Shown: piece by piece, positions 1-64,000 of the stretch | Numbering within the stretch: position 1 is the stretch's first letter | Layout: each line of letters opens with the position of its first letter | Sequence record: MT028491.1 | DNA length: 64,000 bases | Reading direction: 5' to 3' (one strand) | Translations under genes and position numbers: made by a program | Notes under the pieces: model-generated | What the model was told of the DNA's origin: nothing | Seen by the model: the letters and a program-made list of their open reading frames with translations, nothing else | The model's database searches: none

Positions 1-101
1 ATAATTGACCAGATATTGGAACACACCCCAAAGGCCGCTGATTGCCAGAATAGAAACACCAATCAAGATAAGAATGGTGGAAAGATCAAACTTTTTAAAC
101 A

Positions 102-566
102 TTACTTCCCTTTCATAAAGGACTTGATATCCTCTATACGCATATACATTTCTTCAAAATTATCATCGGTAATTTTGACTTCGTTATTACCAAGGAATTC
201 GATAAAGAAACCAGTTCCCTTGTCACAATAGAATATGACATTGTTTTTATGGCTCAACAAAATCTTACCATAATGTCGATTCAATGCAGTCTTATATGCA
301 TACATTTCGGCATCTTGTAAAGATAATTTATTCGCTTTTTTATGGTTGCCAACATACCAACAAAGGTACATGATCCAGAAACGGAATAGCTGTTCACAAA
401 AGAATAGTGTAGCACCGAATAGGAACACTGCAATAATGATATGAAATATATTGGCAAAATCTAAAGCCGATACCATAGATATAGTAAGTATATGCCAAGA
501 TATAATATCGAATAGCATAAATGACTTTGGAAATTTATTTAGCATCGTCTTTATAATACCCCTCAA
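102..566 (-). CDS. hypothetical protein
   Basis: 154-aa ORF in packed minus-strand gene run. Confidence 0.6.
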   Translation of the reverse strand: MRGIIKTMLNKFPKSFMLFDIISWHILTISMVSALDFANIFHIIIAVFLFGATLFFCEQLFRFWIMYLCWYVGNHKKANKLSLQDAEMYAYKTALNRHYGKILLSHKNNVIFYCDKGTGFFIEFLGNNEVKITDDNFEEMYMRIEDIKSFMKGK

Positions 567-972
567 TGACCTTGTTATAATCTTTTACCAAAGTCATAAT
601 AATTCTTTTAATATCTAGTATGTTTGGTTCTTTTCCAAGAACGTTCTTCTTAATACTATCTAGAGCATGGACGTTTAAATCAGCTAGTTTTTCATCAAAA
701 ACAGCGTCTTCAACTTCATTTTGCAGCTTTGTGATTGTATCTTGAAGTATCTCTATTTCTTCGTTTTTCAAATTCAATTCAGAATTCAGAAATTGAATAT
801 CATTTTGAAGACTGTCGTTTTCTTTTTCAACTTTGCGAAGAATCAACATTTCTTCAAGAGCAATATCCGCAATTTGTTTTTCATTAATCGCCATATCCAG
901 CGATGTTTCTAAATCTTTTATAATGTCTTGAAGTTTTTCAATTTGTTTTTGATAATCTAATTCTGTCGTCAT
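535..972 (-). CDS. coiled-coil hypothetical protein
   Basis: 145 aa, heptad-like E/K/L-rich sequence. Confidence 0.7.
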   Translation of the reverse strand: MTTELDYQKQIEKLQDIIKDLETSLDMAINEKQIADIALEEMLILRKVEKENDSLQNDIQFLNSELNLKNEEIEILQDTITKLQNEVEDAVFDEKLADLNVHALDSIKKNVLGKEPNILDIKRIIMTLVKDYNKVIEGYYKDDAK

Positions 973-1382
973 AATCCTGCATGTTTAAGATGTAGCTTTA
1001 TCTCTAGCAATACATCCTTTACCGAAGTACCTTTTATCTCGCCACTATGAATTTTTGCAATTCTATCCAAACCCCTTGCCATGATTTTGGATTGGGTTTC
1101 GAAATGGCCATCGTTTTCGTTTAGTCTCTGTATCCTATCTTCCAAATCTTTATTCTCTTGCTTTACGCTTGACAATTCGATTCTTAGAGATTGAATACGC
1201 GCAGCATATTGAGAATTTTGATTGTCTGTTGCATTGACCGAGTCAAGTATGTTTTCAATTTCTGAATAGAAAACATATTCTCCATTTGGAGCTTCAACCA
1301 TTTTCATACGACCAGCAAAACCGCGCTCAATTTTGTATCTTTTCATTTCACCTGTCCTACTTTCTTTGTGGCTTTGGTGCAT
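969..1382 (-). CDS. hypothetical protein (start may be the internal MKRYKIE)
   Basis: 137-aa ORF overlapping the next gene by 4 nt. Confidence 0.65.
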   Translation of the reverse strand: MHQSHKESRTGEMKRYKIERGFAGRMKMVEAPNGEYVFYSEIENILDSVNATDNQNSQYAARIQSLRIELSSVKQENKDLEDRIQRLNENDGHFETQSKIMARGLDRIAKIHSGEIKGTSVKDVLLEIKLHLKHAGL

Positions 1383-1385
1383 TTT

Positions 1386-2279
1386 TCATGCGACATTGAC
1401 CTTATCAATTTCTTCACGCTTTGCGTTGATACGTTCAACGAAATCAAAATCAAGTGTGAAAACTTCCGCAAGATTGTCGATCACGAATTGCTGAAACCAG
1501 CCTTTGCATAGTTCTGTAGTGAATTTTGCAATACCAATTTCATAGATTTCTTGCGTGGTTTTGTTTGGCGTATTATAACGCTCATACGCAATCACCATGC
1601 ATTCTTCTTTGGCCATTCGAACCTGATCATCATGAGAAAGCTTTTCAAAAAGATCACGATCAATCTTAGCCAAATTCATATCATGCTTGCATTTCTCAAA
1701 TAGAGGCACGTCATGATATGCCACAATGCGATGAAGGGCATCATGGTCAAACTCACGCAAATTTTGTGCCGGTTTGAAGAAATGTTCATTTGGCTTGTTC
1801 AAATTGATTTTGGCAATGCGCAGCTTATGACGCTCATATGCTTCTTCGCCGCGCAATTTCTCAACTTCAAGAGCTACATCAGAAGGTTCATAATGATCCT
1901 TGAGAATTAGCCAATCCTTGAGGTTTTTGAGCGCATTTACTGGATATTTGATATGAGACTTTTTCATCGCAATCAAAATGTCCAATGGTGGAACGAATAG
2001 CATATATCCATTCACATACATAACCTCATTGGCTTCATTCATAATAATGCGAGAAGATTCACTTTCCGTAACATCGGCTTCCATCGTCAACCCATCAGGG
2101 AGTTTGATAAGATATTTGCCGGGAAACATAGAATGTTCTTTCACTTTTGCATTGCAAGAGTTGAGTAGAAATTCCAAATCGAATTTCGACATAATAACGT
2201 CAATATCTGCCGGTTCACGACCAAGATCAATCTTGTAATGTTTGATAATAGGAGTGGAACCAATAACTACAACTGGCAT
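1386..2279 (-). CDS. putative Pol-beta-superfamily nucleotidyltransferase-like phage protein
   Basis: N-terminal hhhGS...ADIDV (GS / DxD) motif. Confidence 0.55.
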   Translation of the reverse strand: MPVVVIGSTPIIKHYKIDLGREPADIDVIMSKFDLEFLLNSCNAKVKEHSMFPGKYLIKLPDGLTMEADVTESESSRIIMNEANEVMYVNGYMLFVPPLDILIAMKKSHIKYPVNALKNLKDWLILKDHYEPSDVALEVEKLRGEEAYERHKLRIAKINLNKPNEHFFKPAQNLREFDHDALHRIVAYHDVPLFEKCKHDMNLAKIDRDLFEKLSHDDQVRMAKEECMVIAYERYNTPNKTTQEIYEIGIAKFTTELCKGWFQQFVIDNLAEVFTLDFDFVERINAKREEIDKVNVA

Positions 2280-2294
2280 AAATGAACCTTTCTA

Positions 2295-2585
2295 TTAAGC
2301 ATGACCATAATCAAGAGCATAGACGTGCTGTGGCAAAATAGCAACCGCTGCATTATGTTCTGGATTGATACGATAATGAGGCCAAAAACTATTATCGTTC
2401 TTGTCAAATTTGAAATTGGTTTCGGCAAGCTGGAACGATGGACCGAATGTCGTTTCATCAAATACAACCTTATAAAGATTGCCGACGAATTGGGTTTCGG
2501 TTTCACCTGTGAGGAAAACCATATAATCCGGCGCAACTCCATTTGGTGTTGCATTTACAAACCCTACGCCAATCAAACTAGTCAT
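2295..2585 (-). CDS. hypothetical protein
   Basis: 96-aa ORF with RBS-like GGAG upstream. Confidence 0.6.
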   Translation of the reverse strand: MTSLIGVGFVNATPNGVAPDYMVFLTGETETQFVGNLYKVVFDETTFGPSFQLAETNFKFDKNDNSFWPHYRINPEHNAAVAILPQHVYALDYGHA

Positions 2586-2769
2586 TTTTGCTCCCTATGA
2601 TTGCCCACTTGAGAATACGAAAAAATACCTTAAGAATGGTGTAAACCAGCCATAGAGCAAACATAATGATTATGATACCTATGGCCCCATACAGAGCAAT
2701 ATTAAGTACCAGACCAAACATTAGTTCTTCCATAGCCTTAACCTTTCATATTAGGCGTTTTATAATTTG

Positions 2770-2798
2770 TTTATAACTAAACATAACATAGAAGTCAA
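2770..2798 (-). promoter_or_regulatory. sigma70-type early promoter
   Basis: TTGACT-N17-TATAAA on minus strand; representative of roughly 20 similar intergenic sites. Confidence 0.7.
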
Positions 2799-2809
2799 CA
2801 TATAGTCAT

Positions 2810-2840
2810 AAAAAAAGAGGGGTAAAAACCCCTCTTTTCT
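2810..2840. terminator. intrinsic terminator
   Basis: AAAAAAGAGGGG-TAAAA-ACCCCTCTTTTC hairpin with U-tracts. Confidence 0.7.
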
Positions 2841-2855
2841 GTAATTTCTTGTGAA

Positions 2856-3194
2856 TTATTCGCGATGTGCGGCTTGATCCTGTTCACGGTCTTGCTGGTT
2901 CTTTGCATCGGCCTTGGCAATTTCAAGCTGCATTTCCAAGGTTTCCACAACATTTTCCGAATCGGTAATGTTGAACGAAAGTTCTTCATGATAACCGAAA
3001 AAGTGCTTCACACCGGAAACAGCATCTTTGTAACCAAGAATGCCCGTTGAACCATTGGATTTGCGGATGGAAACCAGAATTTCACCAGCATTCGTTTTGA
3101 TCGAAGTGTGGATAAGTTTGCCCTTGTCGATAAACATTTCAAGACGGCCTTCTGCGATCACAGGGGCAAGGGCTTCGCTGATTTCTTTAAGCAT
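2856..3194 (-). CDS. hypothetical protein
   Basis: 112-aa ORF, AAAGGA RBS, promoter upstream near 3275. Confidence 0.7.
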   Translation of the reverse strand: MLKEISEALAPVIAEGRLEMFIDKGKLIHTSIKTNAGEILVSIRKSNGSTGILGYKDAVSGVKHFFGYHEELSFNITDSENVVETLEMQLEIAKADAKNQQDREQDQAAHRE

Positions 3195-3410
3195 TTGAAT
3201 TGTCCTTTCTTTTCGTAAGGCACTATTGCCTTATCTCTTTTGACAATCCAATTTATGCATATCTAGAATAGTATGTCAAACACTAATTTTAAAATAATGC
3301 TACAATGGCTGCAAATGTTCCAAATAACAAACACAATACCGCTTGAGGCCATTGTTTCCGTCTAATCTCAAGGATAGAAATTATGCCAAACCCAATAGCC
3401 ATTGCACTTG

Positions 3411-3821
3411 CTAAGCCCATGTCGAATCTGCCAAATGAATGTCGCCATCAATATCAATTTTGCCATTTCCAATGATTCTTACTCTACTAAGGAAAACAAA
3501 ATCGGCGTTGATATCCACATTCTCAAGATCGGAAAGTGAAATGATACCCTCATTCATGGTAATGTTGCAGTTTTTCATATAGTTGTAAGCTTTGAATGAG
3601 ACATCATTTCCAGTTGATGTAATGGTAGTGTTAATAAGCCTTTGGGCAACACGAATATTGACTTTGCCTTTAATGTGTGAATTGATCAGTTCTGTTTCAC
3701 ATGTTCTTGTCTGGTAGAAATTTTCTGGACATTCTACAGTGGACAAGTCATCAGCAAAATAAAGACAATCTCCATCTTCTGTGAAGAATGGTTCTGAATT
3801 CTTATTTTTTGGCAAAGTCAC
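3411..3821 (-). CDS. hypothetical protein with beta-solenoid-like repeats
   Basis: 136 aa, repeated N/I/xNxxI pattern. Confidence 0.6.
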   Translation of the reverse strand: MTLPKNKNSEPFFTEDGDCLYFADDLSTVECPENFYQTRTCETELINSHIKGKVNIRVAQRLINTTITSTGNDVSFKAYNYMKNCNITMNEGIISLSDLENVDINADFVFLSRVRIIGNGKIDIDGDIHLADSTWA

Positions 3822-3830
3822 ATACTCCTA

Positions 3831-4088
3831 TCAAGCCATTCCAAGGGCATCCATATAAAGATTTAGCATAGCTTCTTCTTCATCGCGCTTTTCTGGATCA
3901 ATAGCACGAAGAGAAATAATCTTTCGGATTGCCTTATTGTCAAATCCACGTGCCTTACTCTCTGCATAGACTTCTTTAATGTCTTCAAGAGTGGCTTTCT
4001 TTTCTTCATTAAGTCGTTCAATTCGTTCAACGAATTGCTTTAGTTCTGCTTGTGCAACGCTTGTTGCATCGTTTGCAATATCCTGCAT
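3831..4088 (-). CDS. gapR: GapR/DUF2312 (UPF0335) nucleoid-associated protein
   Basis: LKQFVERIERLNEEKK...IKEVYAESKARGFDNKAIRKIISLR...LYMDALGM matches the DUF2312 signature. Confidence 0.9.
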   Translation of the reverse strand: MQDIANDATSVAQAELKQFVERIERLNEEKKATLEDIKEVYAESKARGFDNKAIRKIISLRAIDPEKRDEEEAMLNLYMDALGMA

Positions 4089-4095
4089 ATTCTTC

Positions 4096-4179
4096 CTATT
4101 TAATATATTTTGTTAAAATGTATGCGATTAAAAAAATTAAAACTGTACCAAAAACATAGGCTGAAAAACTATAACCCAT
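4096..4179 (-). CDS. 27-aa hydrophobic small protein (not in ORF track)
   Basis: MGYSFSAYVFGTVLIFLIAYILTKYIK with GGGAGGA RBS and upstream promoter. Confidence 0.5.
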   Translation of the reverse strand: MGYSFSAYVFGTVLIFLIAYILTKYIK

Positions 4180-4239
4180 ATATTATTTCCTCCCTAATAT
4201 GAGTGTCAATAATATATTAATTTTCAGCCTATGTCAATA

Positions 4240-5871
4240 TTATTCTGGATATGAAGCCCAACCAGAATCAACCAAATCCTTGTATGCATCAAGCGTGTCA
4301 CTCAACACAACAGGGGTATTGACAAACACCAAATCATGCTTTGCACGTGTGATAGCGACATAACGAAGATTTAGTTCTTGCTCATATTGCCAGCTATTTT
4401 TGTCAACATTTTTTGGTGGACAAAGTTCACTGTTATGAAGGATGAAAACTTTATCGAATTCCAAACCCTTAGCTCTATGAATGGTTGACAAACGAATAGA
4501 CTGGTTAGAAACCTCATCTGCGAACACTGATTCGATCAAAGGCAACATTTCATGTGTGCTGGTAATCCCACGGTTTGCAGCTTCAATATAGAAACAACGC
4601 ACTGTGATAGCATCTTGGATAATCTGAAATAGGCGTTGTGTCGCTTCTGTGGATTTGTCGTTGAAATATTCGACATAAGCCCTTGAACACTTATTGGACA
4701 AATATTTCTTCAATCCAGTTAACGTGTTGCTCTTAGAAGACTTGACAATTCGGATAATTTGTTGAGCCATATCCTTACCTTCAACCTTGGCAATCTTTCC
4801 ATCGCGCAAAAGTTCAAAGGCCAGATTAACCAATGGAGCGGTCAAACGACAAAGGACTACATCACCAACATTGACGCTTTCAACAAAGGGACGATGATTC
4901 GTTGTGGTAATGACTTGACCGGGACCGGCATTATCTCGCCACATAATATCTTTATTGATTGTCTGTGCTTCTTTGATAATGTTCTGGTCACAACGATAAC
5001 AGACTGATAGAGGCAATGCTGTTGCATCAAATTCTTTGATAATATGATCGATAGAATTAGACATTGCACCAGCAAAGCCATAAATGGCCTGATAACGATC
5101 ACCAACGGCAATCAAACGACCAGAAGCCTTAAGAGACTTTTGCGCCATTTCGAGACGAACCGGGCTTGTATCCTGTGCTTCATCGATAAGGAACCAATCA
5201 TACTTTTTGAAGCGACCTTTCTTAAGCAATGCAAGATAGATCATATCATCAAAGTCAATTCGTTCTACCGTCTTGTTTGACCGCATAAGCATTTCAATAC
5301 AGCAATCAAACAAATGCTTGAGATTGATCTTTTTTGTGCCATCTGGATCGGTTTTAAACGTCACATGGGGGTAATCGCTAAAATCAATATCTTCAATATC
5401 CGGCAAGTCAGAATACAAACTATGATGCTTCATTGTTTGTGTCCAACTGCCATACTTGGTTGCATCTGGATAACTTGGACCTAATCCAAATCCATCGATC
5501 TTTGCGAATGAAACCATCTTAACGGCAATACGCGAATATTCGCCCGGAAGATGGTCAACAGCACCAAAAATATCACGAACCTTGTTATTGTCGATCTTCA
5601 TTGAAGTGTCGCGAAATGTAGCCCTAAGAGCCGCAAAACCAAGCGCATGAAAAGTGCTTACCTTGACATTCAAATAATTCTTGGTTCGTTCTTCCAATTC
5701 AGTTGCCATCTTTTTATTGAAAGCACCTAGGAAAACATCACCATCCATATATTTCAGAGATTCAACAATTGTTGTTGTCTTACCAGAACCGGCTACAGCC
5801 TCAACTACAGCATGTCCTTTACCGTCTTTAACAAAATCAAAAACGGTATTTTGTTGTTTAGAAAAAATCAC
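4240..5871 (-). CDS. UvrD/Rep-like SF1 DNA helicase
   Basis: AVAGSGKTT (Walker A), DEAQD, VGDRYQAIYGF, STIHRAKGLEFD, YVAITRAK motifs. Confidence 0.92.
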   Translation of the reverse strand: MIFSKQQNTVFDFVKDGKGHAVVEAVAGSGKTTTIVESLKYMDGDVFLGAFNKKMATELEERTKNYLNVKVSTFHALGFAALRATFRDTSMKIDNNKVRDIFGAVDHLPGEYSRIAVKMVSFAKIDGFGLGPSYPDATKYGSWTQTMKHHSLYSDLPDIEDIDFSDYPHVTFKTDPDGTKKINLKHLFDCCIEMLMRSNKTVERIDFDDMIYLALLKKGRFKKYDWFLIDEAQDTSPVRLEMAQKSLKASGRLIAVGDRYQAIYGFAGAMSNSIDHIIKEFDATALPLSVCYRCDQNIIKEAQTINKDIMWRDNAGPGQVITTTNHRPFVESVNVGDVVLCRLTAPLVNLAFELLRDGKIAKVEGKDMAQQIIRIVKSSKSNTLTGLKKYLSNKCSRAYVEYFNDKSTEATQRLFQIIQDAITVRCFYIEAANRGITSTHEMLPLIESVFADEVSNQSIRLSTIHRAKGLEFDKVFILHNSELCPPKNVDKNSWQYEQELNLRYVAITRAKHDLVFVNTPVVLSDTLDAYKDLVDSGWASYPE

Positions 5872-6050
5872 TTTTCTGTGTCATCCTTTCGGAAGATGGT
5901 TCCCTTTTCAAAGAACCAACAAACCCACGTAATAATCATCAAAATAAAAAAGATGAAACCTAAAAACTCAAACCCATTGGCATATGAAACAATAGCAATA
6001 ATTGCATTTAGAACAATACCAAGGATATACGAAAAATCATTAAAACTCAT
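5868..6050 (-). CDS. small membrane protein
   Basis: two hydrophobic segments; likely start MSFNDFSY after AAGGGA RBS. Confidence 0.6.
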   Translation of the reverse strand: MSFNDFSYILGIVLNAIIAIVSYANGFEFLGFIFFILMIITWVCWFFEKGTIFRKDDTEK

Positions 6051-6385
6051 AGTTCCCTTTCTTGAACAGCAAAAATAGCTGTTTCTTGATCCCAAGAAAG
6101 TCGGATACTTTCAATAGGGGTTACATAGTGAGGATAAGCATTGATAGTGTTTGGCTTATTATCAGACATGACACCAATTGAAATACAAGAAAGTTTAGCT
6201 GAATTGGCTTCTGAAATGTCCTTGTAAACGCCTATCGTTTTTGTGCCGGTTGGATACGTCACAGACAGAATATAGGCAATATCACCACTTTTAAACTCAT
6301 ATGGAGTTTGGTGATAACTTCTGTCTTGAGTGATAGCCGTATGAATAATTTCACCAGCCGAATTGTAATCTACCTTAATGAACAT
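6047..6385 (-). CDS. hypothetical protein
   Basis: 112-aa ORF. Confidence 0.6.
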   Translation of the reverse strand: MFIKVDYNSAGEIIHTAITQDRSYHQTPYEFKSGDIAYILSVTYPTGTKTIGVYKDISEANSAKLSCISIGVMSDNKPNTINAYPHYVTPIESIRLSWDQETAIFAVQEREL

Positions 6386-6396
6386 TTCAGTTACCC

Positions 6397-7542
6397 TTAC
6401 ATATCTCTTTCGTGTTCAAATACCGCAACCAGTACAGGGAAACGCGGTATTCCATATGGTGTATATTTGAAGTGACGAATCGTAGCTACGCCGCCAATAT
6501 ACTTGTTTTTTGTTTCCAATAGCTTTGCGGCATATTCGAATGAGCCTTTAATACCGGCTTTGAATGTTCTGCCGTCTGGCAATTCACAAGTGATAAACCC
6601 GGCAACATTCTTCCGATTACCTTCACCATTGGAAATATCCAATATCTTGAATTCATTTGTATCAAATGTTTTGTGTTTGATAAGGTTATTCGAACGCTTA
6701 CCAGACTCATAACCAACACCATCAATACGAATGATTTGACCTTCATATCCCATTTCGACATATTTTTCAAGCATTATATCGAATTCGTTTAGCCTAACTC
6801 CTACAGTTGGAACTATCTGAATCATATTATAACGCATACCAATATTGGCTGTTAGGAATGAAATACGATCAATATAAGGATCACCAGAAAAGATGTCATA
6901 GACATGATATTCAATAATTGCCGCTGTTCGTGCTAATTGCTCTGGTGTAAGGTCTTTTGTTTCTCGCACAAGAGATACAATTTCATTGAAATCATCGTGA
7001 AGGGAATGGTTATAAAGTTCACCATCCAATACAGCATCAGGAAATTTATCAAAAAATGGCTTGAGATTTTTCAATATATGTGGACATGAAATGAATTCGC
7101 GATTCTCTCTGGAACGCATTCCATTTCTGGTAATAATGCAACGAATACCGTCAAGCTTAGGTTGAGAATAATAAGTTGCATTCGATTTAAGCTTGCCCTT
7201 GCGCTTCTCATATTCTTGAGCAAGCATAGGATCATTGAAGGTGACGTTATCAACTTCGTCAAGATCGTCGGTATAACCAACCTTTAGGCGCTTTTCGTAT
7301 TCAGCTTCTACTTCTAGAATAGCTTGCTGTTCGCCGGTGGTTTCGTTTTTCTTTCCAACATTCTTAGGCTTCGCATCTTTCCATTCCGAAAAGACGGCCT
7401 TACCTTCAATTAGTGTTCCGTCTTCTGTGAAATCAGCATTTCGGGTAACAGTCTGGTGCTTTGATCCATCAATATTTTTAAACCAAATCTGAATCTTGCC
7501 GTTTACATTTCTCTTAAATAGAGGTTTCTTTGAATATATCAT
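6397..7542 (-). CDS. ATP-dependent DNA ligase
   Basis: motif I QPKLDGIRC, DGELY, YHVYD, YEGQIIR, LIKHK; C-terminal OB fold; start taken at MIYSKK (AGGT RBS). Confidence 0.92.
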   Translation of the reverse strand: MIYSKKPLFKRNVNGKIQIWFKNIDGSKHQTVTRNADFTEDGTLIEGKAVFSEWKDAKPKNVGKKNETTGEQQAILEVEAEYEKRLKVGYTDDLDEVDNVTFNDPMLAQEYEKRKGKLKSNATYYSQPKLDGIRCIITRNGMRSRENREFISCPHILKNLKPFFDKFPDAVLDGELYNHSLHDDFNEIVSLVRETKDLTPEQLARTAAIIEYHVYDIFSGDPYIDRISFLTANIGMRYNMIQIVPTVGVRLNEFDIMLEKYVEMGYEGQIIRIDGVGYESGKRSNNLIKHKTFDTNEFKILDISNGEGNRKNVAGFITCELPDGRTFKAGIKGSFEYAAKLLETKNKYIGGVATIRHFKYTPYGIPRFPVLVAVFEHERDM

Positions 7543-8155
7543 TACCTGTTTTCTTCTGCAATCCCGCAAGATTCTTCTGATATTCAATGACGGAATTGAT
7601 AGCAATATAATCTAAATCATGCTCAATTTCCTTGAGCGTGGCAATATGCGAACTATAACGAACCGGAATTTCATAAAGAGCGCAATTGTCATTATGAAGA
7701 ATTTTATAATCTTCGGACTCTACAGCCTCACGATTATCGATTGTAAAGGAAACTTTATTGTTATCATATGTTTGACTGATAACATTGACACCAACAACAC
7801 CAGCATCCTTAGCCCAATGTGCGTGAGCAATATGAGCAATCATGTTATCCTCTTCTTTATTAAGAAGTGGATAAAATTGAAGAATGTCAATGAATTCTGT
7901 CGAGATTAATGAGCATGGGATCGCATAAAGGCGACTGATTCCCTCATGAGTTAAGAGAAGTCCAACAAACACATCTTTCGGATGAAAATCGATAAATTCA
8001 GCATCAAGGTTTGAGAAATCAAACCAAGCTGTATCGGTTGTATAAAATCCAGTGCGTTGGAGAATGTATGAATGATCCTTAAAAATATCATCCTTCAAAA
8101 ACGAAACGAAAGCCCGTAGGCTTTCGAGTCGCACCTTTTCGATTTTAATTGTCAT
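7514..8155 (-). CDS. hypothetical protein
   Basis: 213-aa ORF, TGATG coupling with upstream ORF. Confidence 0.65.
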   Translation of the reverse strand: MTIKIEKVRLESLRAFVSFLKDDIFKDHSYILQRTGFYTTDTAWFDFSNLDAEFIDFHPKDVFVGLLLTHEGISRLYAIPCSLISTEFIDILQFYPLLNKEEDNMIAHIAHAHWAKDAGVVGVNVISQTYDNNKVSFTIDNREAVESEDYKILHNDNCALYEIPVRYSSHIATLKEIEHDLDYIAINSVIEYQKNLAGLQKKTGNDIFKETSI

Positions 8156-8349
8156 CAGTATGCAAAATCCTCAATTTGGGAACCAAAGTCAGAAGTTGTC
8201 ATGCCTTCAAAGAACGCGGTTCGCTTAGCCTTTGCAGCATCGCGGCGCTGGCGATGATCCTTGTCGCGGCGCTTGCTATTGCCACGCTTGTAATCACCTT
8301 CATCATCAAAATCGCGTTCAAAACGGCTGTACTTATACGACTTAGATAT
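8155..8349 (-). CDS. 64-aa highly charged protein with probable AUA start (not in ORF track)
   Basis: GGAG-8nt-ATA TCT AAG; SKSYKYSRFERDFDDEGDYKRG...FAY*; no in-frame ATG/GTG/TTG between the upstream TGA and the ATA; stop overlaps next ATG. Confidence 0.6.
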   Translation of the reverse strand: MSKSYKYSRFERDFDDEGDYKRGNSKRRDKDHRQRRDAAKAKRTAFFEGMTTSDFGSQIEDFAY

Positions 8350-8420
8350 TTCCCTATCTCCATTGGTTAGTTGTCTGTTTCAATCTGATAATTACGTTTT
8401 AGATTATGATAAAACTAATG

Positions 8421-8753
8421 TCAACCGAAAATTTTAGACCAAATGCTTTTTTTCTTACTTTTTTCAAAAGCCGATCTAATGATAGGAATATATTTGTTTT
8501 CTACATCACGCATACCATCAGTGAAATCGTTCCTTGGACCCTCTAATGAGGCTCTTTGCCTAGCTTCAATCACCTTGATAGCATCACCCAAATTATAAAC
8601 GGCTAGGATAGCAATTGTTCCAGTTATACCGACAAGAGAACCCATTTTATAAGATTCTGATCGTTCACTATGAATATCGTTAATGATTTTGGTATGCTCT
8701 TCCAATAGAAGTGCCGTAATACCTTCAATAAAGATATCTTTCGGCTCAATCAT
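8421..8753 (-). CDS. hypothetical protein
   Basis: 110-aa ORF. Confidence 0.65.
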   Translation of the reverse strand: MIEPKDIFIEGITALLLEEHTKIINDIHSERSESYKMGSLVGITGTIAILAVYNLGDAIKVIEARQRASLEGPRNDFTDGMRDVENKYIPIIRSAFEKSKKKSIWSKIFG

Positions 8754-9190
8754 CCATCAATCTCCACGCGCTCAACAATGGTAACAGAACCTAGTTCTGA
8801 TTCAACTTTCTTCAAAGTTTTCAGATTGATTGATTTGATACAACGGGCATCAACGTCATATACCGCTAAAAGATTAGGGTGATTCTTTTTACGAGTTTCA
8901 GCAGCCTTAACATAACGCTCTTCTGTTACTGGTTTATTTTCCAGTTCCGCATTAAGTTCGCTTCTAGAGACATTTAAAGTTCGTTCCGTACCATCAGCCT
9001 TGATAAACGTCACGGCACATTCATCAAAAATGAATAGACCAGTGGTCAAATAATCGTATCGAAGCTTATTGAAATCTTCATTCTCTGGACCTTCCTTGAT
9101 AACGATTGTCACCACTGTTCCATCTTTTTGTCTGGTTTCAATAATTTCATTGTCGCAATTGTCTACTTTAAAAATTCTTGTATTCTGCAT
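8750..9190 (-). CDS. WYL_2/DUF2693-like SH3-fold phage protein
   Basis: VTFIKADGTERTL...NLLAVYDVDARCIKSINL pattern. Confidence 0.6.
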   Translation of the reverse strand: MQNTRIFKVDNCDNEIIETRQKDGTVVTIVIKEGPENEDFNKLRYDYLTTGLFIFDECAVTFIKADGTERTLNVSRSELNAELENKPVTEERYVKAAETRKKNHPNLLAVYDVDARCIKSINLKTLKKVESELGSVTIVERVEIDG

Positions 9191-9425
9191 ATTTAACTTT
9201 CATTAATTTCCACACTTCGGTTTCACTGGCAACGAATGCATCTTCACCAGCAATGCCGTGTTCTTTAAGTAAAGATAGCTTGTAATAAGCTTCATCTTCG
9301 TCATTGAATGTAATAGCTTCGGTCTTTTCTGGACTCCAAACTGTTACTTCTGTAATATCAGTTAAGAAATAAAGTATTTTTATATCATCAACTTCACAAA
9401 TATAATGTTTCATTATCACTCCCAA
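9168..9425 (-). CDS. hypothetical protein
   Basis: 85-aa ORF. Confidence 0.6.
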   Translation of the reverse strand: MGVIMKHYICEVDDIKILYFLTDITEVTVWSPEKTEAITFNDEDEAYYKLSLLKEHGIAGEDAFVASETEVWKLMKVKYAEYKNF

Positions 9426-9449
9426 AATTTAGACGCAAGAAAAGGGAGA

Positions 9450-9686
9450 CTATTCATCCCCCTTGTCCGATTCCTGTTCAAACATCTTTCGCATTTCTTC
9501 TGTTTGCTTTTCCATATATTCATTGACACGTTCTTTGTTGGCCTTATAGATTTTTTCTGCCAGTTCATCTACTGATAGATCGCCTTGGTAATAACCACGT
9601 GCCATCATTTCACGTGCGCGCTCATATGCGTCATCACGTGTAAATTTTGGATATTTAACTGTTTCTTGCTTAATCATGTTCTTCAA
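9450..9686 (-). CDS. hypothetical protein
   Basis: 78-aa ORF. Confidence 0.65.
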   Translation of the reverse strand: MKNMIKQETVKYPKFTRDDAYERAREMMARGYYQGDLSVDELAEKIYKANKERVNEYMEKQTEEMRKMFEQESDKGDE

Positions 9687-10375
9687 ATAAAAATAGGCGT
9701 TAGCTCACCTTCGATTCGCTCTTTGGCGATGTTGAAATAATTCTCTTCCAACTCACAACCGACAAACTTCCGATCATTTCTAATTGCCGCTACACCAGTT
9801 GCACCACCACCTAAAAATGGATCAAGAACAACCGCGCCGGGATCGCTGGAATTCAAAATATAATGTTCCATCAGTTCAACCGGCTTTTCGGTTGGATGGA
9901 CTTTGTTTCTTGGATTGGGAAAATTAAAGGATTGTTTGGAGCTAGGGTTATTGATCGGTCTAGCATTTCCTTTATAGAGATAGACAGTATATTCCAAATT
10001 CTTCATATACCATCGATTAGGAGTAACGTTGTTTTTCTCCCAAACCAATAAATTATGTAACTTAAAACCAACATCATGAGCGATATTTAAAAGATCGCGC
10101 AAATTGATGTTGTTTGTCATTATATATGCATCTGTGTTAGGTTTCAAGACCCTATAAAGTTCTGGTAAATAATCGACAATTTGAATATCATTATGATTGA
10201 AAATCTTGCCATCGTTCTTAGTTAAGATACCGGATGGACGCTTATCTTTGCCGTCATTTTTACCACCAGATATAACCCTGTATGGGGGATCGGTGACAAC
10301 CAAATCGATTGTTTCGTCTTCTAAGGTCTTAAGGAAATCTAGACAGTTACCATTAAAAAGTGTCAAATTTTCCAT
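9683..10375 (-). CDS. beta-class N6-adenine/N4-cytosine DNA methyltransferase
   Basis: VVTDPPY (motif IV), HPTEKP, VLDPFLGGGATG (motif I). Confidence 0.92.
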   Translation of the reverse strand: MENLTLFNGNCLDFLKTLEDETIDLVVTDPPYRVISGGKNDGKDKRPSGILTKNDGKIFNHNDIQIVDYLPELYRVLKPNTDAYIMTNNINLRDLLNIAHDVGFKLHNLLVWEKNNVTPNRWYMKNLEYTVYLYKGNARPINNPSSKQSFNFPNPRNKVHPTEKPVELMEHYILNSSDPGAVVLDPFLGGGATGVAAIRNDRKFVGCELEENYFNIAKERIEGELTPIFI

Positions 10376-10387
10376 TAAAAATTAAAT

Positions 10388-10858
10388 TCAAATATTCCCA
10401 TCTATAGTAAATTTTGCACGAATAGCGACTTCTCCGACGCCACAAATTTCAGCAATTTTAGATATGTCTTCATATCCTAATTTTCGGACATACATGTCAA
10501 AAGTCTTTTCTGGAATGAGAAGACTTAAGGCAAAGACATTGGCTTGCCATTCTTCGAATGATGGATTGTTGGCCATATATGCACTAGCATCCTCAATAAT
10601 GGGTAGAGGATGATGTAAAGTGATATGACCTAACATGTGTGCCATTGCATAGCGTTTGCGTCTTGCAGAGTGGTTTCTGTTGATTTCAACGGTAGTCGAA
10701 TCTAGAATGCTATCGCGATCAGCTAGAGTGACGGTAATACCCATACGTTGATATAGTTTCTCCATATCAACGGGTAAAATTCCATCGGTAAAATTCCCAA
10801 AAATCAATTCAGGAATTGTTTTAATTGTGTCTTCGGTTGTCAGTTTTTTGTAATCCAT
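10388..10858 (-). CDS. ImmA/IrrE (M78)-like protein with altered HExxH motif
   Basis: RKRYAMAHMLGHITLH ... EEWQANVFALSLLIP. Confidence 0.75.
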   Translation of the reverse strand: MDYKKLTTEDTIKTIPELIFGNFTDGILPVDMEKLYQRMGITVTLADRDSILDSTTVEINRNHSARRKRYAMAHMLGHITLHHPLPIIEDASAYMANNPSFEEWQANVFALSLLIPEKTFDMYVRKLGYEDISKIAEICGVGEVAIRAKFTIDGNI

Positions 10859-11001
10859 TATTTGGCAACCTTATATTAAAAAATACCCCCGCTTATTTGC
10901 ATAATATATGAGTGGGTAACTCTATTTATCATGATAAATTGAAACACCCTCAAAAAATAATTAAAAATGGGGAAAGTTTAAAACTAACCCCATTTCCAAC
11001 T

Positions 11002-11286
11002 TTAGATCACTTCGAACATTGGTGCCTTTGCAGTGGCAACAACCTTCTTAGTTCTGGTATCGTAAATGTCAATCTTGTTGACATGAACAATGAAGCCTAC
11101 AGCTTCGGAAACGTGATAGTTGACGCCACCAATGTTATACGAAACATTGTAATCGTGGCGGATTTCTTCGGCAAGGTTGTCGGTCTTTTTGCGACGGGAC
11201 TTTGCCTTTGGGAACAGAAGAAGATTGCAACCAAGCTGCGAATATTCGCGGATTACGAAACGATCTTTCTTAAGCAACTTACCCAT
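11002..11286 (-). CDS. hypothetical protein
   Basis: 94 aa, GGAG RBS. Confidence 0.55.
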   Translation of the reverse strand: MGKLLKKDRFVIREYSQLGCNLLLFPKAKSRRKKTDNLAEEIRHDYNVSYNIGGVNYHVSEAVGFIVHVNKIDIYDTRTKKVVATAKAPMFEVI

Positions 11287-11328
11287 TTCCGAATCTCCAT
11301 TTAACAGGTTATGATTACTTCTAACCTA

Positions 11329-11658
11329 TTAGTTGAGATTAGTCAATACGTCTTGATAAATTTTTTGACTAATAATTCGATCAGCACTTTCTACAGCACT
11401 TCGAACTGTGTCTTCTTCAATATTTCCACCTAGTTCTGAAATATCGAAATTCAGTATAACGTCCTTATCATAAATCTTAAGATCGTCTACATTATACCCA
11501 AAGCGATCCAGCGTTGTGACAATCTTACCCTTGCTTGTATCTTCATCGATAACAACAACCACATTTCCTACATAGCTGGCGTCACCAAAACCAAGATGAA
11601 TATTTCCAAGTGGAAGGGCATATCGGTTGTAGGTCTTTGTGTTATTCCATTCAATCAT
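11329..11658 (-). CDS. hypothetical protein
   Basis: 109-aa ORF. Confidence 0.6.
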   Translation of the reverse strand: MIEWNNTKTYNRYALPLGNIHLGFGDASYVGNVVVVIDEDTSKGKIVTTLDRFGYNVDDLKIYDKDVILNFDISELGGNIEEDTVRSAVESADRIISQKIYQDVLTNLN

Positions 11659-11739
11659 TTAAGTTATTCTTGCTCCATTCTTCACGTCATATGACGCTTA
11701 TGCATTGTTTGTGATTTAACTCTATATTAGGTTTTTATG

Positions 11740-12285
11740 TTAGTCAAATGTAAAATTAGAATTTTCTAACATAGCGATTTCGTGGTTTAATCGAATGACT
11801 CTGAAAATGTCAACGATCATATATGGATCAGTCAATTCGATACTAACAAATGGGAGTGTTCCATTCTTGAAATGAAAACATGCATCAGGTGGCTTGTTTT
11901 TATCGATATGTTCAATGAGTGTAATTTTTCTAAAATCACCAACGCTACCCCATTGATATTCATAGTAGTAACATGCCGCCATTGAATGAGACGCATTAGT
12001 TAATCTAAGTTCATAGAATGCTGTAGTCAAATACTCCCTTCTTAGGGTAATAAGAGTATCATGAGGATTCTTACTAATAACCCTCTCTAATCTTAGAAAT
12101 GGATTTGAAATTGGAATTATTCCTAAATTACTATTTGTCACCTTTTCACGTGTAACATCCGTCACGAACAAATGTCTAATATCAATATGATAATTGCCAC
12201 TAGCTGTTTTAACAAAAGGATGTTCAAGATCGTCATACTTGACTAGCAAATCATATAATTCGTCTACTGGCGTTTTCTTTTGCAT
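11740..12285 (-). CDS. orphan protein, C-terminal FxxIxxxH family
   Basis: ends IFRVIRLNHEIA... Confidence 0.65.
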   Translation of the reverse strand: MQKKTPVDELYDLLVKYDDLEHPFVKTASGNYHIDIRHLFVTDVTREKVTNSNLGIIPISNPFLRLERVISKNPHDTLITLRREYLTTAFYELRLTNASHSMAACYYYEYQWGSVGDFRKITLIEHIDKNKPPDACFHFKNGTLPFVSIELTDPYMIVDIFRVIRLNHEIAMLENSNFTFD

Positions 12286-12748
12286 ATTCCAACCTATGAT
12301 TCATGGCAATTATATTAAACATCGAATTAACTGACTGATACCAACATGAAATGTTCTTATAAGGGTCTTCCCATTCTTTTATGAGTCTTGCCGTCTTATA
12401 TTCCTTGTCCATATGTATTTTGATAAAATCTTTATCATTAATAAATGTAAGGGTTTGGGATGTTGGCTTAACTGTAAGGTGAATGCAGTCCGCCACAAAA
12501 AATGAATTTTTCTTGTGTTTCATATTAAGATCACTTTGGAAAGTAAAATGGGATTTCCAAAAGGATGTTACACTCTTCATTTCTTGTGAAACCGATAATT
12601 CCCTAATGTCTGCATTGGTTATCTTAAAAAACTCTGTAAAGAAACAAATGAACAAATCATGACCAACCCCAAGATGTGTACCTGATAAAAGGCATGTCGT
12701 GGACCCGTAGGAGATAAATTCATTTTCTACTAAGTTTTCGATATTCAA
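12251..12748 (-). CDS. orphan protein, C-terminal FxxIxxxH family
   Basis: ends MFNIIAMNHRLE... Confidence 0.65.
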   Translation of the reverse strand: MNIENLVENEFISYGSTTCLLSGTHLGVGHDLFICFFTEFFKITNADIRELSVSQEMKSVTSFWKSHFTFQSDLNMKHKKNSFFVADCIHLTVKPTSQTLTFINDKDFIKIHMDKEYKTARLIKEWEDPYKNISCWYQSVNSMFNIIAMNHRLEYAKENASRRII

Positions 12749-12830
12749 AATCTATCTCCATCATGACGATTAAATGCATATCGAAGATACAACAAAATAC
12801 CAACAATTACAATAAAGAAAATGACGATAT

Positions 12831-13103
12831 TCATGTTATTCTGGATTGTAGGATACCAACAAAGAAGCCCAATGTAAGAGCCGCTTGATCGTATGATTCA
12901 AAATAATTGCCTGATTTGTATCTGGTAATGTCAAGATGATTTCCTGACCAGACAGATTGACCAATATTAAATGGACAATTCGAATTCGATATACTATAGA
13001 AGAAATAGTATGTGTTGCCTTCGGATGGAATTTTAACACTATCGAAGCTTAGGGATTCACTAATACCCTCTTCATCGATGTATTGATATGTGTCATCAGT
13101 CAT
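12831..13103 (-). CDS. hypothetical protein
   Basis: 90-aa ORF. Confidence 0.6.
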   Translation of the reverse strand: MTDDTYQYIDEEGISESLSFDSVKIPSEGNTYYFFYSISNSNCPFNIGQSVWSGNHLDITRYKSGNYFESYDQAALTLGFFVGILQSRIT

Positions 13104-13644
13104 TAGTTACCCCTAGATCGACACTAAGCTTATGTGCACCAATAATAAAGTTATAGATGTACATGTGAAACTTATATGTCTGCATTATTTCTGTTTCTTT
13201 CTCACCTTGTTTATCATTTTTGATCCAAGTTTGATTTCCAAATGAAGCCGTTTCATTTGTTACAACGAAACACAAAAATCTAGAAAATTTATTTTGTTCA
13301 AACATGAAATGAACTTCTTTGCGATCATTTATCCAAATTCTGGAAATATCACCAAGACCACACAAACTAATATTTTTACGCTCAAAACCAAATATGCCTT
13401 TTGTACAAACATTGAGCGTAAAATTATCAAATATGAGACTGTCAAGCGTGATATCCAAAACATATCCTTTTGGACTGGTGAATTGAAGAAGTTGCTTACC
13501 CTTATAGCTTGCTACAGAAAACGCACATCCCAAATTAACCAGCTTTCCCAATGCAGGAAGCAAGTTTAGCTCTTCTTTAAATTGTTCAAGCTTGGACATT
13601 GTTTGCCCATTTGATTGCGATTCGATTGAATTCCAATGTCGCAT
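13096..13644 (-). CDS. orphan protein, C-terminal FxxIxxxH family
   Basis: ends IYNFIIGAHKLS...; real start probably MSKLEQ. Confidence 0.65.
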   Translation of the reverse strand: MRHWNSIESQSNGQTMSKLEQFKEELNLLPALGKLVNLGCAFSVASYKGKQLLQFTSPKGYVLDITLDSLIFDNFTLNVCTKGIFGFERKNISLCGLGDISRIWINDRKEVHFMFEQNKFSRFLCFVVTNETASFGNQTWIKNDKQGEKETEIMQTYKFHMYIYNFIIGAHKLSVDLGVTND

Positions 13645-14038
13645 TGTAGACTTGCCGCATTTTTCTGTCCATGTGACTGACAGGGGTTTCCTTAACCCGC
13701 GTATTGCTCTTGATTGTCAAAACATCATGAGCCTGTGATTCAATCCAGATGCGACCAATGAAAATTTCATCATCTGGATTGCCATCATTTGCTTTATCAA
13801 CATCGTAAACGTCGATTCGAGACACCACATAAGAGCGGCCTTTCTTTTCGCCGTCATTATCCCATGATAATGAAAACCCGTTAGTGATTGGTTTAATTTG
13901 TGTGTCTGTACGAAAAACACCAGATGGAATATACAGACGTGCACCCAAATACGGAACGCATAGACCTTCAAAATTAAGGATATGGTTTACCCTCTTCACA
14001 TTGTCTATTTCTTTCTGCATATTCTCATTCATAAGCAA
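13586..14038 (-). CDS. orphan protein, probable divergent family member
   Basis: FSLSW internal motif; ends VYNATLEFNRIA. Confidence 0.6.
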   Translation of the reverse strand: MLMNENMQKEIDNVKRVNHILNFEGLCVPYLGARLYIPSGVFRTDTQIKPITNGFSLSWDNDGEKKGRSYVVSRIDVYDVDKANDGNPDDEIFIGRIWIESQAHDVLTIKSNTRVKETPVSHMDRKMRQVYNATLEFNRIAIKWANNVQA

Positions 14039-14177
14039 TCCTCATATATTTCTTTAAACGATGTTCCGGTGCTGTCTCTCACTGTCATCATGACAGATTC
14101 TATGATCTTTGAACATACATTTGGCAATTTGATTATCTCATTATCTACCATATCTTTAATCGATATGCAACCATCTG

Positions 14178-14510
14178 TCATATCTTCCCAAATACCTCTT
14201 GATGTGCTGTTGTATAAAGATGTGGAGATTCATACCTTCCTGACAAAACAAATGCCAATTCATCATATTCATAATCGTCACCATTCACATTGAAATAAAA
14301 CTGAATTTGTCTTTGGAGAAAACTTTCCAGACATCCAATAGCATGTAAGAATGTCAGATAATCGTAATTTTCAGGAATTTCAAATATGATGTTATTAATC
14401 AATTGATGTTCAACATCATATGTAAAAGAAAGACGACTGTTCCTTTCAAATCTCGATTCTACTAAATCAAAGGATGGAGTTGATTGTGTCGTGTTGACAT
14501 TTCGTGACAT
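14178..14510 (-). CDS. hypothetical protein
   Basis: 110-aa ORF. Confidence 0.55.
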   Translation of the reverse strand: MSRNVNTTQSTPSFDLVESRFERNSRLSFTYDVEHQLINNIIFEIPENYDYLTFLHAIGCLESFLQRQIQFYFNVNGDDYEYDELAFVLSGRYESPHLYTTAHQEVFGKI

Positions 14511-15550
14511 GATTTAATAACTCCTAAAAATTGTTCCGAATGTAAAGGCTGGTGCCATTTGTCATTTGATATGAGAAATAATTTTTTAGTTTTCACATTA
14601 ATTGCCATGCCGTCAACTATTTTATATTCCTGTGGCGATCTATCCCAACACTCATTATCGGAAACCCCAAAATAAGGATAATTTTGGATTAACCAATTTA
14701 TACGTTGATTTTCTGACTCCAACATCGGTTCGAAATAAAGATAATCTTCACTATGTTCGAGGTATGTGTCATATAGATTTAACAAACAATCTGGAATATG
14801 ATACAATTCGTTATCATTTCCCTCTTGTCTTAGATTTAAGTAGTTAGAACCGCCTTGCGAGCCACACACGACTTGTGCGAGCCTTTCACCAAAATATCTA
14901 CCATCAAATTCATTATCGATACCGATCCAATATTCGTTTTGAAGAAACCATTCGTCAAATTTCTCACTAAGATATGAAACACCTTCTCTCAAATAACCAT
15001 AAATTTCGTCAAGAAAGTCAATATAATTAACATTTGTTTTCATAGACATAATAGTTGATCCAGAATTGGAACTACGCGCATAGAGACTATTATTGTGAAT
15101 TCTATTGATTATTGGTATCCTTGTTCCTTCCACAAAATTTCCAACGTGATTTATGTGCTGTCCAAGGGATATTGTAGAATAACGGCACATAGGATTAAGC
15201 CAAGCATAAGGCAAAAAGAACCACTGATAGCGAGTTGAATCCACTGTTCCAGACTTTACATGTGTTTTATACCAGATGAATAAACCACCACGCGCATTAT
15301 CTTTCTTGAGAATGTTATATAGTGCCAAGTGTCGGTCTTCTACCGGTGGGACTGAATACCAGTTTTCTTTTTTAATACAAGAACCACTATCAGTTGTTGA
15401 AATAACGTTTAGAGAATTATTAGCACCGAAATATGCCAATTCCATATCATCAAGAGAAATAATGTTCGATAAATTATCACACACTATTTCTGATAGTTTT
15501 TCTACCAATTTAGCTTTGCGATTATAGTTTTTAAAGTCTCTTACGTGCAT
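14462..15550 (-). CDS. orphan protein, C-terminal FxxIxxxH family
   Basis: 362 aa; ends FLGVIKSCHEMS... Confidence 0.65.
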   Translation of the reverse strand: MHVRDFKNYNRKAKLVEKLSEIVCDNLSNIISLDDMELAYFGANNSLNVISTTDSGSCIKKENWYSVPPVEDRHLALYNILKKDNARGGLFIWYKTHVKSGTVDSTRYQWFFLPYAWLNPMCRYSTISLGQHINHVGNFVEGTRIPIINRIHNNSLYARSSNSGSTIMSMKTNVNYIDFLDEIYGYLREGVSYLSEKFDEWFLQNEYWIGIDNEFDGRYFGERLAQVVCGSQGGSNYLNLRQEGNDNELYHIPDCLLNLYDTYLEHSEDYLYFEPMLESENQRINWLIQNYPYFGVSDNECWDRSPQEYKIVDGMAINVKTKKLFLISNDKWHQPLHSEQFLGVIKSCHEMSTRHNQLHPLI

Positions 15551-16482
15551 TTTGTAGCCTTTGTAAATCTGATAATATTGTCTAGTGCCTCAACACCAAG
15601 GTAGTGATAACCAGAATCGCGTTTATAGAGAACCGCACCATCTTTACTAACTGACATAGTTAACACAATTGATCTTTTATAATGATCTTCCAATTGTCGG
15701 AGGAAGATACTAAGAATTTTATGCTGTCTTGCCTCTATATGATAACTATATTCTTGAGATTCGTTATCTGTTAAAGGCACTCGATAACTATGTTTGTGAG
15801 CAAGGACATAATTTTTCAAAACCATTGTTGGCGGTATCACAAGCTTATTTTCTGTCTGCAACAATGGTGGCAGAAACCAAGGATTGATATTATCAATTGA
15901 TATCCCAAAGTGACTATTGGGCTGTGCATCCTCAATCCACGCATCATATAGATGTTTATTAACCTCATAGAACAGATTAGTGAGTAGAAAATCCAACTCA
16001 TATCGTATCTGACTATGATAAACGTAAGTCTTATTTGCTGTTCTGTCTTCAATAAAATATCGAATCGGGATTGATTTCTTTCGCACATCCTGAGAAATTT
16101 TTGACCTAAATGTGTATTTCATTCCTTGAGTGCCATCACTATCAATCCTAGTGGTATCACCCTTTGGAACTTCATAGAAAGGATTGAACCAGTTAAATGG
16201 TAAGAAGAATTTCATTTCAGTTGGTGGGTAATAAAACAAGACGCCGGGATTTCCTACTTTGAAATCGTCAAGATCAACGTCATTAAAGACGTAATCATTA
16301 GAGTTAGTCATGTTATAATGATCAATTCTCATCTGATCACTATATGTTACAAAATCATTACCCGCCATACTGCGACAAACGAGAACATCACAATAATCGG
16401 AATTAAGAAATTCTGGTTCCGACAAAACCTTTGCAATTGTATCAGATAGAGGAAACAATTCAAACCAATTATCAGAAGTCAT
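15541..16482 (-). CDS. hypothetical protein
   Basis: 313-aa ORF behind promoter near 16545. Confidence 0.7.
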   Translation of the reverse strand: MTSDNWFELFPLSDTIAKVLSEPEFLNSDYCDVLVCRSMAGNDFVTYSDQMRIDHYNMTNSNDYVFNDVDLDDFKVGNPGVLFYYPPTEMKFFLPFNWFNPFYEVPKGDTTRIDSDGTQGMKYTFRSKISQDVRKKSIPIRYFIEDRTANKTYVYHSQIRYELDFLLTNLFYEVNKHLYDAWIEDAQPNSHFGISIDNINPWFLPPLLQTENKLVIPPTMVLKNYVLAHKHSYRVPLTDNESQEYSYHIEARQHKILSIFLRQLEDHYKRSIVLTMSVSKDGAVLYKRDSGYHYLGVEALDNIIRFTKATKCT

Positions 16483-16590
16483 ACCAAATCCTTTGTTGAA
16501 ACCATAGTAAGTTTCATTCCTAAGTCAAATGCAGAAAAAAGTCAACAAAAAAGCTGGAAAGGTTTCCCAATCCAGCTTTTAATTTATTAT

Positions 16591-16974
16591 TTATTTTGTT
16601 TCGAATTTGGCCTTTAAGCGCTCATATTCTTGCCTTTCATTAGCAAGTTTATCGGCTTCTAGCTTTTCTATAGCTACAGCTTCGGCATTTTCCTTAATCA
16701 GACGTGAACGCATTTCTTCGTCTGTTTCTTCATCAATTCCAACCATTGATATCCAATGATCTGTCTCTTCATATTTTTCATCATAGCGACTAAATGGAAT
16801 TAATCGAATGTTTTCAATAGGGATATTGTGATTAACAGAGAACATTTTAAAAATCTCTTGAACAGCCTCAAGAGTGTAACCATCATCAAAATCACGAACA
16901 TTTTCAAGTTCCTGATCTTTCTTAGGGAGTTTCAAATTTCCGTATTCATCGCGAATGCCCTTAAGCTTTCCCAT
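16591..16974 (-). CDS. hypothetical protein
   Basis: 127-aa ORF followed by terminator hairpin near 16550-16580. Confidence 0.7.
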   Translation of the reverse strand: MGKLKGIRDEYGNLKLPKKDQELENVRDFDDGYTLEAVQEIFKMFSVNHNIPIENIRLIPFSRYDEKYEETDHWISMVGIDEETDEEMRSRLIKENAEAVAIEKLEADKLANERQEYERLKAKFETK

Positions 16975-16994
16975 AACAAATCCCTTTCAAAAAT

Positions 16995-17077
16995 TGGTGC
17001 GCTCTGCCGGAATCGAACCGGCACTCCGAAGAACTAGATTTTGAGACTAGCGTGTCTACCAATTCCACCAAGAGCGC
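16995..17077 (-). tRNA. tRNA-Leu(CAA)
   Basis: GCGCTCT acceptor, CT-CAA-AA loop, long variable arm, TTCGATT T-loop, A73-CCA. Confidence 0.93.
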
Positions 17078-17099
17078 TTAGATAATGTTTTGACACGAT

Positions 17100-17172
17100 T
17101 GACAACAACAGGGATCGAACCCATACATATCGTTTATCATACGACCGTTCTACCACATTAAACTATATCATC
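17100..17172 (-). pseudogene. degenerate tRNA-Ile(GAT)-like element inside a 22-bp inverted repeat
   Basis: D-like TAGTTTAATGTGGTAGAAC, anticodon arm GTCGT-ATGATAA-ACGAT, GGGTTCGATCCC T-arm; G:U-rich acceptor; no CCA. Confidence 0.6.
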
Positions 17173-17194
17173 AATCGTGGCAAAACATTATCAG

Positions 17195-17554
17195 TCAAGC
17201 ATCAATTGATATCATGCCTATAATTTTACCTGACAAGATCAACAATTGATTACAGGCATCATCATAATTCATATCAGCATATGTGTCTATCTTAAATTGT
17301 AGTTTCAATTCTTCTTGTGACAATTTCAAATATTCACAAATTAAACGTTCTGGAATACGCTGTTTCCTAATAAATTCGCCAAGATTGATTAATTCTCTTG
17401 ACAAACGGGAAAGTTGTTCTGCCCTTTCTGGATCATCTGGATAAAGGTCATTCCAAACTGTGTTATACCTTGCTTTAAACTTATAAAGTTTAAATGGCCT
17501 GACAGTCTGACCACTTGCAGATTGCAATGGTGTATAAACATTATTCCATTTCAT
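17195..17554 (-). CDS. hypothetical protein
   Basis: 119-aa ORF between tRNAs. Confidence 0.65.
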   Translation of the reverse strand: MKWNNVYTPLQSASGQTVRPFKLYKFKARYNTVWNDLYPDDPERAEQLSRLSRELINLGEFIRKQRIPERLICEYLKLSQEELKLQFKIDTYADMNYDDACNQLLILSGKIIGMISIDA

Positions 17555-17574
17555 ACTTTACCCCTTAACGAAAC

Positions 17575-17649
17575 TGGTCCTGATAGGTGGATTTGAACCA
17601 CCGCTATCTGCTCCACAAACAGATGTGCTAACCACTACACTATATCAGA
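17575..17649 (-). tRNA. tRNA-His(GTG), no G-1, A73
   Basis: TCTGT-TT-GTG-GA-GCAGA arm; TTCAAAT T-loop; ACCA end. Confidence 0.9.
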
Positions 17650-17650
17650 G

Positions 17651-17722
17651 CGCGCCGCCGGGGATTCGAACCCCGACTAACGGTTTTGGAGACCGTTGTG
17701 CTAACCGTTACACCAACGACAC
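17651..17722 (-). tRNA. tRNA-Trp(CCA), 3' CCA not encoded
   Basis: ACGGT-CT-CCA-AA-ACCGT arm, G73; 1 nt from tRNA-His. Confidence 0.88.
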
Positions 17723-17740
17723 ATTGTTTCATTGTAGTTC

Positions 17741-17748
17741 TATTTATA
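17741..17748 (-). promoter_or_regulatory. T4-like late promoter
   Basis: TATAAATA 19 nt upstream of tRNA-Trp. Confidence 0.6.
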
Positions 17749-17754
17749 ACAAAA

Positions 17755-18147
17755 CTACTTCTTTTTTACAAGACTCTTATCAAATTCAATTCGCCTATGT
17801 TCATCTTCGATAAAGATATTGAATGGCTTGTGAGTCTTTGCGAAATTCTCGCTACCAATATGTTGAGCCGCAATCTGATAGTATGCATTTTCAAATGCAC
17901 GATCTACCGCAATTGGACCGGGCTTGGTATCTGCTACAGCTTCCAAGGTAATTCGCTGGAACCATCCAAGGGCAATCTGCAAAGCCATATCTTCGTCTTC
18001 CATGACTTCATCAGCGCCGAAACTGTCATTTAGTTTGCGAAGGATGACTTCTTTGATTTCTGCATAATGCGCATCGGCAATCTTTTCCAATCGCGCAATA
18101 GCTTGCTCATTTAAAATGCGTTCTTCTTCTGGAATTTCATCCATCAC
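17755..18147 (-). CDS. hypothetical protein
   Basis: 130-aa ORF. Confidence 0.7.
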   Translation of the reverse strand: MMDEIPEEERILNEQAIARLEKIADAHYAEIKEVILRKLNDSFGADEVMEDEDMALQIALGWFQRITLEAVADTKPGPIAVDRAFENAYYQIAAQHIGSENFAKTHKPFNIFIEDEHRRIEFDKSLVKKK

Positions 18148-18167
18148 AAACCCTTTCTAATCACCAA

Positions 18168-18557
18168 TCAAAGGCTCTTGAAAATTTCCGTAGCCTTCTT
18201 ACCGTCATACTGATTTGGATAGGTTGCCTTCATGTACTTCATGAAATCGCCCATCGTCATCGTTTTGAACGTTTCTGCAACTGCCAAAATTTCATCATCA
18301 GAAAGCATCTTTGGGAGATACTTTTCCAATGCTTCAATTTCACCAGCCAAATCATCACTTGGCTTGAGTGTATAGGTTTCCTGCCAATTCTTATGAAGAG
18401 ATTTCAGAATAGTAACAACAGACGAATCATCAGACTGTTTATCCTTATCCAACTTGCGTTCAATTTCGCCAATAATTGTCTGATAAGTTACACCAAGACG
18501 ATGACCAATCTTTCGGGCTTCGTCACGATGTACTTTAATCTTCTCATAAATTGTCAT
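18168..18557 (-). CDS. GatB/YqeY domain protein
   Basis: YQTIIGEIERK...DDSSVVTILKS...EIEALEKYLPKMLSDDEI pattern. Confidence 0.75.
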   Translation of the reverse strand: MTIYEKIKVHRDEARKIGHRLGVTYQTIIGEIERKLDKDKQSDDSSVVTILKSLHKNWQETYTLKPSDDLAGEIEALEKYLPKMLSDDEILAVAETFKTMTMGDFMKYMKATYPNQYDGKKATEIFKSL

Positions 18558-18742
18558 ACCACATACTCCAATAGCTTGCGTTCATTATAAACTTCCGTTG
18601 CTTCACGATAAGCAACCATTTCCCAAGGTAATGTAGCAAGTTCCTCAATCTCTTGTTGCAACTTGTCCATGGGCATGGTCTTATAACCATTGATACGCGC
18701 TTCGCGCTCCCAAGGTCTTTCTTGATCCATTACACTACCCAT
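18554..18742 (-). CDS. hypothetical protein
   Basis: 62-aa ORF. Confidence 0.55.
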   Translation of the reverse strand: MGSVMDQERPWEREARINGYKTMPMDKLQQEIEELATLPWEMVAYREATEVYNERKLLEYVV

Positions 18743-18955
18743 TCAAAACCTTTTTGTTTTCTTGAGCCTATCAGACTCAAATCTAATTACCGATTTGATG
18801 TAACTGCCACTTTCCATGATGTCAACAGCCAGTTTATTCATCATTTCACGATTACACCTATGTCGAATGAAATCAGGTGGCGTATAAATCAATTTACCAG
18901 ATTCTTCATCCTTTAGATAAAGTCTCTTATTGATCTTTACAATTATCAATTTCAT
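18743..18955 (-). CDS. hypothetical protein
   Basis: 70-aa ORF. Confidence 0.55.
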   Translation of the reverse strand: MKLIIVKINKRLYLKDEESGKLIYTPPDFIRHRCNREMMNKLAVDIMESGSYIKSVIRFESDRLKKTKRF

Positions 18956-19410
18956 CCATTATACCATTCAATAGGGTGATCTTTCTCCCATTGTTTGGCG
19001 TCTTTTTGCGCCTTTTCTAGTCTTTCTTCAAAAGCTTTTTCTTCGGCAAGAAAATTCTCTAGTTCTTTTCTTGCATCGTCTATCCAATCAAAACGCATGA
19101 TGGTATCATAACCATGCCCAAAAACACCCTTCCAAATAAGTCTTTCTGGAATGAAAGCCCGTCTTAGTCCATTATCACTAAGAATTGCAGGTTCTGACTG
19201 CCAAGCTGGAACCAATTTATCATCCGAATCATAAAGTCTCTTATGAATGGTAAATGTTTGAGTCGTGCCATTTGGTTCAATGCTATAACGCCATTCTTCT
19301 CTAGGCTTATAAGGTGGAGAATATTTAAACCAATTATGAATCTTTTGCAGCAATCCATTCATCTTTATTTTGTTCTCCCCAAACCCGTTGCGCTTCCTCT
19401 TCCTTTTCAA
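18952..19410 (-). CDS. hypothetical protein
   Basis: 152 aa; FDWIDDARKEL motif similar to neighbour; real start probably MNGLLQK. Confidence 0.6.
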   Translation of the reverse strand: MKRKRKRNGFGENKIKMNGLLQKIHNWFKYSPPYKPREEWRYSIEPNGTTQTFTIHKRLYDSDDKLVPAWQSEPAILSDNGLRRAFIPERLIWKGVFGHGYDTIMRFDWIDDARKELENFLAEEKAFEERLEKAQKDAKQWEKDHPIEWYNG

Positions 19411-19792
19411 CAGATTCTAAATAGTCTTCTAGACATTTTCTAGCTTCCAACACAGTGTCAAATTCAGCTATCTTAAAGACATTTCCATATCCATCATTAC
19501 CATCGTTGTCTTCAATGAATTCATAATACCAAGTGCAATCGATCAGACGATATGAATCAACAATGACATTAGGGTTGTCGGAATACACAACTCTACAAAG
19601 AATAGAATCTGGATATCTATCATTATTATCATTATAATAAAGAATTTGATATTTTTTTAGAGCGACATTGGCTTTTAGTTTGTAATACGGTTGTATGGTT
19701 TTCTTTTTAATTGAAAACGGCTTGCCATTATCCTCTGGAAGATTGTCTTCTCCATTAAGAAGGTTTTTAATTTTCTGTATAAAATTAGTCAA
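19334..19792 (-). CDS. hypothetical protein
   Basis: 152 aa; FDTVLEARKCL motif; start TTG. Confidence 0.6.
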   Translation of the reverse strand: MTNFIQKIKNLLNGEDNLPEDNGKPFSIKKKTIQPYYKLKANVALKKYQILYYNDNNDRYPDSILCRVVYSDNPNVIVDSYRLIDCTWYYEFIEDNDGNDGYGNVFKIAEFDTVLEARKCLEDYLESVEKEEEAQRVWGEQNKDEWIAAKDS

Positions 19793-19862
19793 ATTTAATC
19801 CTTTATAAAATAGCTTTTAAGCATTTAAGAAACCCGCCCGATTGAGCGGGAAACCAAAAGGC

Positions 19863-20183
19863 TTAATCAAACATTCTAGCCTTTTCATCATCGGCCAAAG
19901 CATACTTAGAAGCCGCATAAGCGATATTTGGATTAACCGCCTTGCAATGACGATCATATTCAGAAGACGAATAATTCCAAAGCTTTTCGTCCAGAATGCA
20001 AGCAACAGACTTAGAAAGGCCCAAATCATTTACGGCTTTGCGAACCTTATCCGCCAGATAATGCGCATCGCGTGGATGATCGAAGATACCAACATGCATT
20101 GCAATTTCAAAGAAATATGCAAATGGTTCACGAAACGTAATCTGTACGCGATGCTTGCCATTGATGTTAATAACTTCGATCAT
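19863..20183 (-). CDS. hypothetical protein
   Basis: 106-aa ORF behind promoter near 20245. Confidence 0.65.
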   Translation of the reverse strand: MIEVININGKHRVQITFREPFAYFFEIAMHVGIFDHPRDAHYLADKVRKAVNDLGLSKSVACILDEKLWNYSSSEYDRHCKAVNPNIAYAASKYALADDEKARMFD

Positions 20184-20254
20184 TGTCTTAAACCTTGTTT
20201 TGGTTTGTTTTCGATGATTAAGTTATGCCATATGCTAAGAGTCTTGTCAACACC

Positions 20255-21415
20255 TTAGTCAATAAAATGCGGAACAAATCGCGAAGAATTCTTTGTAATC
20301 AAAGAGTCATCTTCTCGAATACCAATTCCAGCCGCTTGACCGGCAATAACCCAAGAACCAATAACAGGGAAATCATTCCCAAATCTTGGCAGTGGATTAT
20401 AAGCCTGTATGATATGCCCTTCGGCCCCATAAGGTCCATCATTTTTAAGACCTGTCTGGCCTGAAATGATTTCGATATTTGCGCCCTCGCGTGAGAAAAT
20501 AGGCTTGCGCACATATTCACCACCAAGGATTTTAACATCTTGCTCACCTTCAAAATAGCTTGGAAGAAGGTTTGGATGATCTGGATACATTTCCCATAGG
20601 ATCGGTAGAATACCCTTATTGGAAAGAACAAGCTTCCAAAGAGGTTCAATGATCGTGGTAGGTGTATCGATCAGATATTTGCCAAATTCTTCACGAACCA
20701 TATCTTCCAAAGGATAAAGCTTAAAAAGATGTTCGATTCGTTTGTCGTCTTTGTCAGTAAACCAATTTTGGGCATCGATACCAATTTCGGTAACATCCAA
20801 CATGACAACATCTTTGCCAATCTGATAGGCAATATCAGCTAGATATTTGATCGTTGTCCAATCTTCCCGCGAATCTTCGAAAGCTGCCAGATGCATAGTA
20901 TTGTAACCACTGGTGACGATATGAGGTAAAGCTTCCTTAAGCTTTTCGTGAATCGAATTGAATTGATCGGCATCAGCCGAAATCTTGCCCGAAAGTTTCA
21001 TATCTTCGAGCCACATCCATTGAACAACAGATGCTTCAAAAAGACTGGTAGGAGTATCGGCATTGAATTCCAGCATTTTTGCAGGACCATTACCATCATA
21101 AGCAAGATCGAAACGACCGTACAAATCCTTGTCTTTATTATTCCACGAGTCAATTACAGCATCGCGAAATTCTTCTGGAATTTGAAGTCTGGCCATTTCA
21201 TCAGGAAAGTCACAAACATAGGAAACGGCATTATAGCACATTTCCATAAGTTCGGTTGTAGGGTCTTCAATGTTGTTTTCGATTTCTTCCAACGAAAACT
21301 TGTAAGCGTTTCGTTCATCCCAATAGCGTTCACCATCAAAGGTGTGAAAGTCAAAGCCAATTTCTTCAACTTTCTTCTGCCAATCAGGACGTTCACCAAA
21401 CGAAATACGTTCCAT
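20255..21415 (-). CDS. glutathionylspermidine synthase-family ATP-grasp protein (YgiC/YjfC-like)
   Basis: LYGRFDLAY, KMLEFNADTPTSLFEAS, LFKLYPLE, EPLWK..SNKG, KPIFSREGAN, IGSW, IRED...FVPH. Confidence 0.92.
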   Translation of the reverse strand: MERISFGERPDWQKKVEEIGFDFHTFDGERYWDERNAYKFSLEEIENNIEDPTTELMEMCYNAVSYVCDFPDEMARLQIPEEFRDAVIDSWNNKDKDLYGRFDLAYDGNGPAKMLEFNADTPTSLFEASVVQWMWLEDMKLSGKISADADQFNSIHEKLKEALPHIVTSGYNTMHLAAFEDSREDWTTIKYLADIAYQIGKDVVMLDVTEIGIDAQNWFTDKDDKRIEHLFKLYPLEDMVREEFGKYLIDTPTTIIEPLWKLVLSNKGILPILWEMYPDHPNLLPSYFEGEQDVKILGGEYVRKPIFSREGANIEIISGQTGLKNDGPYGAEGHIIQAYNPLPRFGNDFPVIGSWVIAGQAAGIGIREDDSLITKNSSRFVPHFID

Positions 21416-21901
21416 TTATTTTACCTCTATGTTAACGTTGACTTTGTTTTTATAGTTATTCCAATATTTGTTGAAGCTATATTCTAAAATCTTTTCCATT
21501 TCTCTAGCTTCAATTTCAAATGGACATTCTTTATACAACTTAATGTTAAACCCATTTTTATCATAATATGGAGGTAAATTCGTTAGCGACAACCTTCCTT
21601 CAAGATATTGAATGAAATGAGTGAATTCATGAAATAGAATCTGTCTTAGTTCGCCACCATCCAAATATTTTGTATAGAATGGGCTTATGGAAATTTGTAG
21701 ATTGTTTGAATACGAATTCACCCAACCAAATTGACCATATGAATTACCAATATCTCGAAACGATAAGGTAATATGTTGATCTGTTTTAAGTTCATAAAAA
21801 TTGTAACAAAATATCAACGCTTTTTTCAACATGACAAGATTTTTGACAATTGTATTACTTGACTTTTTGTAATATGTTTTATCGATTAGAACGTCATTCA
21901 T
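21416..21901 (-). CDS. putative zinc metallopeptidase (HExxH)
   Basis: ILFHEFTHFIQ ... CPFEIEA; similar to 41766-42425. Confidence 0.65.
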   Translation of the reverse strand: MNDVLIDKTYYKKSSNTIVKNLVMLKKALIFCYNFYELKTDQHITLSFRDIGNSYGQFGWVNSYSNNLQISISPFYTKYLDGGELRQILFHEFTHFIQYLEGRLSLTNLPPYYDKNGFNIKLYKECPFEIEAREMEKILEYSFNKYWNNYKNKVNVNIEVK

Positions 21902-21907
21902 ATAACC

Positions 21908-22435
21908 TTAGCCCGCAACAGAGATTGCACGTGCACCGAAACCACCACGCGAAAGAGTAGTGGTACTAGTTGATGGTTTTGCAGCCGATGAATAACCAGA
22001 AATACGAACGCCACCAGTCTTATTACCAACATTTGCACCAGAACCAGTCATGAAATTGCTGGAATTGGTTGTACGATAAAGGCCCTGTGCTGGTGAATGA
22101 TAACCACCAGAAGACGTTCCACCAAGCATATAGCCCATCATGAACGGCATGAAAGAATTTCCACCGCTCGCATGAGTTGGCGAAGTTTGTTCACATTTTC
22201 CGGCACCAAATTCAGCTTCGCAGTCATCCTTTGACTTGTACGATGGACCGTTCTTTTCATGCTGTTTCTTAGCTTCTGCATAATTAGCTTCACACTGAGA
22301 ACGTGAATATTTGCCAGATTCGACACACGAATTGACATCGTTGTAGATAGCCGTATCGATAGGCTCTTCATTACAACCAGTGAGAACGACCGCCGCACCC
22401 ATAAGAGTTAGCGAAATCGCTAGTGAACGCTTCAT
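21908..22435 (-). CDS. DUF1190 (YgiB/YjfM-like) lipoprotein
   Basis: lipobox LTGC, conserved Cys pattern (SC..SQC..DDCEAEFGAGKC), FMPFMMGY, SRGGFG tail. Confidence 0.88.
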   Translation of the reverse strand: MKRSLAISLTLMGAAVVLTGCNEEPIDTAIYNDVNSCVESGKYSRSQCEANYAEAKKQHEKNGPSYKSKDDCEAEFGAGKCEQTSPTHASGGNSFMPFMMGYMLGGTSSGGYHSPAQGLYRTTNSSNFMTGSGANVGNKTGGVRISGYSSAAKPSTSTTTLSRGGFGARAISVAG

Positions 22436-22558
22436 AATGACTCCTTGTAAAAAATTAGTCTTAAATTCTGCATATTGCTTACCTTTGGACTAATATCTTG
22501 TCAAGGGTTTTATAAAAAGAAAATCACCCAAAACCTGTAGGTAATGGGTGATTAAAAA

Positions 22559-24277
22559 TTACATTGCATCAATTTCAGCATATGTTGGTATGGGTTTATA
22601 AACTACATCATCTGTTGTTCCGATACCGGCATTCAAATTTGCAGCATCGGAACCGGCTACCGTTGTAAAATCTCCATTGGCCATATCTGTAATACATGAT
22701 GGACCATAATCGACACAAATGTTATCATTAAATAGATAACCGTATGAAGGTTCTGCTAAAGCGGCTGGATAGTTGCCTTTCCAAACTCCACCAATATCAT
22801 AATCGTAATTGTCAGTACCACCCCAATAGTTTTCAGGAGTCCACATATTAGCGGCTGAATTTGGTGTACGAATACCGGCACAATCTCTATCATAAGCATA
22901 GAAAATATTGTTTTGAAGTTGAATACCACGACCAGAATCAAGCATTCTCAAGAAATAGTTAAATCCGTTTGGAGCATTTTTGTCCAAAAGCAAAGCACTA
23001 TTTTGAACTATACATTTCCCGCCATCAGATACATCATAAATCATCGCATGGTTTGTAGGATGTTTAACGTATATTCTTAGTCGTTGAATAATCGCATCTT
23101 CTGAATTTTCTAGATACAAACCCCTAACTATTGAGTGGGTTTCATCAGTAATTTTTGTATCTTGTGCAATAATTTTATCAGACACGGCACTGATAGCGCC
23201 ATAACAATCGTGTATCCAGTTTCGACCAGAAGTCAGGGAAACAACATCTGCAACGGATATTCCTAAATTACAGTTAGCAACCGTACAATCAAAAATATCA
23301 ATTTCATCCCACTTGGCCGAGGCACCACTTGTATGAGCATAAAAACCTGTAACACCTACGTTATTATCGTATGCCCATTGGGATTTATCAGCTTCGGCAA
23401 TTGCCAAGCAATTGTAGAACGATACCTTTTGACCTATACCATCTTGCGTATGTCCAACAAATAATGTTGCATTGGTACGTCTTGGAAGATCGTGTTTATA
23501 GGCAATACATTCAAATGCAGTGGCATTTCTTCCAATGTAAGAGTTGTGCTTTACACCATCCTCAAAAATGCAGAAATTAGCTTGAGAACCATTGCCAATG
23601 ATGGTTGAGCCATTGTTATGAAGTTGTCTCTTAGTACGAATACGAGAAATTTTACAATTATCACCAAGATTAACACCATAATGACGACTTGCATATTCAT
23701 ACAATGCATTATTCGTGTTTGGATCGATATCAGAATAGATATAGAATCGAGCAAGATATGTTGGGTTTGTCGAAGCTTCTGCTACAAAATAATGATCATT
23801 TGTTGTCAGATTACCGGTATTTGATACCCATTCCATACGAACACCATTCTTCCAAAGGGAATTATACATGGTGTATTGACTGTCAATAGTCGTTATATCT
23901 GCATACCAAATGTTTCCGGTATCATTTGTCCAAACTCCATCAAAGACATCAGCCGCATCAAAGGTAGGCAATTTATCTTCCGGGTTTCCATAAACATCAA
24001 TTTCAATACCTGTATAGGTATCAACTATAATCTGTTCGCGGAAATACGAACCATATTTTACACCAACCTTTATGTTATTTTCCCAAGTGATAGCCGAAAT
24101 AGTTTTCAAAGCTGTTGCTTCTGTCAAACCATCATTAGAATCACTACCATCAACACTATCGACATAAATGTCAAAGAGTGGTGTAGGATCGATATTGTCA
24201 ATGACTTCATTAGGCCATGCAGCACCTAATGTTGTGTTTGGGATTGGGTAATTAAAAACCTTTGTGATATCACTCAT
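22559..24277 (-). CDS. pectin-lyase-like parallel beta-helix protein, possible virion depolymerase
   Basis: YVDSVDGSDSNDGLTEATALKTI motif, N/D/G/I-rich repeats; late promoter upstream. Confidence 0.7.
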   Translation of the reverse strand: MSDITKVFNYPIPNTTLGAAWPNEVIDNIDPTPLFDIYVDSVDGSDSNDGLTEATALKTISAITWENNIKVGVKYGSYFREQIIVDTYTGIEIDVYGNPEDKLPTFDAADVFDGVWTNDTGNIWYADITTIDSQYTMYNSLWKNGVRMEWVSNTGNLTTNDHYFVAEASTNPTYLARFYIYSDIDPNTNNALYEYASRHYGVNLGDNCKISRIRTKRQLHNNGSTIIGNGSQANFCIFEDGVKHNSYIGRNATAFECIAYKHDLPRRTNATLFVGHTQDGIGQKVSFYNCLAIAEADKSQWAYDNNVGVTGFYAHTSGASAKWDEIDIFDCTVANCNLGISVADVVSLTSGRNWIHDCYGAISAVSDKIIAQDTKITDETHSIVRGLYLENSEDAIIQRLRIYVKHPTNHAMIYDVSDGGKCIVQNSALLLDKNAPNGFNYFLRMLDSGRGIQLQNNIFYAYDRDCAGIRTPNSAANMWTPENYWGGTDNYDYDIGGVWKGNYPAALAEPSYGYLFNDNICVDYGPSCITDMANGDFTTVAGSDAANLNAGIGTTDDVVYKPIPTYAEIDAM

Positions 24278-24300
24278 AGTGAAAATCCTAAAATAAAAAA

Positions 24301-24330
24301 ACGGTCTATCACATATTTATGATAGACCGT
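24301..24330 (-). terminator. intrinsic terminator with late promoter CATAAATA in its loop
   Basis: ACGGTCTATCA-8nt-TGATAGACCGT followed by TTTTTT on minus; CATAAATA at 24314-24321. Confidence 0.75.
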
Positions 24331-24336
24331 TTTAAT

Positions 24337-24413
24337 TGGTCGGAATGGTTGGATTCAAACCAACGACCCCCTGATCCCAAATCAGGTGCGCTATCCGGCT
24401 GCGCTACACTCCG
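24337..24413 (-). tRNA. tRNA-Pro(TGG)
   Basis: CGGAGTG acceptor, CCTGA-TT-TGG-GA-TCAGG arm, ACCA. Confidence 0.93.
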
Positions 24414-24419
24414 TGATAA

Positions 24420-24509
24420 TGGTGGAAATGGATGGATTCGAACCACATGCCCATAGGGATCGGATTTACAGTCCAACGCTGGACCTATCCAGCCTTACTT
24501 GCCATTTCC
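24420..24509 (-). tRNA. tRNA-Tyr(GTA) with non-canonical D-arm
   Basis: TTGGA-CT-GTA-AA-TCCGA arm, long variable arm, GGAAATG/CATTTCC, ACCA. Confidence 0.85.
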
Positions 24510-24513
24510 AAAA

Positions 24514-24741
24514 AGGCCGCTGATATCTACATTCCTAACACAGTTAGCATTCGGCTAGATTACAGCGATATTATTCCGAAACCCCTTTAATACGTGTTCA
24601 AGATGCATGAATGACCCGGCAAGGTTCATTATTTACGTTGCAACAGCATCTTTTGTAGACTCGAATAAATGGCCTACTGATAAGACGAGGAAGAAGTCAT
24701 GGTTCTATCTCTTATCACATTTATCCTCTCTAAAGAGGGAT
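24514..24741 (-). ncRNA. candidate structured ncRNA between tRNA-Phe and tRNA-Tyr
   Basis: nested helices AGGCC/GGCCT, GTCTACA/TGTAGAT, AAGATGC/GCATCTT plus two upstream hairpins; no credible ORF. Confidence 0.5.
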
Positions 24742-24746
24742 TTAAA

Positions 24747-24822
24747 TGGTGGGTAATCTTGGTTCTGACCCAAGTTCTTCGGTGCTTCAAACCGACGCAT
24801 TGACCACAGTTGCTTATTACCC
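24747..24822 (-). tRNA. tRNA-Phe(GAA) with atypical T-loop
   Basis: TCGGT-TT-GAA-GC-ACCGA arm; T-loop GTCAGAA; GGGTAAT/ATTACCC, ACCA. Confidence 0.85.
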
Positions 24823-25368
24823 GTTTACTTCTATGTAGTGTCCGAATATAAGATAATTTAACAAACAATACAAGTATGTAAACTCAATATCGTTCCCTTT
24901 AAAAATTATCGGATAATTTCCTGTCCCTACATTATACATTGTGACAGTACGAAGATCGTTTGCCTTATTTACATTAAACCAGCTTATAACAATCCGCCTA
25001 TCTTTTTCATCGATTGTTAATTCAAAGGATTCATCTAATGTACCCTCATTCCTAACAACCAGCATATATTGAGACATATGCCTTTTGTACATTGCAAACC
25101 AATGGAATGAATTTTCATTCTTATCAGAATTGGTTTCTTCAATTTCGTTTGCACTGAAAACCTTTGCAGGGATAGAAAACTGATCAACCGAGTATTTAGC
25201 ACCCCATACATCGTATTTTTGTCTAAGTTTGAACAAATCGAAATGATACCATTTTGACTTAGTTGATAGAAAATTTGAATTTTTCATGTACTCTAATATA
25301 AGAGTACGCCTTTTATTCAAATCTTCAATATCAGTTAAATCAATACTGTCATCATTAAGATATGGCAT
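24817..25368 (-). CDS. orphan protein, C-terminal FxxIxxxH family; last codon and stop overlap tRNA-Phe
   Basis: IVISWF; ends LLNYLIFGHYIEVNG*. Confidence 0.65.
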   Translation of the reverse strand: MPYLNDDSIDLTDIEDLNKRRTLILEYMKNSNFLSTKSKWYHFDLFKLRQKYDVWGAKYSVDQFSIPAKVFSANEIEETNSDKNENSFHWFAMYKRHMSQYMLVVRNEGTLDESFELTIDEKDRRIVISWFNVNKANDLRTVTMYNVGTGNYPIIFKGNDIEFTYLYCLLNYLIFGHYIEVNG

Positions 25369-25600
25369 TCATATACTCACTAACCATCCCGTGGTATTCA
25401 CCTTGAATGGCACCATCACAACGCTTATAGAGATTATTGAAATCATCTATCATGATCTTGAAAAGCTTTTGATCTGGATCGCTATTACAGCGCTCTAACA
25501 TTTCACAAAACTTTTCAAACAACAACTGAGACTGGTTCATTTCAAATCGCATTCTTATCTTTAAAATATGCAGTGTCTTGTAAAAGATGGATTTCATCAC
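25355..25600 (-). CDS. hypothetical protein
   Basis: 81-aa ORF; real start probably MRFEMN. Confidence 0.55.
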   Translation of the reverse strand: MMKSIFYKTLHILKIRMRFEMNQSQLLFEKFCEMLERCNSDPDQKLFKIMIDDFNNLYKRCDGAIQGEYHGMVSEYMNAIS

Positions 25601-25760
25601 CCTCTACAATCGATCCACAACCTCTACATCGCCATGCGTATTTTCCACCATTATCTAAAGGATGTGGACGTTCATAGTCCAATCGTTGACATTTTGGACA
25701 CAAAACAACATCACAACCTTCAAATGAATTTTTTGATGTATATGTTGGTTCACTAGACAA
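25542..25760 (-). CDS. small zinc-ribbon protein
   Basis: CPKC...CRGC. Confidence 0.65.
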   Translation of the reverse strand: MSSEPTYTSKNSFEGCDVVLCPKCQRLDYERPHPLDNGGKYAWRCRGCGSIVEGDEIHLLQDTAYFKDKNAI

Positions 25761-25783
25761 GATTTAATCCTTTGCATAAAAAA

Positions 25784-25857
25784 TGGTTTCCAGCCGTGGA
25801 TTCGAACCACGATATCCAGACCCAAAAACTGGCGTCCTACCATTAGACGAACCGGAA
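25784..25857 (-). tRNA. tRNA-Gln(TTG)
   Basis: CCAGT-TT-TTG-GG-TCTGG arm, TTCGAAT, ACCA. Confidence 0.9.
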
Positions 25858-25882
25858 ATATTCTCTTGCGAGAAAAAGATTT

Positions 25883-25960
25883 TGGATGACCGTCCCGGAT
25901 TCGAACCGGGGATCAGGGGTTAAAAGGCCCACGCTTTAGACCTGACTAAGCTAACGGTCA
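25883..25960 (-). tRNA. tRNA-Lys(TTT) with mismatched anticodon stem, U73
   Basis: TGGGC-CT-TTT-AA-CCCCT; TGACCGT/ACGGTCA; TCCA. Confidence 0.85.
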
Positions 25961-25965
25961 AAAAT

Positions 25966-26042
25966 TGGTAGTTGTAGATGGACTCGAACCACCAACCTTT
26001 CGCTTATCAAGCGAATGCTCTCACCAATTGAGCTATACAACC
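25966..26042 (-). tRNA. tRNA-Ile(GAT)
   Basis: TTCGC-TT-GAT-AA-GCGAA arm, ACCA. Confidence 0.93.
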
Positions 26043-26049
26043 AAACTGT

Positions 26050-26193
26050 ATTCATATGGCCGGTCGCAACCCCGGCTTCGGGTACTTCTCTATTGCGTTA
26101 GATTTTCTCACGCTTGACGATATATAGCCTCGACAATTAAGCTTTCTTGTCTATCTATAATCCGCGCTTCCAATTCAGCGCCGCATATGAATT
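26050..26193 (-). ncRNA. candidate ~145-nt rod-shaped ncRNA
   Basis: closing helix ATTCATATG/CATATGAAT extended by GCGGCGC/GCGACCG; apical stem and 3' side hairpin. Confidence 0.5.
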
Positions 26194-26197
26194 CTTA

Positions 26198-26452
26198 TTA
26201 GAAAGAAGGAACTTTCGAATCCCTCTTTCGGTTTTTCATGTATCGCATGGCATGACGATTTGCATACGCCTTACCACGTCGATTGTCAACAACTTCCAAA
26301 CGACCATCAAAACCAACTTGGCAAAGAATAGGAACATCGCCATAGGTTTTCTGAAACGCTTTCTTGTTACGCTTCGGCTTTACAGACTTGTAAAGCTGTT
26401 GAACGATAATCACAGGGACATCACGATAGATGACCAAATTGTTATTCTTCAT
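26198..26452 (-). CDS. basic hypothetical protein
   Basis: start MKNNNLV after GAAGG RBS. Confidence 0.55.
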   Translation of the reverse strand: MKNNNLVIYRDVPVIIVQQLYKSVKPKRNKKAFQKTYGDVPILCQVGFDGRLEVVDNRRGKAYANRHAMRYMKNRKRDSKVPSF

Positions 26453-26649
26453 AACCACTACCTTCACAAGAATCGCATTTAGGTGAACCATTATGATCAT
26501 AATGGCCAGAACCATTACAAGCAATGCAAACCTTTCGTTGCACTTGACTTGCCTTTGGTACAATTTTAAATCGCTTACTAGCCATTCTCTTAAACCTTAA
26601 TGTGTTTCATTAAGACGTTTATATACTAATCATAATCGTATGTCAAACA

Positions 26650-26904
26650 CTAAATTATCTCAAAATGTGATTTAGGAACCAATTGTGTTTCTACTCGACA
26701 TTCCTTGCTCTTGATGCTTTGTGGCTTGGTTGTAGAATAATAATCACCGGCCAATAAATATATGATTTTATCGCATGGAATAGTGTAATGATCAGAATCA
26801 TAATCTATGTCTAGAACTAGTTCAAACACATCACCTATTTTAAAAATGTTGCGTTTACAATCTTTGATAGCTCTGATTTTCATTTTAATACCCATGTCAA
26901 ACAC
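26650..26904 (-). CDS. hypothetical protein
   Basis: 84-aa ORF; true start probably MGIKMK or MKIRA. Confidence 0.5.
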   Translation of the reverse strand: MFDMGIKMKIRAIKDCKRNIFKIGDVFELVLDIDYDSDHYTIPCDKIIYLLAGDYYSTTKPQSIKSKECRVETQLVPKSHFEII

Positions 26905-26945
26905 TAAATTTCAATTGGATCGGGCATTTTTTATCCTTTTAATTA

Positions 26946-27023
26946 TGGTGGCGATAGATAGATTTGAACTACCAACCTTTGCCGTATGAAAGCACTGCTC
27001 TAGACCAATTGAGCTATATCGCC
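26946..27023 (-). tRNA. tRNA-Met or Ile2 (CAT), elongator type
   Basis: GGCGATA/TATCGCC, TT-CAT-AC loop, ACCA. Confidence 0.85.
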
Positions 27024-27033
27024 GTTATTCAAA

Positions 27034-27112
27034 TGGTAGACCATGTGTGATTCGAACACACGTAAGACAGAGTTTAAGAGACTCCCGCTACAACCAACTT
27101 AGCTAATGGTCT
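27034..27112 (-). tRNA. tRNA-Lys(CTT)
   Basis: GGAGT-CT-CTT-AA-ACTCT arm, ACCA. Confidence 0.9.
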
Positions 27113-27119
27113 ATATAAA

Positions 27120-27216
27120 TGGTCGGTAGGGATGGATTTGCACCACAAACCTATAAAGGATCAAAGGCACAGGTCTAGACTACCCTTTGACGCGACTCAC
27201 ACTTCGCCGCCTACCG
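27120..27216 (-). tRNA. 97-nt tRNA-like RNA with extended anticodon arm, anticodon undetermined
   Basis: CGGTAGG/CCTACCG-ACCA acceptor, GCGA/TCGC D-stem, TCAAAGG/CCTTTGA stem enclosing 16 nt, T-loop TGCAAAT. Confidence 0.75.
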
Positions 27217-27222
27217 TTAAAA

Positions 27223-27298
27223 TGGTGGAATGTATCGGTTCCGCCCCGATTTCTGCGCATTGCAAGTGCGCCGTGTTACCTATTTTCACTAACACCCC
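27223..27298 (-). tRNA. tRNA-Ala(TGC) with atypical T-loop
   Basis: G3:U70, GCGCA-CT-TGC-AA-TGCGC; T-loop GGCGGAA. Confidence 0.88.
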
Positions 27299-27304
27299 GT
27301 TATA

Positions 27305-27381
27305 TGGAACTTCCAACTGGATTCAAACCAGTAACCTACAGATTCGTAATCTGTTGCTCTATTCTGTTGAGCTATGGAAGT
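27305..27381 (-). tRNA. tRNA-Arg(ACG)
   Basis: ACAGA-TT-ACG-AA-TCTGT arm; TCCA end. Confidence 0.9.
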
Positions 27382-28196
27382 ATGAATTGGTGCTAAAACC
27401 ATTTTATGAATTGAAACCATATCATAAAATAATCATTATTGTCAAGTCAAATCATAAATATAGCTACAAACTAATTTCAAAAGGTAGCTATAATGAAAGA
27501 CATACTATATCAACTATTTAAAGATAATGGTCGCATATCAAAAACTGATATTAGCAATCACCCGGATTTACCATCATATAACACCCTCATGAGACGTGGT
27601 TTTTCTCTTATAGAATTAAACCAAGAATTCAGCGAGCGTCAATATAATGACAATCCTGTATTGTGTTTACAATGTTCAACAGCCATCACTTTAAAGGCTC
27701 ATGAACAAGGTAATAAATTTTGCTGTAAATCGTGTTCCGCCACACACAATAATCTTAAACGTGGTAAGAAAACAAAAGAAACTTATTTTAAAATCAAACC
27801 ACCAAGAGAATGCTTACATTGTAAGAGTATTGTAACTTCCACTAATAAAAGAACAGTGTTTTGTTCAACATCATGTTCAATAGACTACCAATATCAACAA
27901 AACGTTGCTGATTGGCTTTCTGGTAAGAAACCCGGATGTAATGGTAAAACACTTTCTCTAGCACGTTATGTAAGAAGATACTTACATGAAACTAGAGGAA
28001 CAGCATGTGAATGTTGCGGTTGGGATCAAAGACATCCAGTAGATGGAAGAGTATTGACCGAAATAGATCACATAGACGGCAATGCCGCCAATAATGATCC
28101 AACCAACCTAAAGGTTCTTTGTCCAAACTGTCATTCTATGACTCCAACTCATAGAGCGAGAAATAGAAATTCAGCAAGACAAAGATGAATTGGTGC
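27382..28196 (+). mobile_element. HNH homing-endonuclease cassette flanked by 12-bp direct repeats
   Basis: ATGAATTGGTGC at 27382-27393 and 28185-28196 (overlaps tRNA-Thr 3' end); late promoter CATAAATA 27453-27460. Confidence 0.65.
27493..28188 (+). CDS. HNH homing endonuclease with zinc-finger repeats
   Basis: FCCKSCS, FCSTSC, CECCG, EIDHIDGNAANNDPTNLKVLCPNCHS. Confidence 0.88.
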   Translation: MKDILYQLFKDNGRISKTDISNHPDLPSYNTLMRRGFSLIELNQEFSERQYNDNPVLCLQCSTAITLKAHEQGNKFCCKSCSATHNNLKRGKKTKETYFKIKPPRECLHCKSIVTSTNKRTVFCSTSCSIDYQYQQNVADWLSGKKPGCNGKTLSLARYVRRYLHETRGTACECCGWDQRHPVDGRVLTEIDHIDGNAANNDPTNLKVLCPNCHSMTPTHRARNRNSARQR

Positions 28197-28264
28197 CGAT
28201 ACGAGGAATCGAACCCCGAAAACCTGATTACAAAACAGACATTATACCATTTAATTATATCGGC
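28191..28264 (-). tRNA. tRNA-Thr(TGT)
   Basis: GCCGATA/TATCGGC, TT-TGT-AA loop, ACCA. Confidence 0.92.
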
Positions 28265-28266
28265 AA

Positions 28267-28437
28267 AAGACAATGATACTGATTGAAAGGAGGACGTATC
28301 ATTGTCTTCGATATCACAAAATTTGAAAGGAGGTTGTGATATCTAAAATAGAATTAGTGAACTTTTAGCTGTCTTCAAAGCAACCTAGTAATCAGAAACG
28401 TGTGCACCATTATCTGAAAACCTGAAAAGTTCACTAA
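28267..28437 (-). ncRNA. candidate sRNA: two hairpins with CCUCCUUUCAA loops plus a third domain
   Basis: 13-bp stem 28267-79/28296-308, 10-bp stem 28310-19/28334-43, 13-bp stem 28354-66/28425-37. Confidence 0.65.
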
Positions 28438-28441
28438 ACTT

Positions 28442-28516
28442 TGGAGTCCCTTGTTGGAATTAAACCAACCTTCACTGTGTTGCAAACAGGCTTATAACCA
28501 CTCTAAGCAAAGGGAC
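28442..28516 (-). tRNA. tRNA-Cys(GCA)
   Basis: CCTGT-TT-GCA-AC-ACAGT arm, U73-CCA. Confidence 0.88.
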
Positions 28517-28589
28517 ATGTTAAATATTATTTCTACCGATTCTCGAATAACCTGTCAACTTTTTAATTTCTTTTAGGTTATTTTTATCT

Positions 28590-29084
28590 TTACGACTGGT
28601 TTTCCGAATCGACTTTTTCTTTGTATGGCTCATTGACCACCTTATTCATCCGGCGAATATCACCCATTGTGATCGATCCACCAAAGCAATAGCAAGCTGT
28701 ATAATACTGATGAAGTGCAAACACTTCAAATTCATCACCAAGCTTAGTACCATTATCAATATAGATTGAGTCTTGCAAATGGTACTTATTATCTGCCAAT
28801 TGTTCGGTTGTTAGCTCCAATTCCTTCCACACAAGCTTTCCATTTTCATCTGGAACCAAATCTTGTAGGCTTTCATTTTCACTAAGATAAGGCCACAACT
28901 TTGACGTTGCCATCATACCTTCAACTGGATTTTCATCCAAACCACCAAACGTAAAATCAAATGGATAAAGTTGTGTCTCTAGCTCAATCAAGCGATCCAA
29001 CAACTCTTCATTTGAAGCGTTTGAAAACCGATCTTCGACACGCTTACGGGTAATCTGTTCAATCTTATCGTAATCCCAAGACAT
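28590..29084 (-). CDS. hypothetical protein
   Basis: 164-aa ORF. Confidence 0.7.
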   Translation of the reverse strand: MSWDYDKIEQITRKRVEDRFSNASNEELLDRLIELETQLYPFDFTFGGLDENPVEGMMATSKLWPYLSENESLQDLVPDENGKLVWKELELTTEQLADNKYHLQDSIYIDNGTKLGDEFEVFALHQYYTACYCFGGSITMGDIRRMNKVVNEPYKEKVDSENQS

Positions 29085-29500
29085 TAGATCACGACCGCAT
29101 AACGAAGCTTGAACGCAAGACGTGGTTCAAATGTTTCAGCACTGACACAGCGAACCTTAGAAATATTATACAGAATCAGTGTTGCGCCTTGACTGATCAC
29201 ATTATCAATTTCTTGATAAAGGCTATCGAAGTCTGGAAACGCCTTCGATTCGATTAGATACGTTTTGCCGTTCATTAATCCGGTTGGCTTTAGTGACTGA
29301 TAAACATTTACCATCTTGTGATGGTAGTTTAGAAGTTCCCAAAGCTTGATTGCATCAGAAGGACGAATAACCACATCTTCATATTTAAAAGGCGACCTTA
29401 CATCTTCAACATCAGAAAATCTTAGTTCTCTGGTCAAAATGCTTTCAAATTGAACAGCGTTTTCGATCTTGACAAATCCACAATCTTCATCTTCTAGCAA
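29084..29500 (-). CDS. hypothetical protein
   Basis: 138-aa ORF, TTG start with AAAGGTG RBS. Confidence 0.65.
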   Translation of the reverse strand: MLEDEDCGFVKIENAVQFESILTRELRFSDVEDVRSPFKYEDVVIRPSDAIKLWELLNYHHKMVNVYQSLKPTGLMNGKTYLIESKAFPDFDSLYQEIDNVISQGATLILYNISKVRCVSAETFEPRLAFKLRYAVVI

Positions 29501-29531
29501 TTCACTACACCTTTATATATAACAAATTAAA

Positions 29532-29607
29532 TGGCGCATATGACGGGGATCGAACCCGCCTAGACTTGATCGACAGTCAAGCGATTTCACCAGAAATCAA
29601 CATATGC
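29532..29607 (-). tRNA. tRNA-Asp(GTC)
   Basis: CTTGA-CT-GTC-GA-TCAAG arm, G73-CCA. Confidence 0.9.
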
Positions 29608-29723
29608 ATATAATCTTTAATATGAAACACCGTCATAACAATGTTATGCTGCCATGACCATCATTTCATATTTTCGCCTAATTACCGATAGATGTATATC
29701 GTTTAATATAATTAGGTCTTTAT

Positions 29724-29799
29724 TGGTAGGATATTTCGGACTCGAACCGAAGTCGCATGGCCTGAAAAACCAGCATTCTAACCGCTAAACTAATATCCC
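29724..29799 (-). tRNA. tRNA-Glu(TTC)
   Basis: CTGGT-TT-TTC-AG-GCCAT arm; G1:U72, A73. Confidence 0.8.
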
Positions 29800-29802
29800 A
29801 TA

Positions 29803-29997
29803 TTAGTTGACATAAACCGTTGTCTCAAAGCCGCATTCGAAGCAAATTACTTGCGATTGCGCTGGATAAGATAACAACATAATATGTCTATTTTTGTATT
29901 GTAACTCATTTTGACAATTAGGGCAAGCAATATTTGTCGAATTAGGTGAAGAATTTTGCCTCAACACTTCATTGTTATGTTCTTCAATTGTCTTCAT
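29803..29997 (-). CDS. small zinc-ribbon protein
   Basis: CPNC...CFECG; start MKTIEE (the longer track ORF runs through tRNA-Leu). Confidence 0.65.
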   Translation of the reverse strand: MKTIEEHNNEVLRQNSSPNSTNIACPNCQNELQYKNRHIMLLSYPAQSQVICFECGFETTVYVN

Positions 29998-30016
29998 TTG
30001 CAAAACCCTTATAAAA

Positions 30017-30099
30017 TGGTGTGAGTAGAGGGACTTGAACCCCCAATCCGAAGAACTGCATTCTAAGTGCAGCGCGTTTCCCAATTTCGCCATACTCAC
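30017..30099 (-). tRNA. tRNA-Leu(TAG)
   Basis: CTGCA-CT-TAG-AA-TGCAG arm, long variable arm, ACCA. Confidence 0.93.
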
Positions 30100-30108
30100 T
30101 TTTATTTG

Positions 30109-30642
30109 TTATCTACCATGATTCTCATGAAAGTCAAACTGTTTTTCTGCATTTAGTCTAACTTGCACGGCTTCATCAAAGTTGGTATAAACACCCAAAT
30201 AGTGTTTAACACCATCAGAAGATATTTCCACTTTCCATTTATTTCTAGATTTAGAAATTCCTCTATGTCCAGAAGTATTATTAGAAAATGTCTTCATATT
30301 TTTATTATTTTCTAAACCACTAACATTTCTAAGATTAGACCATCTATTATCTGTTCTTATACCATTTATATGATCAATCACATCTGGCCATTCACCAGTC
30401 ACCAAAAACCATATCAGTCTATGACAGATGTATCGTTTATCAAAAATCTTAACAGTTATGTAACCACTGCCATTCACTGTTGATATTTTTTTACCAGCAA
30501 ATTTCTTATTCCAAGCACTACAATTAGCTTCGGATGAAGTATTACCAGCCGAAAACCATTTTACGTCTCTTGGTTTCCATTTACAAATTCCGGTTTCAGG
30601 ATTATAGTCTATAAACTCTTTTAATATCTCTTGTGTTAACAT
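30109..30642 (-). CDS. HNH endonuclease with AP2-like C-terminal domain
   Basis: CHRLIW..VIDHINGIRTDNRWSNLR..N; NTSGHRGIS..KWKVEI..KHYLGVYTNFDEAVQVR. Confidence 0.9.
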   Translation of the reverse strand: MLTQEILKEFIDYNPETGICKWKPRDVKWFSAGNTSSEANCSAWNKKFAGKKISTVNGSGYITVKIFDKRYICHRLIWFLVTGEWPDVIDHINGIRTDNRWSNLRNVSGLENNKNMKTFSNNTSGHRGISKSRNKWKVEISSDGVKHYLGVYTNFDEAVQVRLNAEKQFDFHENHGR

Positions 30643-30668
30643 TATATAAAAAAATAAAAATAATAAAA

Positions 30669-30744
30669 TGGAGCATCATCGGGGAATCAAACCCCGTTCC
30701 TCGCGTTGGAAGCGCGATATAATAAGTCAATATACGAATGATGC
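30669..30744 (-). tRNA. tRNA-Gly(TCC)
   Basis: TCGCG-CT-TCC-AA-CGCGA arm, U73-CCA. Confidence 0.9.
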
Positions 30745-30753
30745 ATCTATAAA

Positions 30754-30948
30754 CTATATACGCCTACTGATCAGAAAAACCGAGCTAGGGATTGCGCCTA
30801 GCACTTCTTCCCATGGCACCCAACATCCCCTATCGGGAATTGAAGGAATCGAACCCTCACAAGGTACTTGCGCTCTTCTACTTAAACTACCGGTCTGGTT
30901 CCAAAGTTAGCTATTCTTCTCACCGTAACGATCAATAGGCATATATAG
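30754..30948 (-). ncRNA. candidate ~195-nt ncRNA with two T-loop-like hairpins
   Basis: 19-bp closing helix with 2 G:U pairs on minus strand; GAGGG-TTCGATT-CCTTC and CTAGG-CGCAATC-CCTAG. Confidence 0.65.
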
Positions 30949-30951
30949 TTT

Positions 30952-31029
30952 TGGTGTCCATGGTCGGATTTGAACCGACACTTTACGAATTTTAAGTTCG
31001 TTGACTCTAACCAGTTGGCCTACATGGAC
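30952..31029 (-). tRNA. tRNA-Leu(TAA) with short variable loop
   Basis: ACGAA-CT-TAA-AA-TTCGT arm; 5-nt variable region; ACCA. Confidence 0.85.
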
Positions 31030-31081
31030 ATGATTTCATATCTAAATTAAATTCTTATAGTTGTCAACACGAAACCCGCAT

Positions 31082-31420
31082 TTAAACTTTATATTTCTGC
31101 ATTCTCTTACGCTTGTTAAGCTTCTCTTGTTTTTTCAACTTACGTAAGAAATCAGCCTTTTCTATGACTTCACCAAGACTATTAAACCTTTCGGCATGTT
31201 TAATGTAATCATATGTCCACCAATAGCCTTCATCTTTGCCTAATGATGAACCCCAATATTCTTTACCATTATTGAATATATTGGACCGAATCAGAAAGAA
31301 TTTTCCATTCTCATCTTCAATCGCATACATTTTCTTGTAAGCTAGAAAACAAATGAAAAGCAATGGTGATCCAAACACGATGAAAAACAAAACCAATACA
31401 GCTATAACATCTGCCATCAC
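31082..31420 (-). CDS. membrane-anchored hypothetical protein
   Basis: N-terminal TM helix; paralog-like to next ORF. Confidence 0.65.
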   Translation of the reverse strand: MMADVIAVLVLFFIVFGSPLLFICFLAYKKMYAIEDENGKFFLIRSNIFNNGKEYWGSSLGKDEGYWWTYDYIKHAERFNSLGEVIEKADFLRKLKKQEKLNKRKRMQKYKV

Positions 31421-31710
31421 TAAACCTTATGCCAAATCTCAACAGGCTTGTATTCTTCCACCATCTTCGTTTTTTTAATATGCGCTCTAGCTTCTTCAAG
31501 AGTGTCGAAAGCGAGCGCAAATATCAAACTATCAGTGCGCGGATAATCCGAATCATCTGTCCAATATCGTCTATTAAAGCCGTATATATTGGTATCAGTA
31601 ATGAAGAATCGACCAGTTTCCGTTTCCAAAATCTTAGTTCTGACAAGCACCACAATTGACAACCATACAAATAGAAATATGATTAAAGTCAACATAAATC
31701 CTAATTCCAC
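31420..31710 (-). CDS. membrane-anchored hypothetical protein
   Basis: N-terminal TM helix; ETETGRFFIT vs EDENGKFFLI similarity to neighbour. Confidence 0.65.
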   Translation of the reverse strand: MELGFMLTLIIFLFVWLSIVVLVRTKILETETGRFFITDTNIYGFNRRYWTDDSDYPRTDSLIFALAFDTLEEARAHIKKTKMVEEYKPVEIWHKV

Positions 31711-31732
31711 TAATCAATCCTTTCATAATATA

Positions 31733-31823
31733 TGGCGGAAAGTTGAAGTGTCGAACTCCAAACGCTATTAACGCTCCAACTGTTTAGCAAACAGCGACAG
31801 GAAACCGTCCTGTATAACTTTCC
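31733..31823 (-). tRNA. tRNA-Ser(GCT)
   Basis: TT-GCT-AA loop, long variable arm, G73-CCA. Confidence 0.9.
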
Positions 31824-31833
31824 AAATAATTCT

Positions 31834-31977
31834 TTCTACAGGCGGGAATCGAACCCATTTTCAGCGTGTACGTTGCTTACTTTGTTAAACCACATCCTAT
31901 AAGGATATGAAGCCTTCCTTAAGCCTGACACATGCTTAACTAGTCGCACATGAAAGGCCCGTTTAACGCCTGCAAAA
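31834..31977 (-). ncRNA. ~140-nt RNA with acceptor-like stem and T-arm but expanded core
   Basis: TTTTGCAGGC/GCCTGTAGAA closing helix, GGGTTCGATTCCC T-arm, internal hairpins; no CCA. Confidence 0.6.
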
Positions 31978-31978
31978 C

Positions 31979-32069
31979 TGGAAGAAGGTGTGGGATTTGA
32001 ACCCACGGAATGCTATTAACACCCTTCGGTTTTCAAAACCGATGCAATCGACCGCTCTGCCAACCTTCC
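31979..32069 (-). tRNA. tRNA-Ser(TGA)
   Basis: TCGGT-TT-TGA-AA-ACCGA arm, long variable arm; G1:U72, U73. Confidence 0.88.
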
Positions 32070-32081
32070 ATATTACTAAAC

Positions 32082-32158
32082 TGGTTGCGGTATTACGAAT
32101 CGAACGTAACTCTCATGGCATATGAAACCAGAATGGTCAACCTGACCACCTTACCGCG
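32082..32158 (-). tRNA. initiator tRNA-fMet(CAT)
   Basis: C1:A72 mismatch, CGCGG.../...CCGCAACCA, TT-CAT-AT loop. Confidence 0.85.
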
Positions 32159-32159
32159 A

Positions 32160-32559
32160 TAAACTAACTTCCACAGACATCCTTGCTATGTTGTCAACAT
32201 GGCTTTAAACCGGACTCTATCTGTTTGTGTAGATGAAAAACATACCCCTATTCTATAAGGGCATTGGTATAAACATCCCAACTGTTAGCCTACGTGTAAT
32301 GGGGAATGTTGACTAAACATCGCGATCATTACACTCTACTTTATTCTTTTCGATCCATTCAAGGGCATTTGCAACTGCTAACTTGAATTCCATGTTTATC
32401 ATGCGATGCTTGTTGCAATATACTTATTGAACAGAGGCAGGACCGGACATTATTTTAGAGTCGCTACAAAGCGCCTCTTATAATCAGGCGACTTAGTATT
32501 ATAACCCCTAAGTCAAGGGAAGACGTGCGTGTCAATGAAGGGCTGCACATCCTGTCTCA
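32160..32559 (-). ncRNA. candidate ~400-nt structured ncRNA between tRNA-Val and tRNA-fMet
   Basis: ORF-free; several 7-8 bp helices plus long-range GACTCTA/TAGAGTC. Confidence 0.5.
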
Positions 32560-32635
32560 TGGTAGGTGTTGAAGGATTTGAACCTTCGCATGGTGGCATG
32601 TAAAACCACTGCCTTAACCACTTGGCGAAACACCT
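32560..32635 (-). tRNA. tRNA-Val(TAC)
   Basis: GTGGT-TT-TAC-AT-GCCAC arm; D-arm resembles Gln/His type; ACCA. Confidence 0.85.
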
Positions 32636-32642
32636 ATAAATT

Positions 32643-32718
32643 TGGCTGGAAAGGCGGGCTTCGATCCCGCAACCTTCCGGTTAACAGCCGGATGCTCTAC
32701 CAGTTGAGCTACTCTCCA
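32643..32718 (-). tRNA. tRNA-Asn(GTT)
   Basis: TCCGG-CT-GTT-AA-CCGGA arm, G73-CCA. Confidence 0.92.
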
Positions 32719-32929
32719 AAATTCGCTATGGTTTTTGACAATGCCGAACACCACCAAACGGCACCCATATTCGAAGTTAGGCAAACGTATCTGAATGCTT
32801 CACCTTCATGGGTATAGAATTAGGTTGCCAATTTCTTTTACTGTCATTGGCGAGGAAACAGTTGTTAACTTATCTGAAAATCGTGTTCTCTATATATGAT
32901 ATTCCAGAATTGGTCAACTATTTATATTA

Positions 32930-33555
32930 GTTACTAGCACAGTCTCGCGAAGCTTTGACCCTATGTAGTAGATTTGTTTAGTCTTAGTTTAGTCTAGTTT
33001 TGTATAATACTAAAATCAGGATAGCTTTTCGATGTTATGCAAAAACAGTTTTTGGTTGCTGCTTCTATCCTAAAGTTCATTGCGTATTGCAATGATGAAA
33101 CGACTTACCGGAATACCGGTTCCAGCTAGTTACGAGGCTGTTAATCTCGCTTGATTTTGGATAGGATCAAGAATAACCTAACTTTTATTTAATAGAAATG
33201 GGAAATGTTAAACCCACCTTGGCATCCAGCTTCAAAGTCCGAAGACTCCACTGTGTTGCTCTCTCTATGATTTTAATCTTTAGAGTTTGCAGCGTGCATT
33301 CCAATTTCTTAATGTTGGTAACTTCAAATCAATCCGAAGATATTCTTTCCAAAGGCCATCCCATTAAGAAACGCAAGTCGTTTCATCATTGCAATATTTC
33401 AGGAAGCATTTCGGCTTGTTTTTTTCAAATAAAAATGCTTGTTAGGTTTGCTGTTAGCTTCCTAATATTGCCAATTTAATAAAACTACTGGAAACATTTG
33501 AGTGTTTATAACCGAAACTTTTTGAGTTGCTGTTAGTTTCCAAAAACGTTTTATC
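32930..33555 (-). ncRNA. candidate large structured ncRNA / leader of the tRNA operon
   Basis: perfect 22-bp helix 33085-33106/33375-33396 with nested stems; directly downstream of tandem promoters; no credible ORF. Confidence 0.55.
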
Positions 33556-33559
33556 AAAC

Positions 33560-33597
33560 TATTTATATATTCTATTCTCTATTTAGTATAAAGTCAA
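33560..33597 (-). promoter_or_regulatory. tandem sigma70-type and late promoters for the RNA array
   Basis: TTGACT-N17-TAGAAT (33569-33597) followed by TATAAATA (33560-33567). Confidence 0.8.
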
Positions 33598-33856
33598 CAA
33601 CTTTTTTTAACTTTTTACTATTTTTTTTGTTTATTTTTACGGAAAGCATTTTGGTTTGTATTTGGAAACAAATTTTTTATGTTTGCTGTTAGCTTTCCAA
33701 AGCTTGTTAGGTGGACTCCCATCTGCAAAGGGGCATCTTGGGGGGCTTTGATGTTTTGCAGACAGGAGTCCTCACTGATATCTAACCTTTCGGTTATCAA
33801 TCAGCTTGAAAGAAACCTTCAATTTAGAAGAACTCTTTAAAACTGATTATGTTTAG

Positions 33857-33885
33857 ATATTAACTCGATTCGATTTGAAAGTCAA
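33857..33885 (-). promoter_or_regulatory. sigma70-type promoter
   Basis: TTGACT-N17-TAATAT with upstream A-tract. Confidence 0.75.
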
Positions 33886-34036
33886 CATCTTTTTTAGTGA
33901 GAACCGAAAGAATTTTTAGTACCACTCATACTATAGTTCTTCCGGTTCTCTTTGACATGATCATTCGTACATTCTCACGTCAACGCTTACGGTATAGACC
34001 GGACAAAGTGATTCGTCAACTGGTCTTTTTAGAAAA

Positions 34037-43565: not shown

Positions 43566-44423
43566 CTATAACCCTAACAAAGCATCGTCCAAATCTGTTA
43601 GCATTTTGTGACTTTGATATATGGTTTCACCCAAACGCTGTTTGAATTGATTAGAATAATATTCGCCCAAACCGTACATAAGGAAAGTTCCGTTCATCGT
43701 AATTCCCATATGTTGCAACTTGACAAACAGTTTTGATTGTTTTTCGGTATGAAAAACACGATGATGTTTTGGGGATAGTTTAATTTGTTTGGGCGAATAT
43801 TTAATCCTGAAATTTTTCGGATTAAATGCATCAACAGACATAGAAAACATTTCACCAAGAAAGAAATATTTGATAGTTCCTTCCGGGTGTCTCATGTATT
43901 GTATGCCACTCCCATCACTCAAATTACTATGTGGCCAATGAGGTTTGTCGATGTGCCATGAAAACGCCAGCAATAATTGATACATAGTGATCAGATCACA
44001 ATGCACTCTATTATAGAGAGTCCCCATATCTTCAAGATCAAAGCCATTATTAGTCTTATCCCAACTGGTCACATCATTAACTATTACATTACCATTGCCA
44101 GTTTGATTGCTGGTATATGCAAGTAAGATATTGCTTGGATTAAATGGTAAACTGGCCTTATGCTGTTCTATGTAAAACCCATCTGCATTGATATAGATGG
44201 AAACATCACTACGACTGGTTGATATCTTAACAAACATCAATTCTTCAATGACTTCAAATGTTGAATTATTGTCAATGAAAAAATCAACTGTCTCTAAAAG
44301 AAACCATATCTTGCTGGTATCTGACATGTCTATAGTAGCATTCACACGCCGCAATATACCCTTACCATGCTTCAACAGCCAATGGGTTTCGGCAAAATAA
44401 TGAGCGCTTTCCATATGAGACAT
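43566..44423 (-). CDS. orphan protein, C-terminal FxxIxxxH family
   Basis: 285 aa; ends LGETIYQSHKML... Confidence 0.65.
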   Translation of the reverse strand: MSHMESAHYFAETHWLLKHGKGILRRVNATIDMSDTSKIWFLLETVDFFIDNNSTFEVIEELMFVKISTSRSDVSIYINADGFYIEQHKASLPFNPSNILLAYTSNQTGNGNVIVNDVTSWDKTNNGFDLEDMGTLYNRVHCDLITMYQLLLAFSWHIDKPHWPHSNLSDGSGIQYMRHPEGTIKYFFLGEMFSMSVDAFNPKNFRIKYSPKQIKLSPKHHRVFHTEKQSKLFVKLQHMGITMNGTFLMYGLGEYYSNQFKQRLGETIYQSHKMLTDLDDALLGL

Positions 44424-44485
44424 TTCAGAATTCCTATGTTTACAATTTCAATTGACACATTCCTAACATCAAAATTAGGATTGTG

Positions 44486-44704
44486 TCAACTCAAAATCTT
44501 AAATGAAACAAAGCCAAACAACACAACCCATCCGGCTATCAACAGCCAAGAAAATACAGCCGCATCGTCGCTTTCGGCGGTTTGCCACATGTACAACAAA
44601 CCAGCACCAACCAACATCAAACAAAACAGAATCGCTAATTGAATCATCATGTTATATAATGCCACTCCATAATCTCTATAATTGATGTAGAACCGAACAC
44701 ACAA
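44486..44704 (-). CDS. small membrane protein
   Basis: two TM segments; real start probably MMIQL. Confidence 0.55.
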   Translation of the reverse strand: MCVRFYINYRDYGVALYNMMIQLAILFCLMLVGAGLLYMWQTAESDDAAVFSWLLIAGWVVLFGFVSFKILS

Positions 44705-44889
44705 TAAAGCCTATCCATAGCTTGTTCTTCCTGTAGGGTTCTCTCACCACGAACAACATCAATCTCTTTGAAATGACATTTTCCGTTTACACTGACCATC
44801 AAGGCCACTTTTCTATGCGAAATAGGTTGCATATGTGTTCCTCTTGCTATCTGTAACATTGTGTAATAATGTGTTACAAACAGCCGCAA
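44647..44889 (-). CDS. hypothetical protein
   Basis: real start probably MQPISH. Confidence 0.5.
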   Translation of the reverse strand: MRLFVTHYYTMLQIARGTHMQPISHRKVALMVSVNGKCHFKEIDVVRGERTLQEEQAMDRLYCVFGSTSIIEIMEWHYIT

Positions 44890-44968
44890 ATCAACAATTT
44901 GATTAAAATTTTATTGACTTATGCACAGAAAAATAGCCAAGCCTTAAAATCGACTTGACTATTTATTT

Positions 44969-45163
44969 TTACGAATTTGGAACAGAAAAACTATCACTCG
45001 ATTCAGTGATTTCTTCACCATCAAGAATCAGTTTGACCTTGACAGTATGCCAAACACTATCACCACCACTCCAATGATCCGTTTCCAGATTAACTTGCAC
45101 TTCAAGGGTTTCCTTTAGGAATTCCTTCAAAGCCTTCTTTAGAGCTTCATCCACTGACAACAC
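44969..45163 (-). CDS. hypothetical protein
   Basis: 64-aa ORF. Confidence 0.55.
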   Translation of the reverse strand: MLSVDEALKKALKEFLKETLEVQVNLETDHWSGGDSVWHTVKVKLILDGEEITESSDSFSVPNS

Positions 45164-45425
45164 TCCTATATTCTTTGACAGACGCCTTGAGCTTCAACCA
45201 GATTGGTTCAAAGCTTTCATGGCGGAAACCTTCCATTTCCAGACAATCACGAATGTATTTGAGACTACGTTCCTTATTCAAAAGAATGTCTGGAAAATCA
45301 CAACATGTATTAATCATGTAATGAGCTTTCCATGACTTGATATAACCACACCCTTGGGTGCTATTACAAAACTCTTGAAACTCATTAACAATGTGAGAAA
45401 TAGTGCGTTCTTCGACAGTAGCCAT
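45147..45425 (-). CDS. hypothetical protein
   Basis: 92 aa, GAGGG RBS, promoter upstream. Confidence 0.65.
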   Translation of the reverse strand: MATVEERTISHIVNEFQEFCNSTQGCGYIKSWKAHYMINTCCDFPDILLNKERSLKYIRDCLEMEGFRHESFEPIWLKLKASVKEYRSVVSG

Positions 45426-45648
45426 TGTTCAACCCTCTTTAGGTTAATATTATGGCTACTATCTAACCTAACATGATACTTATGTCAAGATTTTTTTAGG
45501 ATAACATCAACATTATTATAACCGGCATCAAATTGAACTTTTTGATCACCACCATATTTAATAATAGCTCTTTCTACAATCTCGGCAAGTTCCGACAAAG
45601 TACCTTCAAAATCCCCCAATCCTTCAACATATTCCAATTCTTCATACA

Positions 45649-46020
45649 TTAATTACCAGCCTGTTCCTGAAATTCTTTTAGAGTCGTTTCAGCCATATAA
45701 CTATCCGTTCCATCATACCAATATGCACAGTATGGAACGGCTTTTGAGAAATCGACCGCAAATTTATCTGATAGTTTCAAGAATTCCTTCTTGAAACATT
45801 CGATGTCTTTAAGGGACATAAACACCATACAACCGTATGCATGTTCACGACTTCCCCAATCTGAATAGATCAAGGTTCCTTCATAATTCATGTGAAGGTC
45901 TGTATTGTCATAAAGATATTCAGAAGCATCTTCCAAATCATCGCCACTAATTGGCTTCAAAAGAGGGGCCATAAATCCATAGCTTAGAACATTATCACTC
46001 ATTACCAAGAATCTCCCCAA
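45649..46020 (-). CDS. hypothetical protein
   Basis: real start probably MSDNVL. Confidence 0.65.
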   Translation of the reverse strand: MGRFLVMSDNVLSYGFMAPLLKPISGDDLEDASEYLYDNTDLHMNYEGTLIYSDWGSREHAYGCMVFMSLKDIECFKKEFLKLSDKFAVDFSKAVPYCAYWYDGTDSYMAETTLKEFQEQAGN

Positions 46021-46334
46021 GAATCATCATTTTTATAACGCGGCATATCAAACTGCATGTCCTCTTCAAGAAACAAAGGAATATCAAAACGGCTAATATG
46101 ATAAATGCCGAAGCTATCCTTAGTAACATCAAATTCAATATGCTCATAGCTGGTAGTATTTCCATTTTCATTTGTCAAAATGGAAACTTCTACTTTCTCA
46201 TGATTGGCTGATATTTCGAACTTTTTCTTATTACGTTCACAATGCTTGGTAATTTCCTCTAAGAACTTAGAAACCAGCATAAAATCATTATAATACATTA
46301 GTATCCTCTTATATACAACTATTAGTTTAAACAT
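46002..46334 (-). CDS. hypothetical protein
   Basis: real start probably MYYNDF. Confidence 0.55.
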   Translation of the reverse strand: MFKLIVVYKRILMYYNDFMLVSKFLEEITKHCERNKKKFEISANHEKVEVSILTNENGNTTSYEHIEFDVTKDSFGIYHISRFDIPLFLEEDMQFDMPRYKNDDSWGDSW

Positions 46335-46403
46335 AACATATAATAAATACAGTTGTCAACTCAAAACTAAACATATCTTAAAAAATTAAGGACGGATAAG
46401 AAT

Positions 46404-46982
46404 ATGGCTATCAAAGAGATTTTGACGGATGTAGAGCTTGTTGGTAAGGGCTTGCCAGCACGTGAAAATATCCAGCGTATTAATGAAAACTTCCAAGAAT
46501 TGTCCGGTGGCGGTGGAGAAACAACCCCCGTTGATTGGAACGATATCGAAAACAAGCCTGCATTTGGTACAGCGGCAACAACCAATTCAACCGCTTATGC
46601 TACAGCCGCACAAGGCACAAAAGCTGATACTGCCGTACAGCCTGCCGCATTGGATGCTAAATTGGATAAGCCATCTGGTGGAACGAATGCTCAACTCATT
46701 CGTGGTGACGGTTCTACTGTTGCAGCTTCCACTTATGCAACCGCTGCAAATTTGACATCTGGTCTAGCTGCAAAGCTTGACAAACCAGCCGGTGGAACAT
46801 CAGCACAATTGATTCGTGGTGATGGTACAACAGTTGCTTCGAATACCTTTGCTACATCAACACAAGGAACAAAGGCTGATAATGCGGTTCCAAAGACTGT
46901 AATTACGGCCCTTGATGCTGGTGAAACTGACCTAGCTACAATCGTCGCAAAGATCAATGAAATCATTGCAGCACTCGACTAA
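46404..46982 (+). CDS. head/whisker fibre-like virion protein
   Basis: VDWNDIENKP, QGTKADTAVQP, 2x KLDKPxGGTxAQLIRGDG; C-terminal DLATIVAKINEIIAAL trimer-like helix. Confidence 0.7.
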   Translation: MAIKEILTDVELVGKGLPARENIQRINENFQELSGGGGETTPVDWNDIENKPAFGTAATTNSTAYATAAQGTKADTAVQPAALDAKLDKPSGGTNAQLIRGDGSTVAASTYATAANLTSGLAAKLDKPAGGTSAQLIRGDGTTVASNTFATSTQGTKADNAVPKTVITALDAGETDLATIVAKINEIIAALD

Positions 46983-46985
46983 GAT

Positions 46986-47008
46986 TAAAGGGGCTTTTAG
47001 GCCCCTTT
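46986..47008. terminator. bidirectional terminator between convergent genes
   Basis: AAGGGGC-TTTTAG-GCCCCTTTTT. Confidence 0.7.
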
Positions 47009-47581
47009 TTCTTTTAACTTATTTCTCAATCCTCTTACACGAAGTTCATTCCATTCGTTTTCTTTTCTGAGACGACTATTTTCCGCAATAATAAATTCAA
47101 ACTTCTTATAAACAGCGCCGCCATTCTGAAATGCTTTTGATTCGGCTTCCTGTGCGCGCCTGTTAAGATCACGATTAGTTTCTTTAAGGCTTGCGACTTC
47201 CTTTTTCAACTTCTCTATTTCATCTTTCAAGGCATCTTGTAAAACGTCTGAAACAATGCGCTCTGCAATTATTTCCTTCTCATGTTCTTCTTTATAAACA
47301 AGAGCCTTGTAAGTGTTTCTGTACTGTTCTGTTCCGCCCGGAGTCGCCCAAATCGTTCCAAAACCAGATGATTCAAGACCATCGATTTCGGAAGGTCTTA
47401 CCCACGCAATGGCTTCCAAATTCGAAATCTTTTCAATAATAGCGACATCTTCTTTATCAGATTCATCACGAATATTGACAGCCCAAATAGGGATATGATC
47501 ACCTTTAAGCGACCTAAACCGATTTCCATCAGGATCATTCTTATGGGCATATGTGATGTATTCTTCAACCATTATTTTCAA
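46997..47581 (-). CDS. hypothetical protein with C-terminal coiled coil
   Basis: 194-aa ORF. Confidence 0.7.
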   Translation of the reverse strand: MKIMVEEYITYAHKNDPDGNRFRSLKGDHIPIWAVNIRDESDKEDVAIIEKISNLEAIAWVRPSEIDGLESSGFGTIWATPGGTEQYRNTYKALVYKEEHEKEIIAERIVSDVLQDALKDEIEKLKKEVASLKETNRDLNRRAQEAESKAFQNGGAVYKKFEFIIAENSRLRKENEWNELRVRGLRNKLKEKGA

Positions 47582-47777
47582 CCTTTTTGTAGAGAGTCGT
47601 AACCCGGAAGATAAAACCAGAAATACCCGATTTCTTTTTTGTCCATGGTTTGTGAACTAGAAAATCATGAACCACTGTTCCGGTTTCCTCATGGATTTCT
47701 TCAACAAAATATCCAAAGATTTGAAACTCTGGTGAATCATCTGGCATTTCCAAAATAGCCGTAAGAGCATCGACCAT
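47565..47777 (-). CDS. hypothetical protein
   Basis: 70-aa ORF. Confidence 0.6.
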   Translation of the reverse strand: MVDALTAILEMPDDSPEFQIFGYFVEEIHEETGTVVHDFLVHKPWTKKKSGISGFIFRVTTLYKKVENNG

Positions 47778-47779
47778 AA

Positions 47780-48136
47780 CTAAATCCTTTTCTTATTAGG
47801 ATCATAATCAGTCCCAATCTTAATCGGCCCAACTTCGATACCACAATCATAAAAATATTTGCGCCATTTTTGCATGATTTCTTTGTAATGATGGTGATCA
47901 TATGAGTTTGGCCAGATAATAAATCCACAAACCTCATAATCACCAGAACCCCGATATTTGAAACGACCATATAAATCGTTCATGTCATCCCAAAATTCTT
48001 CGAAGTCCTCATCTTCAATCAAATCTTCGAAAAGTTCCAATCCATCCTTAGATAATTTCAAAAATTCAAAGCCACCATAGGTAGCCTTGGATGCATCGAT
48101 ATTTTCACTGAATGTGACGATAAATCTATACATCAC
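47780..48136 (-). CDS. hypothetical protein
   Basis: 118-aa ORF. Confidence 0.65.
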   Translation of the reverse strand: MMYRFIVTFSENIDASKATYGGFEFLKLSKDGLELFEDLIEDEDFEEFWDDMNDLYGRFKYRGSGDYEVCGFIIWPNSYDHHHYKEIMQKWRKYFYDCGIEVGPIKIGTDYDPNKKRI

Positions 48137-48393
48137 TCAACCTCTTCTGGTAGTTCGGAACGATTGACATAGAAACCATCAGCATCTTCTTTAATAGAAA
48201 TCATTTTGAATTCCTTGTTATTGAAGAATGCAATGAACGTTTTCTCTTTATCCACAATGATTTCTCTGATCCCGCAATGCATGATCAGATTTTCAAGCGC
48301 CAAAGAAAGCTTGATGTGTTTCTTAATGTCCATGACGATATTCTCCATAGATTGATTTTTCTCACTCTTAGCACGTTCTTTATAAATAGTCAA
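48133..48393 (-). CDS. hypothetical protein
   Basis: 86-aa ORF. Confidence 0.6.
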   Translation of the reverse strand: MTIYKERAKSEKNQSMENIVMDIKKHIKLSLALENLIMHCGIREIIVDKEKTFIAFFNNKEFKMISIKEDADGFYVNRSELPEEVE

Positions 48394-48454
48394 ATTCGTT
48401 TTTCGATAAATACCATTAGGTATTAACTAATTAAAATATAAGGATTTTACCCAT

Positions 48455-50338
48455 ATGGCAGACATGATTCGTATTAATGAATTGCCTGTATCCAATAATC
48501 CACAAAGAGACGACTTGATTCCTATCGATGGTGTTGACGGTACTAAGGCCGCTCAATTGGTTGACGTGGTTAAAGCCGGTACTGATCTAGCCACAGATAT
48601 TGAAGCTGTTGCCGGAACTAACACAACCAAAACAATGACTCCTTTCACAACCAAGGCGGCTATCGACGCTAAGGTTGATGGTCACTTTGCGCCTTCTACA
48701 ACCACAATCACAGTTGGATTTGGTATGCTTGGTGGCGGTTCGATTGCTAACAACGTTTTTATCAATTTCTCTCAACAGACAATTGACAGTCTAGCAAAGG
48801 CCGATACTGCCGCACAAGCTGCCGATGTTTCGGCGGCTATTGCTCCATTGGCATCGAAAAACTATGTTGATTCTGTAGCCTCTTCAAAGGTTGATAAGCC
48901 TGCCGATGGTAGTTCATCGAACCTTATTCAAGGTGATGGAAATACAAAACCCATTGCCGATTTTGTTTTGAAATCAGAAGGTGATTTGGTCAAGAAAACC
49001 GGCGATACAATGTCTGGCGAGTTGTCAAGTACAACATCTAATAATTGGCGAATTCAACACCCATCGTCTAACACATCCATGTTTCATCGTTATGATGGTA
49101 CTAATTACTACCTAATGTGTTCTGATACCATTGATGGAACTTTTAACACATTAAGACCTATTACAGTAAATTACACAACTGGTAAAACCACTATTGGAAA
49201 CTCACTTCAAGTTAACAATGGTGTTACGGTTGCTTCTGGTGGTGTAAATGTAACTAATGGTGATGTTAGAGGTAAAATTATTCACGATGATGGTGGTGGA
49301 TATCTAAATATCGGCTCTTATGGTTCCGAATACGGTTCTGGTTATAGTCGTATGTGGTGGAACCAGACTGCTAAAGAATTGTCTATTTGGGATGGTTCCA
49401 ATGGTAATAATGCTACTATAAAGGCATATAGATTTTCTGCTTCCAATGCTGTTTATGCTGGTAGTGCATATATGGCAACCGATGGTAATATTGCCGGTTC
49501 CGCTTGGACTGGTGGGAGTCTATATTCACATCTTGGTTCAACCGCTATGCGAGCTTATCCAAGACGTTCCGATGGTGGTGCAATGAACTTCTATTGGTCT
49601 GGCCAAAGTGGACAACCTACATGGCTTTGGGGTGGAACCGATGGAACTAATATGTACGTCTATAATCCATCTAACTTTTCTGTTAACTATGCGGCTTCTG
49701 CTGGTAATGCCAATTCTGTAGGTGGATGGACACAACCAACTATTTCAAACCAGATTGAAAGCCGTGCGGCTGCATATGCAGATGATAGAATTGCTAGAGC
49801 GGTTCTAAAGGGACAAGGCGATCAACGTATTGGTTATGGTGCCGGTGCTGGTACTGGTCAAGTTGGTATGTATATTGATATCAATAGTAACGGATACCCC
49901 CTTATCTTTACAGATCGTGGAACTGGTAGAGGTTCTATTCAAATAAACTCTAATAGTACAGTATATAATACAAGTTCTGATCATCGTCTTAAAGAAAACG
50001 TTCGTCAAATTGTTAATTATTCTATTGATATAAGCAATCTACCAGAAGCATTAGAAAGAATATTCAAGTATCGTTGGGTTGAATTCGACTGGATCGGAAC
50101 AGATGTCAAGAAATATCGTGGTATTATTGCCCACGAAGTTCAAGATGTTATTCCATTTGCTGTTGATGGTGAAAAAGACGCTGTTAATGAAGACGGAACA
50201 CCGAAACACCAGATGGTTGATTACTCTAAAATGGTTCCAGATGTTGGTGCGGCTGTACAAGAATTAACACTTCTAGTTCTCAAGCAAGCCGAAGAAATTA
50301 ATGAACTTAAAAAGAAAATTGAACTTCTAGGAAATTAA
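48455..50338 (+). CDS. tail fibre with C-terminal intramolecular chaperone (peptidase S74)
   Basis: LVKKTGDTMSG, SSDHRLKENV, GIIAHEVQDVIPFAVDGEKD, VDYSKMVP, terminal coiled coil; late promoter motifs at 48381-48412. Confidence 0.88.
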   Translation: MADMIRINELPVSNNPQRDDLIPIDGVDGTKAAQLVDVVKAGTDLATDIEAVAGTNTTKTMTPFTTKAAIDAKVDGHFAPSTTTITVGFGMLGGGSIANNVFINFSQQTIDSLAKADTAAQAADVSAAIAPLASKNYVDSVASSKVDKPADGSSSNLIQGDGNTKPIADFVLKSEGDLVKKTGDTMSGELSSTTSNNWRIQHPSSNTSMFHRYDGTNYYLMCSDTIDGTFNTLRPITVNYTTGKTTIGNSLQVNNGVTVASGGVNVTNGDVRGKIIHDDGGGYLNIGSYGSEYGSGYSRMWWNQTAKELSIWDGSNGNNATIKAYRFSASNAVYAGSAYMATDGNIAGSAWTGGSLYSHLGSTAMRAYPRRSDGGAMNFYWSGQSGQPTWLWGGTDGTNMYVYNPSNFSVNYAASAGNANSVGGWTQPTISNQIESRAAAYADDRIARAVLKGQGDQRIGYGAGAGTGQVGMYIDINSNGYPLIFTDRGTGRGSIQINSNSTVYNTSSDHRLKENVRQIVNYSIDISNLPEALERIFKYRWVEFDWIGTDVKKYRGIIAHEVQDVIPFAVDGEKDAVNEDGTPKHQMVDYSKMVPDVGAAVQELTLLVLKQAEEINELKKKIELLGN

Positions 50339-50341
50339 TTA

Positions 50342-51985
50342 ATGACTACAATTCGAATTACTGAATTGGATAGGAATACTAGCCCTTCCAAAACAGATTT
50401 GCTTGCTACCGACAATACAACAACTGGAACAAGAGCATCTACTATTGAAGAAGCTGTTAATTCAGTTGTCAAGAAAGCCAATAATGAAGAGGCTGTAACC
50501 GGTACAGACAATACCAAATTCATGACTCCAGAAAGCACTAAGACCGCAATTGATGGTCTTAGTGTTCCTAAAACTCGCACTATTAGCACCACTTCTGATT
50601 TAACAGGTGGTGGAGCGCTTACAGGTAATTTAACAATTGGACTTTCATCTGGTGTAATTGCAAATTTAGCCAAAGCAAATACATCAGTTCAACCAGAACA
50701 ACTTGAATTAAAACTTGACAAACCGTCTGGTGGTACAAATGGAGATTTGATTCGCGGTGATGGTTCTCTTGTTGCGGCGAATACCTTTGCAACAAACACT
50801 CAAGGTGCTTTAGCTGATACTGCCGTTCAACCGTCTCAATTAACTGCATATGCACTCAAATCAGAAAATGATTTGAAGCTGGATAAACCAGTTGATGGAA
50901 CAGCTAACAACATCATCAAAGGTGATGGTACAATTGTAGAATTAAGCACTTTGGCAACTTCTGACCAAGGAACGAAAGCCGATAATGCTGTATTATTTAC
51001 CGGTCAAAATCTTACTGAAACACAAAAATCACAAGCAAGAAACAACATTGGTACAGACTATCTAAACCCATATAGAAACAAATTATTGAATGGGGGATTT
51101 AGTGTCGCACAAAGAGGAAATGGACCATTTACACAAAATGAATACACACTAGATCGATGGTACTTATTTAATGGTTCTGGTTCTGTAAATGAAATAAAAA
51201 GAATTAACACTACAACCAACGATTATAGCAGTGGAGTTCTTCCAAGATCAACACAATATAACGTTGAATGGAAGAGAAGTGCTTCTGGAACAGAAACAAG
51301 TTGGTTTGGCCAGCGTATTGAAGGTGTACATCATCTAACTGGTCGAAAAATTACTTTAACATTTTATGCCAAAGCTTTACAGCCAGTTAAACTTTTCCCA
51401 TACGTCCACCAATCTTTCGATAATGTTGAAGCTGATCCTCTATACACACCATTTCCAGATGTTAACATAACAACAGAATGGCAAAAATTTACTTATACAA
51501 TAGATTTACCGCTATCATTAAACATTGATACAATTGGTTATAATAGTTATGCTAATATTTTTTTCAACTGGTATAATACAGAACCAAATACAACTATAAC
51601 TATATCAAGAATATCCGTAGTTGAAGGTGATGCAACTTTAGAAAGTGATCCATTTTCACCAAGGCACATTCAACAAGAATTAGCTCTTTGTCAAAGATAT
51701 TATCAAAATTCTATTGTTAGATTTAAAGTTGGACAAACCCAAGTAGGACAGACATTTTACATAACTAGTCAATCCCTTCCAGTTGAAATGAGAATAATTC
51801 CAACAATCACTTCCAATAATCAAAGTGTGTTTACTCAAAATAATACGGACACTATAACAACATCATCAAATTTAATTGTGGCAATCACCGCGACCACAAA
51901 AACATTAAGAATTAACGGACAATACAACGGCGCGGGAAATACATCTGGATTTTCTTGTGATGTATTTGCTATGGCCGAATTATAA
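50342..51985 (+). CDS. tail fibre / receptor-binding protein with carbohydrate-binding-like C-terminus
   Basis: N-terminus similar to 48455; QNLTETQKSQARNNIG; RNKLLNGGFSVAQRG..TLDRW; ELALCQRYY. Confidence 0.85.
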   Translation: MTTIRITELDRNTSPSKTDLLATDNTTTGTRASTIEEAVNSVVKKANNEEAVTGTDNTKFMTPESTKTAIDGLSVPKTRTISTTSDLTGGGALTGNLTIGLSSGVIANLAKANTSVQPEQLELKLDKPSGGTNGDLIRGDGSLVAANTFATNTQGALADTAVQPSQLTAYALKSENDLKLDKPVDGTANNIIKGDGTIVELSTLATSDQGTKADNAVLFTGQNLTETQKSQARNNIGTDYLNPYRNKLLNGGFSVAQRGNGPFTQNEYTLDRWYLFNGSGSVNEIKRINTTTNDYSSGVLPRSTQYNVEWKRSASGTETSWFGQRIEGVHHLTGRKITLTFYAKALQPVKLFPYVHQSFDNVEADPLYTPFPDVNITTEWQKFTYTIDLPLSLNIDTIGYNSYANIFFNWYNTEPNTTITISRISVVEGDATLESDPFSPRHIQQELALCQRYYQNSIVRFKVGQTQVGQTFYITSQSLPVEMRIIPTITSNNQSVFTQNNTDTITTSSNLIVAITATTKTLRINGQYNGAGNTSGFSCDVFAMAEL

Positions 51986-51989
51986 AACT

Positions 51990-52018
51990 AAAAAAGGGAG
52001 TCGAAAGACTCCCTTTTC
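51990..52018. terminator. bidirectional intrinsic terminator
   Basis: AAAAAAGGGAGTC-GAAA-GACTCCCTTTTC. Confidence 0.8.
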
Positions 52019-52177
52019 TTATGTAGACTTTTATTCTAGTCATTCACAGAGAATTTTACGGATTATGATTAACACGCAAGGGCATTCGTTTCCTTGCATA
52101 ACGTTGGTACATTCCGCTTCTCTGATTGGTATGCTCTGGTAATGACTCGAAACCAGCCGGAAACACGTACCAACGTT

Positions 52178-52378
52178 TTATTTCGTAATTTTATCTTTTG
52201 CCGCATTTTTAGCGGCATTTGCAGTTGGATAATTCACTGTACTGACAAAATTATCGTTAAGGTCTTTCAACCGCCACGTATTATTTGCCATAGCCACAGC
52301 TATCATTACCAACTTATCATCAGCAAAGATTTGTGCATAATCTTTGTATTTCTTCATCGTGATTTTCATTTTGATCAC
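52178..52378 (-). CDS. hypothetical protein
   Basis: 66-aa ORF. Confidence 0.6.
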   Translation of the reverse strand: MIKMKITMKKYKDYAQIFADDKLVMIAVAMANNTWRLKDLNDNFVSTVNYPTANAAKNAAKDKITK

Positions 52379-52428
52379 CTAATTGATTTCTTTCGATGAT
52401 CTTAACTTAAAGAATACGATTTAGATTG

Positions 52429-52683
52429 TCAATCACTTTCTTTTAGTTTTTTGACAATTTCATATGTAACAGTCTTTTTGACCAGATAGGGAATTGTTCC
52501 AGTATCCAAATCACCTTCGATGATAGAATTGGCTTTTGCTAAAGCATCTTCTTCATCTTCGGCAATAATCATATAAAGATATTGCTTGGTTTCTTTATTA
52601 TTTGCTGGTTCGAAGTCCAAGAGATTATAGTAGGTTTCTCTTTCACCAAGTTCTTTTACATGTTCCTCAATTGTTTTGCTCAT
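52429..52683 (-). CDS. hypothetical protein
   Basis: 84-aa ORF. Confidence 0.65.
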   Translation of the reverse strand: MSKTIEEHVKELGERETYYNLLDFEPANNKETKQYLYMIIAEDEEDALAKANSIIEGDLDTGTIPYLVKKTVTYEIVKKLKESD

Positions 52684-52912
52684 TGTCTACCTCGATTCCT
52701 TTTCTCTTTAGCCAATCCCTACCCTTGTGAGTTGCTATCATGATTGATGATTTGGATCGATGTCCACCCCTATTTTGACGGGTTTTCAAAAGATATCCTT
52801 GCCTTTGAAGTCTTCGAACCAATCCCCTATCAGAAGGTGGAAAACCTCTATAATCGACAAGCAATCCAAGAGTCGCGGCGCGCTTTAAAATAGCTTCCTT
52901 GGTAACGAACAT
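52667..52912 (-). CDS. basic hypothetical protein, possible winged helix
   Basis: 81 aa; ATHKGRDWL. Confidence 0.6.
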   Translation of the reverse strand: MFVTKEAILKRAATLGLLVDYRGFPPSDRGLVRRLQRQGYLLKTRQNRGGHRSKSSIMIATHKGRDWLKRKGIEVDNEQNN

Positions 52913-53184
52913 TATTTCTTTTTCCTTGGTATCAATTCATTACCATGAAATACGTTCTGAGACACGTTGAATTCCACTGCCAAGGTTTTGGTAAATTTGG
53001 AAGTCCAAAAGTGAATCGGTCCCGCCCATAGCTGAAAGGCAAATTTGTCATGATTGGCAAAAGGGATATCCTTAGCCGTTCGATAATCGAATTTTGCCCA
53101 ACGAAACGGGATAAAATGCAAACTGAAATAATATCCCAAAACCGTTACAGATAGCGACAAATCAATGTTCTTAATCTTTTTCAT
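52912..53184 (-). CDS. hypothetical protein
   Basis: 90-aa ORF. Confidence 0.6.
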   Translation of the reverse strand: MKKIKNIDLSLSVTVLGYYFSLHFIPFRWAKFDYRTAKDIPFANHDKFAFQLWAGPIHFWTSKFTKTLAVEFNVSQNVFHGNELIPRKKK

Positions 53185-53393
53185 TTCGTGAATACAACCG
53201 AAACAGAAGTAACAATGATCTTAGCGGCATGATAAGGCCAGATCAGAAGTTCCGTAATATGAAGTTCCTTGGCAACAACCATGTCACCATTCTGATCTTT
53301 CTTCATATCAGGTATAACAGATACCATTGCATAAAGAACCATGCCAAGAACATAGAGAATAAGAATAATTGCAATCAAAATAAACGTAAACAT
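53181..53393 (-). CDS. small membrane protein
   Basis: N-terminal TM; LIWP motif shared with 54077-54280. Confidence 0.6.
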   Translation of the reverse strand: MFTFILIAIILILYVLGMVLYAMVSVIPDMKKDQNGDMVVAKELHITELLIWPYHAAKIIVTSVSVVFTK

Positions 53394-54074
53394 TTAGCAC
53401 CACCATTGAGCTATCATAGGACGAAGTTCATTAATCGCGGCATCATCCAATAACCGCATTTTAGTAAGATACCATCGGATTTCATAAGGAACGGCAGGAA
53501 CCCAAGTATCATCGTTTTTTAGATGAACAAAATGGTCCCACTCCCTAGGTGTTCCGTCCTTATTCATGATGGAATTAGTGTAAGGATAATGACCATAATC
53601 AACATATATTACAAAATCTCTTGGATCAGGATCGGCATTTTTACTACCACCATAACGCCAGCGCTCAAAAGCATATGCAATATCATCATCGTATGAATGC
53701 CATTTGTTGGCATAATATGCGCCCGGATAAAATATGATGTCAGTATCTTCATCACCAATATTGACAAAGCTTACCAACTCATACCCGTTTGCTCTATCCT
53801 TTTGATCGACTTCAAGAGCGTCTTTGCCGAAACTAGTAAACACTTTTGAAAGAAGTACCGGTTCTCCAACAAATGGCATGGCTGGATTAGTTTCCATATA
53901 ATGACCAAAAGAACCCTTAAGGTCTTCTCTAGGAATAATCATATCTTCATATTTAAGATCGGCAAACCTACTCCAAAGGTCGTCACCTTCATCATCAAAC
54001 TTTTCCAAGCAAAGAGAATTGAATTTTTCAATCGGCATTCCCCAACCGATACCACGATGTAATCTAATACCCAT
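53394..54074 (-). CDS. hypothetical protein
   Basis: 226-aa ORF. Confidence 0.72.
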   Translation of the reverse strand: MGIRLHRGIGWGMPIEKFNSLCLEKFDDEGDDLWSRFADLKYEDMIIPREDLKGSFGHYMETNPAMPFVGEPVLLSKVFTSFGKDALEVDQKDRANGYELVSFVNIGDEDTDIIFYPGAYYANKWHSYDDDIAYAFERWRYGGSKNADPDPRDFVIYVDYGHYPYTNSIMNKDGTPREWDHFVHLKNDDTWVPAVPYEIRWYLTKMRLLDDAAINELRPMIAQWWC

Positions 54075-54076
54075 TA

Positions 54077-54280
54077 TTAAACCTTCTTTTTAAACGTGTT
54101 TTTAGTAAACATTCCCATGATTATCATTATGGTGTAAATGGGCCATAGAACTATCATGGTAACTTTAAATGAATATGGAATTCGAACGTCTTTAATTTCA
54201 TCCGATACCAACATCAGGACGAACAGAAACATTCCGGGTAAATAACAAAACACAAACAGACAAAAGAAAAATGTCGCCAT
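54077..54280 (-). CDS. small membrane protein
   Basis: two TM segments, VLWP. Confidence 0.6.
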   Translation of the reverse strand: MATFFFCLFVFCYLPGMFLFVLMLVSDEIKDVRIPYSFKVTMIVLWPIYTIMIIMGMFTKNTFKKKV

Positions 54281-54453
54281 GATTATTTCATCCGGCGCAA
54301 AATCTCTTTACCAGTCTTTTGGTAAAGTTTCTTCCAATCTTCCATTTCCTTTTTAGTGAATGCTTCATTCATCCACCAAAAAGCATTTTCATGTTCTCTT
54401 AATAGGCGATCATTATCCCATTTCTTATCAAATTTAGGTACTGGCATCAAACC

Positions 54454-54666
54454 TTAACAATGAACCTTTCTCACCAGTTTACCGTCTGTATAAGCTTCAA
54501 CTTCGGTAACTGTTTCATTAGGAAAGGCTGTATGAAATTCCTTTCCAGCTTCGTTAATAAATGTCGTTATGAATTCTCTTTCTGGTATATAATCAAACCA
54601 GTCATTCGAAATAGTAGTAGCGAACGACTTTCCATTCACCTTAATTTCGATATGCTTAATATCCAT
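54454..54666 (-). CDS. hypothetical protein
   Basis: 70-aa ORF. Confidence 0.6.
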   Translation of the reverse strand: MDIKHIEIKVNGKSFATTISNDWFDYIPEREFITTFINEAGKEFHTAFPNETVTEVEAYTDGKLVRKVHC

Positions 54667-54681
54667 AACGCAACCCCTTTG

Positions 54682-54909
54682 TTAATGAACTTTAGTCTTA
54701 ACTTTACTCGATTCGACTAAAGAACGCAAAGTTATTTCCGCATTCTTTATGTCGGTCTTAGCCTTGTGCAACTCTTCCAAAGCGTTTTCAAAATTCGATT
54801 CACGCATGATGCCGCGAACGTTTTTTATACGGATTTCAGCCCGTTCTAGGAATCTTGCAATTGGCATGTCACTTACCCCATCCATAATAAAAGTAAGTGC
54901 ATATAACAC
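54682..54909 (-). CDS. hypothetical protein
   Basis: real start probably MPIARF. Confidence 0.55.
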   Translation of the reverse strand: MLYALTFIMDGVSDMPIARFLERAEIRIKNVRGIMRESNFENALEELHKAKTDIKNAEITLRSLVESSKVKTKVH

Positions 54910-54914
54910 GAAAG

Positions 54915-55301
54915 TTAAATGAATGTCAATGGACCAGCAAAAACGAATAAACCGACATATGGACTAAGCACAATAGAATAAAAAAATTTACACAATACAT
55001 GCCCAAGCTGATCTTGATTGAACGTTATGTACTTGTCACATTTTGCATTATCCAATAGCCAATGACAAGACAATTCCATCATACCAAATCCCAATGCAAG
55101 AACATGGTTTCCGGTTGCAATAGCGACAATGATAGCCACAAATCCAGCATGAATAAAACAATGAGCAAACATTGCATGTTTCCAAGGAATAATCTCTTTT
55201 TCCTTGTGAGGATTTTTCTCTGTTGCCAAAATACCCTGTAACGGATAATCAGCCAAGAAATGAGCAAAAACGAACAGCAAGAAAATCTCAACCATAATCA
55301 A
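54915..55301 (-). CDS. DUF3307-like membrane protein
   Basis: AHFLADYPLQ..HCFIH..CHWLLDNAK..DQLGH motif pattern. Confidence 0.8.
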   Translation of the reverse strand: MIMVEIFLLFVFAHFLADYPLQGILATEKNPHKEKEIIPWKHAMFAHCFIHAGFVAIIVAIATGNHVLALGFGMMELSCHWLLDNAKCDKYITFNQDQLGHVLCKFFYSIVLSPYVGLFVFAGPLTFI

Positions 55302-55786
55302 CCCTCTAATGTTTCTGTGTGAATTTTTCTAATAGCTTGAAAAAATCCATTGGCTTCTTTTAAAATCCATGTTGAGGTTTCATCAAACGTCTTCATATCC
55401 GTTACCTGTATTGTCCCGTCCTTATCATGACCATGCCAATTGATATCGATTCTATTGTTAAATGAAACCGCACGTTGATTCCTAACAATATGTCGATATG
55501 ACATTATACCGTCTTTATAAACAGATAAATCAACATATATGTCAGCATCAAACCATTCCAGTTGAACAATATGTTCTGACTTAACCCCTATTCTCAAATT
55601 TTGAGCATTCAAAAAGGCATATGGGATAGTAATGTATGGGATATACTCAAAACCTTGATAAAAAAGTCCTCTTGGTGATAAGACAAATTTATCAGTATTG
55701 CTTATAATATCTCCCCATGGATCAAGACCGGTATGATACGCAAACGTCATACCGAACCTTCTTAACTGGTCTTTAGAAAACGTCAT
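55298..55786 (-). CDS. orphan protein, C-terminal FxxIxxxH family
   Basis: VQLEW; ends FFQAIRKIHTET. Confidence 0.65.
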   Translation of the reverse strand: MTFSKDQLRRFGMTFAYHTGLDPWGDIISNTDKFVLSPRGLFYQGFEYIPYITIPYAFLNAQNLRIGVKSEHIVQLEWFDADIYVDLSVYKDGIMSYRHIVRNQRAVSFNNRIDINWHGHDKDGTIQVTDMKTFDETSTWILKEANGFFQAIRKIHTETLEG

Positions 55787-56322
55787 TCTGGATAATCAGT
55801 CAGTGCTTTCCAAGGGGTATCATCACCACCTTCAATGACGCTTTCGAGATAATCAGCAATGTGATGTGGACGAATATTTGTATGATCGTTCCATTCCGCA
55901 AGGCTACATAGATTTTCTGTGTCTGCATTACGCGGATTGAATACCTTCTTCATAGCCTTTATGAATTTATCAGCCATGATACCATCATCACCACGATAAT
56001 CGCCATTTGGGTATAGATGATTAAACATACCGTCACCAGAATGCATACCCAATTTGATACGGGCTTCTTCTGGCATCTGATATTCTTCTTTTTTAGCACC
56101 AAACACCAAAATTTTATAACCACTGTCATTTTTAATAGGCATTGGCAGATTCAATGTCACACCTTCAATGCCAAGAAAATGTGTCATATGACCAAGACAA
56201 CAACGCGCATTACTAGCATCAGCCAAATGACCTTGTGCCTTACGCAAACCCTTTGTCCGAAGACCTTCAATGACCAGATTGCGATTTGCCAGAATTTCCG
56301 AACGCTTCATAATTAACCTCAC
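55783..56322 (-). CDS. hypothetical protein
   Basis: RCCLG..SLAEWND motifs seen in phage proteins. Confidence 0.7.
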   Translation of the reverse strand: MRLIMKRSEILANRNLVIEGLRTKGLRKAQGHLADASNARCCLGHMTHFLGIEGVTLNLPMPIKNDSGYKILVFGAKKEEYQMPEEARIKLGMHSGDGMFNHLYPNGDYRGDDGIMADKFIKAMKKVFNPRNADTENLCSLAEWNDHTNIRPHHIADYLESVIEGGDDTPWKALTDYPE

Positions 56323-56642
56323 AATTTTTGATGTGTTGTAACCAGTGTTTTCCTATCCTTATCATATGCGATAGGAATTACAATATCTTGATCATCACTG
56401 ATTATATAATGAATTGAAATACGATTGGTTTGTTTATAACAATCGCCACGATGACGAAACGTCTTTAGAACACCATTGACCATTAGCTTAACAATACCAG
56501 ATTGATTTCTAACTACCATGAGAAGATCATTATAGGTGATCTTATTGATGGTAATGCCAAATCTTTCGGCAAGACGATTCTTAAAATGTTGACGCTGGCA
56601 AAGTGTCTTAGTCGGTCTTTTCCTCTTCATGTTGATATTCAA
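56319..56642 (-). CDS. basic hypothetical protein
   Basis: QHFKNRLAERFG ... YDKDRKTLVT. Confidence 0.6.
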   Translation of the reverse strand: MNINMKRKRPTKTLCQRQHFKNRLAERFGITINKITYNDLLMVVRNQSGIVKLMVNGVLKTFRHRGDCYKQTNRISIHYIISDDQDIVIPIAYDKDRKTLVTTHQKL

Positions 56643-56841
56643 CTTTCTTACGGCTCAAGTGCGCGGGTGCGCGCCTGTTCCACCAGTTAATAGCAAGTTC
56701 CAATGTATCCATATCTGGTGTCATTACATGACCAGACTCACACCTAATGTTCCAACCATATGGACGCCAGCTTTCGCCACCGCGTCCAACAATTGGGTTA
56801 TCACCACACATTGGGCAAGTTCTGATCTTGTAAGTCTTCAT
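56608..56841 (-). CDS. Lar-like (restriction alleviation) zinc-ribbon protein
   Basis: CPMCG...IRC...AINWWNRR pattern. Confidence 0.6.
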   Translation of the reverse strand: MKTYKIRTCPMCGDNPIVGRGGESWRPYGWNIRCESGHVMTPDMDTLELAINWWNRRAPAHLSRKKVEYQHEEEKTD

Positions 56842-57329
56842 TTCAGCACCATTCTGAAACCTTTGTTGACTTCTACAAAGACAATATAACAGGCTTCGAA
56901 TCTAGAACCCCATTGTCCAAACGGAAAGCTTCTTACTTGATCACCATCATGATCCAAAACCTTCAATTCGTTTTTGATCTTTTCGGCTTCTTTGTAAGGC
57001 AATTTCCTCAAGACATCATCATAATCAATAAGATATCCAAATTTTCTTTGAATGATCTTACCAGCTTCAATAGCCTTGTCTTTATCACTGTATAGATCGA
57101 TAACCATAAAATTATCACTATCATCAGTGTTTACAGAATCGTAATTCCTATAAGTACAATAGACAAGATATCCTTCGGTCAAAGTGGCATCGGAAGGAAT
57201 AAATGTTTCGACGTAAACATTATCGTCTTTGGGTTGCCCTGTGTGAACCATCATCCGATCATAGTCAAAATACATCCACTTTGTTTCATCATTCGTCCAT
57301 TCGCGACTCATTAAATTCTCCATAAACAA
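56838..57329 (-). CDS. hypothetical protein
   Basis: 163-aa ORF. Confidence 0.65.
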   Translation of the reverse strand: MFMENLMSREWTNDETKWMYFDYDRMMVHTGQPKDDNVYVETFIPSDATLTEGYLVYCTYRNYDSVNTDDSDNFMVIDLYSDKDKAIEAGKIIQRKFGYLIDYDDVLRKLPYKEAEKIKNELKVLDHDGDQVRSFPFGQWGSRFEACYIVFVEVNKGFRMVLK

Positions 57330-57390
57330 AAACCGATATTAGGTTTTATATTATCCTAATATCGGTTTTAATGTCAATCAAAAGATATCT

Positions 57391-57663
57391 TTAGATACCA
57401 ATTTCATCACTGCCAAGCATTGCTTCACCTTCGGAAGTCAGTTCAAGTAGTCGCGGAGATTTGCGGCCCGGAGTCGTAAACAAGTGCGAAATTTCATTCT
57501 TTTCCTGTACGGAAATCATGATGTCGTCACAAGCAAAAGCGCCGATTGCAAAATGCGTATGAGGGGTAACGAATTCAGGAACCCAACGACCGCGTGACAC
57601 TTCCTTTTCCTTGATGAACTTGAGGAAATTTACCTGAGTAGCGGTAAGAGTCTGCTTCTGCAT
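57391..57663 (-). CDS. hypothetical protein, possible winged helix
   Basis: LTATQVNFL...LTSEGEAML. Confidence 0.6.
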   Translation of the reverse strand: MQKQTLTATQVNFLKFIKEKEVSRGRWVPEFVTPHTHFAIGAFACDDIMISVQEKNEISHLFTTPGRKSPRLLELTSEGEAMLGSDEIGI

Positions 57664-57726
57664 TATATGTTCTCCTATGTTATTTCTGTCTAAATTTTAG
57701 TTTATTTTTATTAAAATTTTAACTAA

Positions 57727-58248
57727 CTACCAACGGTAGTTTACGCCTACCGTGATTCGATGATCCTTTTCCGAATCATTTCCACCATCAAATGGTTTCA
57801 CAAACCTATATCTGGTGTCAAGTTCCAAACGTTCCGTAACATTAAACTTGATACCGCCACCAACATTCCAAACCGCATAATCAGAATGGTTGTCATTCCA
57901 TTTATATCCAACGCCAGCAAGCACATAAGGCTTGATACCGTTCAATGGATAACCAGCAATAAAATTTGTGGATAACAGGTGTGAATTGTTGACTGTATAT
58001 TCATAAGCCAATTCACCGGCAAAACGTTCATCAAAATTGTAACCAACCAGTGCACCAACATTAGCGTTGGTATCACCATAATTGGTTACGCCTGAAAAGA
58101 CGCCTGTATAAACACCTGTGTAGGGAGTGATGATTTGTTCTGTAACAATATCAATGGTTTGAAGTTGAATTGCATCAGCGGCATGAGCCGCCATGTTGAT
58201 TGAGAGTGAAAGAATACCCGCAACCAACAAAGATCGTCCTAGTTTCAT
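57727..58248 (-). CDS. 8-stranded outer membrane beta-barrel (Omp25/RopB/OmpA-like)
   Basis: signal peptide AHA|AD, YTGVF, KPYVLAGVGY, VGGGIKF, LDTRYRF, C-terminal GVNYRW. Confidence 0.85.
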   Translation of the reverse strand: MKLGRSLLVAGILSLSINMAAHAADAIQLQTIDIVTEQIITPYTGVYTGVFSGVTNYGDTNANVGALVGYNFDERFAGELAYEYTVNNSHLLSTNFIAGYPLNGIKPYVLAGVGYKWNDNHSDYAVWNVGGGIKFNVTERLELDTRYRFVKPFDGGNDSEKDHRITVGVNYRW

Positions 58249-58391
58249 GTATGCTCCATTTTGTTAGTTTTTGTATTTTCATACATATCCGCGACCAATC
58301 ACCATGTCAATCGGGATATTTAATTTTTTATCAATTTAGTGCCAGTGTCCAAAAAACTATAAAATCATAAATACATCAGAAGGACAAACTG

Positions 58392-58991
58392 ATGTATTAT
58401 ACAATTTATAAAACCACTTGCCTAATAAATTCCAAAATTTACATAGGCGCTCATAAAACAAACGATTTGGAAGACGGTTATTTAGGTTCTGGTAAATGGT
58501 TAAAACGAGCAATATTAAAATATGGCCTTGAGAATTTCACTAAAGAAATACTATTCATTTTTGACAATGAACAAGAAATGTATGCAAAGGAAGCCGAATT
58601 AGTCAATGAATATTTTGTAAAAGAAACAACTAATTACAACATTCGTATAGGTGGTTTTGGTGGTTGGGATCATGTAGATTGGAAAGGTTTTAAATGGGAT
58701 GATGAACGTAGAAAATCCCATAGTAAAATTAAATCAATTCATCAGATAGGAAACGGTAATTCTTTTTATGGTAAAACCCATACAGACGAAGCTAAAGCTA
58801 AAATTGGTGCTGCAAGCAAAGAACGTGCCAAAGGCATCTACGATCAACGTATGAAAGACGGTAATCACCCCAATGCACAGGCAACATGTCCACACTGTCA
58901 AAAAATTGGACAACGAAGAGCAATGTTGCGCTGGCATTTTGATAATTGTAAATCTATTCCTTTACCAAATCAATGTACGAGTGACAGTTGA
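58392..58991 (+). CDS. GIY-YIG homing endonuclease (Seg-like) with NUMOD3-like tail
   Basis: YTIYKTT..KIYIGAHKT..GYLGSG..YN; NSFYGKTHTDEAKAKI; late promoter CATAAATA 58366-58373. Confidence 0.88.
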   Translation: MYYTIYKTTCLINSKIYIGAHKTNDLEDGYLGSGKWLKRAILKYGLENFTKEILFIFDNEQEMYAKEAELVNEYFVKETTNYNIRIGGFGGWDHVDWKGFKWDDERRKSHSKIKSIHQIGNGNSFYGKTHTDEAKAKIGAASKERAKGIYDQRMKDGNHPNAQATCPHCQKIGQRRAMLRWHFDNCKSIPLPNQCTSDS

Positions 58992-59568
58992 GGCAAACAT
59001 ATCTAGTTCCATCAATCACTTGATCGAAATCCATGTGCCAATGGCCAAACACATGTAACTTAGGTTGATGAATTTGTTTCATAACCTCTAATGCTTGTCT
59101 GGTTCTAGAAGGATCGGGATATTTCGTTCGTCCTAATTGAGCAAGCATGATATCTGCAATGCTTTCTGGACACTCATGCGTGACCATGACATTAGGCTTT
59201 TCCTTTTCGTATAGATTGATGAAATATTCTAAATCAGAGACAGAACATTCCTCATCATACCACCAGTCAAGACCCGGCGTTCTCCATGCCTTATCAATGG
59301 ATGTTGCTCCACCAATAAACATTATTCCGTCTTCAATTGTACCGTCTGGAATCCAGTTGGCTTGTGCCTTACACAATTCTGGATCATCATGGTTGCCTCG
59401 AATAAATCGATGATTTTTTGAATCTTTCAATGTGATGATAGGATTGGATCGAAAACCAATTCCATAGTCTCCTACTTGAACAGTAGGATATGGAGAAGCT
59501 TTTACATTTTCCATATACAAATCAAATTCAGCATGTATGTCTCCGATTAATCTAATCCCATCAGACAT
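58954..59568 (-). CDS. calcineurin-like metallophosphoesterase
   Basis: GDIH, VGDYG, RGNHD, THE, GHWH motifs. Confidence 0.9.
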   Translation of the reverse strand: MSDGIRLIGDIHAEFDLYMENVKASPYPTVQVGDYGIGFRSNPIITLKDSKNHRFIRGNHDDPELCKAQANWIPDGTIEDGIMFIGGATSIDKAWRTPGLDWWYDEECSVSDLEYFINLYEKEKPNVMVTHECPESIADIMLAQLGRTKYPDPSRTRQALEVMKQIHQPKLHVFGHWHMDFDQVIDGTRYVCLNCHSYIDLVKE

Positions 59569-59656
59569 ATAAAAATTTCCTCACTTACAAATTATAACTA
59601 CAGTTAGACCGACTAATAATCGGTTTTAAAAATTATAAAAGATTCTAAAGGATTAA

Positions 59657-59796
59657 GCAAGCGAAGCTTGCACATCCGAAGGATGTTAATTGAACACCTT
59701 TCAGGTGTGTATCTTACGATACATTCTTTTCTTGAATCTTTTATAGGGGGTTTTAAACCAGACTCTAAAGGGTTTTATTGAATATCCTTCGGATAT
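59657..59796. repeat. cluster of short palindromic hairpins at strand-switch region
   Basis: GCAAGC-GAA-GCTTGC, ACATCC-GAA-GGATGT, ACACC/GGTGT, TGTATC/GATACA, ATATCC-TTC-GGATAT. Confidence 0.75.
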
Positions 59797-59938
59797 GATG
59801 TTTATCAAATCCTTGAATTTAAGGCAAGTAACAAATTGTTACAATGTAAAACCTCAACATAATCAATATGTTAGGAATTACATAAAGCTTGACAGATATT
59901 TTAACTCGAATCAAATAAGTTTTATTCATAAGGCTATA

Positions 59939-60115
59939 ATGCGTAAGAAATACAAATTTTCCTGCCCTTGTCAAGACAAGGAAGTGACCATCACTTGGAC
60001 AACAGATGATGAAGACGAAACGGTGGATTTTTGCCCGTTCTGTTCTGCAAATATTTTAGATGAAGATGTGCCTCTTGAAGAGGATGAAGATGTGAGTTTT
60101 TACGATAATGACTAA
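59939..60115 (+). CDS. small acidic zinc-ribbon protein
   Basis: CPC..CPFC; start MRKKYK. Confidence 0.65.
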   Translation: MRKKYKFSCPCQDKEVTITWTTDDEDETVDFCPFCSANILDEDVPLEEDEDVSFYDND

Positions 60116-60581
60116 AAAAAATCTGAATTTAAGTCCTTGGATTTATAATGGTAAAGAAGTAACCGATGAAGATGTTGATGGATATGCAGGATTTATCTAT
60201 CTCATTGAAGATACCGAAACAGGTATGAAATATATTGGTCGAAAGTATTTTACATCTATTAGAAAACAAAAGAAATCTACTTCTACAAGACGCAAGAGAC
60301 AAGAATCAGATTGGAAGAGTTATTATTCCTCTTCTTTAGAACTTAAAGAAATTATCGAAACTTGTGAAAATCCAGAACGTTTCAAACGTAGCATTCTTGT
60401 CCTTTGTAAGACAGAAGGCGACACAAACTATATGGAAACTAAACTCTTGTTTCATTTTAATGTGTTAGAAGACGACAATTATTTAAATGGAAACATACTA
60501 GGCAAATATATGAAAAAACCTGTTGCCATTATGGATGCAAGAGAATATTCTAATGAGTATGAAAACTTACTATTAGGCTAA
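60108..60581 (+). CDS. GIY-YIG nuclease, T4 endonuclease II-like
   Basis: GFIYLIE..MKYIGRK..ESDWKSYYSSS..YMETK..LNGNI. Confidence 0.8.
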   Translation: MTKKNLNLSPWIYNGKEVTDEDVDGYAGFIYLIEDTETGMKYIGRKYFTSIRKQKKSTSTRRKRQESDWKSYYSSSLELKEIIETCENPERFKRSILVLCKTEGDTNYMETKLLFHFNVLEDDNYLNGNILGKYMKKPVAIMDAREYSNEYENLLLG

Positions 60582-60629
60582 CTAAAACATTAAGGGTGCG
60601 GTTGACAAATCGCGCCTTTTTTGTTACCT

Positions 60630-60637
60630 TATAAATA
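60630..60637 (+). promoter_or_regulatory. T4-like late promoter
   Basis: TATAAATA upstream of 60676, after a terminator hairpin. Confidence 0.7.
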
Positions 60638-60675
60638 AGCGTGTATCTCATTTTGCAGAAAGGGAATCAGAATAA

Positions 60676-61413
60676 ATGAAAATCGTATATGACAACTTGG
60701 TAAACAAAGGCGAAGATGGATCGGTAATCGAAACTGGAACTGATATTTCCGACTCTGACCTTTTGGTTTTCAAGTCTGATTACGGCAATCTTTCGATTGT
60801 GAAAAAAGAAGAATATACGGTTGACAAGACCAAGATTCTATTTTCCAACAAATTGCATATCTACACGCGAATTGTCGTTATTGCATCAGAACGCAAGCAC
60901 TCAATCGTCAATCTTGATGTTGCAGATTTCCGCCGTCGCTATTCGAATCTGACCAATCGTTTCATGTCTTCAAAGATTGGCGATATGGATGATGATTTGC
61001 AAGGCAATATGTTGACTTCTTATGTCTGGAACATTTTTGCCGACGACATTGACCTTGAAAATACCTATACAAATATCACTGTAAATTTGACTCCTTCTCA
61101 ATCTGGCGATCTAGAAATCTCTATTATTGAAGGGCTATCACACCCAAGGAAAAAGTTTGCAACTGTCAAAGTTCCTATTTTGAATAGTGAAGTTGGCCAC
61201 GCCATTACCAAGACAGTTACACTACCGGCTTTGAAAGGTATCGTTCCAGCGTCTAAAGATGTTTTGTTTAGAACTGAAATAATCTTCAATGGCGAACTGC
61301 ATGGTAAAGCTATTCATTTTGGTGAACCAGAAGATGTGCCTCTATTCAAACACTTCGCTAGTTTTGAGATTTTGAATCGACGTATTATGTTATCTTCTCC
61401 ATATAAGGGGTAA
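60676..61413 (+). CDS. hypothetical late (possibly structural) protein
   Basis: 245-aa beta-rich ORF behind late promoter. Confidence 0.7.
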   Translation: MKIVYDNLVNKGEDGSVIETGTDISDSDLLVFKSDYGNLSIVKKEEYTVDKTKILFSNKLHIYTRIVVIASERKHSIVNLDVADFRRRYSNLTNRFMSSKIGDMDDDLQGNMLTSYVWNIFADDIDLENTYTNITVNLTPSQSGDLEISIIEGLSHPRKKFATVKVPILNSEVGHAITKTVTLPALKGIVPASKDVLFRTEIIFNGELHGKAIHFGEPEDVPLFKHFASFEILNRRIMLSSPYKG

Positions 61414-61416
61414 ATC

Positions 61417-61806
61417 ATGGATGAACTAGTTCATTACATCTTGCGTTATGGCGGTCGTTGCCGTGATTGTGCTGATATGGATGGAGTCTGTGATAGAGGG
61501 ACTCCCTGTGATTATATTGTACATAAATCGACAATTGAATGGTCCCTAAAAGCAATGGAATATGGCTTTAAACATAAGTTTGTTGAAAACCCGTTTCTTC
61601 CTTCTGAAAAAGAAGTTTGGGTAGCTTATGGTGATGATCATGATGTTGACGCCATGGAACAATGGTTGATTGGCGTTTATTCTACCGAAGAAGAAGCAAA
61701 ACAAGCTGGTAAAGATGACCAAGATCGGTATGTCAAAGAACGCGGTAAGCTTCATAAGCATAGACATACAGTGACCATCACAAAAACAATTCTTAAACTA
61801 GGCTAG
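61417..61806 (+). CDS. hypothetical protein
   Basis: RCRDCAD; GVYSTEEEAKQA. Confidence 0.7.
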   Translation: MDELVHYILRYGGRCRDCADMDGVCDRGTPCDYIVHKSTIEWSLKAMEYGFKHKFVENPFLPSEKEVWVAYGDDHDVDAMEQWLIGVYSTEEEAKQAGKDDQDRYVKERGKLHKHRHTVTITKTILKLG

Positions 61807-61808
61807 AA

Positions 61809-62690
61809 ATGATTATAAATGCTGGCCTTTCACAAGGCGCAAAAGCCGGTTGTGTGAATAATGCAACCGGTGAATTCTGTACCAACTGGTATCTGACATC
61901 GGACGGTATGGGAGAAATTAGTTTTACAAAAAATCATGTCATCGGGTTTAAAGATTATAATCCCGGTGGCAAACTCTATTTTGAGACAATTATTGAATTG
62001 TCAAGAGAATATATTAAAGGCGAACGTTATGTTTTTAGCTTTGATGCTAGTACCGTTGATTACCCGAAAGCTAAAATCAAGGCGAGATTGACAGACGATT
62101 TTGGAAATGTTTCATGGGGTGAATTCACGTTACGTGAAACAACAAATCAATTCTCAATGGTTGTGGTTCCAGATAAAAGAACAGATTACAGACTTAGAAT
62201 TGTTCTTCATGATAAATCTGTTGATGTTGTCAATGCCCAATGTAAATCTTTTCAATTCGGCAATTTCAGAATGAATAGAGGCATTGAACCAGATATCAAA
62301 ATCATCACAAATTCAGATGATGTTCAAACTGTCAAGCGAGTATTTAGAGAATATGACGAATTGGTGATTGACATCTGTAAGACCGGAAATGATCGTTTTA
62401 CAGCTACAGCGACTTGGAATGATCCTATGCGACTTGTTCCAAAGGTATCTTTTACCGGCTTGAAAATGAAACTGTTTCACAAGGATTACACATTCACTAC
62501 TGATATTATGGTAGATACCCGTTGTGTTCTAAATTCTCATATATCTCCGAATGGAATTACTGTTAAGTGTTTCTTTGAAGATGTTTATTCGGGTAGTCTG
62601 TCACAGTTTTTTAGTCGTATTGAAACAGGTGAATGGTTTAAAGGAATTGTTGAGGATCATGTTATATTTGATAGTAGGATTATCCCATGA
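61809..62690 (+). CDS. stand-alone carbohydrate-binding-like domain resembling tail fibre C-terminus
   Basis: IINAGL..NWYL..YVFSFDA..FTLRETTNQFSM. Confidence 0.6.
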   Translation: MIINAGLSQGAKAGCVNNATGEFCTNWYLTSDGMGEISFTKNHVIGFKDYNPGGKLYFETIIELSREYIKGERYVFSFDASTVDYPKAKIKARLTDDFGNVSWGEFTLRETTNQFSMVVVPDKRTDYRLRIVLHDKSVDVVNAQCKSFQFGNFRMNRGIEPDIKIITNSDDVQTVKRVFREYDELVIDICKTGNDRFTATATWNDPMRLVPKVSFTGLKMKLFHKDYTFTTDIMVDTRCVLNSHISPNGITVKCFFEDVYSGSLSQFFSRIETGEWFKGIVEDHVIFDSRIIP

Positions 62691-63481
62691 ATGTAATTCA
62701 TAATTCTTATTTGTTGGATTTTATGGACAATCCATTTATTGATGCTCATCATGAACTTATCAGTAATTGGAAATGGATAAATTTTGCTTCTGGTTGGTAT
62801 GGCTTTAACATTAGGAGAAGTCATAATGGAGGTATTACCCTTATGCAAAGGGGTGGTATTAGACAAAATTTCTTTGAAAACCAAAAACATCAGTTTTCAA
62901 CTGTTTTCTTTGAAATGCGAGTAAAGAAGCTTGACAACCAATCGTTTCCTTCTCCCAATATTGGAATCACAATCCACACAACGAATGATTCGGTATTTTT
63001 TCCAGCCCTGAACACACATATGCATTATGTCAATTATAGTCCACATGATCGTGAATGGCTTCTTAAGGGAGAAATGGATATAAACGACTCAATCGATCAT
63101 ATTACCATCACCAACAATGATAGTATAGAAATTGATGTTAATAAAATTCGTTTTTCCCCGATCCCGTTTCATGAACATGTAATGGCAGACTATGGATATC
63201 TCACAGGAAACAATTGTCGTGACCATATCGAATATATTGACGTTCAACCTCATACTGGAATATCCACCAATATTCATGAAGTTGAATTCGAAGTTCCATT
63301 GTTAACCTGTCCAACTTTTAATGTAATGAATGTGCAAAAAGAAAATAAAGGGGTTTTGGGTATTAAAAATGTTAACTTTGGTGCCTTGAATGACAAGGCT
63401 GTATTAACATACTCAACTTCTAATATTGAAAAGAAGTCAACATTCATTGTATATTTTAGTATTGAACCATTAGAAATTTAA
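62687..63481 (+). CDS. hypothetical protein, possible paralog of neighbours
   Basis: NVIHNSYL..NWKW..IRQNF. Confidence 0.6.
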   Translation: MNVIHNSYLLDFMDNPFIDAHHELISNWKWINFASGWYGFNIRRSHNGGITLMQRGGIRQNFFENQKHQFSTVFFEMRVKKLDNQSFPSPNIGITIHTTNDSVFFPALNTHMHYVNYSPHDREWLLKGEMDINDSIDHITITNNDSIEIDVNKIRFSPIPFHEHVMADYGYLTGNNCRDHIEYIDVQPHTGISTNIHEVEFEVPLLTCPTFNVMNVQKENKGVLGIKNVNFGALNDKAVLTYSTSNIEKKSTFIVYFSIEPLEI

Positions 63482-63482
63482 T

Positions 63483-64000
63483 ATGAAACCAAATAATAGA
63501 GACAACATTCTACTTAATGGAAGATTTCGTTTCCAAAGAATAGCTCAAATTCCAAAAAGCCCTACAGTATTCTATGAAGGAATATTGTGTGAAAAATGGA
63601 AAGTGTTCTCTGAAAACGGAAAACCATTGCTTATACACTCTGATACAATTAATGAAGAAACATTTGTTACTTTCATTTCAAATTCGGATGAAGAAAATGA
63701 ATTTGGTCTATACCAACGACATGAAGGTGCGGGTAGAATAATCGATCAAATGGTTGCCGGTATTGATGTTGGTTCTTCTCATAGCGGTTCTATGGATGTT
63801 GAGCTAACTAGAAAATATAACGGAATCACTGAGACGTTTACACAAACGATCACAATTCCAAGAGAAGTCAAGAGGGTATTTGCTCACTTTGACATTCCAG
63901 AACATCAGTATGATGCAACCATGGAATTCAATTCTAAATACTTCGAATTTCGAATTCGTTTCAAGACGTGTGAAAACAATGCAAAAATCAGCGTCGGTAA
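63483..64000 (+). CDS. partial ORF running off the window, fibre C-terminal-like domain
   Basis: MKPNNRDNILLNGRFRFQR..EKWK..GLYQRHEG..TITIPREVKR; open to window end. Confidence 0.7.
   Translation, partial: MKPNNRDNILLNGRFRFQRIAQIPKSPTVFYEGILCEKWKVFSENGKPLLIHSDTINEETFVTFISNSDEENEFGLYQRHEGAGRIIDQMVAGIDVGSSHSGSMDVELTRKYNGITETFTQTITIPREVKRVFAHFDIPEHQYDATMEFNSKYFEFRIRFKTCENNAKISVG

Follow-up and report, generated by a model that had tools for sequence, protein, structure and literature searches.

A hitherto undescribed family of small proteins with a C-terminal histidine helix, encoded in tandem arrays by Ochrobactrum phage vB_OspM_OC

Introduction

The hyperplastic early regions of T4-like phages are arrays of small non-essential genes equipped with their own promoters and terminators, and the small early genes of T4 are mostly unrelated singletons. 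Divergent immunity-type proteins are likewise encoded in tandem arrays at SUKH/SMI1-KNR4 polyimmunity loci, and have been recruited by viruses too. Lineage-specific expansion in a jumbo phage has been described for Bacillus phage G, whose genome holds a zinc ribbon in ∼35 copies (PMC7824862, section 3.4.3).

Here we describe the His-helix family of Ochrobactrum phage vB_OspM_OC (genome 227 kb), which is real and hitherto undescribed. The genome encodes at least 22 copies, which account for about 6% of its genes; 11 of these lie within the window, i.e. the whole stretch of 64,000 nucleotides that was analysed (MT028491.1, 124001-188000), and at least 11 lie outside it. As with the phage G zinc ribbon, many copies of one small domain occur in a single large phage genome and are absent from relatives (PMC7824862); unlike the zinc ribbon, which belongs to a recognisable superfamily, the His-helix family has no Pfam, PHROG, PADLOC or PDB match and its copies are undetectable by pairwise comparison. 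The family resembles T4 early regions in sharing a strand with replication and early genes, in its short intergenic gaps, where -35-like boxes and hairpin-plus-T-run sites occur, in being without late boxes, and in sitting among tRNA and accessory genes. It differs from the T4 small early genes in forming a family of ∼22 copies. The small, soluble alpha+beta character of the proteins, their tandem arrays and their highly diverged paralogues recall SUKH loci, whereas the conserved blocks differ and no SUKH or Imm Pfam match was obtained for the 21 members searched at E up to 10.

Our preferred reading, to which we assign a probability of roughly 0.6, is that these genes form one family that has expanded in tandem within this phage's lineage and encodes small (∼150–185 aa) soluble single-domain proteins sharing a scaffold.

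Results and Discussion

Enrichment of the C-terminal motif

The original prediction had gathered ∼14 divergent orphan proteins into one family on the basis of a C-terminal helix bearing a His. All 14 of the C-terminal strings that it quoted were found in minus-strand ORFs, with low coordinates as it had given them. The motif was scored as [FYLIVMW]xx[ILM]xxxH with the His no more than 16 residues from the C-terminus. Among ORFs of 140–195 aa in the whole phage it was present in 19 of 85, against ∼2.6 expected (2.5 from the interior rate; a mean of 2.7 over 500 shuffles), and this count exceeded the largest obtained in any shuffle (9). No enrichment was found in other size classes or at N-termini across the phage. 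Inside the window, 10 of the 28 ORFs of this size class carried the motif (0.74 expected), as did 9 of the 57 outside it (1.81 expected, P=1e-4), the latter being out-of-sample for the motif as originally proposed.

An AT-rich phage may encode many amphipathic C-terminal helices, and the motif could be a chance or compositional artefact of these. The proteome does contain 125 instances of the strict string, most of them in protein interiors, and chance is the best account of three of the 14 proteins first proposed. These are p225 (362 aa, 14462..15550, minus strand), in which the string is present, and p306 (298 aa, 40873..41769, minus strand) and p312 (285 aa, 43566..44423, minus strand), in which it is partial. 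Their family-profile E-values were 1.3–7.4, their C-terminal regions scored at control level and their lengths fall outside the family range; they were not retained, and their motifs look like chance matches. For the 11 core window proteins an artefact is refuted by the enrichment, its out-of-sample replication, the tandem clustering and the internal block 1 described below, and the absence of members among size-matched ORFs of the related phage phiM12 also speaks against it; as an explanation of the family it is highly improbable. Thus 11 of the 14 proteins stood as one family, while the genome total proved larger than predicted. An 80 aa ORF at 44647-44889 was considered as a truncated family copy and left unassigned, as no other block was found in it.

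Members and genomic arrangement

Members were delimited by length (∼148–201 aa) and by an amphipathic helix at the C-terminus in which His or Asn, no more than 22 residues from the end, closes the core stripe; all 11 window members have both features. All are encoded on the minus strand (positions are counted from the first nucleotide of the window). At the low-coordinate end lie p217 (181 aa, 11740..12285), with the C-terminal His helix and without block 1; p218 (165 aa, 12251..12748); p221 (167 aa from the annotated start, 13096..13599); and p222 (148 aa, 13586..14032), which has Asn for His and carries both block 1 and a W-strand. A lone member, p247 (183 aa, 24817..25368), lies within the tRNA block and has block 1, the W-strand and the His helix. 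The main array begins with p302 (163 aa, 38876..39367) and continues with p303 (153 aa, 39357..39818), in which every block is present, p304 (155 aa, 39838..40305), which has the His helix and block 1, p305 (150 aa, 40379..40831) and p308 (158 aa, 42422..42898), the most central member of the family. A second lone member, p338 (150 aa from the annotated start, 55298..55750), again has every block.

Tandem arrangement was well above expectation, with 12 adjacencies between members against 1.95 expected and a maximum of 8 in 20,000 relabelings (p<5e-5). The clusters had been described as AT-rich; both are, though only slightly (GC 0.34–0.35 vs 0.37–0.40). They had also been placed behind early promoters; consensus scans for promoters and for terminators gave no more sites than shuffles did, although TTGAC(A/T) boxes, present singly, and hairpin-plus-T-run sites were seen in the intergenic gaps. 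A T4-type late box was found upstream of the tail-fibre gene and upstream of no family member. Mass spectrometry is nowhere mentioned in the source paper of the phage (PMC7139368).

Similarity beyond the helix

Pairwise identity among copies is 10–23%, and neither all-vs-all BLASTP within the window nor phmmer over the whole proteome returned a significant candidate pair. With the helix removed, the bodies were nevertheless more alike than size-matched controls (Mann-Whitney 4e-5; label permutation p=0.006). A beta-barrel-like control also scored high in this test, so part of the signal may reflect general beta-richness. Co-linear pairs connect clusters separated by as much as 140 kb: the out-of-window p027 with p308 (110 aa, E 8e-4), the out-of-window p025 with p305 (122 aa, the alignment ending on the His), and p363 with p338. 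The best pairwise E-values were lost on correction for ∼210 pairs, leave-one-out HMMs built on the bodies gave enriched ranks and no significant E-value, and an iterated family HMM recovered no additional significant member from the proteome. Slightly high scores of p214, p307 and p413 in some body tests raised a relationship to ImmA/IrrE, which was rejected because the three lack the helix motif and p214 is a clear Peptidase_M78, matched by no member.

An internal element, block 1, was defined post hoc from the alignment as [ILVM]-P-x3-[FLYM], 103–127 residues upstream of the C-terminus. This post hoc pattern was present in 10 of 21 members and in 1 of 64 controls (p=1e-6), its carriers are spread across five genomic locations, and its distance to the helix is locked. 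Within the window it is carried by seven of the 11 members and missing from p217, p218, p221 and p302. An internal h-x-h-x-W strand had also been proposed as a shared feature; the seven strands quoted are present, but the pattern is not enriched (10 of 23 vs 20 of 62 size-matched controls, p=0.24) and in this loose form was dropped as a family marker, as was a block-3 regex (p=0.16).

Expansion of a paralog family, as originally suggested, is therefore upheld for 11 of the 14 proteins by their single size class, tandem arrays and position-locked block 1, together with weak but significant body similarity, co-linear pairs drawn from clusters far apart and a common order of predicted secondary structure. 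The copies would have arisen by tandem duplication and diverged to their present low identity, keeping the scaffold while their surfaces came to differ.

A second reading holds that the bodies are unrelated and that the amphipathic helix is portable, serving as a docking, oligomerisation, packaging or turnover tag whose hydrophobic stripe and His would contact one shared phage or host partner. It draws on profile-profile comparison, in which hhalign, run on disjoint subsets and between clusters, aligned the C-terminal helix alone (probability ≤5%); this comparison had been suggested as a check on the family, and it joined the helices and not the bodies. The reading also draws on the His being the sole nearly invariant column, on an amphipathic stripe that could equally well face a partner, and on the lack of block 1 in half of the members. 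Against it stand the greater likeness of the helix-stripped bodies relative to controls, the fixed distance from block 1 to the helix, and the restriction of the motif to proteins of 148–201 aa, the three longer carriers looking like chance. A portable signal in the style of T4 capsid targeting would sit on unrelated cargo of varied size; the enrichment here is limited to the 140–195 aa class. The confidence with which the helix is predicted in the structural models, given below, also counts against a tag, and we regard this reading as unlikely.

Helix geometry and predicted fold

The C-terminal motif proved to be the putatively inward-facing stripe of an amphipathic helix of ∼20 residues. Positions -14, -11, -8/-7 and -4/-3 from the His are hydrophobic in 75–100% of members and position +4 in 72%, shares that are slightly diluted since p217 and p369 were mis-anchored by the loosened regex. 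The His occupies the next core position of the hydrophobic stripe, on average 38 degrees away from the hydrophobic moment, which would be expected if the helix packs on its own domain, and therefore fits a residue of the fold core or of a pocket rather than an exposed docking tag. A shared docking or packaging signal, the other possibility raised originally, is disfavoured on this ground and because the motif is limited to one size class.

The His is the only near-invariant column, present in 19 of 20 members; Arg or Lys follows it in 65%, and position -6, on the same face of the helix as +1, is never hydrophobic and holds Asn, Asp or Glu in 14 of the 20. The near-invariance of the His, the basic residue after it and the residues at -6 would suit a small enzyme family in which the His and adjacent Arg/Lys are catalytic. 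However, no further invariant polar column was found among the aligned members, and the His is replaced by Asn in p222 and apparently replaced in p098, where both block 1 and block 2 are retained, and in p099, which has a tail similar to the family helix. An identity of 10–23% among ∼22 copies in one genome would also be unusual for an enzyme, and no enzyme family was matched in Pfam, PDB sequences or Foldseek. A catalytic role thus appears quite improbable.

AlphaFold models were obtained for p308 (pLDDT 74, pTM 0.71, confident in only one of five models) and p338 (pLDDT 64, with agreement across five models). These models, of moderate and low confidence respectively, show the same order of elements, a beta-meander leading to a long C-terminal helix; they share alignment rows and are not independent. 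In both single-chain models the helix is one of the regions predicted with greater confidence. BFVD's own model of p308 agrees with ours at a TM of only 0.41. Comparison of predicted structures had been proposed as a further check on the family; it gave the same element order in two models and no significant Foldseek match. As modelled, the helix would pack across a twisted up-and-down beta-sheet of approximately seven strands, with block 1 as a putative N-proximal strand-Pro-short-helix element ahead of the sheet. Because of this predicted packing in the two AlphaFold models, the His and its flanking polar and basic residues may form part of a fold core or pocket at the helix/sheet interface and would not be a detachable signal.

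Search for relatives and known folds

Searches of 1.84 billion proteins, 50,697 phage genomes, phiM12, Pfam, PHROGs and the PDB yielded no relatives. An exhaustive profile search of the 1.84 billion representatives returned only the 11 training proteins and missed the 10 out-of-window paralogues as well, so that this negative leaves room for equally diverged relatives. A homologous-protein search with p308 and tblastn of three members against the 50,697 phages (E up to 10) returned the queries themselves only, and an IMG/VR locus search with p305 gave no match. In phiM12, the closest named relative, none of 63 size-matched ORFs qualified (best HMM E 0.36). Pfam, PHROGs and PADLOC searches of all members revealed no recurrent family, a PDB sequence profile search gave no matches at E up to 10, and Foldseek returned nothing significant for the p308 and p338 models against the PDB or for one model against BFVD.

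In size (∼150–180 aa) and in its predicted architecture of a short N-terminal element, approximately seven antiparallel strands and a long C-terminal helix, the family resembles C1QBP/p32, START/Bet v 1 and FABP/lipocalin proteins; none of these likenesses was significant (Foldseek E ≥0.19, TM ≤0.37). The C1QBP structure 3rpx_C was the top Foldseek match of p338 (probability 0.80, E 0.31, TM 0.33–0.37, rmsd 6.5 over 98 columns) and was absent from the 50 best matches listed for p308. C1QBP/p32/MAM33 proteins are strongly acidic, whereas the isoelectric points of family members spread widely, from 4.7 to 8.9, and there is no Pfam match to that family. Among FABP/lipocalin (calycin) barrels, FABPs were the top matches of p308, yet with E 0.2–0.5, TM ≤0.25 and rmsd ∼13. 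The C-terminal half of p218 gave a sub-threshold Pfam match to PF02121 (E 0.0011; 19.1 bits vs a cutoff of 21.3), a profile of the helix-grip START/Bet v 1-type fold class; p218 was alone in this, with none of the other 20 members matching a START/Bet v 1/PITP profile, and that fold was absent from the 50 best Foldseek PDB matches listed for each limited-confidence model.

Possible role and implications

No transmembrane segments or signal peptides were found in family members. Early expression and, as proposed originally, an anti-defence or host-takeover function are conceivable; we tentatively suggest that the proteins might be cytoplasmic binders made before the late genes, with each copy binding its own host target or small molecule in the course of takeover or counter-defence. 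A more specific and doubtful proposal is that the ∼22 copies represent a new fold of a module that binds ligands or targets in a pocket lying between the sheet and the His/Arg-bearing helix, and that the array acts as a set of decoys or sponges, every copy tuned to a host immune signal or effector of its own; if true, this would be a counter-defence arsenal built from a single scaffold.

The family was missed by BLAST, by phmmer and by the depositors' annotation, and the short C-terminal motif was the only route to its discovery. While its present value is moderate, as it is known from one genome, the 22 natural variants of one scaffold provide a defined set for structural work. Should the copies bind different host targets, they would offer a compact case of proteins diversifying through tandem duplication in an alphaproteobacterial virus. 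More generally, anchoring on a conserved structural helix can gather some of the ‘orphan’ dark matter in jumbo phage genomes into families.

Genomic setting of the family

The window sequence is a 100% match to positions 124001-188000 of MT028491.1, the record of Ochrobactrum phage vB_OspM_OC, a T4-like jumbo myovirus of 227,654 bp and sewage origin (PMC7139368). The original prediction described about 14 divergent orphan proteins with a histidine-bearing helix near the C-terminus, and all 14 of its C-terminal strings and seven of seven internal W-strands (h-x-h-x-W, where h is hydrophobic) were found in the sequence. All 14 ORFs are annotated as 'hypothetical protein', and the group, here termed the His-helix family, is described neither in the source paper (PMC7139368) nor in a jumbo-phage overview. 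Both window clusters of family genes are AT-rich, as predicted, though only slightly. GC content is 0.34-0.40 across the window versus 0.49 in phiM12, which is among the closest relatives named by PMC7139368.

Between the clusters lies a tRNA block (16995-32718) with 22 tRNA genes called by ARAGORN; a tRNA-Ala at 27223-27298 is annotated in the record without an ARAGORN call. The block also carries HNH endonuclease genes at 27493-28188 (plus strand) and 30109-30642 (minus strand), the second a close paralogue of the out-of-window p138 (3.5e-56), and two adjoining small minus-strand genes, p272 (31082-31417) and p273 (31420-31710), that are weak mutual paralogues (BLASTP 1.4e-4; phmmer 3.5e-5). 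Three plus-strand tail-fibre-type genes (46404-46982, 48455-50338 and 50342-51985) have a common N-terminal region (E 1e-4 to 2e-27), and one of them, p326, has further paralogues elsewhere in the genome.

Three ImmA/IrrE or Peptidase_M78-type genes were observed in this one lytic phage. The minus-strand p214 (10388-10858), 0.9 kb from the family array on the p217 side, is a clear Peptidase_M78 (E 1e-13). The minus-strand p307 (41766-42419), midway through the main family array, had no match in a Pfam search and is similar (phmmer 3.9e-5) to p413, which lies at the end of the genome and is annotated as an ImmA/IrrE metallopeptidase.

Enrichment of the C-terminal motif

Motif frequencies were obtained from ORFs called mechanically on the whole public record, in which the strict pattern [FYLIVMW]xx[ILM]xxxH occurred 125 times in 71,987 residues. 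Of 85 ORFs in the 140-195 aa range, 19 had it within 16 residues of the C-terminus; the interior rate would predict 2.5, and 500 shuffles, the comparison that had been proposed as a check, gave a mean of 2.7 (maximum 9). No excess was detected genome-wide among smaller ORFs, larger ORFs or N-termini. Counts were 10 of 28 such ORFs in the window (0.74 expected) and 9 of 57 beyond it (1.81 expected, P=1e-4), the latter an out-of-sample test since the motif was defined from the window alone. In phiM12 the motif was present in 0 of 63 size-matched ORFs. Because the excess is confined to one size class, replicates out of sample and is missing from phiM12, the motif is real and not compositional.

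Homologous family or shared C-terminal tag

Eleven window proteins (p217, p218, p221, p222, p247, p302, p303, p304, p305, p308 and p338) and at least 11 from outside it (p024-p027, p097, p098, p363, p365, p366, p367 and p369) were assigned to the family. The original prediction offered either an expanded paralog family or a docking or packaging signal, that is, unrelated bodies sharing a C-terminal tag. Several results speak against straightforward homology: BLASTP and phmmer returned no significant pairs among members, and hhalign of disjoint subsets or clusters left the bodies unaligned, recovering the C-terminal helix alone at a probability of at most 5%. Body HMMs built by leave-one-out likewise gave no significant E-values, though ranks were enriched, with 10 of 20 members in the top 7%.

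Homology is favoured by an excess restricted to ORFs of 140-195 aa and by the tandem arrays, in which 12 family-family adjacencies were counted against 1.95 expected (maximum 8 in 20,000 size-matched relabelings). Of 21 members, 10 from five genomic locations share a second element, block 1 ([ILVM]-P-x3-[FLYM]), set 103-127 residues ahead of the C-terminus, versus 1 of 64 controls (p=1e-6, an optimistic value because the pattern was picked after viewing the alignment). With the last 28 residues cut off, family-family alignment z-scores still exceeded family-control scores (Mann-Whitney 4e-5; label permutation p=0.006), and a beta-barrel-like control also scored high in this test. The best cross-cluster pairs were co-linear over the body: p027 and p308 over 110 residues (25% identity, E 8e-4), p025 and p305 over 122 residues ending at the His, and p363 and p338 across the W-strand, with pairwise E-values that fail correction for ~210 pairs. 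Alignments kept the order block 1, W-strand, second W-strand (with an acidic/Lys turn after it in many cases) and helix.

On this evidence, the ten members with block 1 are homologous with high probability; those without it, which alternate with them along the arrays, probably belong to the family too but have diverged further. We conclude that the His-helix proteins are a real and undescribed group, probably an expanded family specific to this phage; of the two alternatives the expansion is the better supported, and the motif is best interpreted as determining the fold.

Limits of the family

The predicted membership held for the 11 window proteins and failed for p225, p306 and p312, for which the family profile gave no match (E 1.3-7.4) and whose C-terminal 165 residues gave control-like scores against the family bodies (mean z 0.02, 0.18 and -0.15; control median 0.05). 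These are not supported as members and are treated as chance look-alikes.

None of the 11 window members is broken. In the 198-202 kb array beyond the window, a family-sized locus of 169 codons (L006:10786-11294; record 198786-199294, outer bounds) carries an open body in one frame and the family helix in another, and looks like a member broken by one frameshift, or by sequencing error. An 80 aa minus-strand ORF at 44647-44889 (annotated as p314, 61 aa) carries an h-x2-I-x3-H string 3 residues short of its C-terminus and lacks every other block of the family; it may be either a family remnant or a coincidence.

Among the controls, block 1 occurs at the family's position in p190 alone (L005:22900-23352; record 122900-123352), which ends in a His-less amphipathic helix, and similar His-less tails occur in p099 and p101 (L004:28948-29436 and 30368-30844), which adjoin members p097 and p098. 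There may thus be more than 22 copies of the family, and the His is not strictly required.

Helix chemistry and predicted structure

Counting from the His, positions -14, -11, -8/-7 and -4/-3 are hydrophobic in 75-100% of members and +4 in 72%. No hydrophobic residue occurs at -6, where 14 of 20 members have Asn, Asp or Glu, and +1, on the same flanking face, is Arg or Lys in 65%. The His lies on average 38 degrees from the hydrophobic moment and fills the next core position of a heptad-like stripe, so it faces whatever the helix packs on, which suits an interface or pocket residue and not an exposed docking residue. No transmembrane segments or signal peptides were found in the family proteins (pI 4.7-8.9), which seem to be soluble, with surfaces that diverge on a conserved scaffold.

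AlphaFold modeling of p308, seeded with 11 window paralogues, gave one model with pLDDT 74 and pTM 0.71 (the other four, 44-47), comprising a short N-terminal helix, a hairpin, the block-1 strand and short helix, a beta-meander and a helix at 135-157. For p338, seeded with 21 paralogues, five concordant models (pLDDT 60-64, pTM 0.48) showed the same element order, with a terminal helix at 127-149. The two are not independent, since alignment rows were shared, and they differ by one strand in the register of the second W-strand. Foldseek gave no significant match for either model. Top matches were FABP-type barrels for p308 (E 0.19 or higher, TM 0.25 or lower) and C1QBP/p32 for p338 (probability 0.80, E 0.31, TM 0.33-0.37), and a BFVD search with p308 returned only its own entry (TM 0.41) and weak matches to jumbo-phage unknowns. 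The fold may be new, or the models too poor to tell.

Distribution, expression and possible role

No relatives were detected when p308 was searched against 5.8 billion clustered proteins, p305 against IMG/VR, or three members by tblastn against 50,697 phage genomes (E cutoff 10), nor were any found in phiM12 or in Pfam, PHROGs, PADLOC and PDB sequences. A family profile found none among 1.84 billion representatives and also missed known out-of-window paralogues; equally diverged relatives elsewhere could therefore have escaped. Ten out-of-window members formed singleton clusters from one contig. In vB_OspM_OC the five-gene array p023-p027 is positioned after uvsY; because phiM12 has a gp3-like gene directly after uvsY, the array looks like an insertion in a shared T4-like backbone.

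Early promoters had been predicted before the window clusters; promoter-like sites are no more frequent than in shuffles. A TTGAC(A/T) box together with a hairpin and T-run is present in the gap ahead of p308 and again in that ahead of p304. The minus-strand hairpin between p309 and p308 (42917-42960; 20 pairs, then the T-run) overlaps a TTGACA-18-TATAAA promoter-like site, and the stem and T-run before p304 (~40310-40370) resemble it. No T4-type late box was found upstream of family members; a late-type box, TATAAATA, lies at 48381-48388, 67 nt upstream of the first long tail-fibre gene (48455-50338). Early or middle expression of the family genes is plausible.

The His-helix family belongs among the lineage-specific expansions in jumbo phages (PMC7824862). 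We tentatively suggest that its members could serve in host-directed binding, possibly as counter-defence.

Follow-up and report, generated by a model that had tools for sequence, protein, structure and literature searches.

The tRNA array of Ochrobactrum phage vB_OspM_OC, a T4-like jumbo phage of 227,654 bp (accession no. MT028491.1), contains a 97-nt element with the outline of a tRNA gene and an anticodon arm that appears too long for one, which raises the question of whether it is a decoding tRNA of unusual build, an RNA kept for another purpose, or the remains of a tRNA gene. The window analysed here is a stretch of 64,000 nt of this record, in which a window position equals the record position minus 124,000. 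The element lies at the following position.

27120-27216, minus strand: the whole candidate, a tRNA-Tyr-derived, tRNA-shaped gene of 97 nt (151120-151216 in the record)

The candidate carries no annotation in the GenBank record MT028491. The sequence-only reading that had singled it out named no strand; all the features described there fall on the minus strand of this interval. A long minus-strand tRNA array encloses the candidate, which is placed between tRNA-Ala(UGC) (27223-27298) and tRNA-Lys(CUU) (27034-27112) at distances of 6 and 7 nt, and the adjoining tRNA genes likewise encode their CCA. Promoter-like sequences occur further upstream.

27416-27480, minus strand: three overlapping sigma-70-like promoter matches, 10/12 each, directly upstream of tRNA-Arg(ACG)

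These are consensus matches only, and no terminator-like site was found in 26400-28400. From this arrangement, a transcription unit comprising Arg, Ala, the candidate, Lys and Met and likely starting at 27416-27480 is plausible. The neighbouring tRNA-Ala(UGC) gene on the minus strand is itself atypical, with the T-loop GGCGGAA and an Rfam score of only 44.9 bits, and is missed by ARAGORN. An exact-protein look-up with a neighbouring 47-aa gene returned the phage's own record alone.

Every feature listed in the sequence-only reading was present in the sequence and in the fold. The minimum free energy (MFE) structure of the candidate is a cloverleaf of -29.7 kcal/mol with a z-score of only -1.33 against shuffled sequences; as this folding energy is not unusual, the element is established by homology (see below) and not by energy. 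The parts of the cloverleaf outside the anticodon arm are as follows.

27210-27216, minus strand: 5′ strand of the acceptor stem, CGGUAGG, of the C1-G72 type (sequence and fold)
27120-27130, minus strand: the acceptor stem's 3′ strand, CCUACCG, with discriminator A73 and encoded CCA (sequence and fold)
27192-27207, minus strand: D-arm, GCGA-AGUGUGAG-UCGC, with a 4-bp D-stem and an 8-nt loop
27147-27160, minus strand: class II variable arm, U-CCU-UUAU-AGG-UUUG, a 3-bp hairpin near-identical to those of the phage tRNA-Tyr genes L050 and L165
27131-27146, minus strand: T-arm, in which the T-loop UGCAAAU has G55 in place of U55 and the stem a U49-C65 mismatch

The acceptor stem is intact, as had been claimed, with all seven pairs formed between CGGUAGG and CCUACCG and with A73 followed by the encoded CCA, and the same acceptor is found in canonical phage tRNA-Tyr genes (L187, L208, and L207). 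In its D-stem and the adjoining flanks the candidate matches exactly the signature of a clade of phage tRNA-Tyr genes described below, and the D-loop is 2 nt shorter than in that clade, the usual residue 18 being missing. The T-stem consists of four pairs and one U-C mismatch, and the T-loop UGCAAAU is common to the candidate and the canonical tRNA-Tyr genes L042, L050, and L067. Measured against the canonical elongator tRNA family (RF00005), the candidate has the acceptor, the D-arm, the T-arm, the discriminator and the CCA, and lacks the 5-bp anticodon stem, the 7-nt loop and the combination of U33 with purine 37. RF00005 gave no match over the candidate, neither at the gathering score nor at E values up to 10, and ARAGORN, applied to 27000-27400 in default, intron (-i and -i0,40), lowered-threshold and tmRNA modes, called only tRNA-Arg and tRNA-Lys.

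The departure from a canonical tRNA is concentrated in the anticodon arm, which contains the following features.

27161-27190, minus strand: replaced anticodon arm of 30 nt, against an expected 17 (sequence, fold, and alignment to the covariance model R1 described below)
27173-27180, minus strand: palindrome GUCUAGAC at the loop apex, containing the triplets UAG, UCU and CUA
27168-27172, minus strand: CUGUG, at the place of C32-U33-G34-U35-A36 of the ancestral loop, counted back from the variable arm

In agreement with the sequence-only reading, the stem UCAAAGG/CCUUUGA is 7 bp long (27184-27190 with 27161-27167), and the loop that it encloses, GUAGUCUAGACCUGUG (27168-27183), is exactly 16 nt. 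In folding calculations the 7-bp register beat the ancestral 5-bp register by 7.3 kcal/mol, and three further inner pairs that would leave the 7-nt loop UCUAGAC gained only about 1 kcal/mol; as modelled, the arm is most robustly described as a 7-bp stem that closes a 16-nt loop. The palindrome pointed out earlier is present in one copy in the window, where about 0.3 copies are expected by chance, so that it is not significant alone. The isolated arm was predicted to favour an extended homodimer by -13.2 kcal/mol; this is a prediction common to any hairpin with a palindromic apex and is no evidence for dimers in vivo. CUGUG is probably a remnant of CUGUA, judging from its register. Alignment with tRNA-Tyr genes (alignment A2, see below) would place the surplus of 13 nt just 5′ of the former C32, counted from the variable arm, and suggests that AAA at positions 36-38 became GCC, the new CC pairing with an inserted GG. 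The loop does contain a GUA triplet, 13 nt out of register; the triplet in register is GUG. Searched as a 26-mer with up to 3 mismatches allowed, the arm occurred only once in the window, and its 18-mer core was absent from IMG/VR, which argues that the arm is not a repeated mobile hairpin.

The origin of the scaffold was traced through its D- and T-arms. Scanning IMG/VR with the T-arm of the candidate returned canonical phage tRNA-Tyr(GUA) genes, in particular L050, L042, and L067, whose D-arm, variable arm and T-arm are close to those of the candidate. A scan with the D-arm signature, GGCGAAGU..GAGUCGCG, identified it as the mark of a large clade of phage tRNA-Tyr genes, whose members all measure 85-88 nt and contain the loop CUGUAAA; some of them have C1-G72 and A73 as in the candidate. 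A blastn search against INPHARED led, via a short T-arm match, to the tRNA-Tyr gene of Ruegeria phage RpAliso, a member of the same clade. Thirty-five tRNA-Tyr genes of the clade were aligned (A2), and the covariance model R1 built from this alignment matched the candidate over all 86 model positions with 54.7 bits (E 5.6e-12), placing 16 nt at three model loop positions and a 2-nt gap in the D-loop, with no other large irregularity. The scaffold without its anticodon arm scored 26-43 against phage tRNA-Tyr genes, a set partly biased because many of its genes were fetched by patterns derived from the candidate, and at most 20-22 against 37 tRNA-Leu and 40 tRNA-Ser genes taken from the same contigs. 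The Leu-like character ascribed to the element in the sequence-only reading is contradicted by these scores (26-43 for Tyr, at most 20 for Leu) and by the Tyr-clade D-arm. Membership in tRNA-Leu was rejected on the same comparison with the 37 Leu genes and on the UAG register, which has C33 and sits on an over-long arm.

Members of the clade (L050, L042, L165, L085, L187, L208, and RpAliso) share with the candidate the acceptor type CGGUAG../..CUACCG-A-CCA, the D-stem and its flanks, the variable hairpin, the T-loop UGCAAAU, the CCA and the place in a tRNA array, whereas their anticodon arm has a 5-bp stem and the loop CUGUAAA in place of a 7-bp stem, a 16-nt loop and a GUA out of register. 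Among the marks of a class II tRNA-Tyr, the candidate has the homology, the long variable arm and A73; it does not have GUA at positions 34-36, where G34 and U35 are identity elements for tyrosyl-tRNA synthetase (TyrRS). We consider it very likely that the candidate derives from a tRNA-Tyr gene, that its anticodon arm has been replaced and that it is unable to decode normally. A separate observation in alignment A2 is that a T-loop with G55 (UGCAAAU or UGCGAAU) accompanies A18 and not G18 (L042, L050, L067, L077, and L178 versus the rest), so that the D-loops ..UAGAGAG and ..UGGAGAG of phage tRNA-Tyr genes show an apparent covariation of the 18-55 tertiary pair.

The window also holds another tRNA-Tyr gene and two further tRNA genes that had escaped annotation.

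24420-24509, minus strand: unannotated paralogue, tRNA-Tyr(GUA), 52.1 bits with R1 (sequence and fold)
24750-24822, minus strand: unannotated tRNA-Phe(GAA) with the odd T-loop GUCAGAA (Rfam match)
29532-29607, minus strand: unannotated tRNA-Asp(GUC) whose D-arm consists of a 6-bp stem and a 4-nt loop, with G73 (Rfam match at 29535-29607)

Neither ARAGORN nor Rfam nor the published annotation registers the tRNA-Tyr(GUA) gene at 24420-24509. Its anticodon arm is canonical (UUGGA-CUGUAAA-UCCGA), a variable arm, a T-arm and A73-CCA are present, and its front half is unusual in having a 9-nt linker and a 6-bp D-stem (GCUGGA/UCCAGC) closing the 4-nt loop UAGG. As the U49-C65 mismatch in the T-stem occurs both in this gene and in the candidate, the two are probably paralogues, and as this gene is present, tyrosine decoding is independent of the candidate. 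The phage's own paper lists the Tyr, Phe and Asp tRNAs as missing (PMC7139368). Their presence in non-canonical form means that the published tRNA set is incomplete, and the tRNAs of the phage may cover all 20 amino acids.

No close relative of the phage was found in INPHARED or IMG/VR. With the candidate as query, blastn against INPHARED returned the phage itself and short T-arm matches only, and a search of IMG/VR for relatives by the pattern of the flanks returned nothing. Metagenome and genome contigs searched with an acceptor/T-arm pattern yielded canonical C1-G72 tRNA-Tyr genes and chance matches and no homologue with a long arm; in IMG/VR, a pattern of the Tyr D-arm, an over-long spacer and the T-loop gave chance matches only. 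Near-identical phages are, however, present in public metagenome runs, and contigs from these runs delimit an exchangeable segment.

27124-27293, minus strand: swappable 170-nt segment with the candidate and most of tRNA-Ala(UGC), bounded by the joint 27123/27294 in runs X1, X2, and X8

In X1, X2, and X8, short contigs match 27085-27123 and 27294-27394 with 0-1 differences and carry 67 other letters in place of 27124-27293. Joined to the GGGGU start and ACCA end that are retained, these 67 letters would make one 76-nt tRNA-sized gene. As these runs are without the element despite matching flanks, the candidate is dispensable for close relatives. A contig from run X4 matches 27151-27303 exactly and then diverges, which indicates that the segment with the candidate and tRNA-Ala exists in another genomic context too. 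On the evidence of these junctions, the candidate belongs to a short segment that is exchanged at tRNA boundaries. The sequence-only reading had named, as a result that would refute its inference, an RNA absent or rapidly degraded and degenerate in related phages (a pseudogene); the absence of the element from near-identical relatives in three metagenome runs provides part of that refutation. The atypical tRNA-Ala(UGC) moves with the candidate in the exchanged segment. Elsewhere in the region, a 254-nt stretch (26640-26893) holding an 84-aa ORF (26650-26904) is missing in run X1, and a relative has another tRNA at the site of the HNH endonuclease gene (27493-28188) of vB_OspM_OC.

Enlarged tRNA genes were also looked for in other viral loci, and the relevant genes are listed below.

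L052 (IMGVR_UViG_3300045594_000206), 1380-1481: Tyr-type gene with 22 nt inserted in the anticodon arm
L052, 1300-1365: tRNA-like gene directly upstream of 1380-1481, in which 3 bp and a 4-nt loop are all that is left of the anticodon arm
L085, 5548-5710: tRNA-Tyr(GUA) with 82 nt in the variable arm, on a contig of 233 kb with a further, normal Tyr gene
L083, 2977-3075: tRNA with 24 nt in the D-loop

The larger gene of contig L052 resembles the candidate in its Tyr-type scaffold, its acceptor and the arm that is enlarged, and its last 32 nt are identical to those of the candidate at 31 positions, including the trailer UUUAUA. Its long arm, in contrast, shares no sequence with that of the candidate and ends in a closed GGG-CGAG-CCC hairpin, and its D-arm is different. 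L052 represents a different type of phage, with a terminase that shares about 51% identity with its counterparts in Klebsiella and E. coli phages, and blastn with the L052 pair matched only the last 32 nt of the candidate. Among the 300 matches listed for the other viral loci (100 loci with 464 tRNA-like matches), two large insertions were seen, those of L085 and L083, both in other arms; insertions are thus rare in phage tRNA genes and not bound to one arm. The L052 pair lies just upstream of a small terminase subunit gene, and a TnpB fragment and a weak RAGATH-18-like match occur upstream of the pair at 43-447. In Acinetobacter phage AB1I1M-1 (L003), an unannotated class II tRNA-Ser(GCU)-like gene at 1457-1547, with the T-loop UGCAAGU and a degenerate D-arm, is located at the end of that phage's tRNA array and is missed by ARAGORN.

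Could an RNA with this arm still serve translation? Natural decoding tRNAs have 5-bp anticodon stems and exceptionally 6 bp, in tRNAs for Sec and Pyl and in mitochondrial tRNA-Ser(UCN) (PMC7609411), so that the 7-bp stem bears out the earlier statement that the arm is too long for ordinary decoding. The lengthened-stem tRNAs are like the candidate in having a stem of more than 5 bp, a reduced D-loop and an atypical T-loop, but they decode with 6 bp and a normal 7-nt loop (PMC7609411), whereas the candidate has 7 bp and 16 nt. Membership among Sec, Pyl or allo-tRNAs was rejected on the same features and on the 7/5 architecture, as against 8/5, 9/4, 8/4 or 9/3 or a 6-bp stem (PMC7609411), and because no UCA or CUA anticodon stands in a 7-nt loop. 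In fact, no register of the candidate joins a closed 7-nt loop, U33 and purine 37: UCUAGAC has C33, AGUCUAG has G33, and GUCUAGA (CUA) is without closing pairs. An unconventional decoder that reads through UAG (Leu), UCU (Arg), CUA (as an amber suppressor) or GUG, possibly as a frameshift tRNA, is highly improbable. It would fit the 7-nt apical loop UCUAGAC in the MFE fold and the failure of ARAGORN to find a tRNA-Arg(UCU) in the window, which leaves the phage otherwise without that anticodon; LeuRS, moreover, does not read the anticodon. These points are outweighed by the faults of the three registers, by the small stabilisation (about 1 kcal/mol) from the inner pairs closing the apical loop, and by an arm that, with about 11 pairs and an internal loop, would be roughly double what the distance between the decoding and peptidyl-transferase centres can accommodate. 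A tRNA-Leu(UAG) gene is, in addition, already present at 30017-30099, and the scaffold is of the Tyr and not the Leu type. The suggestion of a frameshifting or ribosome-rescue tRNA found no support, as the tmRNA mode of ARAGORN was negative and there is no G3-U70 pair. A tmRNA was rejected on the same search, on the G-C pair at 3-70 and on the lack of an Rfam match, and a Y-RNA or YrlA was rejected since the ends of such RNAs lie in a long stem and do not form an acceptor stem with CCA, and there was again no Rfam match.

A precursor that loses the extra 13 nt and so becomes a working tRNA, either through an endonuclease or through host anticodon-nuclease cuts that the phage Pnkp and Rnl1 would then join, is very unlikely. 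The surplus is exactly 13 nt, so that its excision could restore a 7-nt loop, CUGUG stands in the ancestral anticodon register, and RNA ligase 1 and polynucleotide kinases are among the proteins of the phage. Against this, the removable insert envisaged in the sequence-only reading has no bulge-helix-bulge and falls far short of a group I intron, whose core exceeds 200 nt, so an intron-containing tRNA was rejected, and the intron mode of ARAGORN was negative. When the eight possible 13-nt excisions were enumerated by hand, none gave U33 together with purine 37 and a normal loop; the best of them, CUGUGCC, would be a His reading in a Tyr body with C37, and the phage already has a tRNA-His and a tRNA-Tyr. 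Splicing of this kind is not known from bacteria or phages.

Two readings accept that the candidate does not decode, and they differ in whether it is kept for something else. The analysis agrees with the sequence-only reading on a tRNA-shaped gene whose arm is too long for ordinary decoding, and the decoy role proposed there is a tentative possibility: the candidate may be a retained tRNA-Tyr mimic that acts during infection as a decoy or sponge for a factor recognising tRNA-Tyr. Conceivable factors are a defence nuclease of the host directed at tRNAs and an enzyme that modifies or charges tRNA, and the enlarged loop, with three GU steps and a UGU motif, could keep the RNA off the ribosome or offer bait sites. 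This would agree with the alteration of the anticodon arm alone, the other stems and the conserved letters being intact, with the stable, perfect 7-bp helix of the new arm, with the unchanged recurrence of the segment in X4, with the analogous pair of anticodon-less tRNA-like genes in L052, and with the remodelled D-arms of the phage's working Tyr and Asp tRNAs. The phage encodes Rnl1, two polynucleotide kinases and a phosphatase, a T4-like set for tRNA repair, which suggests that it meets anticodon-loop nucleases. tRNA-Tyr is the target of a retron effector that phage tRNA-Tyr genes counter, but rescue in that study needed a decoding-competent tRNA-Tyr, and anticodon or stem mutants failed (PMC11555353). 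A decoy is further opposed by the lack of a conserved family with this arm in the searches described above, by the near-identical relatives that do without the element, and by the D-loop deletion, which may weaken the tRNA elbow. The fuller version, in which the candidate is kept as an anticodon-less tRNA-Tyr decoy or sponge against a host factor, possibly dimerising via its palindrome, the real tRNA-Tyr escapes by its remodelled D-arm, and L052 is a second independent example, is more doubtful still. The repair set lies outside the window at 81-86 kb of MT028491.1 (L309), where RNA ligase 1 (p108), polynucleotide kinases (p107 and p110) and a metallophosphatase (p105) are encoded together with a macro-domain protein (p102) and a receiver-like protein (p109). 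The phage further encodes p093, a small protein annotated as a putative ArfA-like ribosome rescue factor.

The reading that we prefer, with moderate confidence, is that the candidate is a recently disabled and dispensable tRNA-Tyr paralogue, a young pseudogene that would still be co-transcribed and processed. It is supported by the full-length match to R1, in which the sole large insertion falls in the anticodon loop of a Tyr-like scaffold, and by an anticodon stem beyond those of known decoders in a gene that ARAGORN and Rfam fail to call. The separate tRNA-Tyr(GUA) in the genome and the relatives with identical flanks and no element point in the same direction, as do the absence of a conserved family in IMG/VR, the metagenome and genome contigs and INPHARED, and the loss of 2 nt from the D-loop, including the usual residue 18. 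The D-loop and variable-arm insertions in other phage tRNA genes fit sporadic insertion events. As in a pseudogene, the element is tRNA-derived with an essential part destroyed, and it is not conserved in relatives, as far as the short contigs of X1, X2, and X8 reach; neutral decay across the whole gene, in contrast, was not seen. Apart from the 2 nt of the D-loop and the U49-C65 mismatch, which is shared with the paralogue, decay is limited to one arm: the candidate keeps 7/7 pairs in the acceptor, 4/4 in the D-stem, 3/3 in the variable stem and 4/5 in the T-stem, as well as the CCA and the conserved letters of the D- and T-arms. As decay is not spread over the gene, a pseudogene is compatible only with very recent inactivation. 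The two extra G-C pairs, which need changes on both strands, look more like a selected hairpin or one inserted as a unit than like random damage, an identical copy exists in a different genomic context (X4), and the unrelated phage contig L052 offers by analogy a Tyr-type gene expanded in the same arm. Phages also usually purge useless DNA. Among known elements, the tRNA-Other of Bacillus cereus, a pseudo-tRNA, is comparable in its origin from a tRNA gene and its place outside translation, and such elements can be recruited for other roles (PMC3399842). The tRNA-Other adjoins a genomic island and acts inside a longer regulatory RNA (PMC3399842), whereas the candidate, which has its own CCA and is altered in one arm only, sits at exact spacing among the genes of a phage tRNA operon.

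As a disabled paralogue, the candidate would have arisen when the tyrosine tRNA gene of the phage was duplicated and its 17-nt anticodon stem-loop was replaced by a 30-nt hairpin. It would be transcribed with tRNA-Arg, Ala, Lys and Met, and RNase P and 3′ trimming enzymes would release a tRNA-shaped RNA of about 97 nt. No anticodon of this RNA could be positioned in the decoding centre of the ribosome, and TyrRS would charge the RNA poorly because G34 and U35 are displaced, tyrosine codons presumably being read by the second Tyr gene at 24420-24509.

The junctions in the relatives indicate that the tRNA array of this phage evolves by the swap of short segments bounded by tRNAs. If the candidate is a relic, its lesson is mostly one for annotation. 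If it is functional, it would be a natural tRNA-shaped RNA that is recognised as tRNA-Tyr without decoding. It would open a direct way to study the response of phages to defences that target tRNAs, and it would represent a new type of anti-defence RNA.

What the first reader, a model, noticed from the sequence alone, without database searches (positions are those of the whole stretch)
28267..28437. Twin hairpins presenting anti-Shine-Dalgarno loops (CCUCCUUUCAA)
Seen: two adjacent perfect stems (13 bp and 10 bp) with unrelated stem sequences share the loop sequence TTGAAAGGAGG on plus, i.e. CCUCCUUUCAA on the tRNA-transcribing minus strand. A third 13-bp-closed domain lies next to them. Established: CCUCCUUUC resembles the 3' anti-SD tail of alphaproteobacterial 16S rRNA, and rhizobial sRNAs such as AbcR1/2 and the alpha-r14/cuckoo families repress mRNAs through loop-exposed anti-SD motifs. 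Inference: a phage sRNA excised between tRNA-Cys and tRNA-Thr that masks strong SD sequences of host mRNAs, for translational shut-off or reprogramming. If it is instead expressed from plus, the GGAGG loops could be a decoy for ribosomes or an RNA-binding protein.
Basis: partly seen in the sequence, partly recalled or inferred. Interest (0 to 1): 0.82.

Follow-up and report, generated by a model that had tools for sequence, protein, structure and literature searches.

The report
Phage twin-hairpin RNA copying ribosome tail
Between two tRNA genes of a large Ochrobactrum phage lies an unannotated, strongly folded 177-base stretch whose two adjacent hairpins each display an exact copy of the ribosomal RNA tail that recognises mRNAs, so it is probably a small RNA that blocks ribosome-binding sites, but nobody has yet shown that it is made.

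Summary
The window is Ochrobactrum phage vB_OspM_OC (T4-like, 227.6 kb). The 177-nt spacer between tRNA-Cys and tRNA-Thr (28265-28441, minus strand) holds two abutting perfect hairpins (10 bp/14-nt loop, 13 bp/16-nt loop). Their stems are unrelated, but both loops carry CCUCCUUUCAA. A third domain closed by 13 bp lies next to them. This is not chance, and AAAGGAGG occurs nowhere else in the genome.

The first nine loop bases equal the 16S rRNA 3' tail of a bacterium from the host's order. Stem, loop and linker sizes fall inside the range of real cuckoo/ar14 (NfeR1) sRNAs of Rhizobiales. The loop motif differs at 2 of 9 positions, and the Rfam ar14 model does not match, so this is an analogue and not a member.

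The best reading (about 0.45) is a small RNA released from the tRNA transcript by tRNA processing that pairs with Shine-Dalgarno regions. Expression, processing and targets are untested. The phage has no close relative in any collection searched, so conservation and covariation cannot be assessed. As a side result, genuine ar14 RNAs sit inside phage replication modules on IMG/VR contigs.

The parts
28265..28441 (-). Whole structured spacer (177 nt), the proposed small RNA between the tRNA-Cys 3' end and the tRNA-Thr 5' end
   Evidence: MFE -54.9 kcal/mol, z -7.1. No Rfam family even at E<=10. No tRNA even with relaxed ARAGORN. Not annotated in MT028491.1.
28354..28437 (-). 5' domain: three-way junction closed by a 13-bp stem (28354-28366 with 28425-28437)
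   Evidence: z -3.7. Folds at -27.1 kcal/mol on minus against -20.6 on plus. The inner helices use G.U pairs possible only on minus.
28344..28353 (-). A/U-rich single-stranded linker between the 5' domain and the hairpins
   Evidence: Unpaired in the MFE and centroid structures.
28310..28343 (-). Hairpin A: 10-bp perfect stem, 14-nt loop (28320-28333) showing CCUCCUUUCAA
   Evidence: The motif has a mean unpaired probability of 0.985.
28266..28309 (-). Hairpin B: 13 Watson-Crick pairs plus one terminal G.U (minus strand only), 16-nt loop (28280-28295) showing CCUCCUUUCAA. It directly abuts hairpin A and is followed by UUUU and the first base of tRNA-Thr
   Evidence: The motif has a mean unpaired probability of 0.996.
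28283..28293 (-). Loop motif copy 1 (TTGAAAGGAGG on plus)
   Evidence: Together with copy 2 these are the only AAAGGAGG in the genome.
28323..28333 (-). Loop motif copy 2 (TTGAAAGGAGG on plus)
28442..28516 (-). tRNA-Cys(GCA) with encoded CCA, the upstream neighbour on the same strand
28191..28264 (-). tRNA-Thr(UGU) with encoded CCA, the downstream neighbour. RNase P cleavage at its 5' end would create the 3' end of the spacer RNA (inference)
28530..28558 (-). Promoter-like site just upstream of tRNA-Cys: TTGACA (28558-28553), 17-nt spacer, TAGAAA (28535-28530)
   Evidence: Read. The consensus scan did not list it because the second hexamer lacks the final T, so this is weak evidence.
27493..28188 (+). 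HNH endonuclease gene on the opposite strand. Its stop codon lies 2 nt from the 3' end of tRNA-Thr. It is context and the source of any plus-strand read-through

Best explanation
The spacer encodes, on the tRNA (minus) strand, a roughly 175-nt non-coding RNA. It is co-transcribed with tRNA-Cys and tRNA-Thr. Ordinary tRNA maturation sets it free: trimming or cleavage after the CCA of tRNA-Cys makes its 5' end, and RNase P cleavage at the 5' end of tRNA-Thr makes its 3' end, ...UUUU. Its working part is a pair of directly abutting hairpins. Each holds, fully unpaired in a large loop, the same 11-mer CCUCCUUUCAA, whose first nine bases copy the 16S rRNA 3' tail. Each loop would therefore pair with purine-rich Shine-Dalgarno regions (ideally UUGAAAGGAGG) and block 30S binding. 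Rhizobial cuckoo/ar14 RNAs such as NfeR1 do this with their redundant CCUCCUCCC loops. Likely targets are strong-SD host mRNAs. The phage's own mRNAs use short SDs and never carry AAAGGAGG, so they would be hit less. One phage RBS (phiOC_p395) is a possible target inside the phage. Shown: anatomy, non-randomness, loop accessibility in silico, identity to a 16S tail, geometric match to cuckoo modules. Inferred: transcription, processing, pairing, targets.
For: - Two abutting perfect hairpins with unrelated stems and identical 11-nt loop cores, giving z -8.7.
- Adjacent hairpin pairs never arose in 100 simulations.
- The loops are unpaired with probability 0.985-0.996, also within the precursor that includes both tRNAs.
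- Same strand as the tRNAs, at 0-4 nt from them.
- Asymmetry favouring minus in domain 3, and G.U pairs only on minus.
- The loop 9-mer equals the 16S tail of a Hyphomicrobiales rrn operon. That tail is the SD-pairing element (PMC6288834).
- The cuckoo/ar14 family is defined as 2-4 adjacent hairpins with identical aSD loops and variable stems. It is present in O. anthropi, and NfeR1 silences mRNAs through redundant aSD seeds (PMC4615179, PMC10746234).
- In 44 real cuckoo clusters stems are mostly 9-15 bp, loops 10-17 nt, and linkers mostly 0-13 nt. The phage values (10 and 13 bp; 14 and 16 nt; 0-1 nt) fall inside these ranges.
- Genuine ar14 RNAs occur inside phage replication modules on IMG/VR contigs, so phages of this host clade do carry such RNAs.
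- T4 keeps two small stable RNAs abutting a tRNA in its tRNA cluster (PMC9697503).
- AAAGGAGG is absent from the rest of the genome. GGAGG is at 0.11 of expectation, against 0.66 in T4. Phage SDs are 4-5-mers.
- The best non-self pairing site in the genome is an RBS: 13 bp, -16.4 kcal/mol, against a genome-wide mean of -3.0 and sd 2.2.
Against: - There are no expression data for this phage.
- No homologue was found anywhere, so there is no covariation or loop-conservation evidence.
- The twin stems are pure Watson-Crick and fold equally well on plus.
- The Rfam ar14 and ar15 models give no hit.
- The loop motif lies outside the nearly invariant cuckoo motif.
- GGAGG depletion is symmetrical on both strands (7 against 13). 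It sits alongside complete absence of CCWGG and CCCAG, so it may reflect DNA-level restriction avoidance and not self-sparing.
- In a rough proxy, Rhizobiales genes were only about twice as likely as phage genes to pair strongly with the loop (13.9% against 7.4%).
- The host's own 16S and mRNAs were not available.
- The 13-bp p395 match is within what chance allows genome-wide.
Confidence: 0.45

Rival explanations
1. Passive structural spacer. The hairpins and the 13-bp-closed domain only insulate the folding of the neighbouring tRNAs. They may also serve as entry or stop signals for processing nucleases (RNase E or III, 3' exonucleases), and the excised piece is degraded without acting in trans.
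For: Other inter-tRNA spacers of the same array are also strongly folded on minus: 30745-30951, 29608-29723 and 31824-31978. The two abutting stems could stack into a helix of about 24 bp.
Against: A passive spacer does not explain why two hairpins with unrelated stems keep an identical 11-nt loop core. It does not explain why that core is the exact 16S tail, or why it is the only AAAGGAGG in a genome that otherwise purges GGAGG. Loops of 14-16 nt are unnecessary for a nuclease barrier.
Confidence: 0.17
2. Protein-binding platform or decoy on the minus strand. The two identical loops on a rigid dumbbell bind a protein that normally recognises the 16S 3' tail or CU-rich RNA. Candidates are a ribosomal or initiation factor, Hfq, a phage translational regulator such as the annotated RegA, or a host ribonuclease toxin that attacks the anti-SD region. 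The RNA would titrate or recruit that protein.
For: Exact 9-nt identity to the 16S tail. Two identical, fully exposed loops at a fixed spacing. The phage carries RegA and an RNA-repair gene set.
Against: No candidate protein is linked by position or co-occurrence. Base pairing is the documented mode for the closest analogues (PMC10746234). Nothing here tests protein binding.
Confidence: 0.13
3. Plus-strand element. Read-through from the HNH endonuclease gene carries the hairpins as a 3' structure whose loops show the genome's only perfect SD (AAAGGAGG). They could act as a 30S or protein (GGA-binding) decoy, as a 3' stabiliser of the HNH mRNA, or as ribosome-binding sites for tiny ORFs.
For: The HNH stop is 2 nt from tRNA-Thr and has no terminator before the hairpins. 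The twin hairpins fold equally well on plus, at -29.1 kcal/mol.
Against: The plus strand is antisense to both flanking tRNAs. Domain 3 is 6.5 kcal/mol weaker on plus, and three pairs become A.C mismatches. No T-run follows the hairpins. The only start codons at usable spacing give a 14-codon ORF from TTG. No ORF of 20 or more codons begins downstream of either loop motif; the only one that enters the element starts upstream within tRNA-Thr.
Confidence: 0.08
4. DNA-level signal. The two inverted repeats are a recognition or cleavage site, a cruciform, or a recombination scar linked to the adjacent homing endonuclease or to replication, and the RNA is irrelevant.
For: Homing endonuclease genes sit in the tRNA clusters both here and in T4. 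GGAGG avoidance is symmetrical on the two DNA strands.
Against: The arms of the two repeats are unrelated, so no single dimeric DNA binder fits. There is no copy or paralogue elsewhere in the genome. Relatives of the HNH gene in other phages do not bring the spacer with them.
Confidence: 0.05

Closest known systems
Cuckoo / alpha-r14 sRNA family (Rfam RF02344 ar14; e.g. S. meliloti NfeR1, R. sphaeroides RSs0680a-d)
   Same: Two to four adjacent hairpins. Every loop carries the same C/U-rich anti-SD motif while the stems are unrelated. Helices are at least 6 bp and linkers at most 10 nt. The loops act as redundant seeds on translation-initiation regions. The family is present in the host genus (PMC4615179, PMC10746234). 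Measured stem, loop and linker sizes overlap. The motifs share 7 of 9 bases.
   Different: The loop motif is CCUCCUUUC, not the nearly invariant CCUCCUCCC. There is no hit to the ar14 model, while controls score 70-110 bits. The element is embedded between two tRNAs with no terminator of its own. It carries an extra 84-nt 5' domain, is AT-rich, and lies in a virulent T4-like phage.
Phage T4 small stable RNAs rnaC and rnaD (species 1 and 2)
   Same: Non-tRNA RNAs encoded inside the tRNA cluster of a T4-type phage, on the tRNA strand, abutting a tRNA within 1-6 nt, next to a homing endonuclease gene. Their function is still unknown (PMC9697503).
   Different: T4 rnaC folds with a T-arm-like hairpin and an acceptor-like stem. 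Neither T4 RNA shows twin hairpins or CCUCC loops. No sequence similarity was found.
tRNA-transcript spacer RNAs acting in trans (E. coli 3'ETS-leuZ type; recalled from general knowledge, not tested here) and phage P1/P7 c4 antisense RNA
   Same: A regulatory RNA is released from a larger precursor by tRNA-type processing. c4 blocks a ribosome-binding site with complementary sequences likely placed in loops (PMC12197685).
   Different: Those RNAs have specific single targets or sponge sRNAs. None displays a copy of the 16S tail.

Membership tests
cuckoo / ar14 (RF02344) | 2-4 adjacent hairpins, helices of at least 6 bp, linkers of at most 10 nt (PMC4615179) | tested here: met
   Two hairpins of 10 and 13 bp with a 0-1 nt linker. 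Inside the ranges of 44 real clusters.
cuckoo / ar14 (RF02344) | All hairpin loops carry one identical motif while stems are unrelated | tested here: met
   11/11 identical loop core. Stems match at 4/13 and 4/10 positions.
cuckoo / ar14 (RF02344) | The loop motif is CCUCCUCCC | tested here: not met
   The loop reads CCUCCUUUC (7/9). In real members near 117 exact motifs, only one variant 9-mer was seen. The cuckoo 9-mer is absent from the phage genome.
cuckoo / ar14 (RF02344) | Scores at or above the Rfam gathering threshold (58.8 bits) | tested here: not met
   No ar14 match in 28100-28600 even at E<=10. Positive controls score 70-110 bits.
cuckoo / ar14 (RF02344) | Stems vary among homologues by compensatory changes | not testable with these tools
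   No homologue of the phage element was found in any collection.
T4 rnaC/rnaD-type stable RNAs | Encoded in the tRNA cluster of a T4-type phage, on the tRNA strand, abutting tRNAs | tested here: met
T4 rnaC/rnaD-type stable RNAs | Sequence or fold resemblance to T4 rnaC/rnaD (T-arm-like hairpin, acceptor-like stem) | tested here: not met
   No T-arm and no tRNA-like call even with relaxed ARAGORN. No blastn similarity.
T4 rnaC/rnaD-type stable RNAs | Accumulates as a stable RNA in infected cells | not testable with these tools
   No transcript data exist for this phage.
AbcR1/2 (ar15) and other curated Rfam sRNAs | Match to the family covariance model | tested here: not met
   Only tRNA and noise hits appear at E<=10.
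Intrinsic terminator | G+C-rich stem, loop of 3-8 nt, run of at least 5 T | tested here: not met
   Not called by the scan, which does call a clear terminator at 24333-24298. The loops here are 14 and 16 nt and only four U follow.
tRNA / tRNA-like | Cloverleaf detected by ARAGORN or Rfam RF00005 | tested here: not met

The most novel reading that the evidence does not exclude
A virulent phage makes a free-floating copy of the ribosome's mRNA-recognition tail. Two exact copies of the 16S anti-SD tail sit on a rigid double hairpin, produced in bulk from its tRNA operon by the cell's own tRNA-processing enzymes. These soak up strong Shine-Dalgarno sites of host mRNAs as a translational host shut-off. 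The phage has purged GGAGG from its own genome and initiates on short SDs, so it escapes. On this reading the genome-wide GGAGG depletion and the RNA are two halves of one strategy.
Probability: 0.2. Interest if true: 0.85.

Novelty: new variant of a known kind. Interest (0 to 1): 0.6.

Why it matters
Few trans-acting small RNAs are known from virulent phages. The small stable RNAs of the T4 tRNA cluster have had no assigned function for decades. This element would link the two: a defined, testable candidate function (SD masking by a 16S-tail mimic) for a non-tRNA RNA inside a T4-type tRNA array, built on the same plan as the host clade's own cuckoo/ar14 regulators. With the side observation that genuine ar14 RNAs sit in phage replication modules, it suggests that phages of Rhizobiales repeatedly use multi-loop anti-SD RNAs. 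It also adds an unannotated gene to a published genome.

Tried and rejected
1. Conservation tests all came back empty.
- Megablast and blastn of the spacer against 50,697 phage records found only tRNA matches.
- The exact twin-loop pattern gave 0 hits in IMG/VR.
- The same pattern in metagenomes gave 120 or more hits. All were tandem or coding repeats or duplicated SD-ATG units, and none was a twin hairpin.
- A relaxed 9-mer pattern in IMG/VR gave no analogue.
- The neighbouring protein p264 has no homologue among 5.8 billion proteins or in IMG/VR.
- The nearest capsid relatives are only 55% (GenBank) and 66% (IMG/VR) identical.

2. Known RNA families, tRNA and terminator were rejected.

3. 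A coding reading on plus was rejected: there is only a 14-codon TTG ORF.

4. No paralogues exist elsewhere in the genome.

5. The Y-RNA idea for domain 3 found no Rfam support. The protein annotated as 'Ro sixty-related' hits DUF2828/DUF7788 in Pfam, not a named Ro family.

6. The self-sparing test used 15 Rhizobiales loci as a host proxy and gave only a two-fold difference. This is weak, and the proxy is biased because those loci were picked for containing cuckoo motifs.

7. Attempts to fetch an E. coli record and a plasmid rrn operon via tRNA-Ala failed. tRNA-Ile worked, but it gave an order-level relative and not the host.

Note on method: in my working notes I recalled a few short motifs from memory (16S tails, restriction sites, protein-binding motifs). 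None was used as tool input. Every pattern sent to a tool came from the window or from a paper shown by a tool.

Full report
IDENTITY AND CONTEXT
The window is bases 124001-188000 of Ochrobactrum phage vB_OspM_OC (MT028491.1). This is a 227,654-bp, 37% G+C, T4-like virulent jumbo phage of Ochrobactrum sp. POC9 (PMC7139368). The finding lies in a long minus-strand tRNA array interrupted by small ORFs and two HNH endonuclease genes. The 177 bases at 28265-28441 fill the whole gap between tRNA-Cys (28442-28516) and tRNA-Thr (28191-28264). Both tRNAs are on minus and both have an encoded CCA. Nothing is annotated there.

THE OBSERVATION
- The hairpin at 28267-28308 has a 13-bp perfect stem and a 16-nt loop.
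- The hairpin at 28310-28343 has a 10-bp perfect stem and a 14-nt loop.
- Both loops hold TTGAAAGGAGG on plus, which is CCUCCUUUCAA on minus.
- Anchored on the motif, the stems agree at only 4/13 and 4/10 positions, so they are unrelated.
- On minus a terminal G.U pair makes the two helices abut with no linker.
- A third domain, 28354-28437, is a three-way junction closed by 13 bp.

It is not chance.
- The spacer folds with z = -7.1 on minus, and the twin hairpins alone give z = -8.7.
- Perfect hairpins of at least 10 bp are seven-fold over-represented in the window.
- Two adjacent hairpins of this kind never arose in 100 Markov simulations.
- AAAGGAGG occurs nowhere else in the 227.6-kb genome.
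- These are the only CCUCC copies presented by a strong hairpin.

WHICH STRAND
The twin stems are pure Watson-Crick and carry no strand information. Several things favour minus.
- The tRNAs are on minus and touch the element.
- Domain 3 folds at -27.1 kcal/mol on minus against -20.6 on plus.
- Three G.U pairs exist only on minus.
- A near-consensus TTGACA-17-TAGAAA lies just upstream of tRNA-Cys on minus. I read it; the scan did not list it.

On plus the region would be read-through from the HNH gene, antisense to two tRNAs. It would have no terminator and no ORF of 20 or more codons starting at the loop motifs.

WHAT THE LOOPS ARE
I recovered a plasmid-borne rrn operon of a Hyphomicrobiales bacterium, which belongs to the host's order. 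Its 16S 3' end reads GATCACCTCCTTTCTAAGGA. The first nine loop bases are therefore an exact copy of the 16S tail that pairs with Shine-Dalgarno sequences. This tail is common to many bacteria and is not specific to Alphaproteobacteria (PMC6288834). The host's own 16S was not available. In the folded ensemble both motif copies are unpaired with probability 0.985-0.996, also within the precursor that includes both tRNAs.

CLOSEST KNOWN: CUCKOO/AR14
The cuckoo/ar14 family is defined as 2-4 adjacent hairpins, each loop carrying CCUCCUCCC, with highly variable stems.
- It is abundant in Brucellaceae, with five copies in O. anthropi.
- NfeR1 silences mRNAs through three redundant anti-SD seeds (PMC4615179, PMC10746234).

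I fetched real members from genomes and measured 44 clusters. Stems were mostly 9-15 bp, loops 10-17 nt, and linkers mostly 0-13 nt. The phage values lie inside these ranges.

Membership nevertheless fails.
- The motif differs at 2 of 9 positions, both C to U, and is nearly invariant in real members.
- Rfam ar14 scores the controls at 70-110 bits but gives nothing for the phage element at E<=10.

The element therefore works like a cuckoo RNA, as far as architecture can show, but is not a member of the family.

THE T4 PRECEDENT
T4 keeps rnaD and rnaC immediately after tRNA-Arg in its tRNA cluster, next to segB. Their function is unknown (PMC9697503). Their folds are unlike the twin hairpins, and T4 rnaC is tRNA-like.

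GENOME-WIDE CONTEXT
- GGAGG/CCTCC is among the most depleted 5-mers: 20 observed against 179 expected at zero order and 68 under a Markov model. That is 0.11 of expectation, against 0.66 in a 57-kb T4 sample.
- Phage genes use 4-5-nt SDs such as GGAG, GAGG, AAGG and AGGG.

This fits a self-sparing design. The depletion is equal on both strands, however, and sits beside total absence of CCWGG and CCCAG. DNA-level restriction avoidance is therefore an equally good reading.

A rough comparison with 115 Rhizobiales ORFs showed only a two-fold difference in strong predicted pairing.

Within the phage, the best pairing site outside the element itself is the RBS of phiOC_p395. It forms 13 bp with loop A at -16.4 kcal/mol, against a genome-wide mean of -3.0 and sd 2.2. 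This is a lead, and it is within chance.

CONSERVATION
Conservation cannot be tested.
- No nucleotide or pattern match to the spacer exists in GenBank phages, in IMG/VR, or in the sampled metagenome hits.
- The neighbouring gene is an orphan.
- The nearest capsids are 55-66% identical.

A SUPPORTING SIDE RESULT
The cuckoo pattern in IMG/VR returned genuine ar14 RNAs of 70-81 bits.
- They lie tail-to-tail with a phage DNA helicase, inside a replication module of processivity factor, Cas4-type exonuclease, helicase, exonuclease and methyltransferase.
- This holds on seven contigs. Five have helicases about 96% identical to each other, and two have helicases only about 55% identical to those.
- The helicase is 69% identical in DNA to that of the cultured Rhizobium phage RHph_TM3_3_14B, which itself lacks the RNA.

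Phages of this host clade therefore do carry multi-loop anti-SD RNAs.

VERDICT
This is a real, unannotated, non-random structured RNA locus.
- The most likely reading (0.45) is a tRNA-operon-embedded small RNA whose twin loops mask SD regions.
- The rivals are a passive processing spacer (0.17), a protein-binding decoy (0.13), a plus-strand SD-mimic (0.08) and a DNA-level signal (0.05).
- In novelty it is a new variant of a known kind.
- Interest is 0.6. It is held down by the complete lack of expression and comparative evidence.

METHOD NOTE
In my working notes I recalled a few short motifs from memory. None was used as tool input.

Noticed in passing
window 30745-30951 (-): A 207-nt spacer between tRNA-Leu(taa) and tRNA-Gly. 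It folds at -73.6 kcal/mol on minus against -52.1 on plus. A 22-bp terminal stem encloses a T-arm-like hairpin (GGUUCGAUUCC) and a weak tRNA-like match (18 bits; relaxed ARAGORN calls a 'tRNA-Leu(gag)'). The plan, a long stem plus a tRNA-like module, recalls T4 rnaC and bacterial Y RNAs. The record annotates a 'Ro sixty-related' protein (phiOC_p153, outside the window), but Pfam gives only DUF2828/DUF7788.
   Followed up: partly
window 31824-31978 (-): A 155-nt spacer, part of it annotated as the tiny CDS phiOC_p275. Its ends pair, and it holds a T-arm-like GGGUUCGAUUCCC next to the 3' strand. It looks like a tRNA-like RNA with a large insertion, similar in plan to T4 rnaC. No Rfam or ARAGORN call.
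   Followed up: partly
window 29535-29607 (-) and 24747-24822 (-): Two tRNA genes are missing from the GenBank record. Rfam tRNA scores are 49.1 and 39.6 bits, and relaxed ARAGORN reads them as tRNA-Asp(gtc) and tRNA-Phe(gaa). The genome paper states that Asp and Phe tRNAs are absent. The second one lies just downstream of the small annotated plus-strand ORF phiOC_p246, overlapping its last bases.
   Followed up: partly
whole genome MT028491.1 (L002-L006): CCWGG and CCCAG/CTGGG do not occur at all, against about 130-180 expected for each. GGAGG/CCTCC, CCGAG and CTCAG are 5-10-fold depleted. This probably reflects restriction avoidance. The cause of the GGAGG depletion is unresolved.
   Followed up: partly
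L481:1777-1902, L512:5196-5318, L504, L409, L406, L455, L401 (IMG/VR contigs): Genuine ar14/cuckoo RNAs (70-81 bits) lie tail-to-tail with a phage DNA helicase inside a phage replication module. The adjacency is kept between helicases only about 55% identical. The cultured relative RHph_TM3_3_14B lacks the RNA. I found no mention of phages in the cuckoo family paper.
   Followed up: partly
window 27459-27492 (+) and 27493-28188 (+): The HNH endonuclease start codon is immediately preceded by a 9-bp hairpin that buries its ribosome-binding region. The C-terminal half of the gene is 70-77% identical in DNA to HNH genes of E. coli and Cronobacter jumbo phages and of T5-like Klebsiella and Salmonella phages. 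Its stop lies 2 nt from tRNA-Thr.
   Followed up: no
record 215304-215336 (-), outside the window: The ribosome-binding region of phiOC_p395 can form 13 consecutive pairs with loop A (-16.4 kcal/mol). This is the best pairing site in the genome outside the element itself. phiOC_p395 is the first gene before two methyltransferase genes.
   Followed up: no
window 29608-29723 (-) and 24298-24333 (-): Two further strong hairpins lie between tRNA-Glu and the unannotated tRNA-Asp (z -5.4). A textbook intrinsic terminator follows tRNA-Pro, which shows what real terminators look like in this phage.
   Followed up: no

What the first reader, a model, noticed from the sequence alone, without database searches (positions are those of the whole stretch)
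30754..30948. 195-nt ncRNA with a 19-bp closing helix and two T-loop-type hairpins
Seen: the 5' and 3' ends pair over 19 bp. The two deviations are G:U on the minus strand but would be C:A on plus, which supports selection at the RNA level on the minus strand. Inside are GAGGG-UUCGAUU-CCUUC (canonical T-loop) and CUAGG-CGCAAUC-CCUAG. Established: paired T-loops form tRNA-elbow-binding platforms in RNase P, T-box RNAs and the L1 stalk. Inference: a tRNA-binding or tRNA-mimicking RNA.
Basis: partly seen in the sequence, partly recalled or inferred. Interest (0 to 1): 0.68.

Follow-up and report, generated by a model that had tools for sequence, protein, structure and literature searches.

The report
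Phage tRNA look-alike in a stalk
An unannotated 200-base stretch between two tRNA genes of a giant Ochrobactrum phage is built from tRNA parts and clamped by a real 22-base-pair helix, so it is probably a small non-decoding tRNA look-alike, but nobody has shown that it is made or what it does.

Summary
The window is Ochrobactrum phage vB_OspM_OC, a T4-like jumbo phage. The element fills the unannotated spacer between tRNA-Leu(UAA) and tRNA-Gly(UCC) on the minus strand.

The terminal helix is real. It is 22 bp with two G:U pairs, and it is one of only three such long-range helices in 64 kb. All three lie in the tRNA cluster.

One hairpin is a canonical tRNA T arm. It stacks on a GAUA-capped, acceptor-like hairpin, which gives the topology of Y-RNA-like (YrlA) mimics and of permuted tRNAs. 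The second "T-loop" (CGCAAUC) is not a T-loop. It looks more like a disabled tRNA-Leu(CAA) anticodon arm.

The interior folds no better than shuffled sequence. No Rfam family matches. No homologue turned up in the phage, IMG/VR, JGI or GTDB collections.

Wastewater runs hold the element alone at about 98% identity, with unlike flanks. Close relatives of the phage lack it, so it is an accessory cassette.

The phage also encodes a Ro60-like protein and three "CUAACAGCAAAC" handle hairpins. This element lacks that handle. The scan has noted handle-bearing permuted tRNA mimics on other phage DNA.

Best reading: a tRNA-derived, non-decoding RNA inside a processing or protective stalk. A decayed tRNA remnant is a serious rival.

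The parts
30746..30951 (-). Whole element: the complete spacer between the encoded CCA end of tRNA-Leu(UAA) and the 5' end of tRNA-Gly(UCC)
   Evidence: the gap is unannotated; wastewater contigs match exactly this span at about 98% and diverge on both sides.
30930..30951 (-). P1, 5' arm of the 22-bp closing helix
30751..30772 (-). P1, 3' arm of the 22-bp closing helix (two G:U pairs on this strand)
30921..30929 (-). 9-nt one-sided bulge GUUACGGUG between P1 and P2
30913..30920 (-). P2, 5' strand (AGAAGAAU)
   Evidence: pairing probability about 0.5
30773..30780 (-). P2, 3' strand (GUUUUUCU). Together with hairpin 2 it is also flagged as terminator-like.
30893..30903 (-). P3, 5' strand (predicted; 3+3+3 bp with two A:G mismatches)
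   Evidence: probability 0.45-0.65. Not supported by the one natural variant seen.
30814..30824 (-). P3, 3' strand, also readable as a D-loop-like GUUGGGUG. G133 (30819) is U in the wastewater variant.
30863..30891 (-). Hairpin A, in the position of a variable or anticodon arm, just before the T arm
   Evidence: Its 3' strand plus the variable loop and T arm align with phage tRNA-Val.
30841..30859 (-). Canonical T arm (U-GAGGG-UUCGAUU-CCUUC-A)
30825..30840 (-). Acceptor-like hairpin AUUCCC-GAUA-GGGGAU, which starts with no spacer after the T arm
   Evidence: probability about 0.9
30784..30802 (-). Hairpin 2, GCUAGG-CGCAAUC-CCUAGC. It resembles an anticodon arm (CAA) but has G33 and U37.
   Evidence: Ungapped 25/39 alignment with the D and anticodon arms of the phage tRNA-Leu(CAA).
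30952..31029 (-). Upstream neighbour tRNA-Leu(UAA), with encoded CCA
30669..30744 (-). Downstream neighbour tRNA-Gly(UCC)
31069..31084 (-). Stop codon of p272 plus an 11-nt remnant of a tRNA-Gly 5' end. This marks the left edge of a 335-nt block (tRNA-Leu plus element) that close relatives lack.

Best explanation
The element is a discrete, accessory RNA cassette in the phage tRNA operon. It is built from tRNA parts but cannot decode.

Shown:
- It occupies the whole spacer between two tRNA genes on their strand.
- Its ends form a 22-bp helix, one of three such leader-trailer helices in this operon. Another of the three brackets a normal tRNA-Ile.
- Its core has a canonical T arm stacked on a GAUA-capped, acceptor-like hairpin. 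This order (closing stem, extra hairpin, T arm, capped acceptor) is that of bacterial YrlA Y RNAs and of circularly permuted tRNA genes.
- No D arm and no usable anticodon loop follow the capped hairpin.

Inferred:
- It is transcribed with the tRNAs and cut free by the tRNA-processing cuts at its borders.
- The long helix is a host RNase III site or an exonuclease-proof clamp.
- The released RNA acts as a tRNA look-alike. It could be a decoy or ligand for proteins that read the T arm and acceptor minihelix: RNase P, TruB or TrmA, tRNA-targeting defence nucleases, or the phage's own Ro60-like protein p153.
For: Position, strand and the absence of any annotation.

Helix. It is non-random and confined to the tRNA cluster. 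The tRNA-Ile stalk is shown.

T arm. T arm plus capped hairpin form a 12-bp stack with pairing probability 0.75-0.9.

Same topology elsewhere: YrlA (PMC4201824). Genuine permuted tRNA genes in IMG/VR locus L134 are called tRNA-Cys and tRNA-Thr by ARAGORN once un-permuted.

tRNA ancestry: the variable loop plus T arm align 21/26 with phage tRNA-Val. Nt 131-170 align ungapped 25/39 with the D and anticodon arms of phage tRNA-Leu(CAA).

Module behaviour: wastewater contigs carry 30746-30951 at about 98% with unlike flanks. Relatives that share p272 at 95% go straight from p272 to tRNA-Gly.

The phage encodes a Ro60-like DUF2828+DUF7788 protein and T4-type RNA ligase 1 plus polynucleotide kinase.
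Against: - There is no evidence of a transcript. The two runs labelled RNA-Seq are probably DNA.
- The interior is no more stable than shuffles.
- No diverged homologue exists in the searched collections, so no covariation test was possible.
- A match of 6/7 or better between an acceptor 3' strand and downstream sequence after a T arm is common by chance: 147 cases in 2.3 Mb.
- ARAGORN does not call the un-permuted sequence at its default threshold. The sub-threshold call is matched by 13-40% of shuffles.
- The tRNA-Leu alignment has p of about 0.03 before correction for 28 comparisons.
- The one visible natural variant (G133 to U) would break a predicted P3 pair.
- The element lacks both the YrlA GNCGAA motif and the CUAACAGCAAAC handle present three times elsewhere in this phage.
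Confidence: 0.45

Rival explanations
1. Decayed tRNA remnant. The interior is what is left of one or two duplicated tRNA genes, a tRNA-Leu(CAA)-like copy among them. The genes have lost the D stem, U33 and R37. Only the flanking helix still works, as a processing stalk that removes a useless spacer. The RNA has no function of its own.
For: - The interior fold is not better than shuffles.
- The D stem is reduced to two wobble pairs, and the loop CGCAAUC lacks U33 and a purine at 37.
- At a very relaxed threshold ARAGORN draws a poor cloverleaf over nt 48-119.
- Segments 31-45 and 140-154 are 11/15 identical direct repeats (read).
- Close relatives do without the element.
- Other disabled tRNA copies were noted in this cluster.
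Against: - A 22-bp helix does not arise by decay (0.03 expected per 20 kb).
- The T arm is flawless.
- The unit is kept at about 98% in a different context.
- Phage genomes seldom keep 200 nt of junk.
Confidence: 0.3
2. A true Y RNA. The closing stem binds the phage Ro60-like protein p153, and the tRNA-like module recruits a partner, as YrlA does with Rsr.
For: - The phage encodes p153. The depositors annotated it as Ro sixty-related, and it carries DUF2828 plus a vWA-like DUF7788 domain.
- The element has the YrlA order: stem, extra hairpin, T arm, capped acceptor hairpin.
Against: - No hit to the Rfam YrlA model at E <= 10.
- No GNCGAA motif and no D arm.
- The gene lies 48 kb from p153.
- The phage has three hairpins with the CUAACAGCAAAC handle. 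Earlier scan notes tie that handle to DUF2828 proteins, and this element has no match within 2 mismatches.
Confidence: 0.12
3. A DNA-level mobile unit: a MITE-like insertion bounded by 22-bp terminal inverted repeats, or a cassette moved by the neighbouring HNH homing endonuclease. Under this reading the RNA fold is incidental.
For: - Similarity in other samples starts and stops at the repeat ends.
- The element is present or absent among close relatives.
- An HNH endonuclease gene lies just beyond tRNA-Gly.
Against: - The element is single copy in the phage.
- No copy was found in GTDB genomes or IMG/VR.
- No target-site duplication is visible at the repeat ends (read).
- The indel in relatives spans tRNA-Leu plus the element, not the element alone.
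- Both mismatches in the helix are G:U on the transcribed strand.
- The repeat ends coincide with the tRNA gene borders, so any shuffling of the array would give the same edges.
Confidence: 0.08
4. One reading: two T-loops interlock into a platform that binds the elbow of a tRNA, as in T-box stem I, RNase P or the L1 stalk.
For: One canonical T-loop is present. A second 7-nt loop with A at positions 4 and 5 exists.
Against: - The second loop begins with C and lacks the T-loop signature.
- The two loops sit in different branches about 45 nt apart.
- No T-box or RNase P model matches.
- The canonical loop sits in an ordinary tRNA-type T arm, stacked on an acceptor-like helix.
Confidence: 0.04
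5. A working circularly permuted tRNA gene. The ends would be cut in the stalk and joined by the phage RNA ligase 1, and RNase P would open the cap to give a tRNA-Leu(CAA).
For: - The 3' half (T arm, acceptor 3' strand, G73 plus 3 nt) precedes the 5' half (acceptor 5' strand, GG-containing stretch, CAA hairpin).
- Real permuted tRNAs with leader-trailer helices exist in other phage contigs.
- The phage has Rnl1 and Pnk.
Against: - ARAGORN does not call any un-permuted join at its default threshold, and weaker calls are at chance level.
- G33, U37 and a missing D stem rule out decoding.
- 53 extra nt lie before the T arm.
- The phage already has a normal tRNA-Leu(CAA).
Confidence: 0.03

Closest known systems
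Bacterial and mycobacteriophage YrlA Y RNAs (Rfam YrlA; Chen et al. 2014, PMC4201824)
   Same: The 5' and 3' ends pair into a stem. Inside come an optional extra hairpin, a canonical T arm, then an acceptor-like stem closed by a loop. Both are tRNA-derived and non-decoding. The genome also encodes a Ro60-like protein.
   Different: This element has no D arm, no GNCGAA motif and no Rfam hit. It is not next to the Ro-like gene, which is DUF2828 type and not TROVE. The closing helix is far longer (22+8 bp), and an extra anticodon-arm-like hairpin is present.
Circularly permuted tRNA genes (Cyanidioschyzon and green algae, from my own knowledge; phage examples seen here in IMG/VR locus L134)
   Same: The T arm and acceptor 3' strand come first, then a short cap, then the acceptor 5' strand. 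A leader-trailer helix closes the unit.
   Different: The L134 genes become standard tRNA-Cys and tRNA-Thr when un-permuted. This element does not: it lacks a D stem, U33 and R37, and it carries 53 extra nt.
Phage T4 species 1 RNA (rnaC), a stable RNA of unknown function at the end of the T4 tRNA cluster
   Same: Both are unexplained stable-RNA-type genes in the tRNA cluster of a T4-like phage, and both carry a canonical T arm.
   Different: In rnaC the T arm sits at the 3' end and the 5' and 3' ends form an ordinary open acceptor stem. Here the T arm is internal, the acceptor is capped, and the ends form a 22-bp helix. There is no sequence similarity.
RNase III processing stalks (rRNA operon leader-trailer helices, 23S intervening sequences of Rhizobiales, phage T7 sites; from my own knowledge)
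   Same: A perfect or near-perfect helix of about two turns forms between sequences flanking an RNA that is to be excised from a polycistronic precursor.
   Different: Cleavage has not been shown here, and what the stalk encloses is a tRNA-like RNA.
'Handle' RNAs (stem followed by unpaired ACAGCAA) that earlier scan notes link to DUF2828 Ro60-like proteins
   Same: Same phage, same operon region. Both have a closing stem and payloads that imitate tRNA parts. I saw the motif independently in L089, L110 and L131 and three times in this window.
   Different: This element has no match to CUAACAGCAAAC within 2 mismatches.

Membership tests
YrlA / bacterial Y RNA | Match to the Rfam YrlA covariance model | tested here: not met
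   cmscan of 30600-31100 at E <= 10 lists no Y RNA family. The gathering-threshold scan of the window gives only tRNAs.
YrlA / bacterial Y RNA | Encoded within a few kb of a Ro60 (TROVE) gene on the same strand | tested here: not met
   No TROVE match in the phage. A Ro60-like DUF2828 protein exists, but 48 kb away.
YrlA / bacterial Y RNA | GNCGAAN0-1G motif near the 5' end | tested here: not met
   Not present in the first 60 nt (read; motif taken).
YrlA / bacterial Y RNA | Conserved T stem-loop followed by an acceptor-like stem-loop | tested here: met
YrlA / bacterial Y RNA | Conserved D stem-loop after the acceptor-like stem-loop | tested here: not met
   Only a GG-containing stretch with no D stem of its own.
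Circularly permuted tRNA gene | The 3' half (T arm, acceptor 3' strand) lies upstream of the 5' half, and the two acceptor strands are complementary | tested here: met
   AAUUCCC / GGGGAUG pair at 6 of 7 positions, separated by a 4-nt cap. Matches of this kind are common by chance.
Circularly permuted tRNA gene | The re-joined sequence is a standard tRNA | tested here: not met
   No ARAGORN call at the default threshold for any of about 800 joins. The positive controls from L134 are called. Calls at relaxed thresholds are no better than shuffles.
tRNA (Rfam RF00005) | Score at or above the 29-bit gathering threshold | tested here: not met
   18 bits, E = 0.51, covering only the acceptor and T arm. 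ARAGORN finds nothing, with or without introns.
tmRNA, including two-piece permuted forms | Detection by ARAGORN or Rfam; G3:U70 pair; tag reading frame | tested here: not met
   No tmRNA call. No Rfam hit. The G:U pair is at 4:69, and there is no Ala-rich tag frame (read).
Interdigitated double T-loop platform (T-box stem I, RNase P, L1 stalk) | Two T-loop motifs, each with a U:A-type 1-5 pair, placed head to tail | tested here: not met
   The second loop, CGCAAUC, has C at position 1. No T-box or RNase P model matches. The three-dimensional arrangement cannot be tested with these tools.
ACAGCAA-handle RNAs linked to DUF2828 proteins (scan-internal family, unpublished) | Stem followed by unpaired (CUA)ACAGCAA(AC) | tested here: not met
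   Three copies in the window at 33446, 33525 and 33681. None falls in 30746-30951 at up to 2 mismatches.
RNase III processing stalk | About 20 bp or more of near-perfect helix between leader and trailer of an excised RNA | tested here: met
   22 bp. Part of a set of three in the operon.
RNase III processing stalk | Cleavage by RNase III | not testable with these tools
   Needs an in vitro cleavage assay or a host rnc mutant.

The most novel reading that the evidence does not exclude
The RNA is a new type of phage Y-RNA-like tRNA mimic. After excision at its stalk it would present a capped T-arm/acceptor minihelix. That minihelix could do one of two things. It could tether the phage Ro60-like protein p153 to tRNA-handling enzymes. 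Or RNase P could open it into a two-piece, CCA-tailed tRNA-like molecule, as happens with M. smegmatis YrlA and with alpha-proteobacterial two-piece tmRNA. In either form it could divert host tRNA-directed defence or quality control during infection.
Probability: 0.15. Interest if true: 0.72.

Novelty: new variant of a known kind. Interest (0 to 1): 0.42.

Why it matters
Large phages carry many tRNA genes, and unannotated tRNA look-alikes are increasingly seen among them. Their roles are open: decoys against tRNA-cutting defences, partners of Ro60-like proteins, or aids to processing.

This phage offers a compact test case in one tRNA operon that can be manipulated genetically. It has a Ro60-like protein, three handle RNAs, RNA ligase 1 with polynucleotide kinase, three long leader-trailer helices, and this tRNA-derived cassette.

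If the RNA is made and stable, it would extend the YrlA design to a form without a D arm or the known Ro-binding motif. If it is only a decaying tRNA duplicate inside a processing stalk, it still shows how tRNA arrays are remodelled cassette by cassette.

Tried and rejected
**Homologue searches, all negative**
- blastn with word size 11 against 50,697 phage records found only the phage itself and tRNA matches.
- Five IMG/VR pattern scans gave chance hits or ordinary tRNAs only (loci inspected).
- Two JGI metagenome scans found nothing.
- One GTDB genome scan found nothing.
- A second genome scan used the CcrM-like protein to reach a host genome and test for host Ro60. It found nothing, so the host Rsr question is untested.
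- The flanking ORF p272 has no relatives in IMG/VR or in the 5.8-billion-protein set. Flanking ORFs have no PHROG.
- tblastn with the helicase shows no phage above 40% identity, so synteny-based retrieval is impossible.
- A single-sequence covariance model was run over 24 large IMG/VR phage records. It gave only T-arm-level hits, plus two leads that proved to be a permuted tRNA-Cys and an odd long tRNA.

**Readings rejected**
- tmRNA, intron-containing tRNA, mitochondrial-type tRNA.
- A multi-copy repeat within the phage.
- Sequence relationship between the three stalks.
- A small ORF: only 20-24-codon frames exist.
- RtcB.

**Leads shown to be weak**
- The terminator-like call on hairpin 2 is within chance (3 found against 1.2 +/- 1.1 expected).
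- The sub-threshold ARAGORN call of 'tRNA-Leu(CAA)' for the un-permuted sequence is not significant.
- The supplement of PMC4201824 is not held.

Full report
**Identity and context.** The window is Ochrobactrum phage vB_OspM_OC (MT028491.1; record coordinate = window coordinate + 124000). It is a 227.7-kb T4-like jumbo phage from sewage (PMC7139368). On the minus strand the window carries a cluster of more than 22 tRNA genes between about 17 and 33 kb. The finding lies in an unannotated 207-nt gap. tRNA-Leu(UAA), with an encoded CCA, ends at 30952. tRNA-Gly(UCC) starts at 30744. The element therefore fills the whole spacer.

**The observation.** The closing helix is real and slightly longer than reported. 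Arms 30930-30951 and 30751-30772 give 22 bp with two deviations. Both deviations are G:U on the minus strand, and every pair has probability 0.77-1.0 in the ensemble. The minus-strand RNA folds to -73.6 kcal/mol against -52.1 for the plus strand. The whole element has z = -4.8 against dinucleotide shuffles.

I counted inverted repeats with at least 20 of 22 Watson-Crick matches within 450 nt. The 64-kb window has exactly three, all inside the tRNA cluster, against 0.03 per 20 kb in shuffles.
- One brackets a normal tRNA-Ile(GAU) and continues its acceptor stem (17081-17192).
- One encloses 268 nt upstream of the array (33085-33396).
- The third is this element.

Long leader-trailer helices are thus a feature of this operon. 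The G:U argument for RNA-level selection is only mildly informative. If mismatches arise by transitions, each has about an even chance of being G:U on the transcribed strand.

**The two hairpins.** Both named hairpins exist. GAGGG-UUCGAUU-CCUUC carries all T-arm invariants, and the Rfam tRNA model aligns it. CUAGG-CGCAAUC-CCUAG is a 6-bp hairpin with a 7-nt loop. The loop begins with C, so it lacks the 1-5 U:A-type pair of a T-loop. 'Two T-loops' is half right.

One caution matters for everything below. Without P1 the interior (30773-30929) folds no better than shuffles (z = -0.12). The thermodynamic signal is the terminal helix alone.

**Anatomy.** RNA numbering is 1 = 30951. The minimum-free-energy fold and a fold 1.3 kcal/mol above it give this order:
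- P1 (1-22 with 180-201).
- A 9-nt one-sided bulge.
- P2 (32-39 with 172-179).
- A junction that carries hairpin 2 (150-168) and a domain closed by P3 (49-59 with 128-138; 3+3+3 bp with two A:G mismatches).
- Inside P3, a four-way junction of hairpin A (61-89), the T arm (93-111) and, with no spacer, AUUCCC-GAUA-GGGGAU (112-127).

Counted as in tRNA, the T stem (5 bp) plus this hairpin (6 pairs and a G:A at 7:66) make a 12-bp coaxial stack. That is the length of a tRNA acceptor/T minihelix. The cap is N73 (a G) plus three nucleotides.

The order 'closing stem, extra hairpin, T arm, capped acceptor-like hairpin' is the order described for bacterial YrlA Y RNAs (PMC4201824). It is also the order of circularly permuted tRNA genes.

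**Signs of tRNA ancestry.**
- The 3' strand of hairpin A, the 4-5-nt connector and the T arm align 21/26 with the anticodon-stem end, variable loop and T arm of the phage's tRNA-Val.
- Nt 131-170 align without gaps, 25/39, with the D arm and anticodon arm of the phage's tRNA-Leu(CAA). The shared features include the GG of the D loop, the CUAG/CUAG anticodon stem and the CAA triplet.
- That alignment has p of about 0.03 for the pair, before correction for 28 tRNAs tried. It is suggestive, not proof.
- The loop has G at position 33 and U at 37, and the D stem is reduced to two wobble pairs. The RNA cannot decode.

**Controls that cut the claim down.** I un-permuted the sequence (acceptor 5' strand onward, joined to the T-arm half) in about 800 registers. 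ARAGORN calls none at its default threshold. The same procedure turns two elements of IMG/VR locus L134 into clean tRNA-Cys(GCA) and tRNA-Thr(UGU). A call of 'tRNA-Leu(CAA)' at 85-90% of the threshold is matched by 13-40% of constructs whose middle part was shuffled, so I discard it. Complementarity of 6/7 or better between the seven bases after a T arm and a nearby downstream heptamer is also frequent: 147 cases in 2.3 Mb of phage tRNA regions, mostly tandem tRNAs. The capped hairpin alone therefore proves little. What counts is the combination with a flawless T arm, zero spacer and a stable tetraloop hairpin (probability about 0.9).

**Known families.** Rfam has no match at gathering thresholds. 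At E <= 10 there is only an 18-bit partial tRNA hit over the T arm and a weak alternative acceptor pairing. ARAGORN finds no tRNA, intron-containing tRNA, mitochondrial-type tRNA or tmRNA. T4 species 1 RNA (rnaC) also has a canonical T arm, but with an open acceptor stem formed by its ends. This phage has an rnaC-like RNA elsewhere (31834-31977).

**Relatives and module behaviour.** No diverged homologue was found by blastn, pattern scans of IMG/VR, JGI metagenomes and GTDB genomes, or a single-sequence covariance model run over 24 large phage records. The phage itself is a singleton: its helicase has no match above 40% identity, and its neighbouring ORFs are orphans.

Public runs did give two informative facts.
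- In two wastewater libraries (X3, X4; labelled RNA-Seq but probably DNA), contigs match 30746-30951 at about 98%. They become unlike the window on both sides, exactly at the borders of the element. The rest of the 2.4-kb stretch is not covered by that organism. One shared difference is visible, 30819 C>A, which is G133 to U. It would break a predicted P3 pair but keeps a GG in the D-loop-like GUUGGGUG.
- In two other samples (X1, X6), contigs 95-97% identical over the upstream ORFs p272 and p273 leave the window at 31069. Their next 30 bases align 38/47 with the start of the window's tRNA-Gly.

In those close relatives p272 is therefore followed directly by a tRNA-Gly. In vB_OspM_OC an 11-nt remnant of that tRNA (31069-31079) is followed by a 335-nt block, which holds tRNA-Leu(UAA) and the element, and then by a second tRNA-Gly. 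The element is accessory, and it travels as a unit in tRNA arrays. An HNH endonuclease gene lies just past tRNA-Gly. By analogy with SegB in the T4 tRNA cluster (my own knowledge), homing-driven cassette exchange is a plausible route.

**Possible partners in the phage.** Pfam TROVE is absent. The record does annotate p153 (record 105819-107222) as a Ro sixty-related protein by HHpred. It carries DUF2828 plus a vWA-like DUF7788 domain, the same two-part layout as Ro60. Earlier notes of this scan (unchecked AI notes) link DUF2828 proteins to small RNAs that have a stem followed by unpaired ACAGCAA. I had seen that motif independently next to permuted tRNA-like units in IMG/VR loci L089, L110 and L131. 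I then found three hairpins with CUAACAGCAA(A)C at 33446, 33525 and 33681 of this window. The present element has no such motif within two mismatches, and it has no YrlA GNCGAA motif. It is therefore not a member of either Ro-linked family as defined, though its architecture is alike. The phage also has T4-type RNA ligase 1 and polynucleotide kinase but no RtcB.

**Most likely mechanism.**
- Shown: a discrete, accessory, tRNA-derived cassette on the tRNA strand, bounded by a non-random 22-bp helix, with a canonical T arm stacked on a capped acceptor-like hairpin and no decoding parts.
- Inferred: co-transcription with the flanking tRNAs; release by RNase P at the tRNA-Gly 5' end and by 3' processing of tRNA-Leu; and use of the helix as an RNase III site or a clamp against exonucleases. 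The helix around tRNA-Ile must be resolved in the same way before that tRNA can mature.
- More speculative: the released RNA acts as a tRNA look-alike for T-arm or minihelix readers (RNase P, TruB or TrmA, defence nucleases, or p153).

I put 0.45 on this package. The main rival, at 0.30, is a decaying duplicate of tRNA genes that survives only as a spacer inside a processing stalk.

**Verdict.** The element is a new variant of the tRNA-mimic kind, with YrlA-like topology but no family membership. Interest is moderate. Expression, processing and partners are all untested, and the absence of diverged homologues blocks covariation analysis.

Noticed in passing
window 33398-33712 (-): motif at 33446-33457, 33525-33536, 33681-33692: Three short hairpins upstream of the tRNA array. 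In each, a GGAA-rich stem is followed by unpaired CUAACAGCAA(A)C. This is the same 'handle' I saw next to permuted tRNA-like units in IMG/VR loci L089, L110 and L131. They are likely partners of the phage Ro60-like protein.
   Followed up: partly
Outside the window: MT028491.1 105819-107222 (locus L146:2820-4223, -): p153 is annotated by the depositors as Ro sixty-related. Pfam gives DUF2828 plus DUF7788 (vWA-like). The Pfam TROVE model does not detect it.
   Followed up: partly
window 17078-17195 (-): A second tRNA-Ile(GAU) gene whose leader and trailer pair over about 21 bp, directly continuing the acceptor stem into a helix of about 28 bp. RNase P could not reach its 5' end until the stalk is resolved.
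   Followed up: partly
window 33085-33396 (-): A perfect 22-bp long-range helix that extends further in the fold and encloses 268 nt, just downstream of the handle hairpins. It is the third member of the set of operon stalks.
   Followed up: partly
L134 (IMGVR_UViG_3300045988_037736), about 1478-1600 and 1738-1860 (+): Two circularly permuted tRNA genes: T arm and acceptor 3' strand, then a 6-10-nt cap, then the acceptor 5' strand, D arm and anticodon arm. ARAGORN calls them tRNA-Cys(GCA) and tRNA-Thr(UGU) only after un-permuting. Each has a leader-trailer helix. The motif ACUUACAAUACUA recurs four times in the locus.
   Followed up: partly
L110 about 8230-8350 (+); L089 about 5990-6130 (+); L131 about 8230-8400 (+); L048 (-) about 1850-2000: More capped-acceptor tRNA-like units in IMG/VR phage contigs, with different break points. 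L110 opens between the D and anticodon arms. L048 has a YrlA-like order: stem, T arm, capped acceptor, D arm, stem. Three of them carry ACAGCAAAC right after the 5' strand of the closing helix.
   Followed up: partly
window 31069-31084 and 30734-30749 (-): An imperfect 16-nt direct repeat (11/16): the stop codon of p272 plus a tRNA-Gly 5' remnant, against the start of the intact tRNA-Gly. It flanks a 335-nt block (tRNA-Leu(UAA) plus the element) that is missing in relatives seen in runs X1 and X6.
   Followed up: yes
window 31826-31980 (-): A roughly 140-nt RNA with an open acceptor-like stem and a canonical T arm but a long branched core (z = -3.9). It resembles T4 species 1 RNA (rnaC) in layout. 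Its hairpin before the T arm aligns with hairpin A of the present element (z = 4.3).
   Followed up: partly
Outside the window: MT028491.1 83112-85515: T4-like RNA ligase 1 and two polynucleotide kinase genes, which form a tRNA repair set. This suggests the phage meets anticodon nucleases in its host.
   Followed up: no
L139 1508-1598 (+) (IMGVR_UViG_3300034024_000020): A roughly 92-nt tRNA-like gene with a 7-bp acceptor stem, T arm and ACCA end, but with two long hairpins in place of the D and anticodon arms. ARAGORN does not call it.
   Followed up: no

Follow-up and report, generated by a model that had tools for sequence, protein, structure and literature searches.

A perfect 22-bp long-range helix in the tRNA cluster of Ochrobactrum phage vB_OspM_OC is most likely an RNase III-type processing stem

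In bacterial transcripts, a perfect duplex some two helical turns long is a classic RNase III substrate. The same enzyme helps to process the tRNA cluster of phage T4, from which two stable RNAs with no assigned function, species 1 and species 2 (rnaC and rnaD), are co-transcribed with the tRNAs; both are compactly folded and measure 120–140 nt. Phage tRNA clusters are usually annotated as tRNAs separated by junk spacers or tiny hypothetical ORFs, and we found no description in the literature of long helices within them. In rRNA precursors, RNase III acts on the duplexes flanking the rRNAs, whereby 16S and 23S rRNA are released, and it excises 23S rRNA intervening sequences (IVS) of 100–200 nt in alpha-proteobacteria and other bacteria; its bacterial substrates have loops as short as four nucleotides and as long as thousands (PMC8708148). 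A second type of RNA with paired ends is the Y RNA, which is closed by a stem between its 5′ and 3′ ends and of which phage examples are known (PMC4201824; PMC12135203).

The window analyzed here, a stretch of 64,000 nt whose positions are used below unless the record is named, corresponds to positions 124001–188000 of Ochrobactrum phage vB_OspM_OC (MT028491.1, 227,654 bp), a T4-like jumbo phage that was obtained from sewage (PMC7139368). Its tRNA region spans 17 kb and holds 22 tRNAs by ARAGORN, all on the minus strand, as are the flanking protein genes. At the upstream end of this region, about 1.4 kb (32719–34135) contain no credible gene. Within these, TATTGCAATGATGAAACGACTT (33085–33106) is the exact reverse complement of 33375–33396, with 268 nt between the arms. 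The first-pass annotation of the sequence had described a perfect 22-bp inverted repeat enclosing about 270 nt in the neighborhood of a tRNA cluster, and this description is borne out: the complement is exact, the repeat is unique in the window, and the nearest downstream tRNA, tRNA-Asn (32643–32718, minus strand), lies 366 nt past the 3′ arm.

No further site for the 22-mer exists in the window when up to three mismatches are allowed, and none of 100 shuffles contains a match. When G·U pairs are admitted, the helix, hereafter H2, reaches 24 of 24 pairs on the minus strand (33396–33373 with 33108–33085), a G·U and a C-G pair extending the perfect Watson-Crick core inward to 33373 in the 5′ arm (33373–33396) and to 33108 in the 3′ arm (33085–33108). 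The plus strand forms 24 of 25 pairs. Each strand gains one G·U extension, and a strand-specific G·U signal is absent from H2. The longest helix in 12 dinucleotide shuffles of the 64-kb window has at most 21 pairs. The inverted repeat is real and lies far beyond chance. The unit closed by H2 measures 312 nt and is single-copy in the 227-kb genome.

Because the tRNAs, the genes and the promoter motifs all lie on the minus strand, minus is almost certainly the sense strand of the RNA. The element had earlier been written as plus-strand sequence, a reading that the tRNAs and the promoter-like sites contradict. The promoter motifs themselves, described as tandem sigma70 and late sites at one end and a second late motif at the other, were both located, on the minus strand. 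The tandem sites (33560–33597), which are consensus matches only, consist of a sigma70-type TTGACT-17-TAGAAT at 33597–33569 with an A-tract upstream, and a T4-type late motif, TATAAATA, at 33567–33560; the second TATAAATA (32919–32926, minus strand) falls between the helix-closed unit and tRNA-Asn. This motif is not over-represented in the window (six found vs 6.7 expected). All six copies are intergenic, each co-oriented with its downstream gene, and the phage has genes for late transcription factors resembling gp55 and gp33, observations which together make the late-promoter reading reasonable. An early-type motif, AAAAG-N-TGTTGACTT, has exactly two sites, at 33605–33591 and 33893–33879; two close variants occur at other minus-strand positions. 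A search for terminator-like sites on the minus strand between the promoter motifs and tRNA-Asn found none.

Our tentative reading, to which we assign a probability of roughly 45%, is that H2 acts at the level of the minus-strand RNA as an RNase III-type processing stem in a tRNA leader transcript; such a long-range stem, and not a new class of ncRNA, is its most likely identity. Like an RNase III stem, it provides uninterrupted double-stranded RNA of about two turns (at least 20 bp) formed from the flanks of the enclosed segment. Transcripts from the tandem early- and late-type promoters (33597–33560) would run toward tRNA-Asn and tRNA-Val, and the arms would pair into an uninterrupted duplex of 22–24 bp, about two A-form turns, closing a loop of 264 nt. 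RNase III would then cut both strands and excise a spacer RNA of about 270–310 nt, and the same cut would separate the upstream leader, with its repeat hairpins, from the downstream tRNA precursor. We infer from the sequence that the region is transcribed, that H2 forms in the cell, that RNase III cleaves it and that tRNA maturation benefits.

The proposed stem would resemble those of rRNA operons and IVS in that a long duplex (at least about 20 bp) flanks a segment of a polycistronic stable-RNA precursor, in which the loop may reach hundreds of nucleotides and tRNAs would occupy the same transcript. It differs in that the segment flanked by H2 is a non-coding spacer in the leader of a phage tRNA cluster, not an rRNA or an insertion in an rRNA helix; moreover, rRNA stems carry mismatches, whereas the H2 duplex is perfect and its cleavage is a prediction. 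With the T4 stable RNAs the locus would share the presence of non-tRNA RNAs alongside phage tRNAs in a T4-type phage and the part of RNase III in their processing. The T4 RNAs, however, are compact at 120–140 nt, whereas the unit described here has 312 nt and an unstructured interior, and blastn finds no sequence relation between them and the H2 region.

GenBank annotates the stretch with seven ORFs of 29–93 aa on mixed strands. The largest, p285 (93 aa; 33198–33479, plus strand), crosses one arm of H2. As a coding gene it was rejected: its codon-usage score is −0.03, that of non-coding sequence (real genes give 0.28 ± 0.11 for in-frame pieces and −0.13 ± 0.09 for out-of-frame ones), its strand is opposite to that of its neighbors, it has no Pfam match and, together with four other small ORFs, it is a singleton among about 15 billion proteins. 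The region is non-coding, and its earlier description as free of ORFs holds in practice, since it contains only short mixed-strand ORFs that are singletons.

The first-pass annotation also proposed that the region is a single structured ncRNA of 500–600 nt, possibly of a new class. In this account H2 would close a large, specifically folded RNA, either the 312-nt unit or a leader of 500–600 nt, comparable to GOLLD, ROOL or the T4 stable RNAs. Like GOLLD and ROOL, the locus is a large non-coding region beside tRNA genes in a phage genome, it is free of ORFs and has its own promoter motifs, and the full 626 nt (32930–33555) fold with z = −5.4 relative to shuffles. The interior also contains, on the minus strand, two cUUCGg tetraloop motifs (33339–33334 and 33244–33239), besides a hairpin whose 11-bp perfect stem adjoins the 5′ arm. 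The other minus-strand copies of cUUCGg between 16.5 and 34 kb, three in number, are all within tRNAs.

Removal of the arms from the fold nevertheless leaves little of this signal. The interior alone yields −60.0 kcal/mol on the minus strand against −56.2 ± 5.0 kcal/mol in shuffles (z = −0.78; −0.60 on the plus strand), and 100-nt sliding windows within it give z of about 0 to −0.5 on the minus strand, whereas the 341 nt that include the arms reach −4.4 (minus) and −5.4 (plus). Given an interior that behaves like shuffled sequence, the significant scores of the larger folds derive from the closing helix. The nested stems reported earlier, namely TTTCTTAATG (33305–33314) with CATTAAGAAA (33362–33371), ACCGG..CCGGT, CGAG..CTCG and TTGAT..ATCAA, are present and also appear in MFE folds, but jointly they amount to no more than chance. 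The extensive multi-stem fold of GOLLD and ROOL has no counterpart here. A tRNA or pseudo-tRNA inside H2 was likewise discarded: the interior gives no tRNA-model match at E ≤ 10, and ARAGORN finds nothing in it at the relaxed threshold of 80%.

The 626-nt span is, furthermore, a mosaic of separate elements. It comprises two copies of a repeat hairpin, the 312-nt helix-closed unit and a third hairpin copy, after which comes a promoter motif. Four paralogous hairpins of 52–61 nt flank H2, with a common loop motif, CTAACAGCAAC, and closing stems that show compensating differences. Three lie within the span on the minus strand: copy B (33490–33541; GGAAAC ... GTTTCC), copy C (33402–33462; GGAAGC ... 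GCTTCC, loop motif CTAACAGCAAAC), which ends 5 nt before the 5′ arm, and copy D (33018–33071; AGGATAG ... CTATCCT), which begins 13 nt past the 3′ arm. MotA-box middle promoters were considered for the repeat hairpins and rejected; judged by eye their spacing does not fit, and no MotA or AsiA is annotated.

Searches for related families point the same way. Rfam 15 at gathering thresholds returns only tRNAs from the window, and at E ≤ 10 the segment 32300–34300 gives only tRNAs and chance-level matches, with no GOLLD, ROOL, group I or group II intron, HEARO or Y RNA; the region matches neither the GOLLD nor the ROOL covariance model, and the comparison with these and with the introns suggested in the first-pass annotation thus came out negative even at this permissive threshold. 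Since the 626-nt span is composite, its interior indistinguishable from shuffled sequence and without an Rfam match, and a second copy or homologue absent from the collections searched, we consider a large structured RNA closed by H2 very unlikely. The outcome for a new large ncRNA class is mostly negative. The enclosed sequence (33109–33372, minus strand; 264 nt), which is non-coding and has no structure beyond chance, is probably a spacer and not a highly folded functional RNA, and the lack of significant structure fits the spacer of the RNase III reading.

Relatives of the locus were sought widely. Megablast and blastn of 32700–33800 against 50,697 phage records (INPHARED) retrieve the source genome alone, and the exact 22-mer is absent from IMG/VR, from JGI metagenome contigs and from GTDB (one genome per species). 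A lineage-specific 20-mer of tRNA-Asn, used as an anchor, finds nothing in IMG/VR and, in metagenomes, 20 high-GC cellular contigs that lack tRNAs and are irrelevant. The tail-spike gene has no IMG/VR relative, and the neighboring gene p290 has no homologue among 5.8 billion proteins. Eight of the ten neighboring ORFs are unmatched in PHROG families, the one informative match being that of p291, whose homologues occur in phiKZ-like phages only. Another Ochrobactrum phage, ORM_20, has a compact cluster of five tRNAs with no long helices. Two further identities were rejected, a replication origin, as the GC skew shows no switch, and a retron msr-msd ncRNA, as the phage has no annotated reverse transcriptase.

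H2 is not alone in its genome. We searched first for inverted repeats and then, with G·U pairs allowed, for helices across all 227 kb; the three longest long-range helices of the genome fall at 17192–17081 (H1), 33396–33085 (H2) and 30951–30751 (H3), all in the tRNA cluster. H1 (17081–17192, minus strand) has 26 of 27 pairs and stacks directly, as a 19-bp extension, on the acceptor stem of a second, weak tRNA-Ile(GAU), in which 51 of 79 aligned positions (about 65%) agree with the other tRNA-Ile; H1 ends 3 nt before a tRNA-Leu. H3 (30751–30951) forms all of its 23 pairs, three of them G·U, on the minus strand only: the two positions that break Watson-Crick pairing are both C·A when read on the plus strand and G·U on the sense strand. 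The space from tRNA-Leu(UAA) to tRNA-Gly(UCC) is filled by H3, which begins 1 nt past the former, ends 6 nt before the latter and encloses a degenerate tRNA with an 18-bit tRNA-model match, a T-arm (GAGGG-TTCGATT-CCTTC) and an ARAGORN match at the 80% threshold. The most economical account takes H1, H2 and H3 to be RNase III-type processing stems, three leader-trailer helices in tRNA-cluster transcripts. H2 differs from its siblings in its large non-tRNA interior and its distance of 366 nt from the next tRNA.

As vB_OspM_OC encodes a protein annotated as Ro sixty-related, phiOC_p153, we also examined other phages with Ro-like homologues. The Felix O1-like phage HY02 carries a helix of 26 of 27 pairs (three G·U, on the sense strand) that encloses 89 nt and ends 4 nt before tRNA-Lys, and a hairpin of 30 of 31 pairs adjoins another of its tRNAs. 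The tRNA-Lys helix is kept in six Ounavirinae from three genera, and RNAalifold recovers a closing helix of 22–23 pairs in all six. Compensatory changes replace CG with UA at column pairs 8/151 and 16/143 and with GC at 23/136, and a further one falls at 28/131; substitutions break no pair, and the unformed cells are confined to one indel column. The tRNA cluster of the T5-like phage S116 likewise contains sense-strand helices of 20–22 bp with interiors of about 80 nt. As read from these alignments and scans, long leader-trailer helices recur in phage tRNA clusters, with selection for them demonstrable in one lineage. The Ounavirinae tRNA-Lys helix is itself undescribed as far as we have found.

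The Ounavirinae helix matches H2 in being a leader-trailer helix of 22–28 bp that lies within a phage tRNA cluster and is read on the sense strand of the tRNAs; its G·U pairs fall on that strand. The two are not homologous, however. The Ounavirinae helix has a conserved interior of 89 nt and stops 4 nt before its tRNA, whereas H2 has 268 nt between its arms and lies 366 nt away. This distance, with a promoter motif in between, makes a role in tRNA maturation less direct for H2 than for H1, H3 or the Ounavirinae helix. The siblings of H2, together with the analogues outside this genome, suggest that the helix itself serves in processing or as double-stranded RNA.

It is equally conceivable that a perfect 22-bp repeat arose as a young duplication at the level of the DNA. 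The feature would then have no function in RNA and might be an invertible segment, an inverted duplication of recent date, or the trace of a small mobile element inserted into the hairpin array, either a scar or its terminal inverted repeats. The repeat is indeed perfect, with neither mismatch nor wobble, as expected of a young DNA repeat; it sits exactly between copies C and D of the four-member hairpin repeat, as an insertion might; its arms have the form of MITE- or IS-type terminal inverted repeats; and its interior has no detectable function. The tRNA regions of vB_OspM_OC, moreover, contain HNH homing endonuclease genes. Yet there is no target-site duplication, as the flanks (...cattgcg and tttcagg...) share no direct repeat, and the phage annotation lists no transposase, invertase or integrase. 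The single copy in the 227-kb genome, with none in the collections searched, speaks against a mobile element and led us to reject a multi-copy one. An inverton was also rejected, as no recombinase is annotated and no promoter-like site was found within 33107–33374.

A DNA-level origin also leaves H1 and H3, which lie in the same presumed transcription units, unexplained; the G·U pairs of H3 form on the sense strand only, and the analogous Ounavirinae helix is kept by compensatory change. Even if the repeat had been born as DNA, its transcript would hold a 22-bp duplex. On balance we regard a purely DNA-level feature as unlikely.

The presence of phiOC_p153 raises a further alternative, in which H2 closes a Y-RNA-like partner of this Ro60-like protein, its long stem serving as the protein-binding stem of an RNP that acts in RNA quality control or counter-defence. 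The protein has 467 aa and is Ro sixty-related according to the depositors' HHpred annotation. Phage records with a homologue number 709, many of them belonging to tRNA-rich groups, and in HY02 the Ro-like gene lies directly upstream of the tRNA cluster. The Ro-like homologue of Bas63 has been proposed to use tRNA-like Y RNAs from a tRNA cluster (PMC11482910). Like Y RNAs and YrlA, the unit closed by H2 would be an RNA whose 5′ and 3′ ends pair, and a gene for a Ro-like protein is present in the genome.

The details of the locus argue against such a partnership. H2 lacks both the bulge of a Y RNA stem and the GNCGAA(N)G or CGAA motif (PMC4201824), its arm reading ...AACGACUU...; the arm sequence checked for GNCGAA(N0-1)G or CGAA reads UAUUGCAAUGAUGAAACGACUU. 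The interior contains no T-arm or D-arm module and thus nothing tRNA-like, and the unit, at 312 nt, is about three times as large as the Y RNAs known so far. YrlA candidates have been reported within at most 4 kb of a Ro gene on the same strand (PMC4201824), whereas the Ro-like gene of vB_OspM_OC and H2, although on the same strand, are about 50 kb apart (105.8 kb and 157.1 kb of the record). Pfam assigns DUF2828 and DUF7788, and not TROVE, to p153, and a comparison with PDB chains gave no sequence match to a solved Ro60 structure. Similar helices also occur in a T5-like phage, a group that, in the organism tally of the Ro-like search at least, is not prominent. With four of the five defining features of a Y RNA absent, we consider this partnership highly improbable.

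It is quite unlikely, in our judgment, that the units of H1–H3 belong to a class of RNAs not described before, which would be cut out of phage tRNA-cluster transcripts at leader-trailer helices of about 22 bp and have a function of their own. If they did, the 312-nt unit would be the largest member, and the analogues in Felix O1-like and T5-like phages would suggest that the class is widespread. The excised RNAs or the double-stranded stems might then be bound, as partners or as decoys, by the phage Ro-like protein, host ribonucleases or RNA-sensing defences. Were the processing reading to hold, the helices would show a phage using host RNase III for maturation across a 17-kb stable-RNA region, and they would mark the edges of spacer RNAs that are possibly functional, as T4 species 1 and 2 still might be. 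The question is testable in Felix O1-like and T5-like phages, owing to their tractable laboratory hosts, E. coli and Salmonella.

A separate observation concerns the sequence just upstream of, and outside, 32930–33555, where the more strongly structured RNA, a hairpin array at 33700–34026, is found. The segment 33700–34040 folds on the minus strand at −118.9 kcal/mol, compared with −69.0 ± 4.5 kcal/mol in shuffles (z = −11.1), and with z = −4.0 on the plus strand. This array comprises seven hairpins, five of them with stems of 9–21 pairs, and contains 13 G·U pairs in total.

An array of seven hairpins at window positions 33700-34026, between a tRNA-like sequence and the region of the 22-bp helix (33085-33106/33375-33396), is a better candidate for a structured noncoding RNA at this locus than the 22-bp helix unit itself. 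The array is read from the minus strand, the sense strand of the tRNA cluster; five of the seven hairpins have stems of 9-21 pairs, and G·U pairs total 13. The minimum free energy of the minus-strand array is -118.9 kcal/mol compared with -69.0 ± 4.5 kcal/mol for shuffled sequences (z = -11.1), and the plus strand of the same interval is weaker (z = -4.0). Searches of Rfam return no match for the array. Hairpin 4 contains an early-type promoter motif (33893-33879).

Four paralogous hairpins of 52-61 nt, also on the minus strand (33698-33641, 33541-33490, 33462-33402, and 33071-33018), occupy the region around the 22-bp helix, and two of them directly flank the helix unit. In all four, CTAACAGCAA(A)C is the conserved 5' loop motif and a motif ending in AAATG precedes the 3' stem strand, and their closing stems are distinguished by compensating changes (GGAAAGC/GCTTTCC, GGAAAC/GTTTCC, GGAAGC/GCTTCC, and AGGATAG/CTATCCT). 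Folded singly, these hairpins are weak (z about -1.7 each).

The tRNA-like sequence bordering the array (34040-34126, minus strand) is unannotated, spans 87 nt, and scores 31.6 bits against the Rfam tRNA model in an E-value scan. Its variable arm is long, its CCA end is encoded, and its anticodon loop is irregular; ARAGORN calls it only at the 80% threshold. Two further minus-strand tRNAs, tRNA-Asp(GTC) at 29535-29607 (Rfam tRNA, 49.1 bits) and tRNA-Phe(GAA) at 24750-24822 (39.6 bits), are called by ARAGORN at the 90% threshold at positions for which the GenBank record carries no tRNA genes. According to the genome paper, the amino acids for which the phage has no tRNA include Asp and Phe (PMC7139368).

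Two sibling helices lie on the minus strand within the tRNA cluster. The first (17081-17192) comprises a leader-trailer helix and a second copy of tRNA-Ile(GAU), a weak tRNA whose acceptor stem includes three G·U pairs; an alignment of the two tRNA-Ile copies shows identity at 51 of 79 positions (about 65%). A stacked 19-bp leader-trailer helix continues this acceptor stem, such that 26 of 27 positions pair overall and both a free discriminator base and a 3' trailer are absent. The second (30751-30951) is a 23-bp helix that takes up exactly the spacer separating tRNA-Leu(UAA) from tRNA-Gly(UCC). It includes three G·U pairs that form on the sense strand only, and the tRNA-like sequence it encloses is degenerate, with its T-arm intact.

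The hexamer CTTCGG occurs 40 times in the whole window against an expected 14 ± 4. Most copies lie on the plus strand within minus-strand genes, which suggests that the excess reflects codon usage or composition. On the minus strand between 16.5 and 34 kb, the hexamer is confined to tRNAs and the interior of the 22-bp helix.

Analogous long helix and hairpin elements are found in other phages. The Felix O1-like Escherichia phage HY02 has two (10421-10563 and 11615-11712), of which the first, a helix, occurs also in other Ounavirinae (L031-L035). In Felix O1-like phages, about 90 nt are enclosed by this conserved helix of 22-28 bp, which ends 4-5 nt upstream of tRNA-Lys and carries compensatory substitutions across three Ounavirinae genera, and a 30-bp hairpin adjoins another tRNA. 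Neither element matches an Rfam family at the gathering score, the hairpin giving only a sub-threshold miRNA-precursor match, and our literature search found no description of either. The T5-like Salmonella phage S116 carries sense-strand helices of 20-22 bp with interiors of about 80 nt within its tRNA cluster (14181-14306 and 10807-10926), one of which overlaps the 5' end of tRNA-His.

Outside the window, the only other helix of such length class in the vB_OspM_OC genome is a hairpin (record 23746-23811) with 20 bp of perfect pairing around a 26-nt loop; it lies in the gap on the upstream side of a baseplate wedge gene. A gene for a Ro-like 'RNA-binding protein' lies upstream of both Felix O1-like elements. 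Also outside the window, vB_OspM_OC has a gene (record 105819-107222) whose 467-aa product bears the annotation Ro sixty-related; Pfam identifies DUF2828 and DUF7788 in this protein. Homologues of this protein are present in 709 phage records, many in tRNA-rich phage groups.
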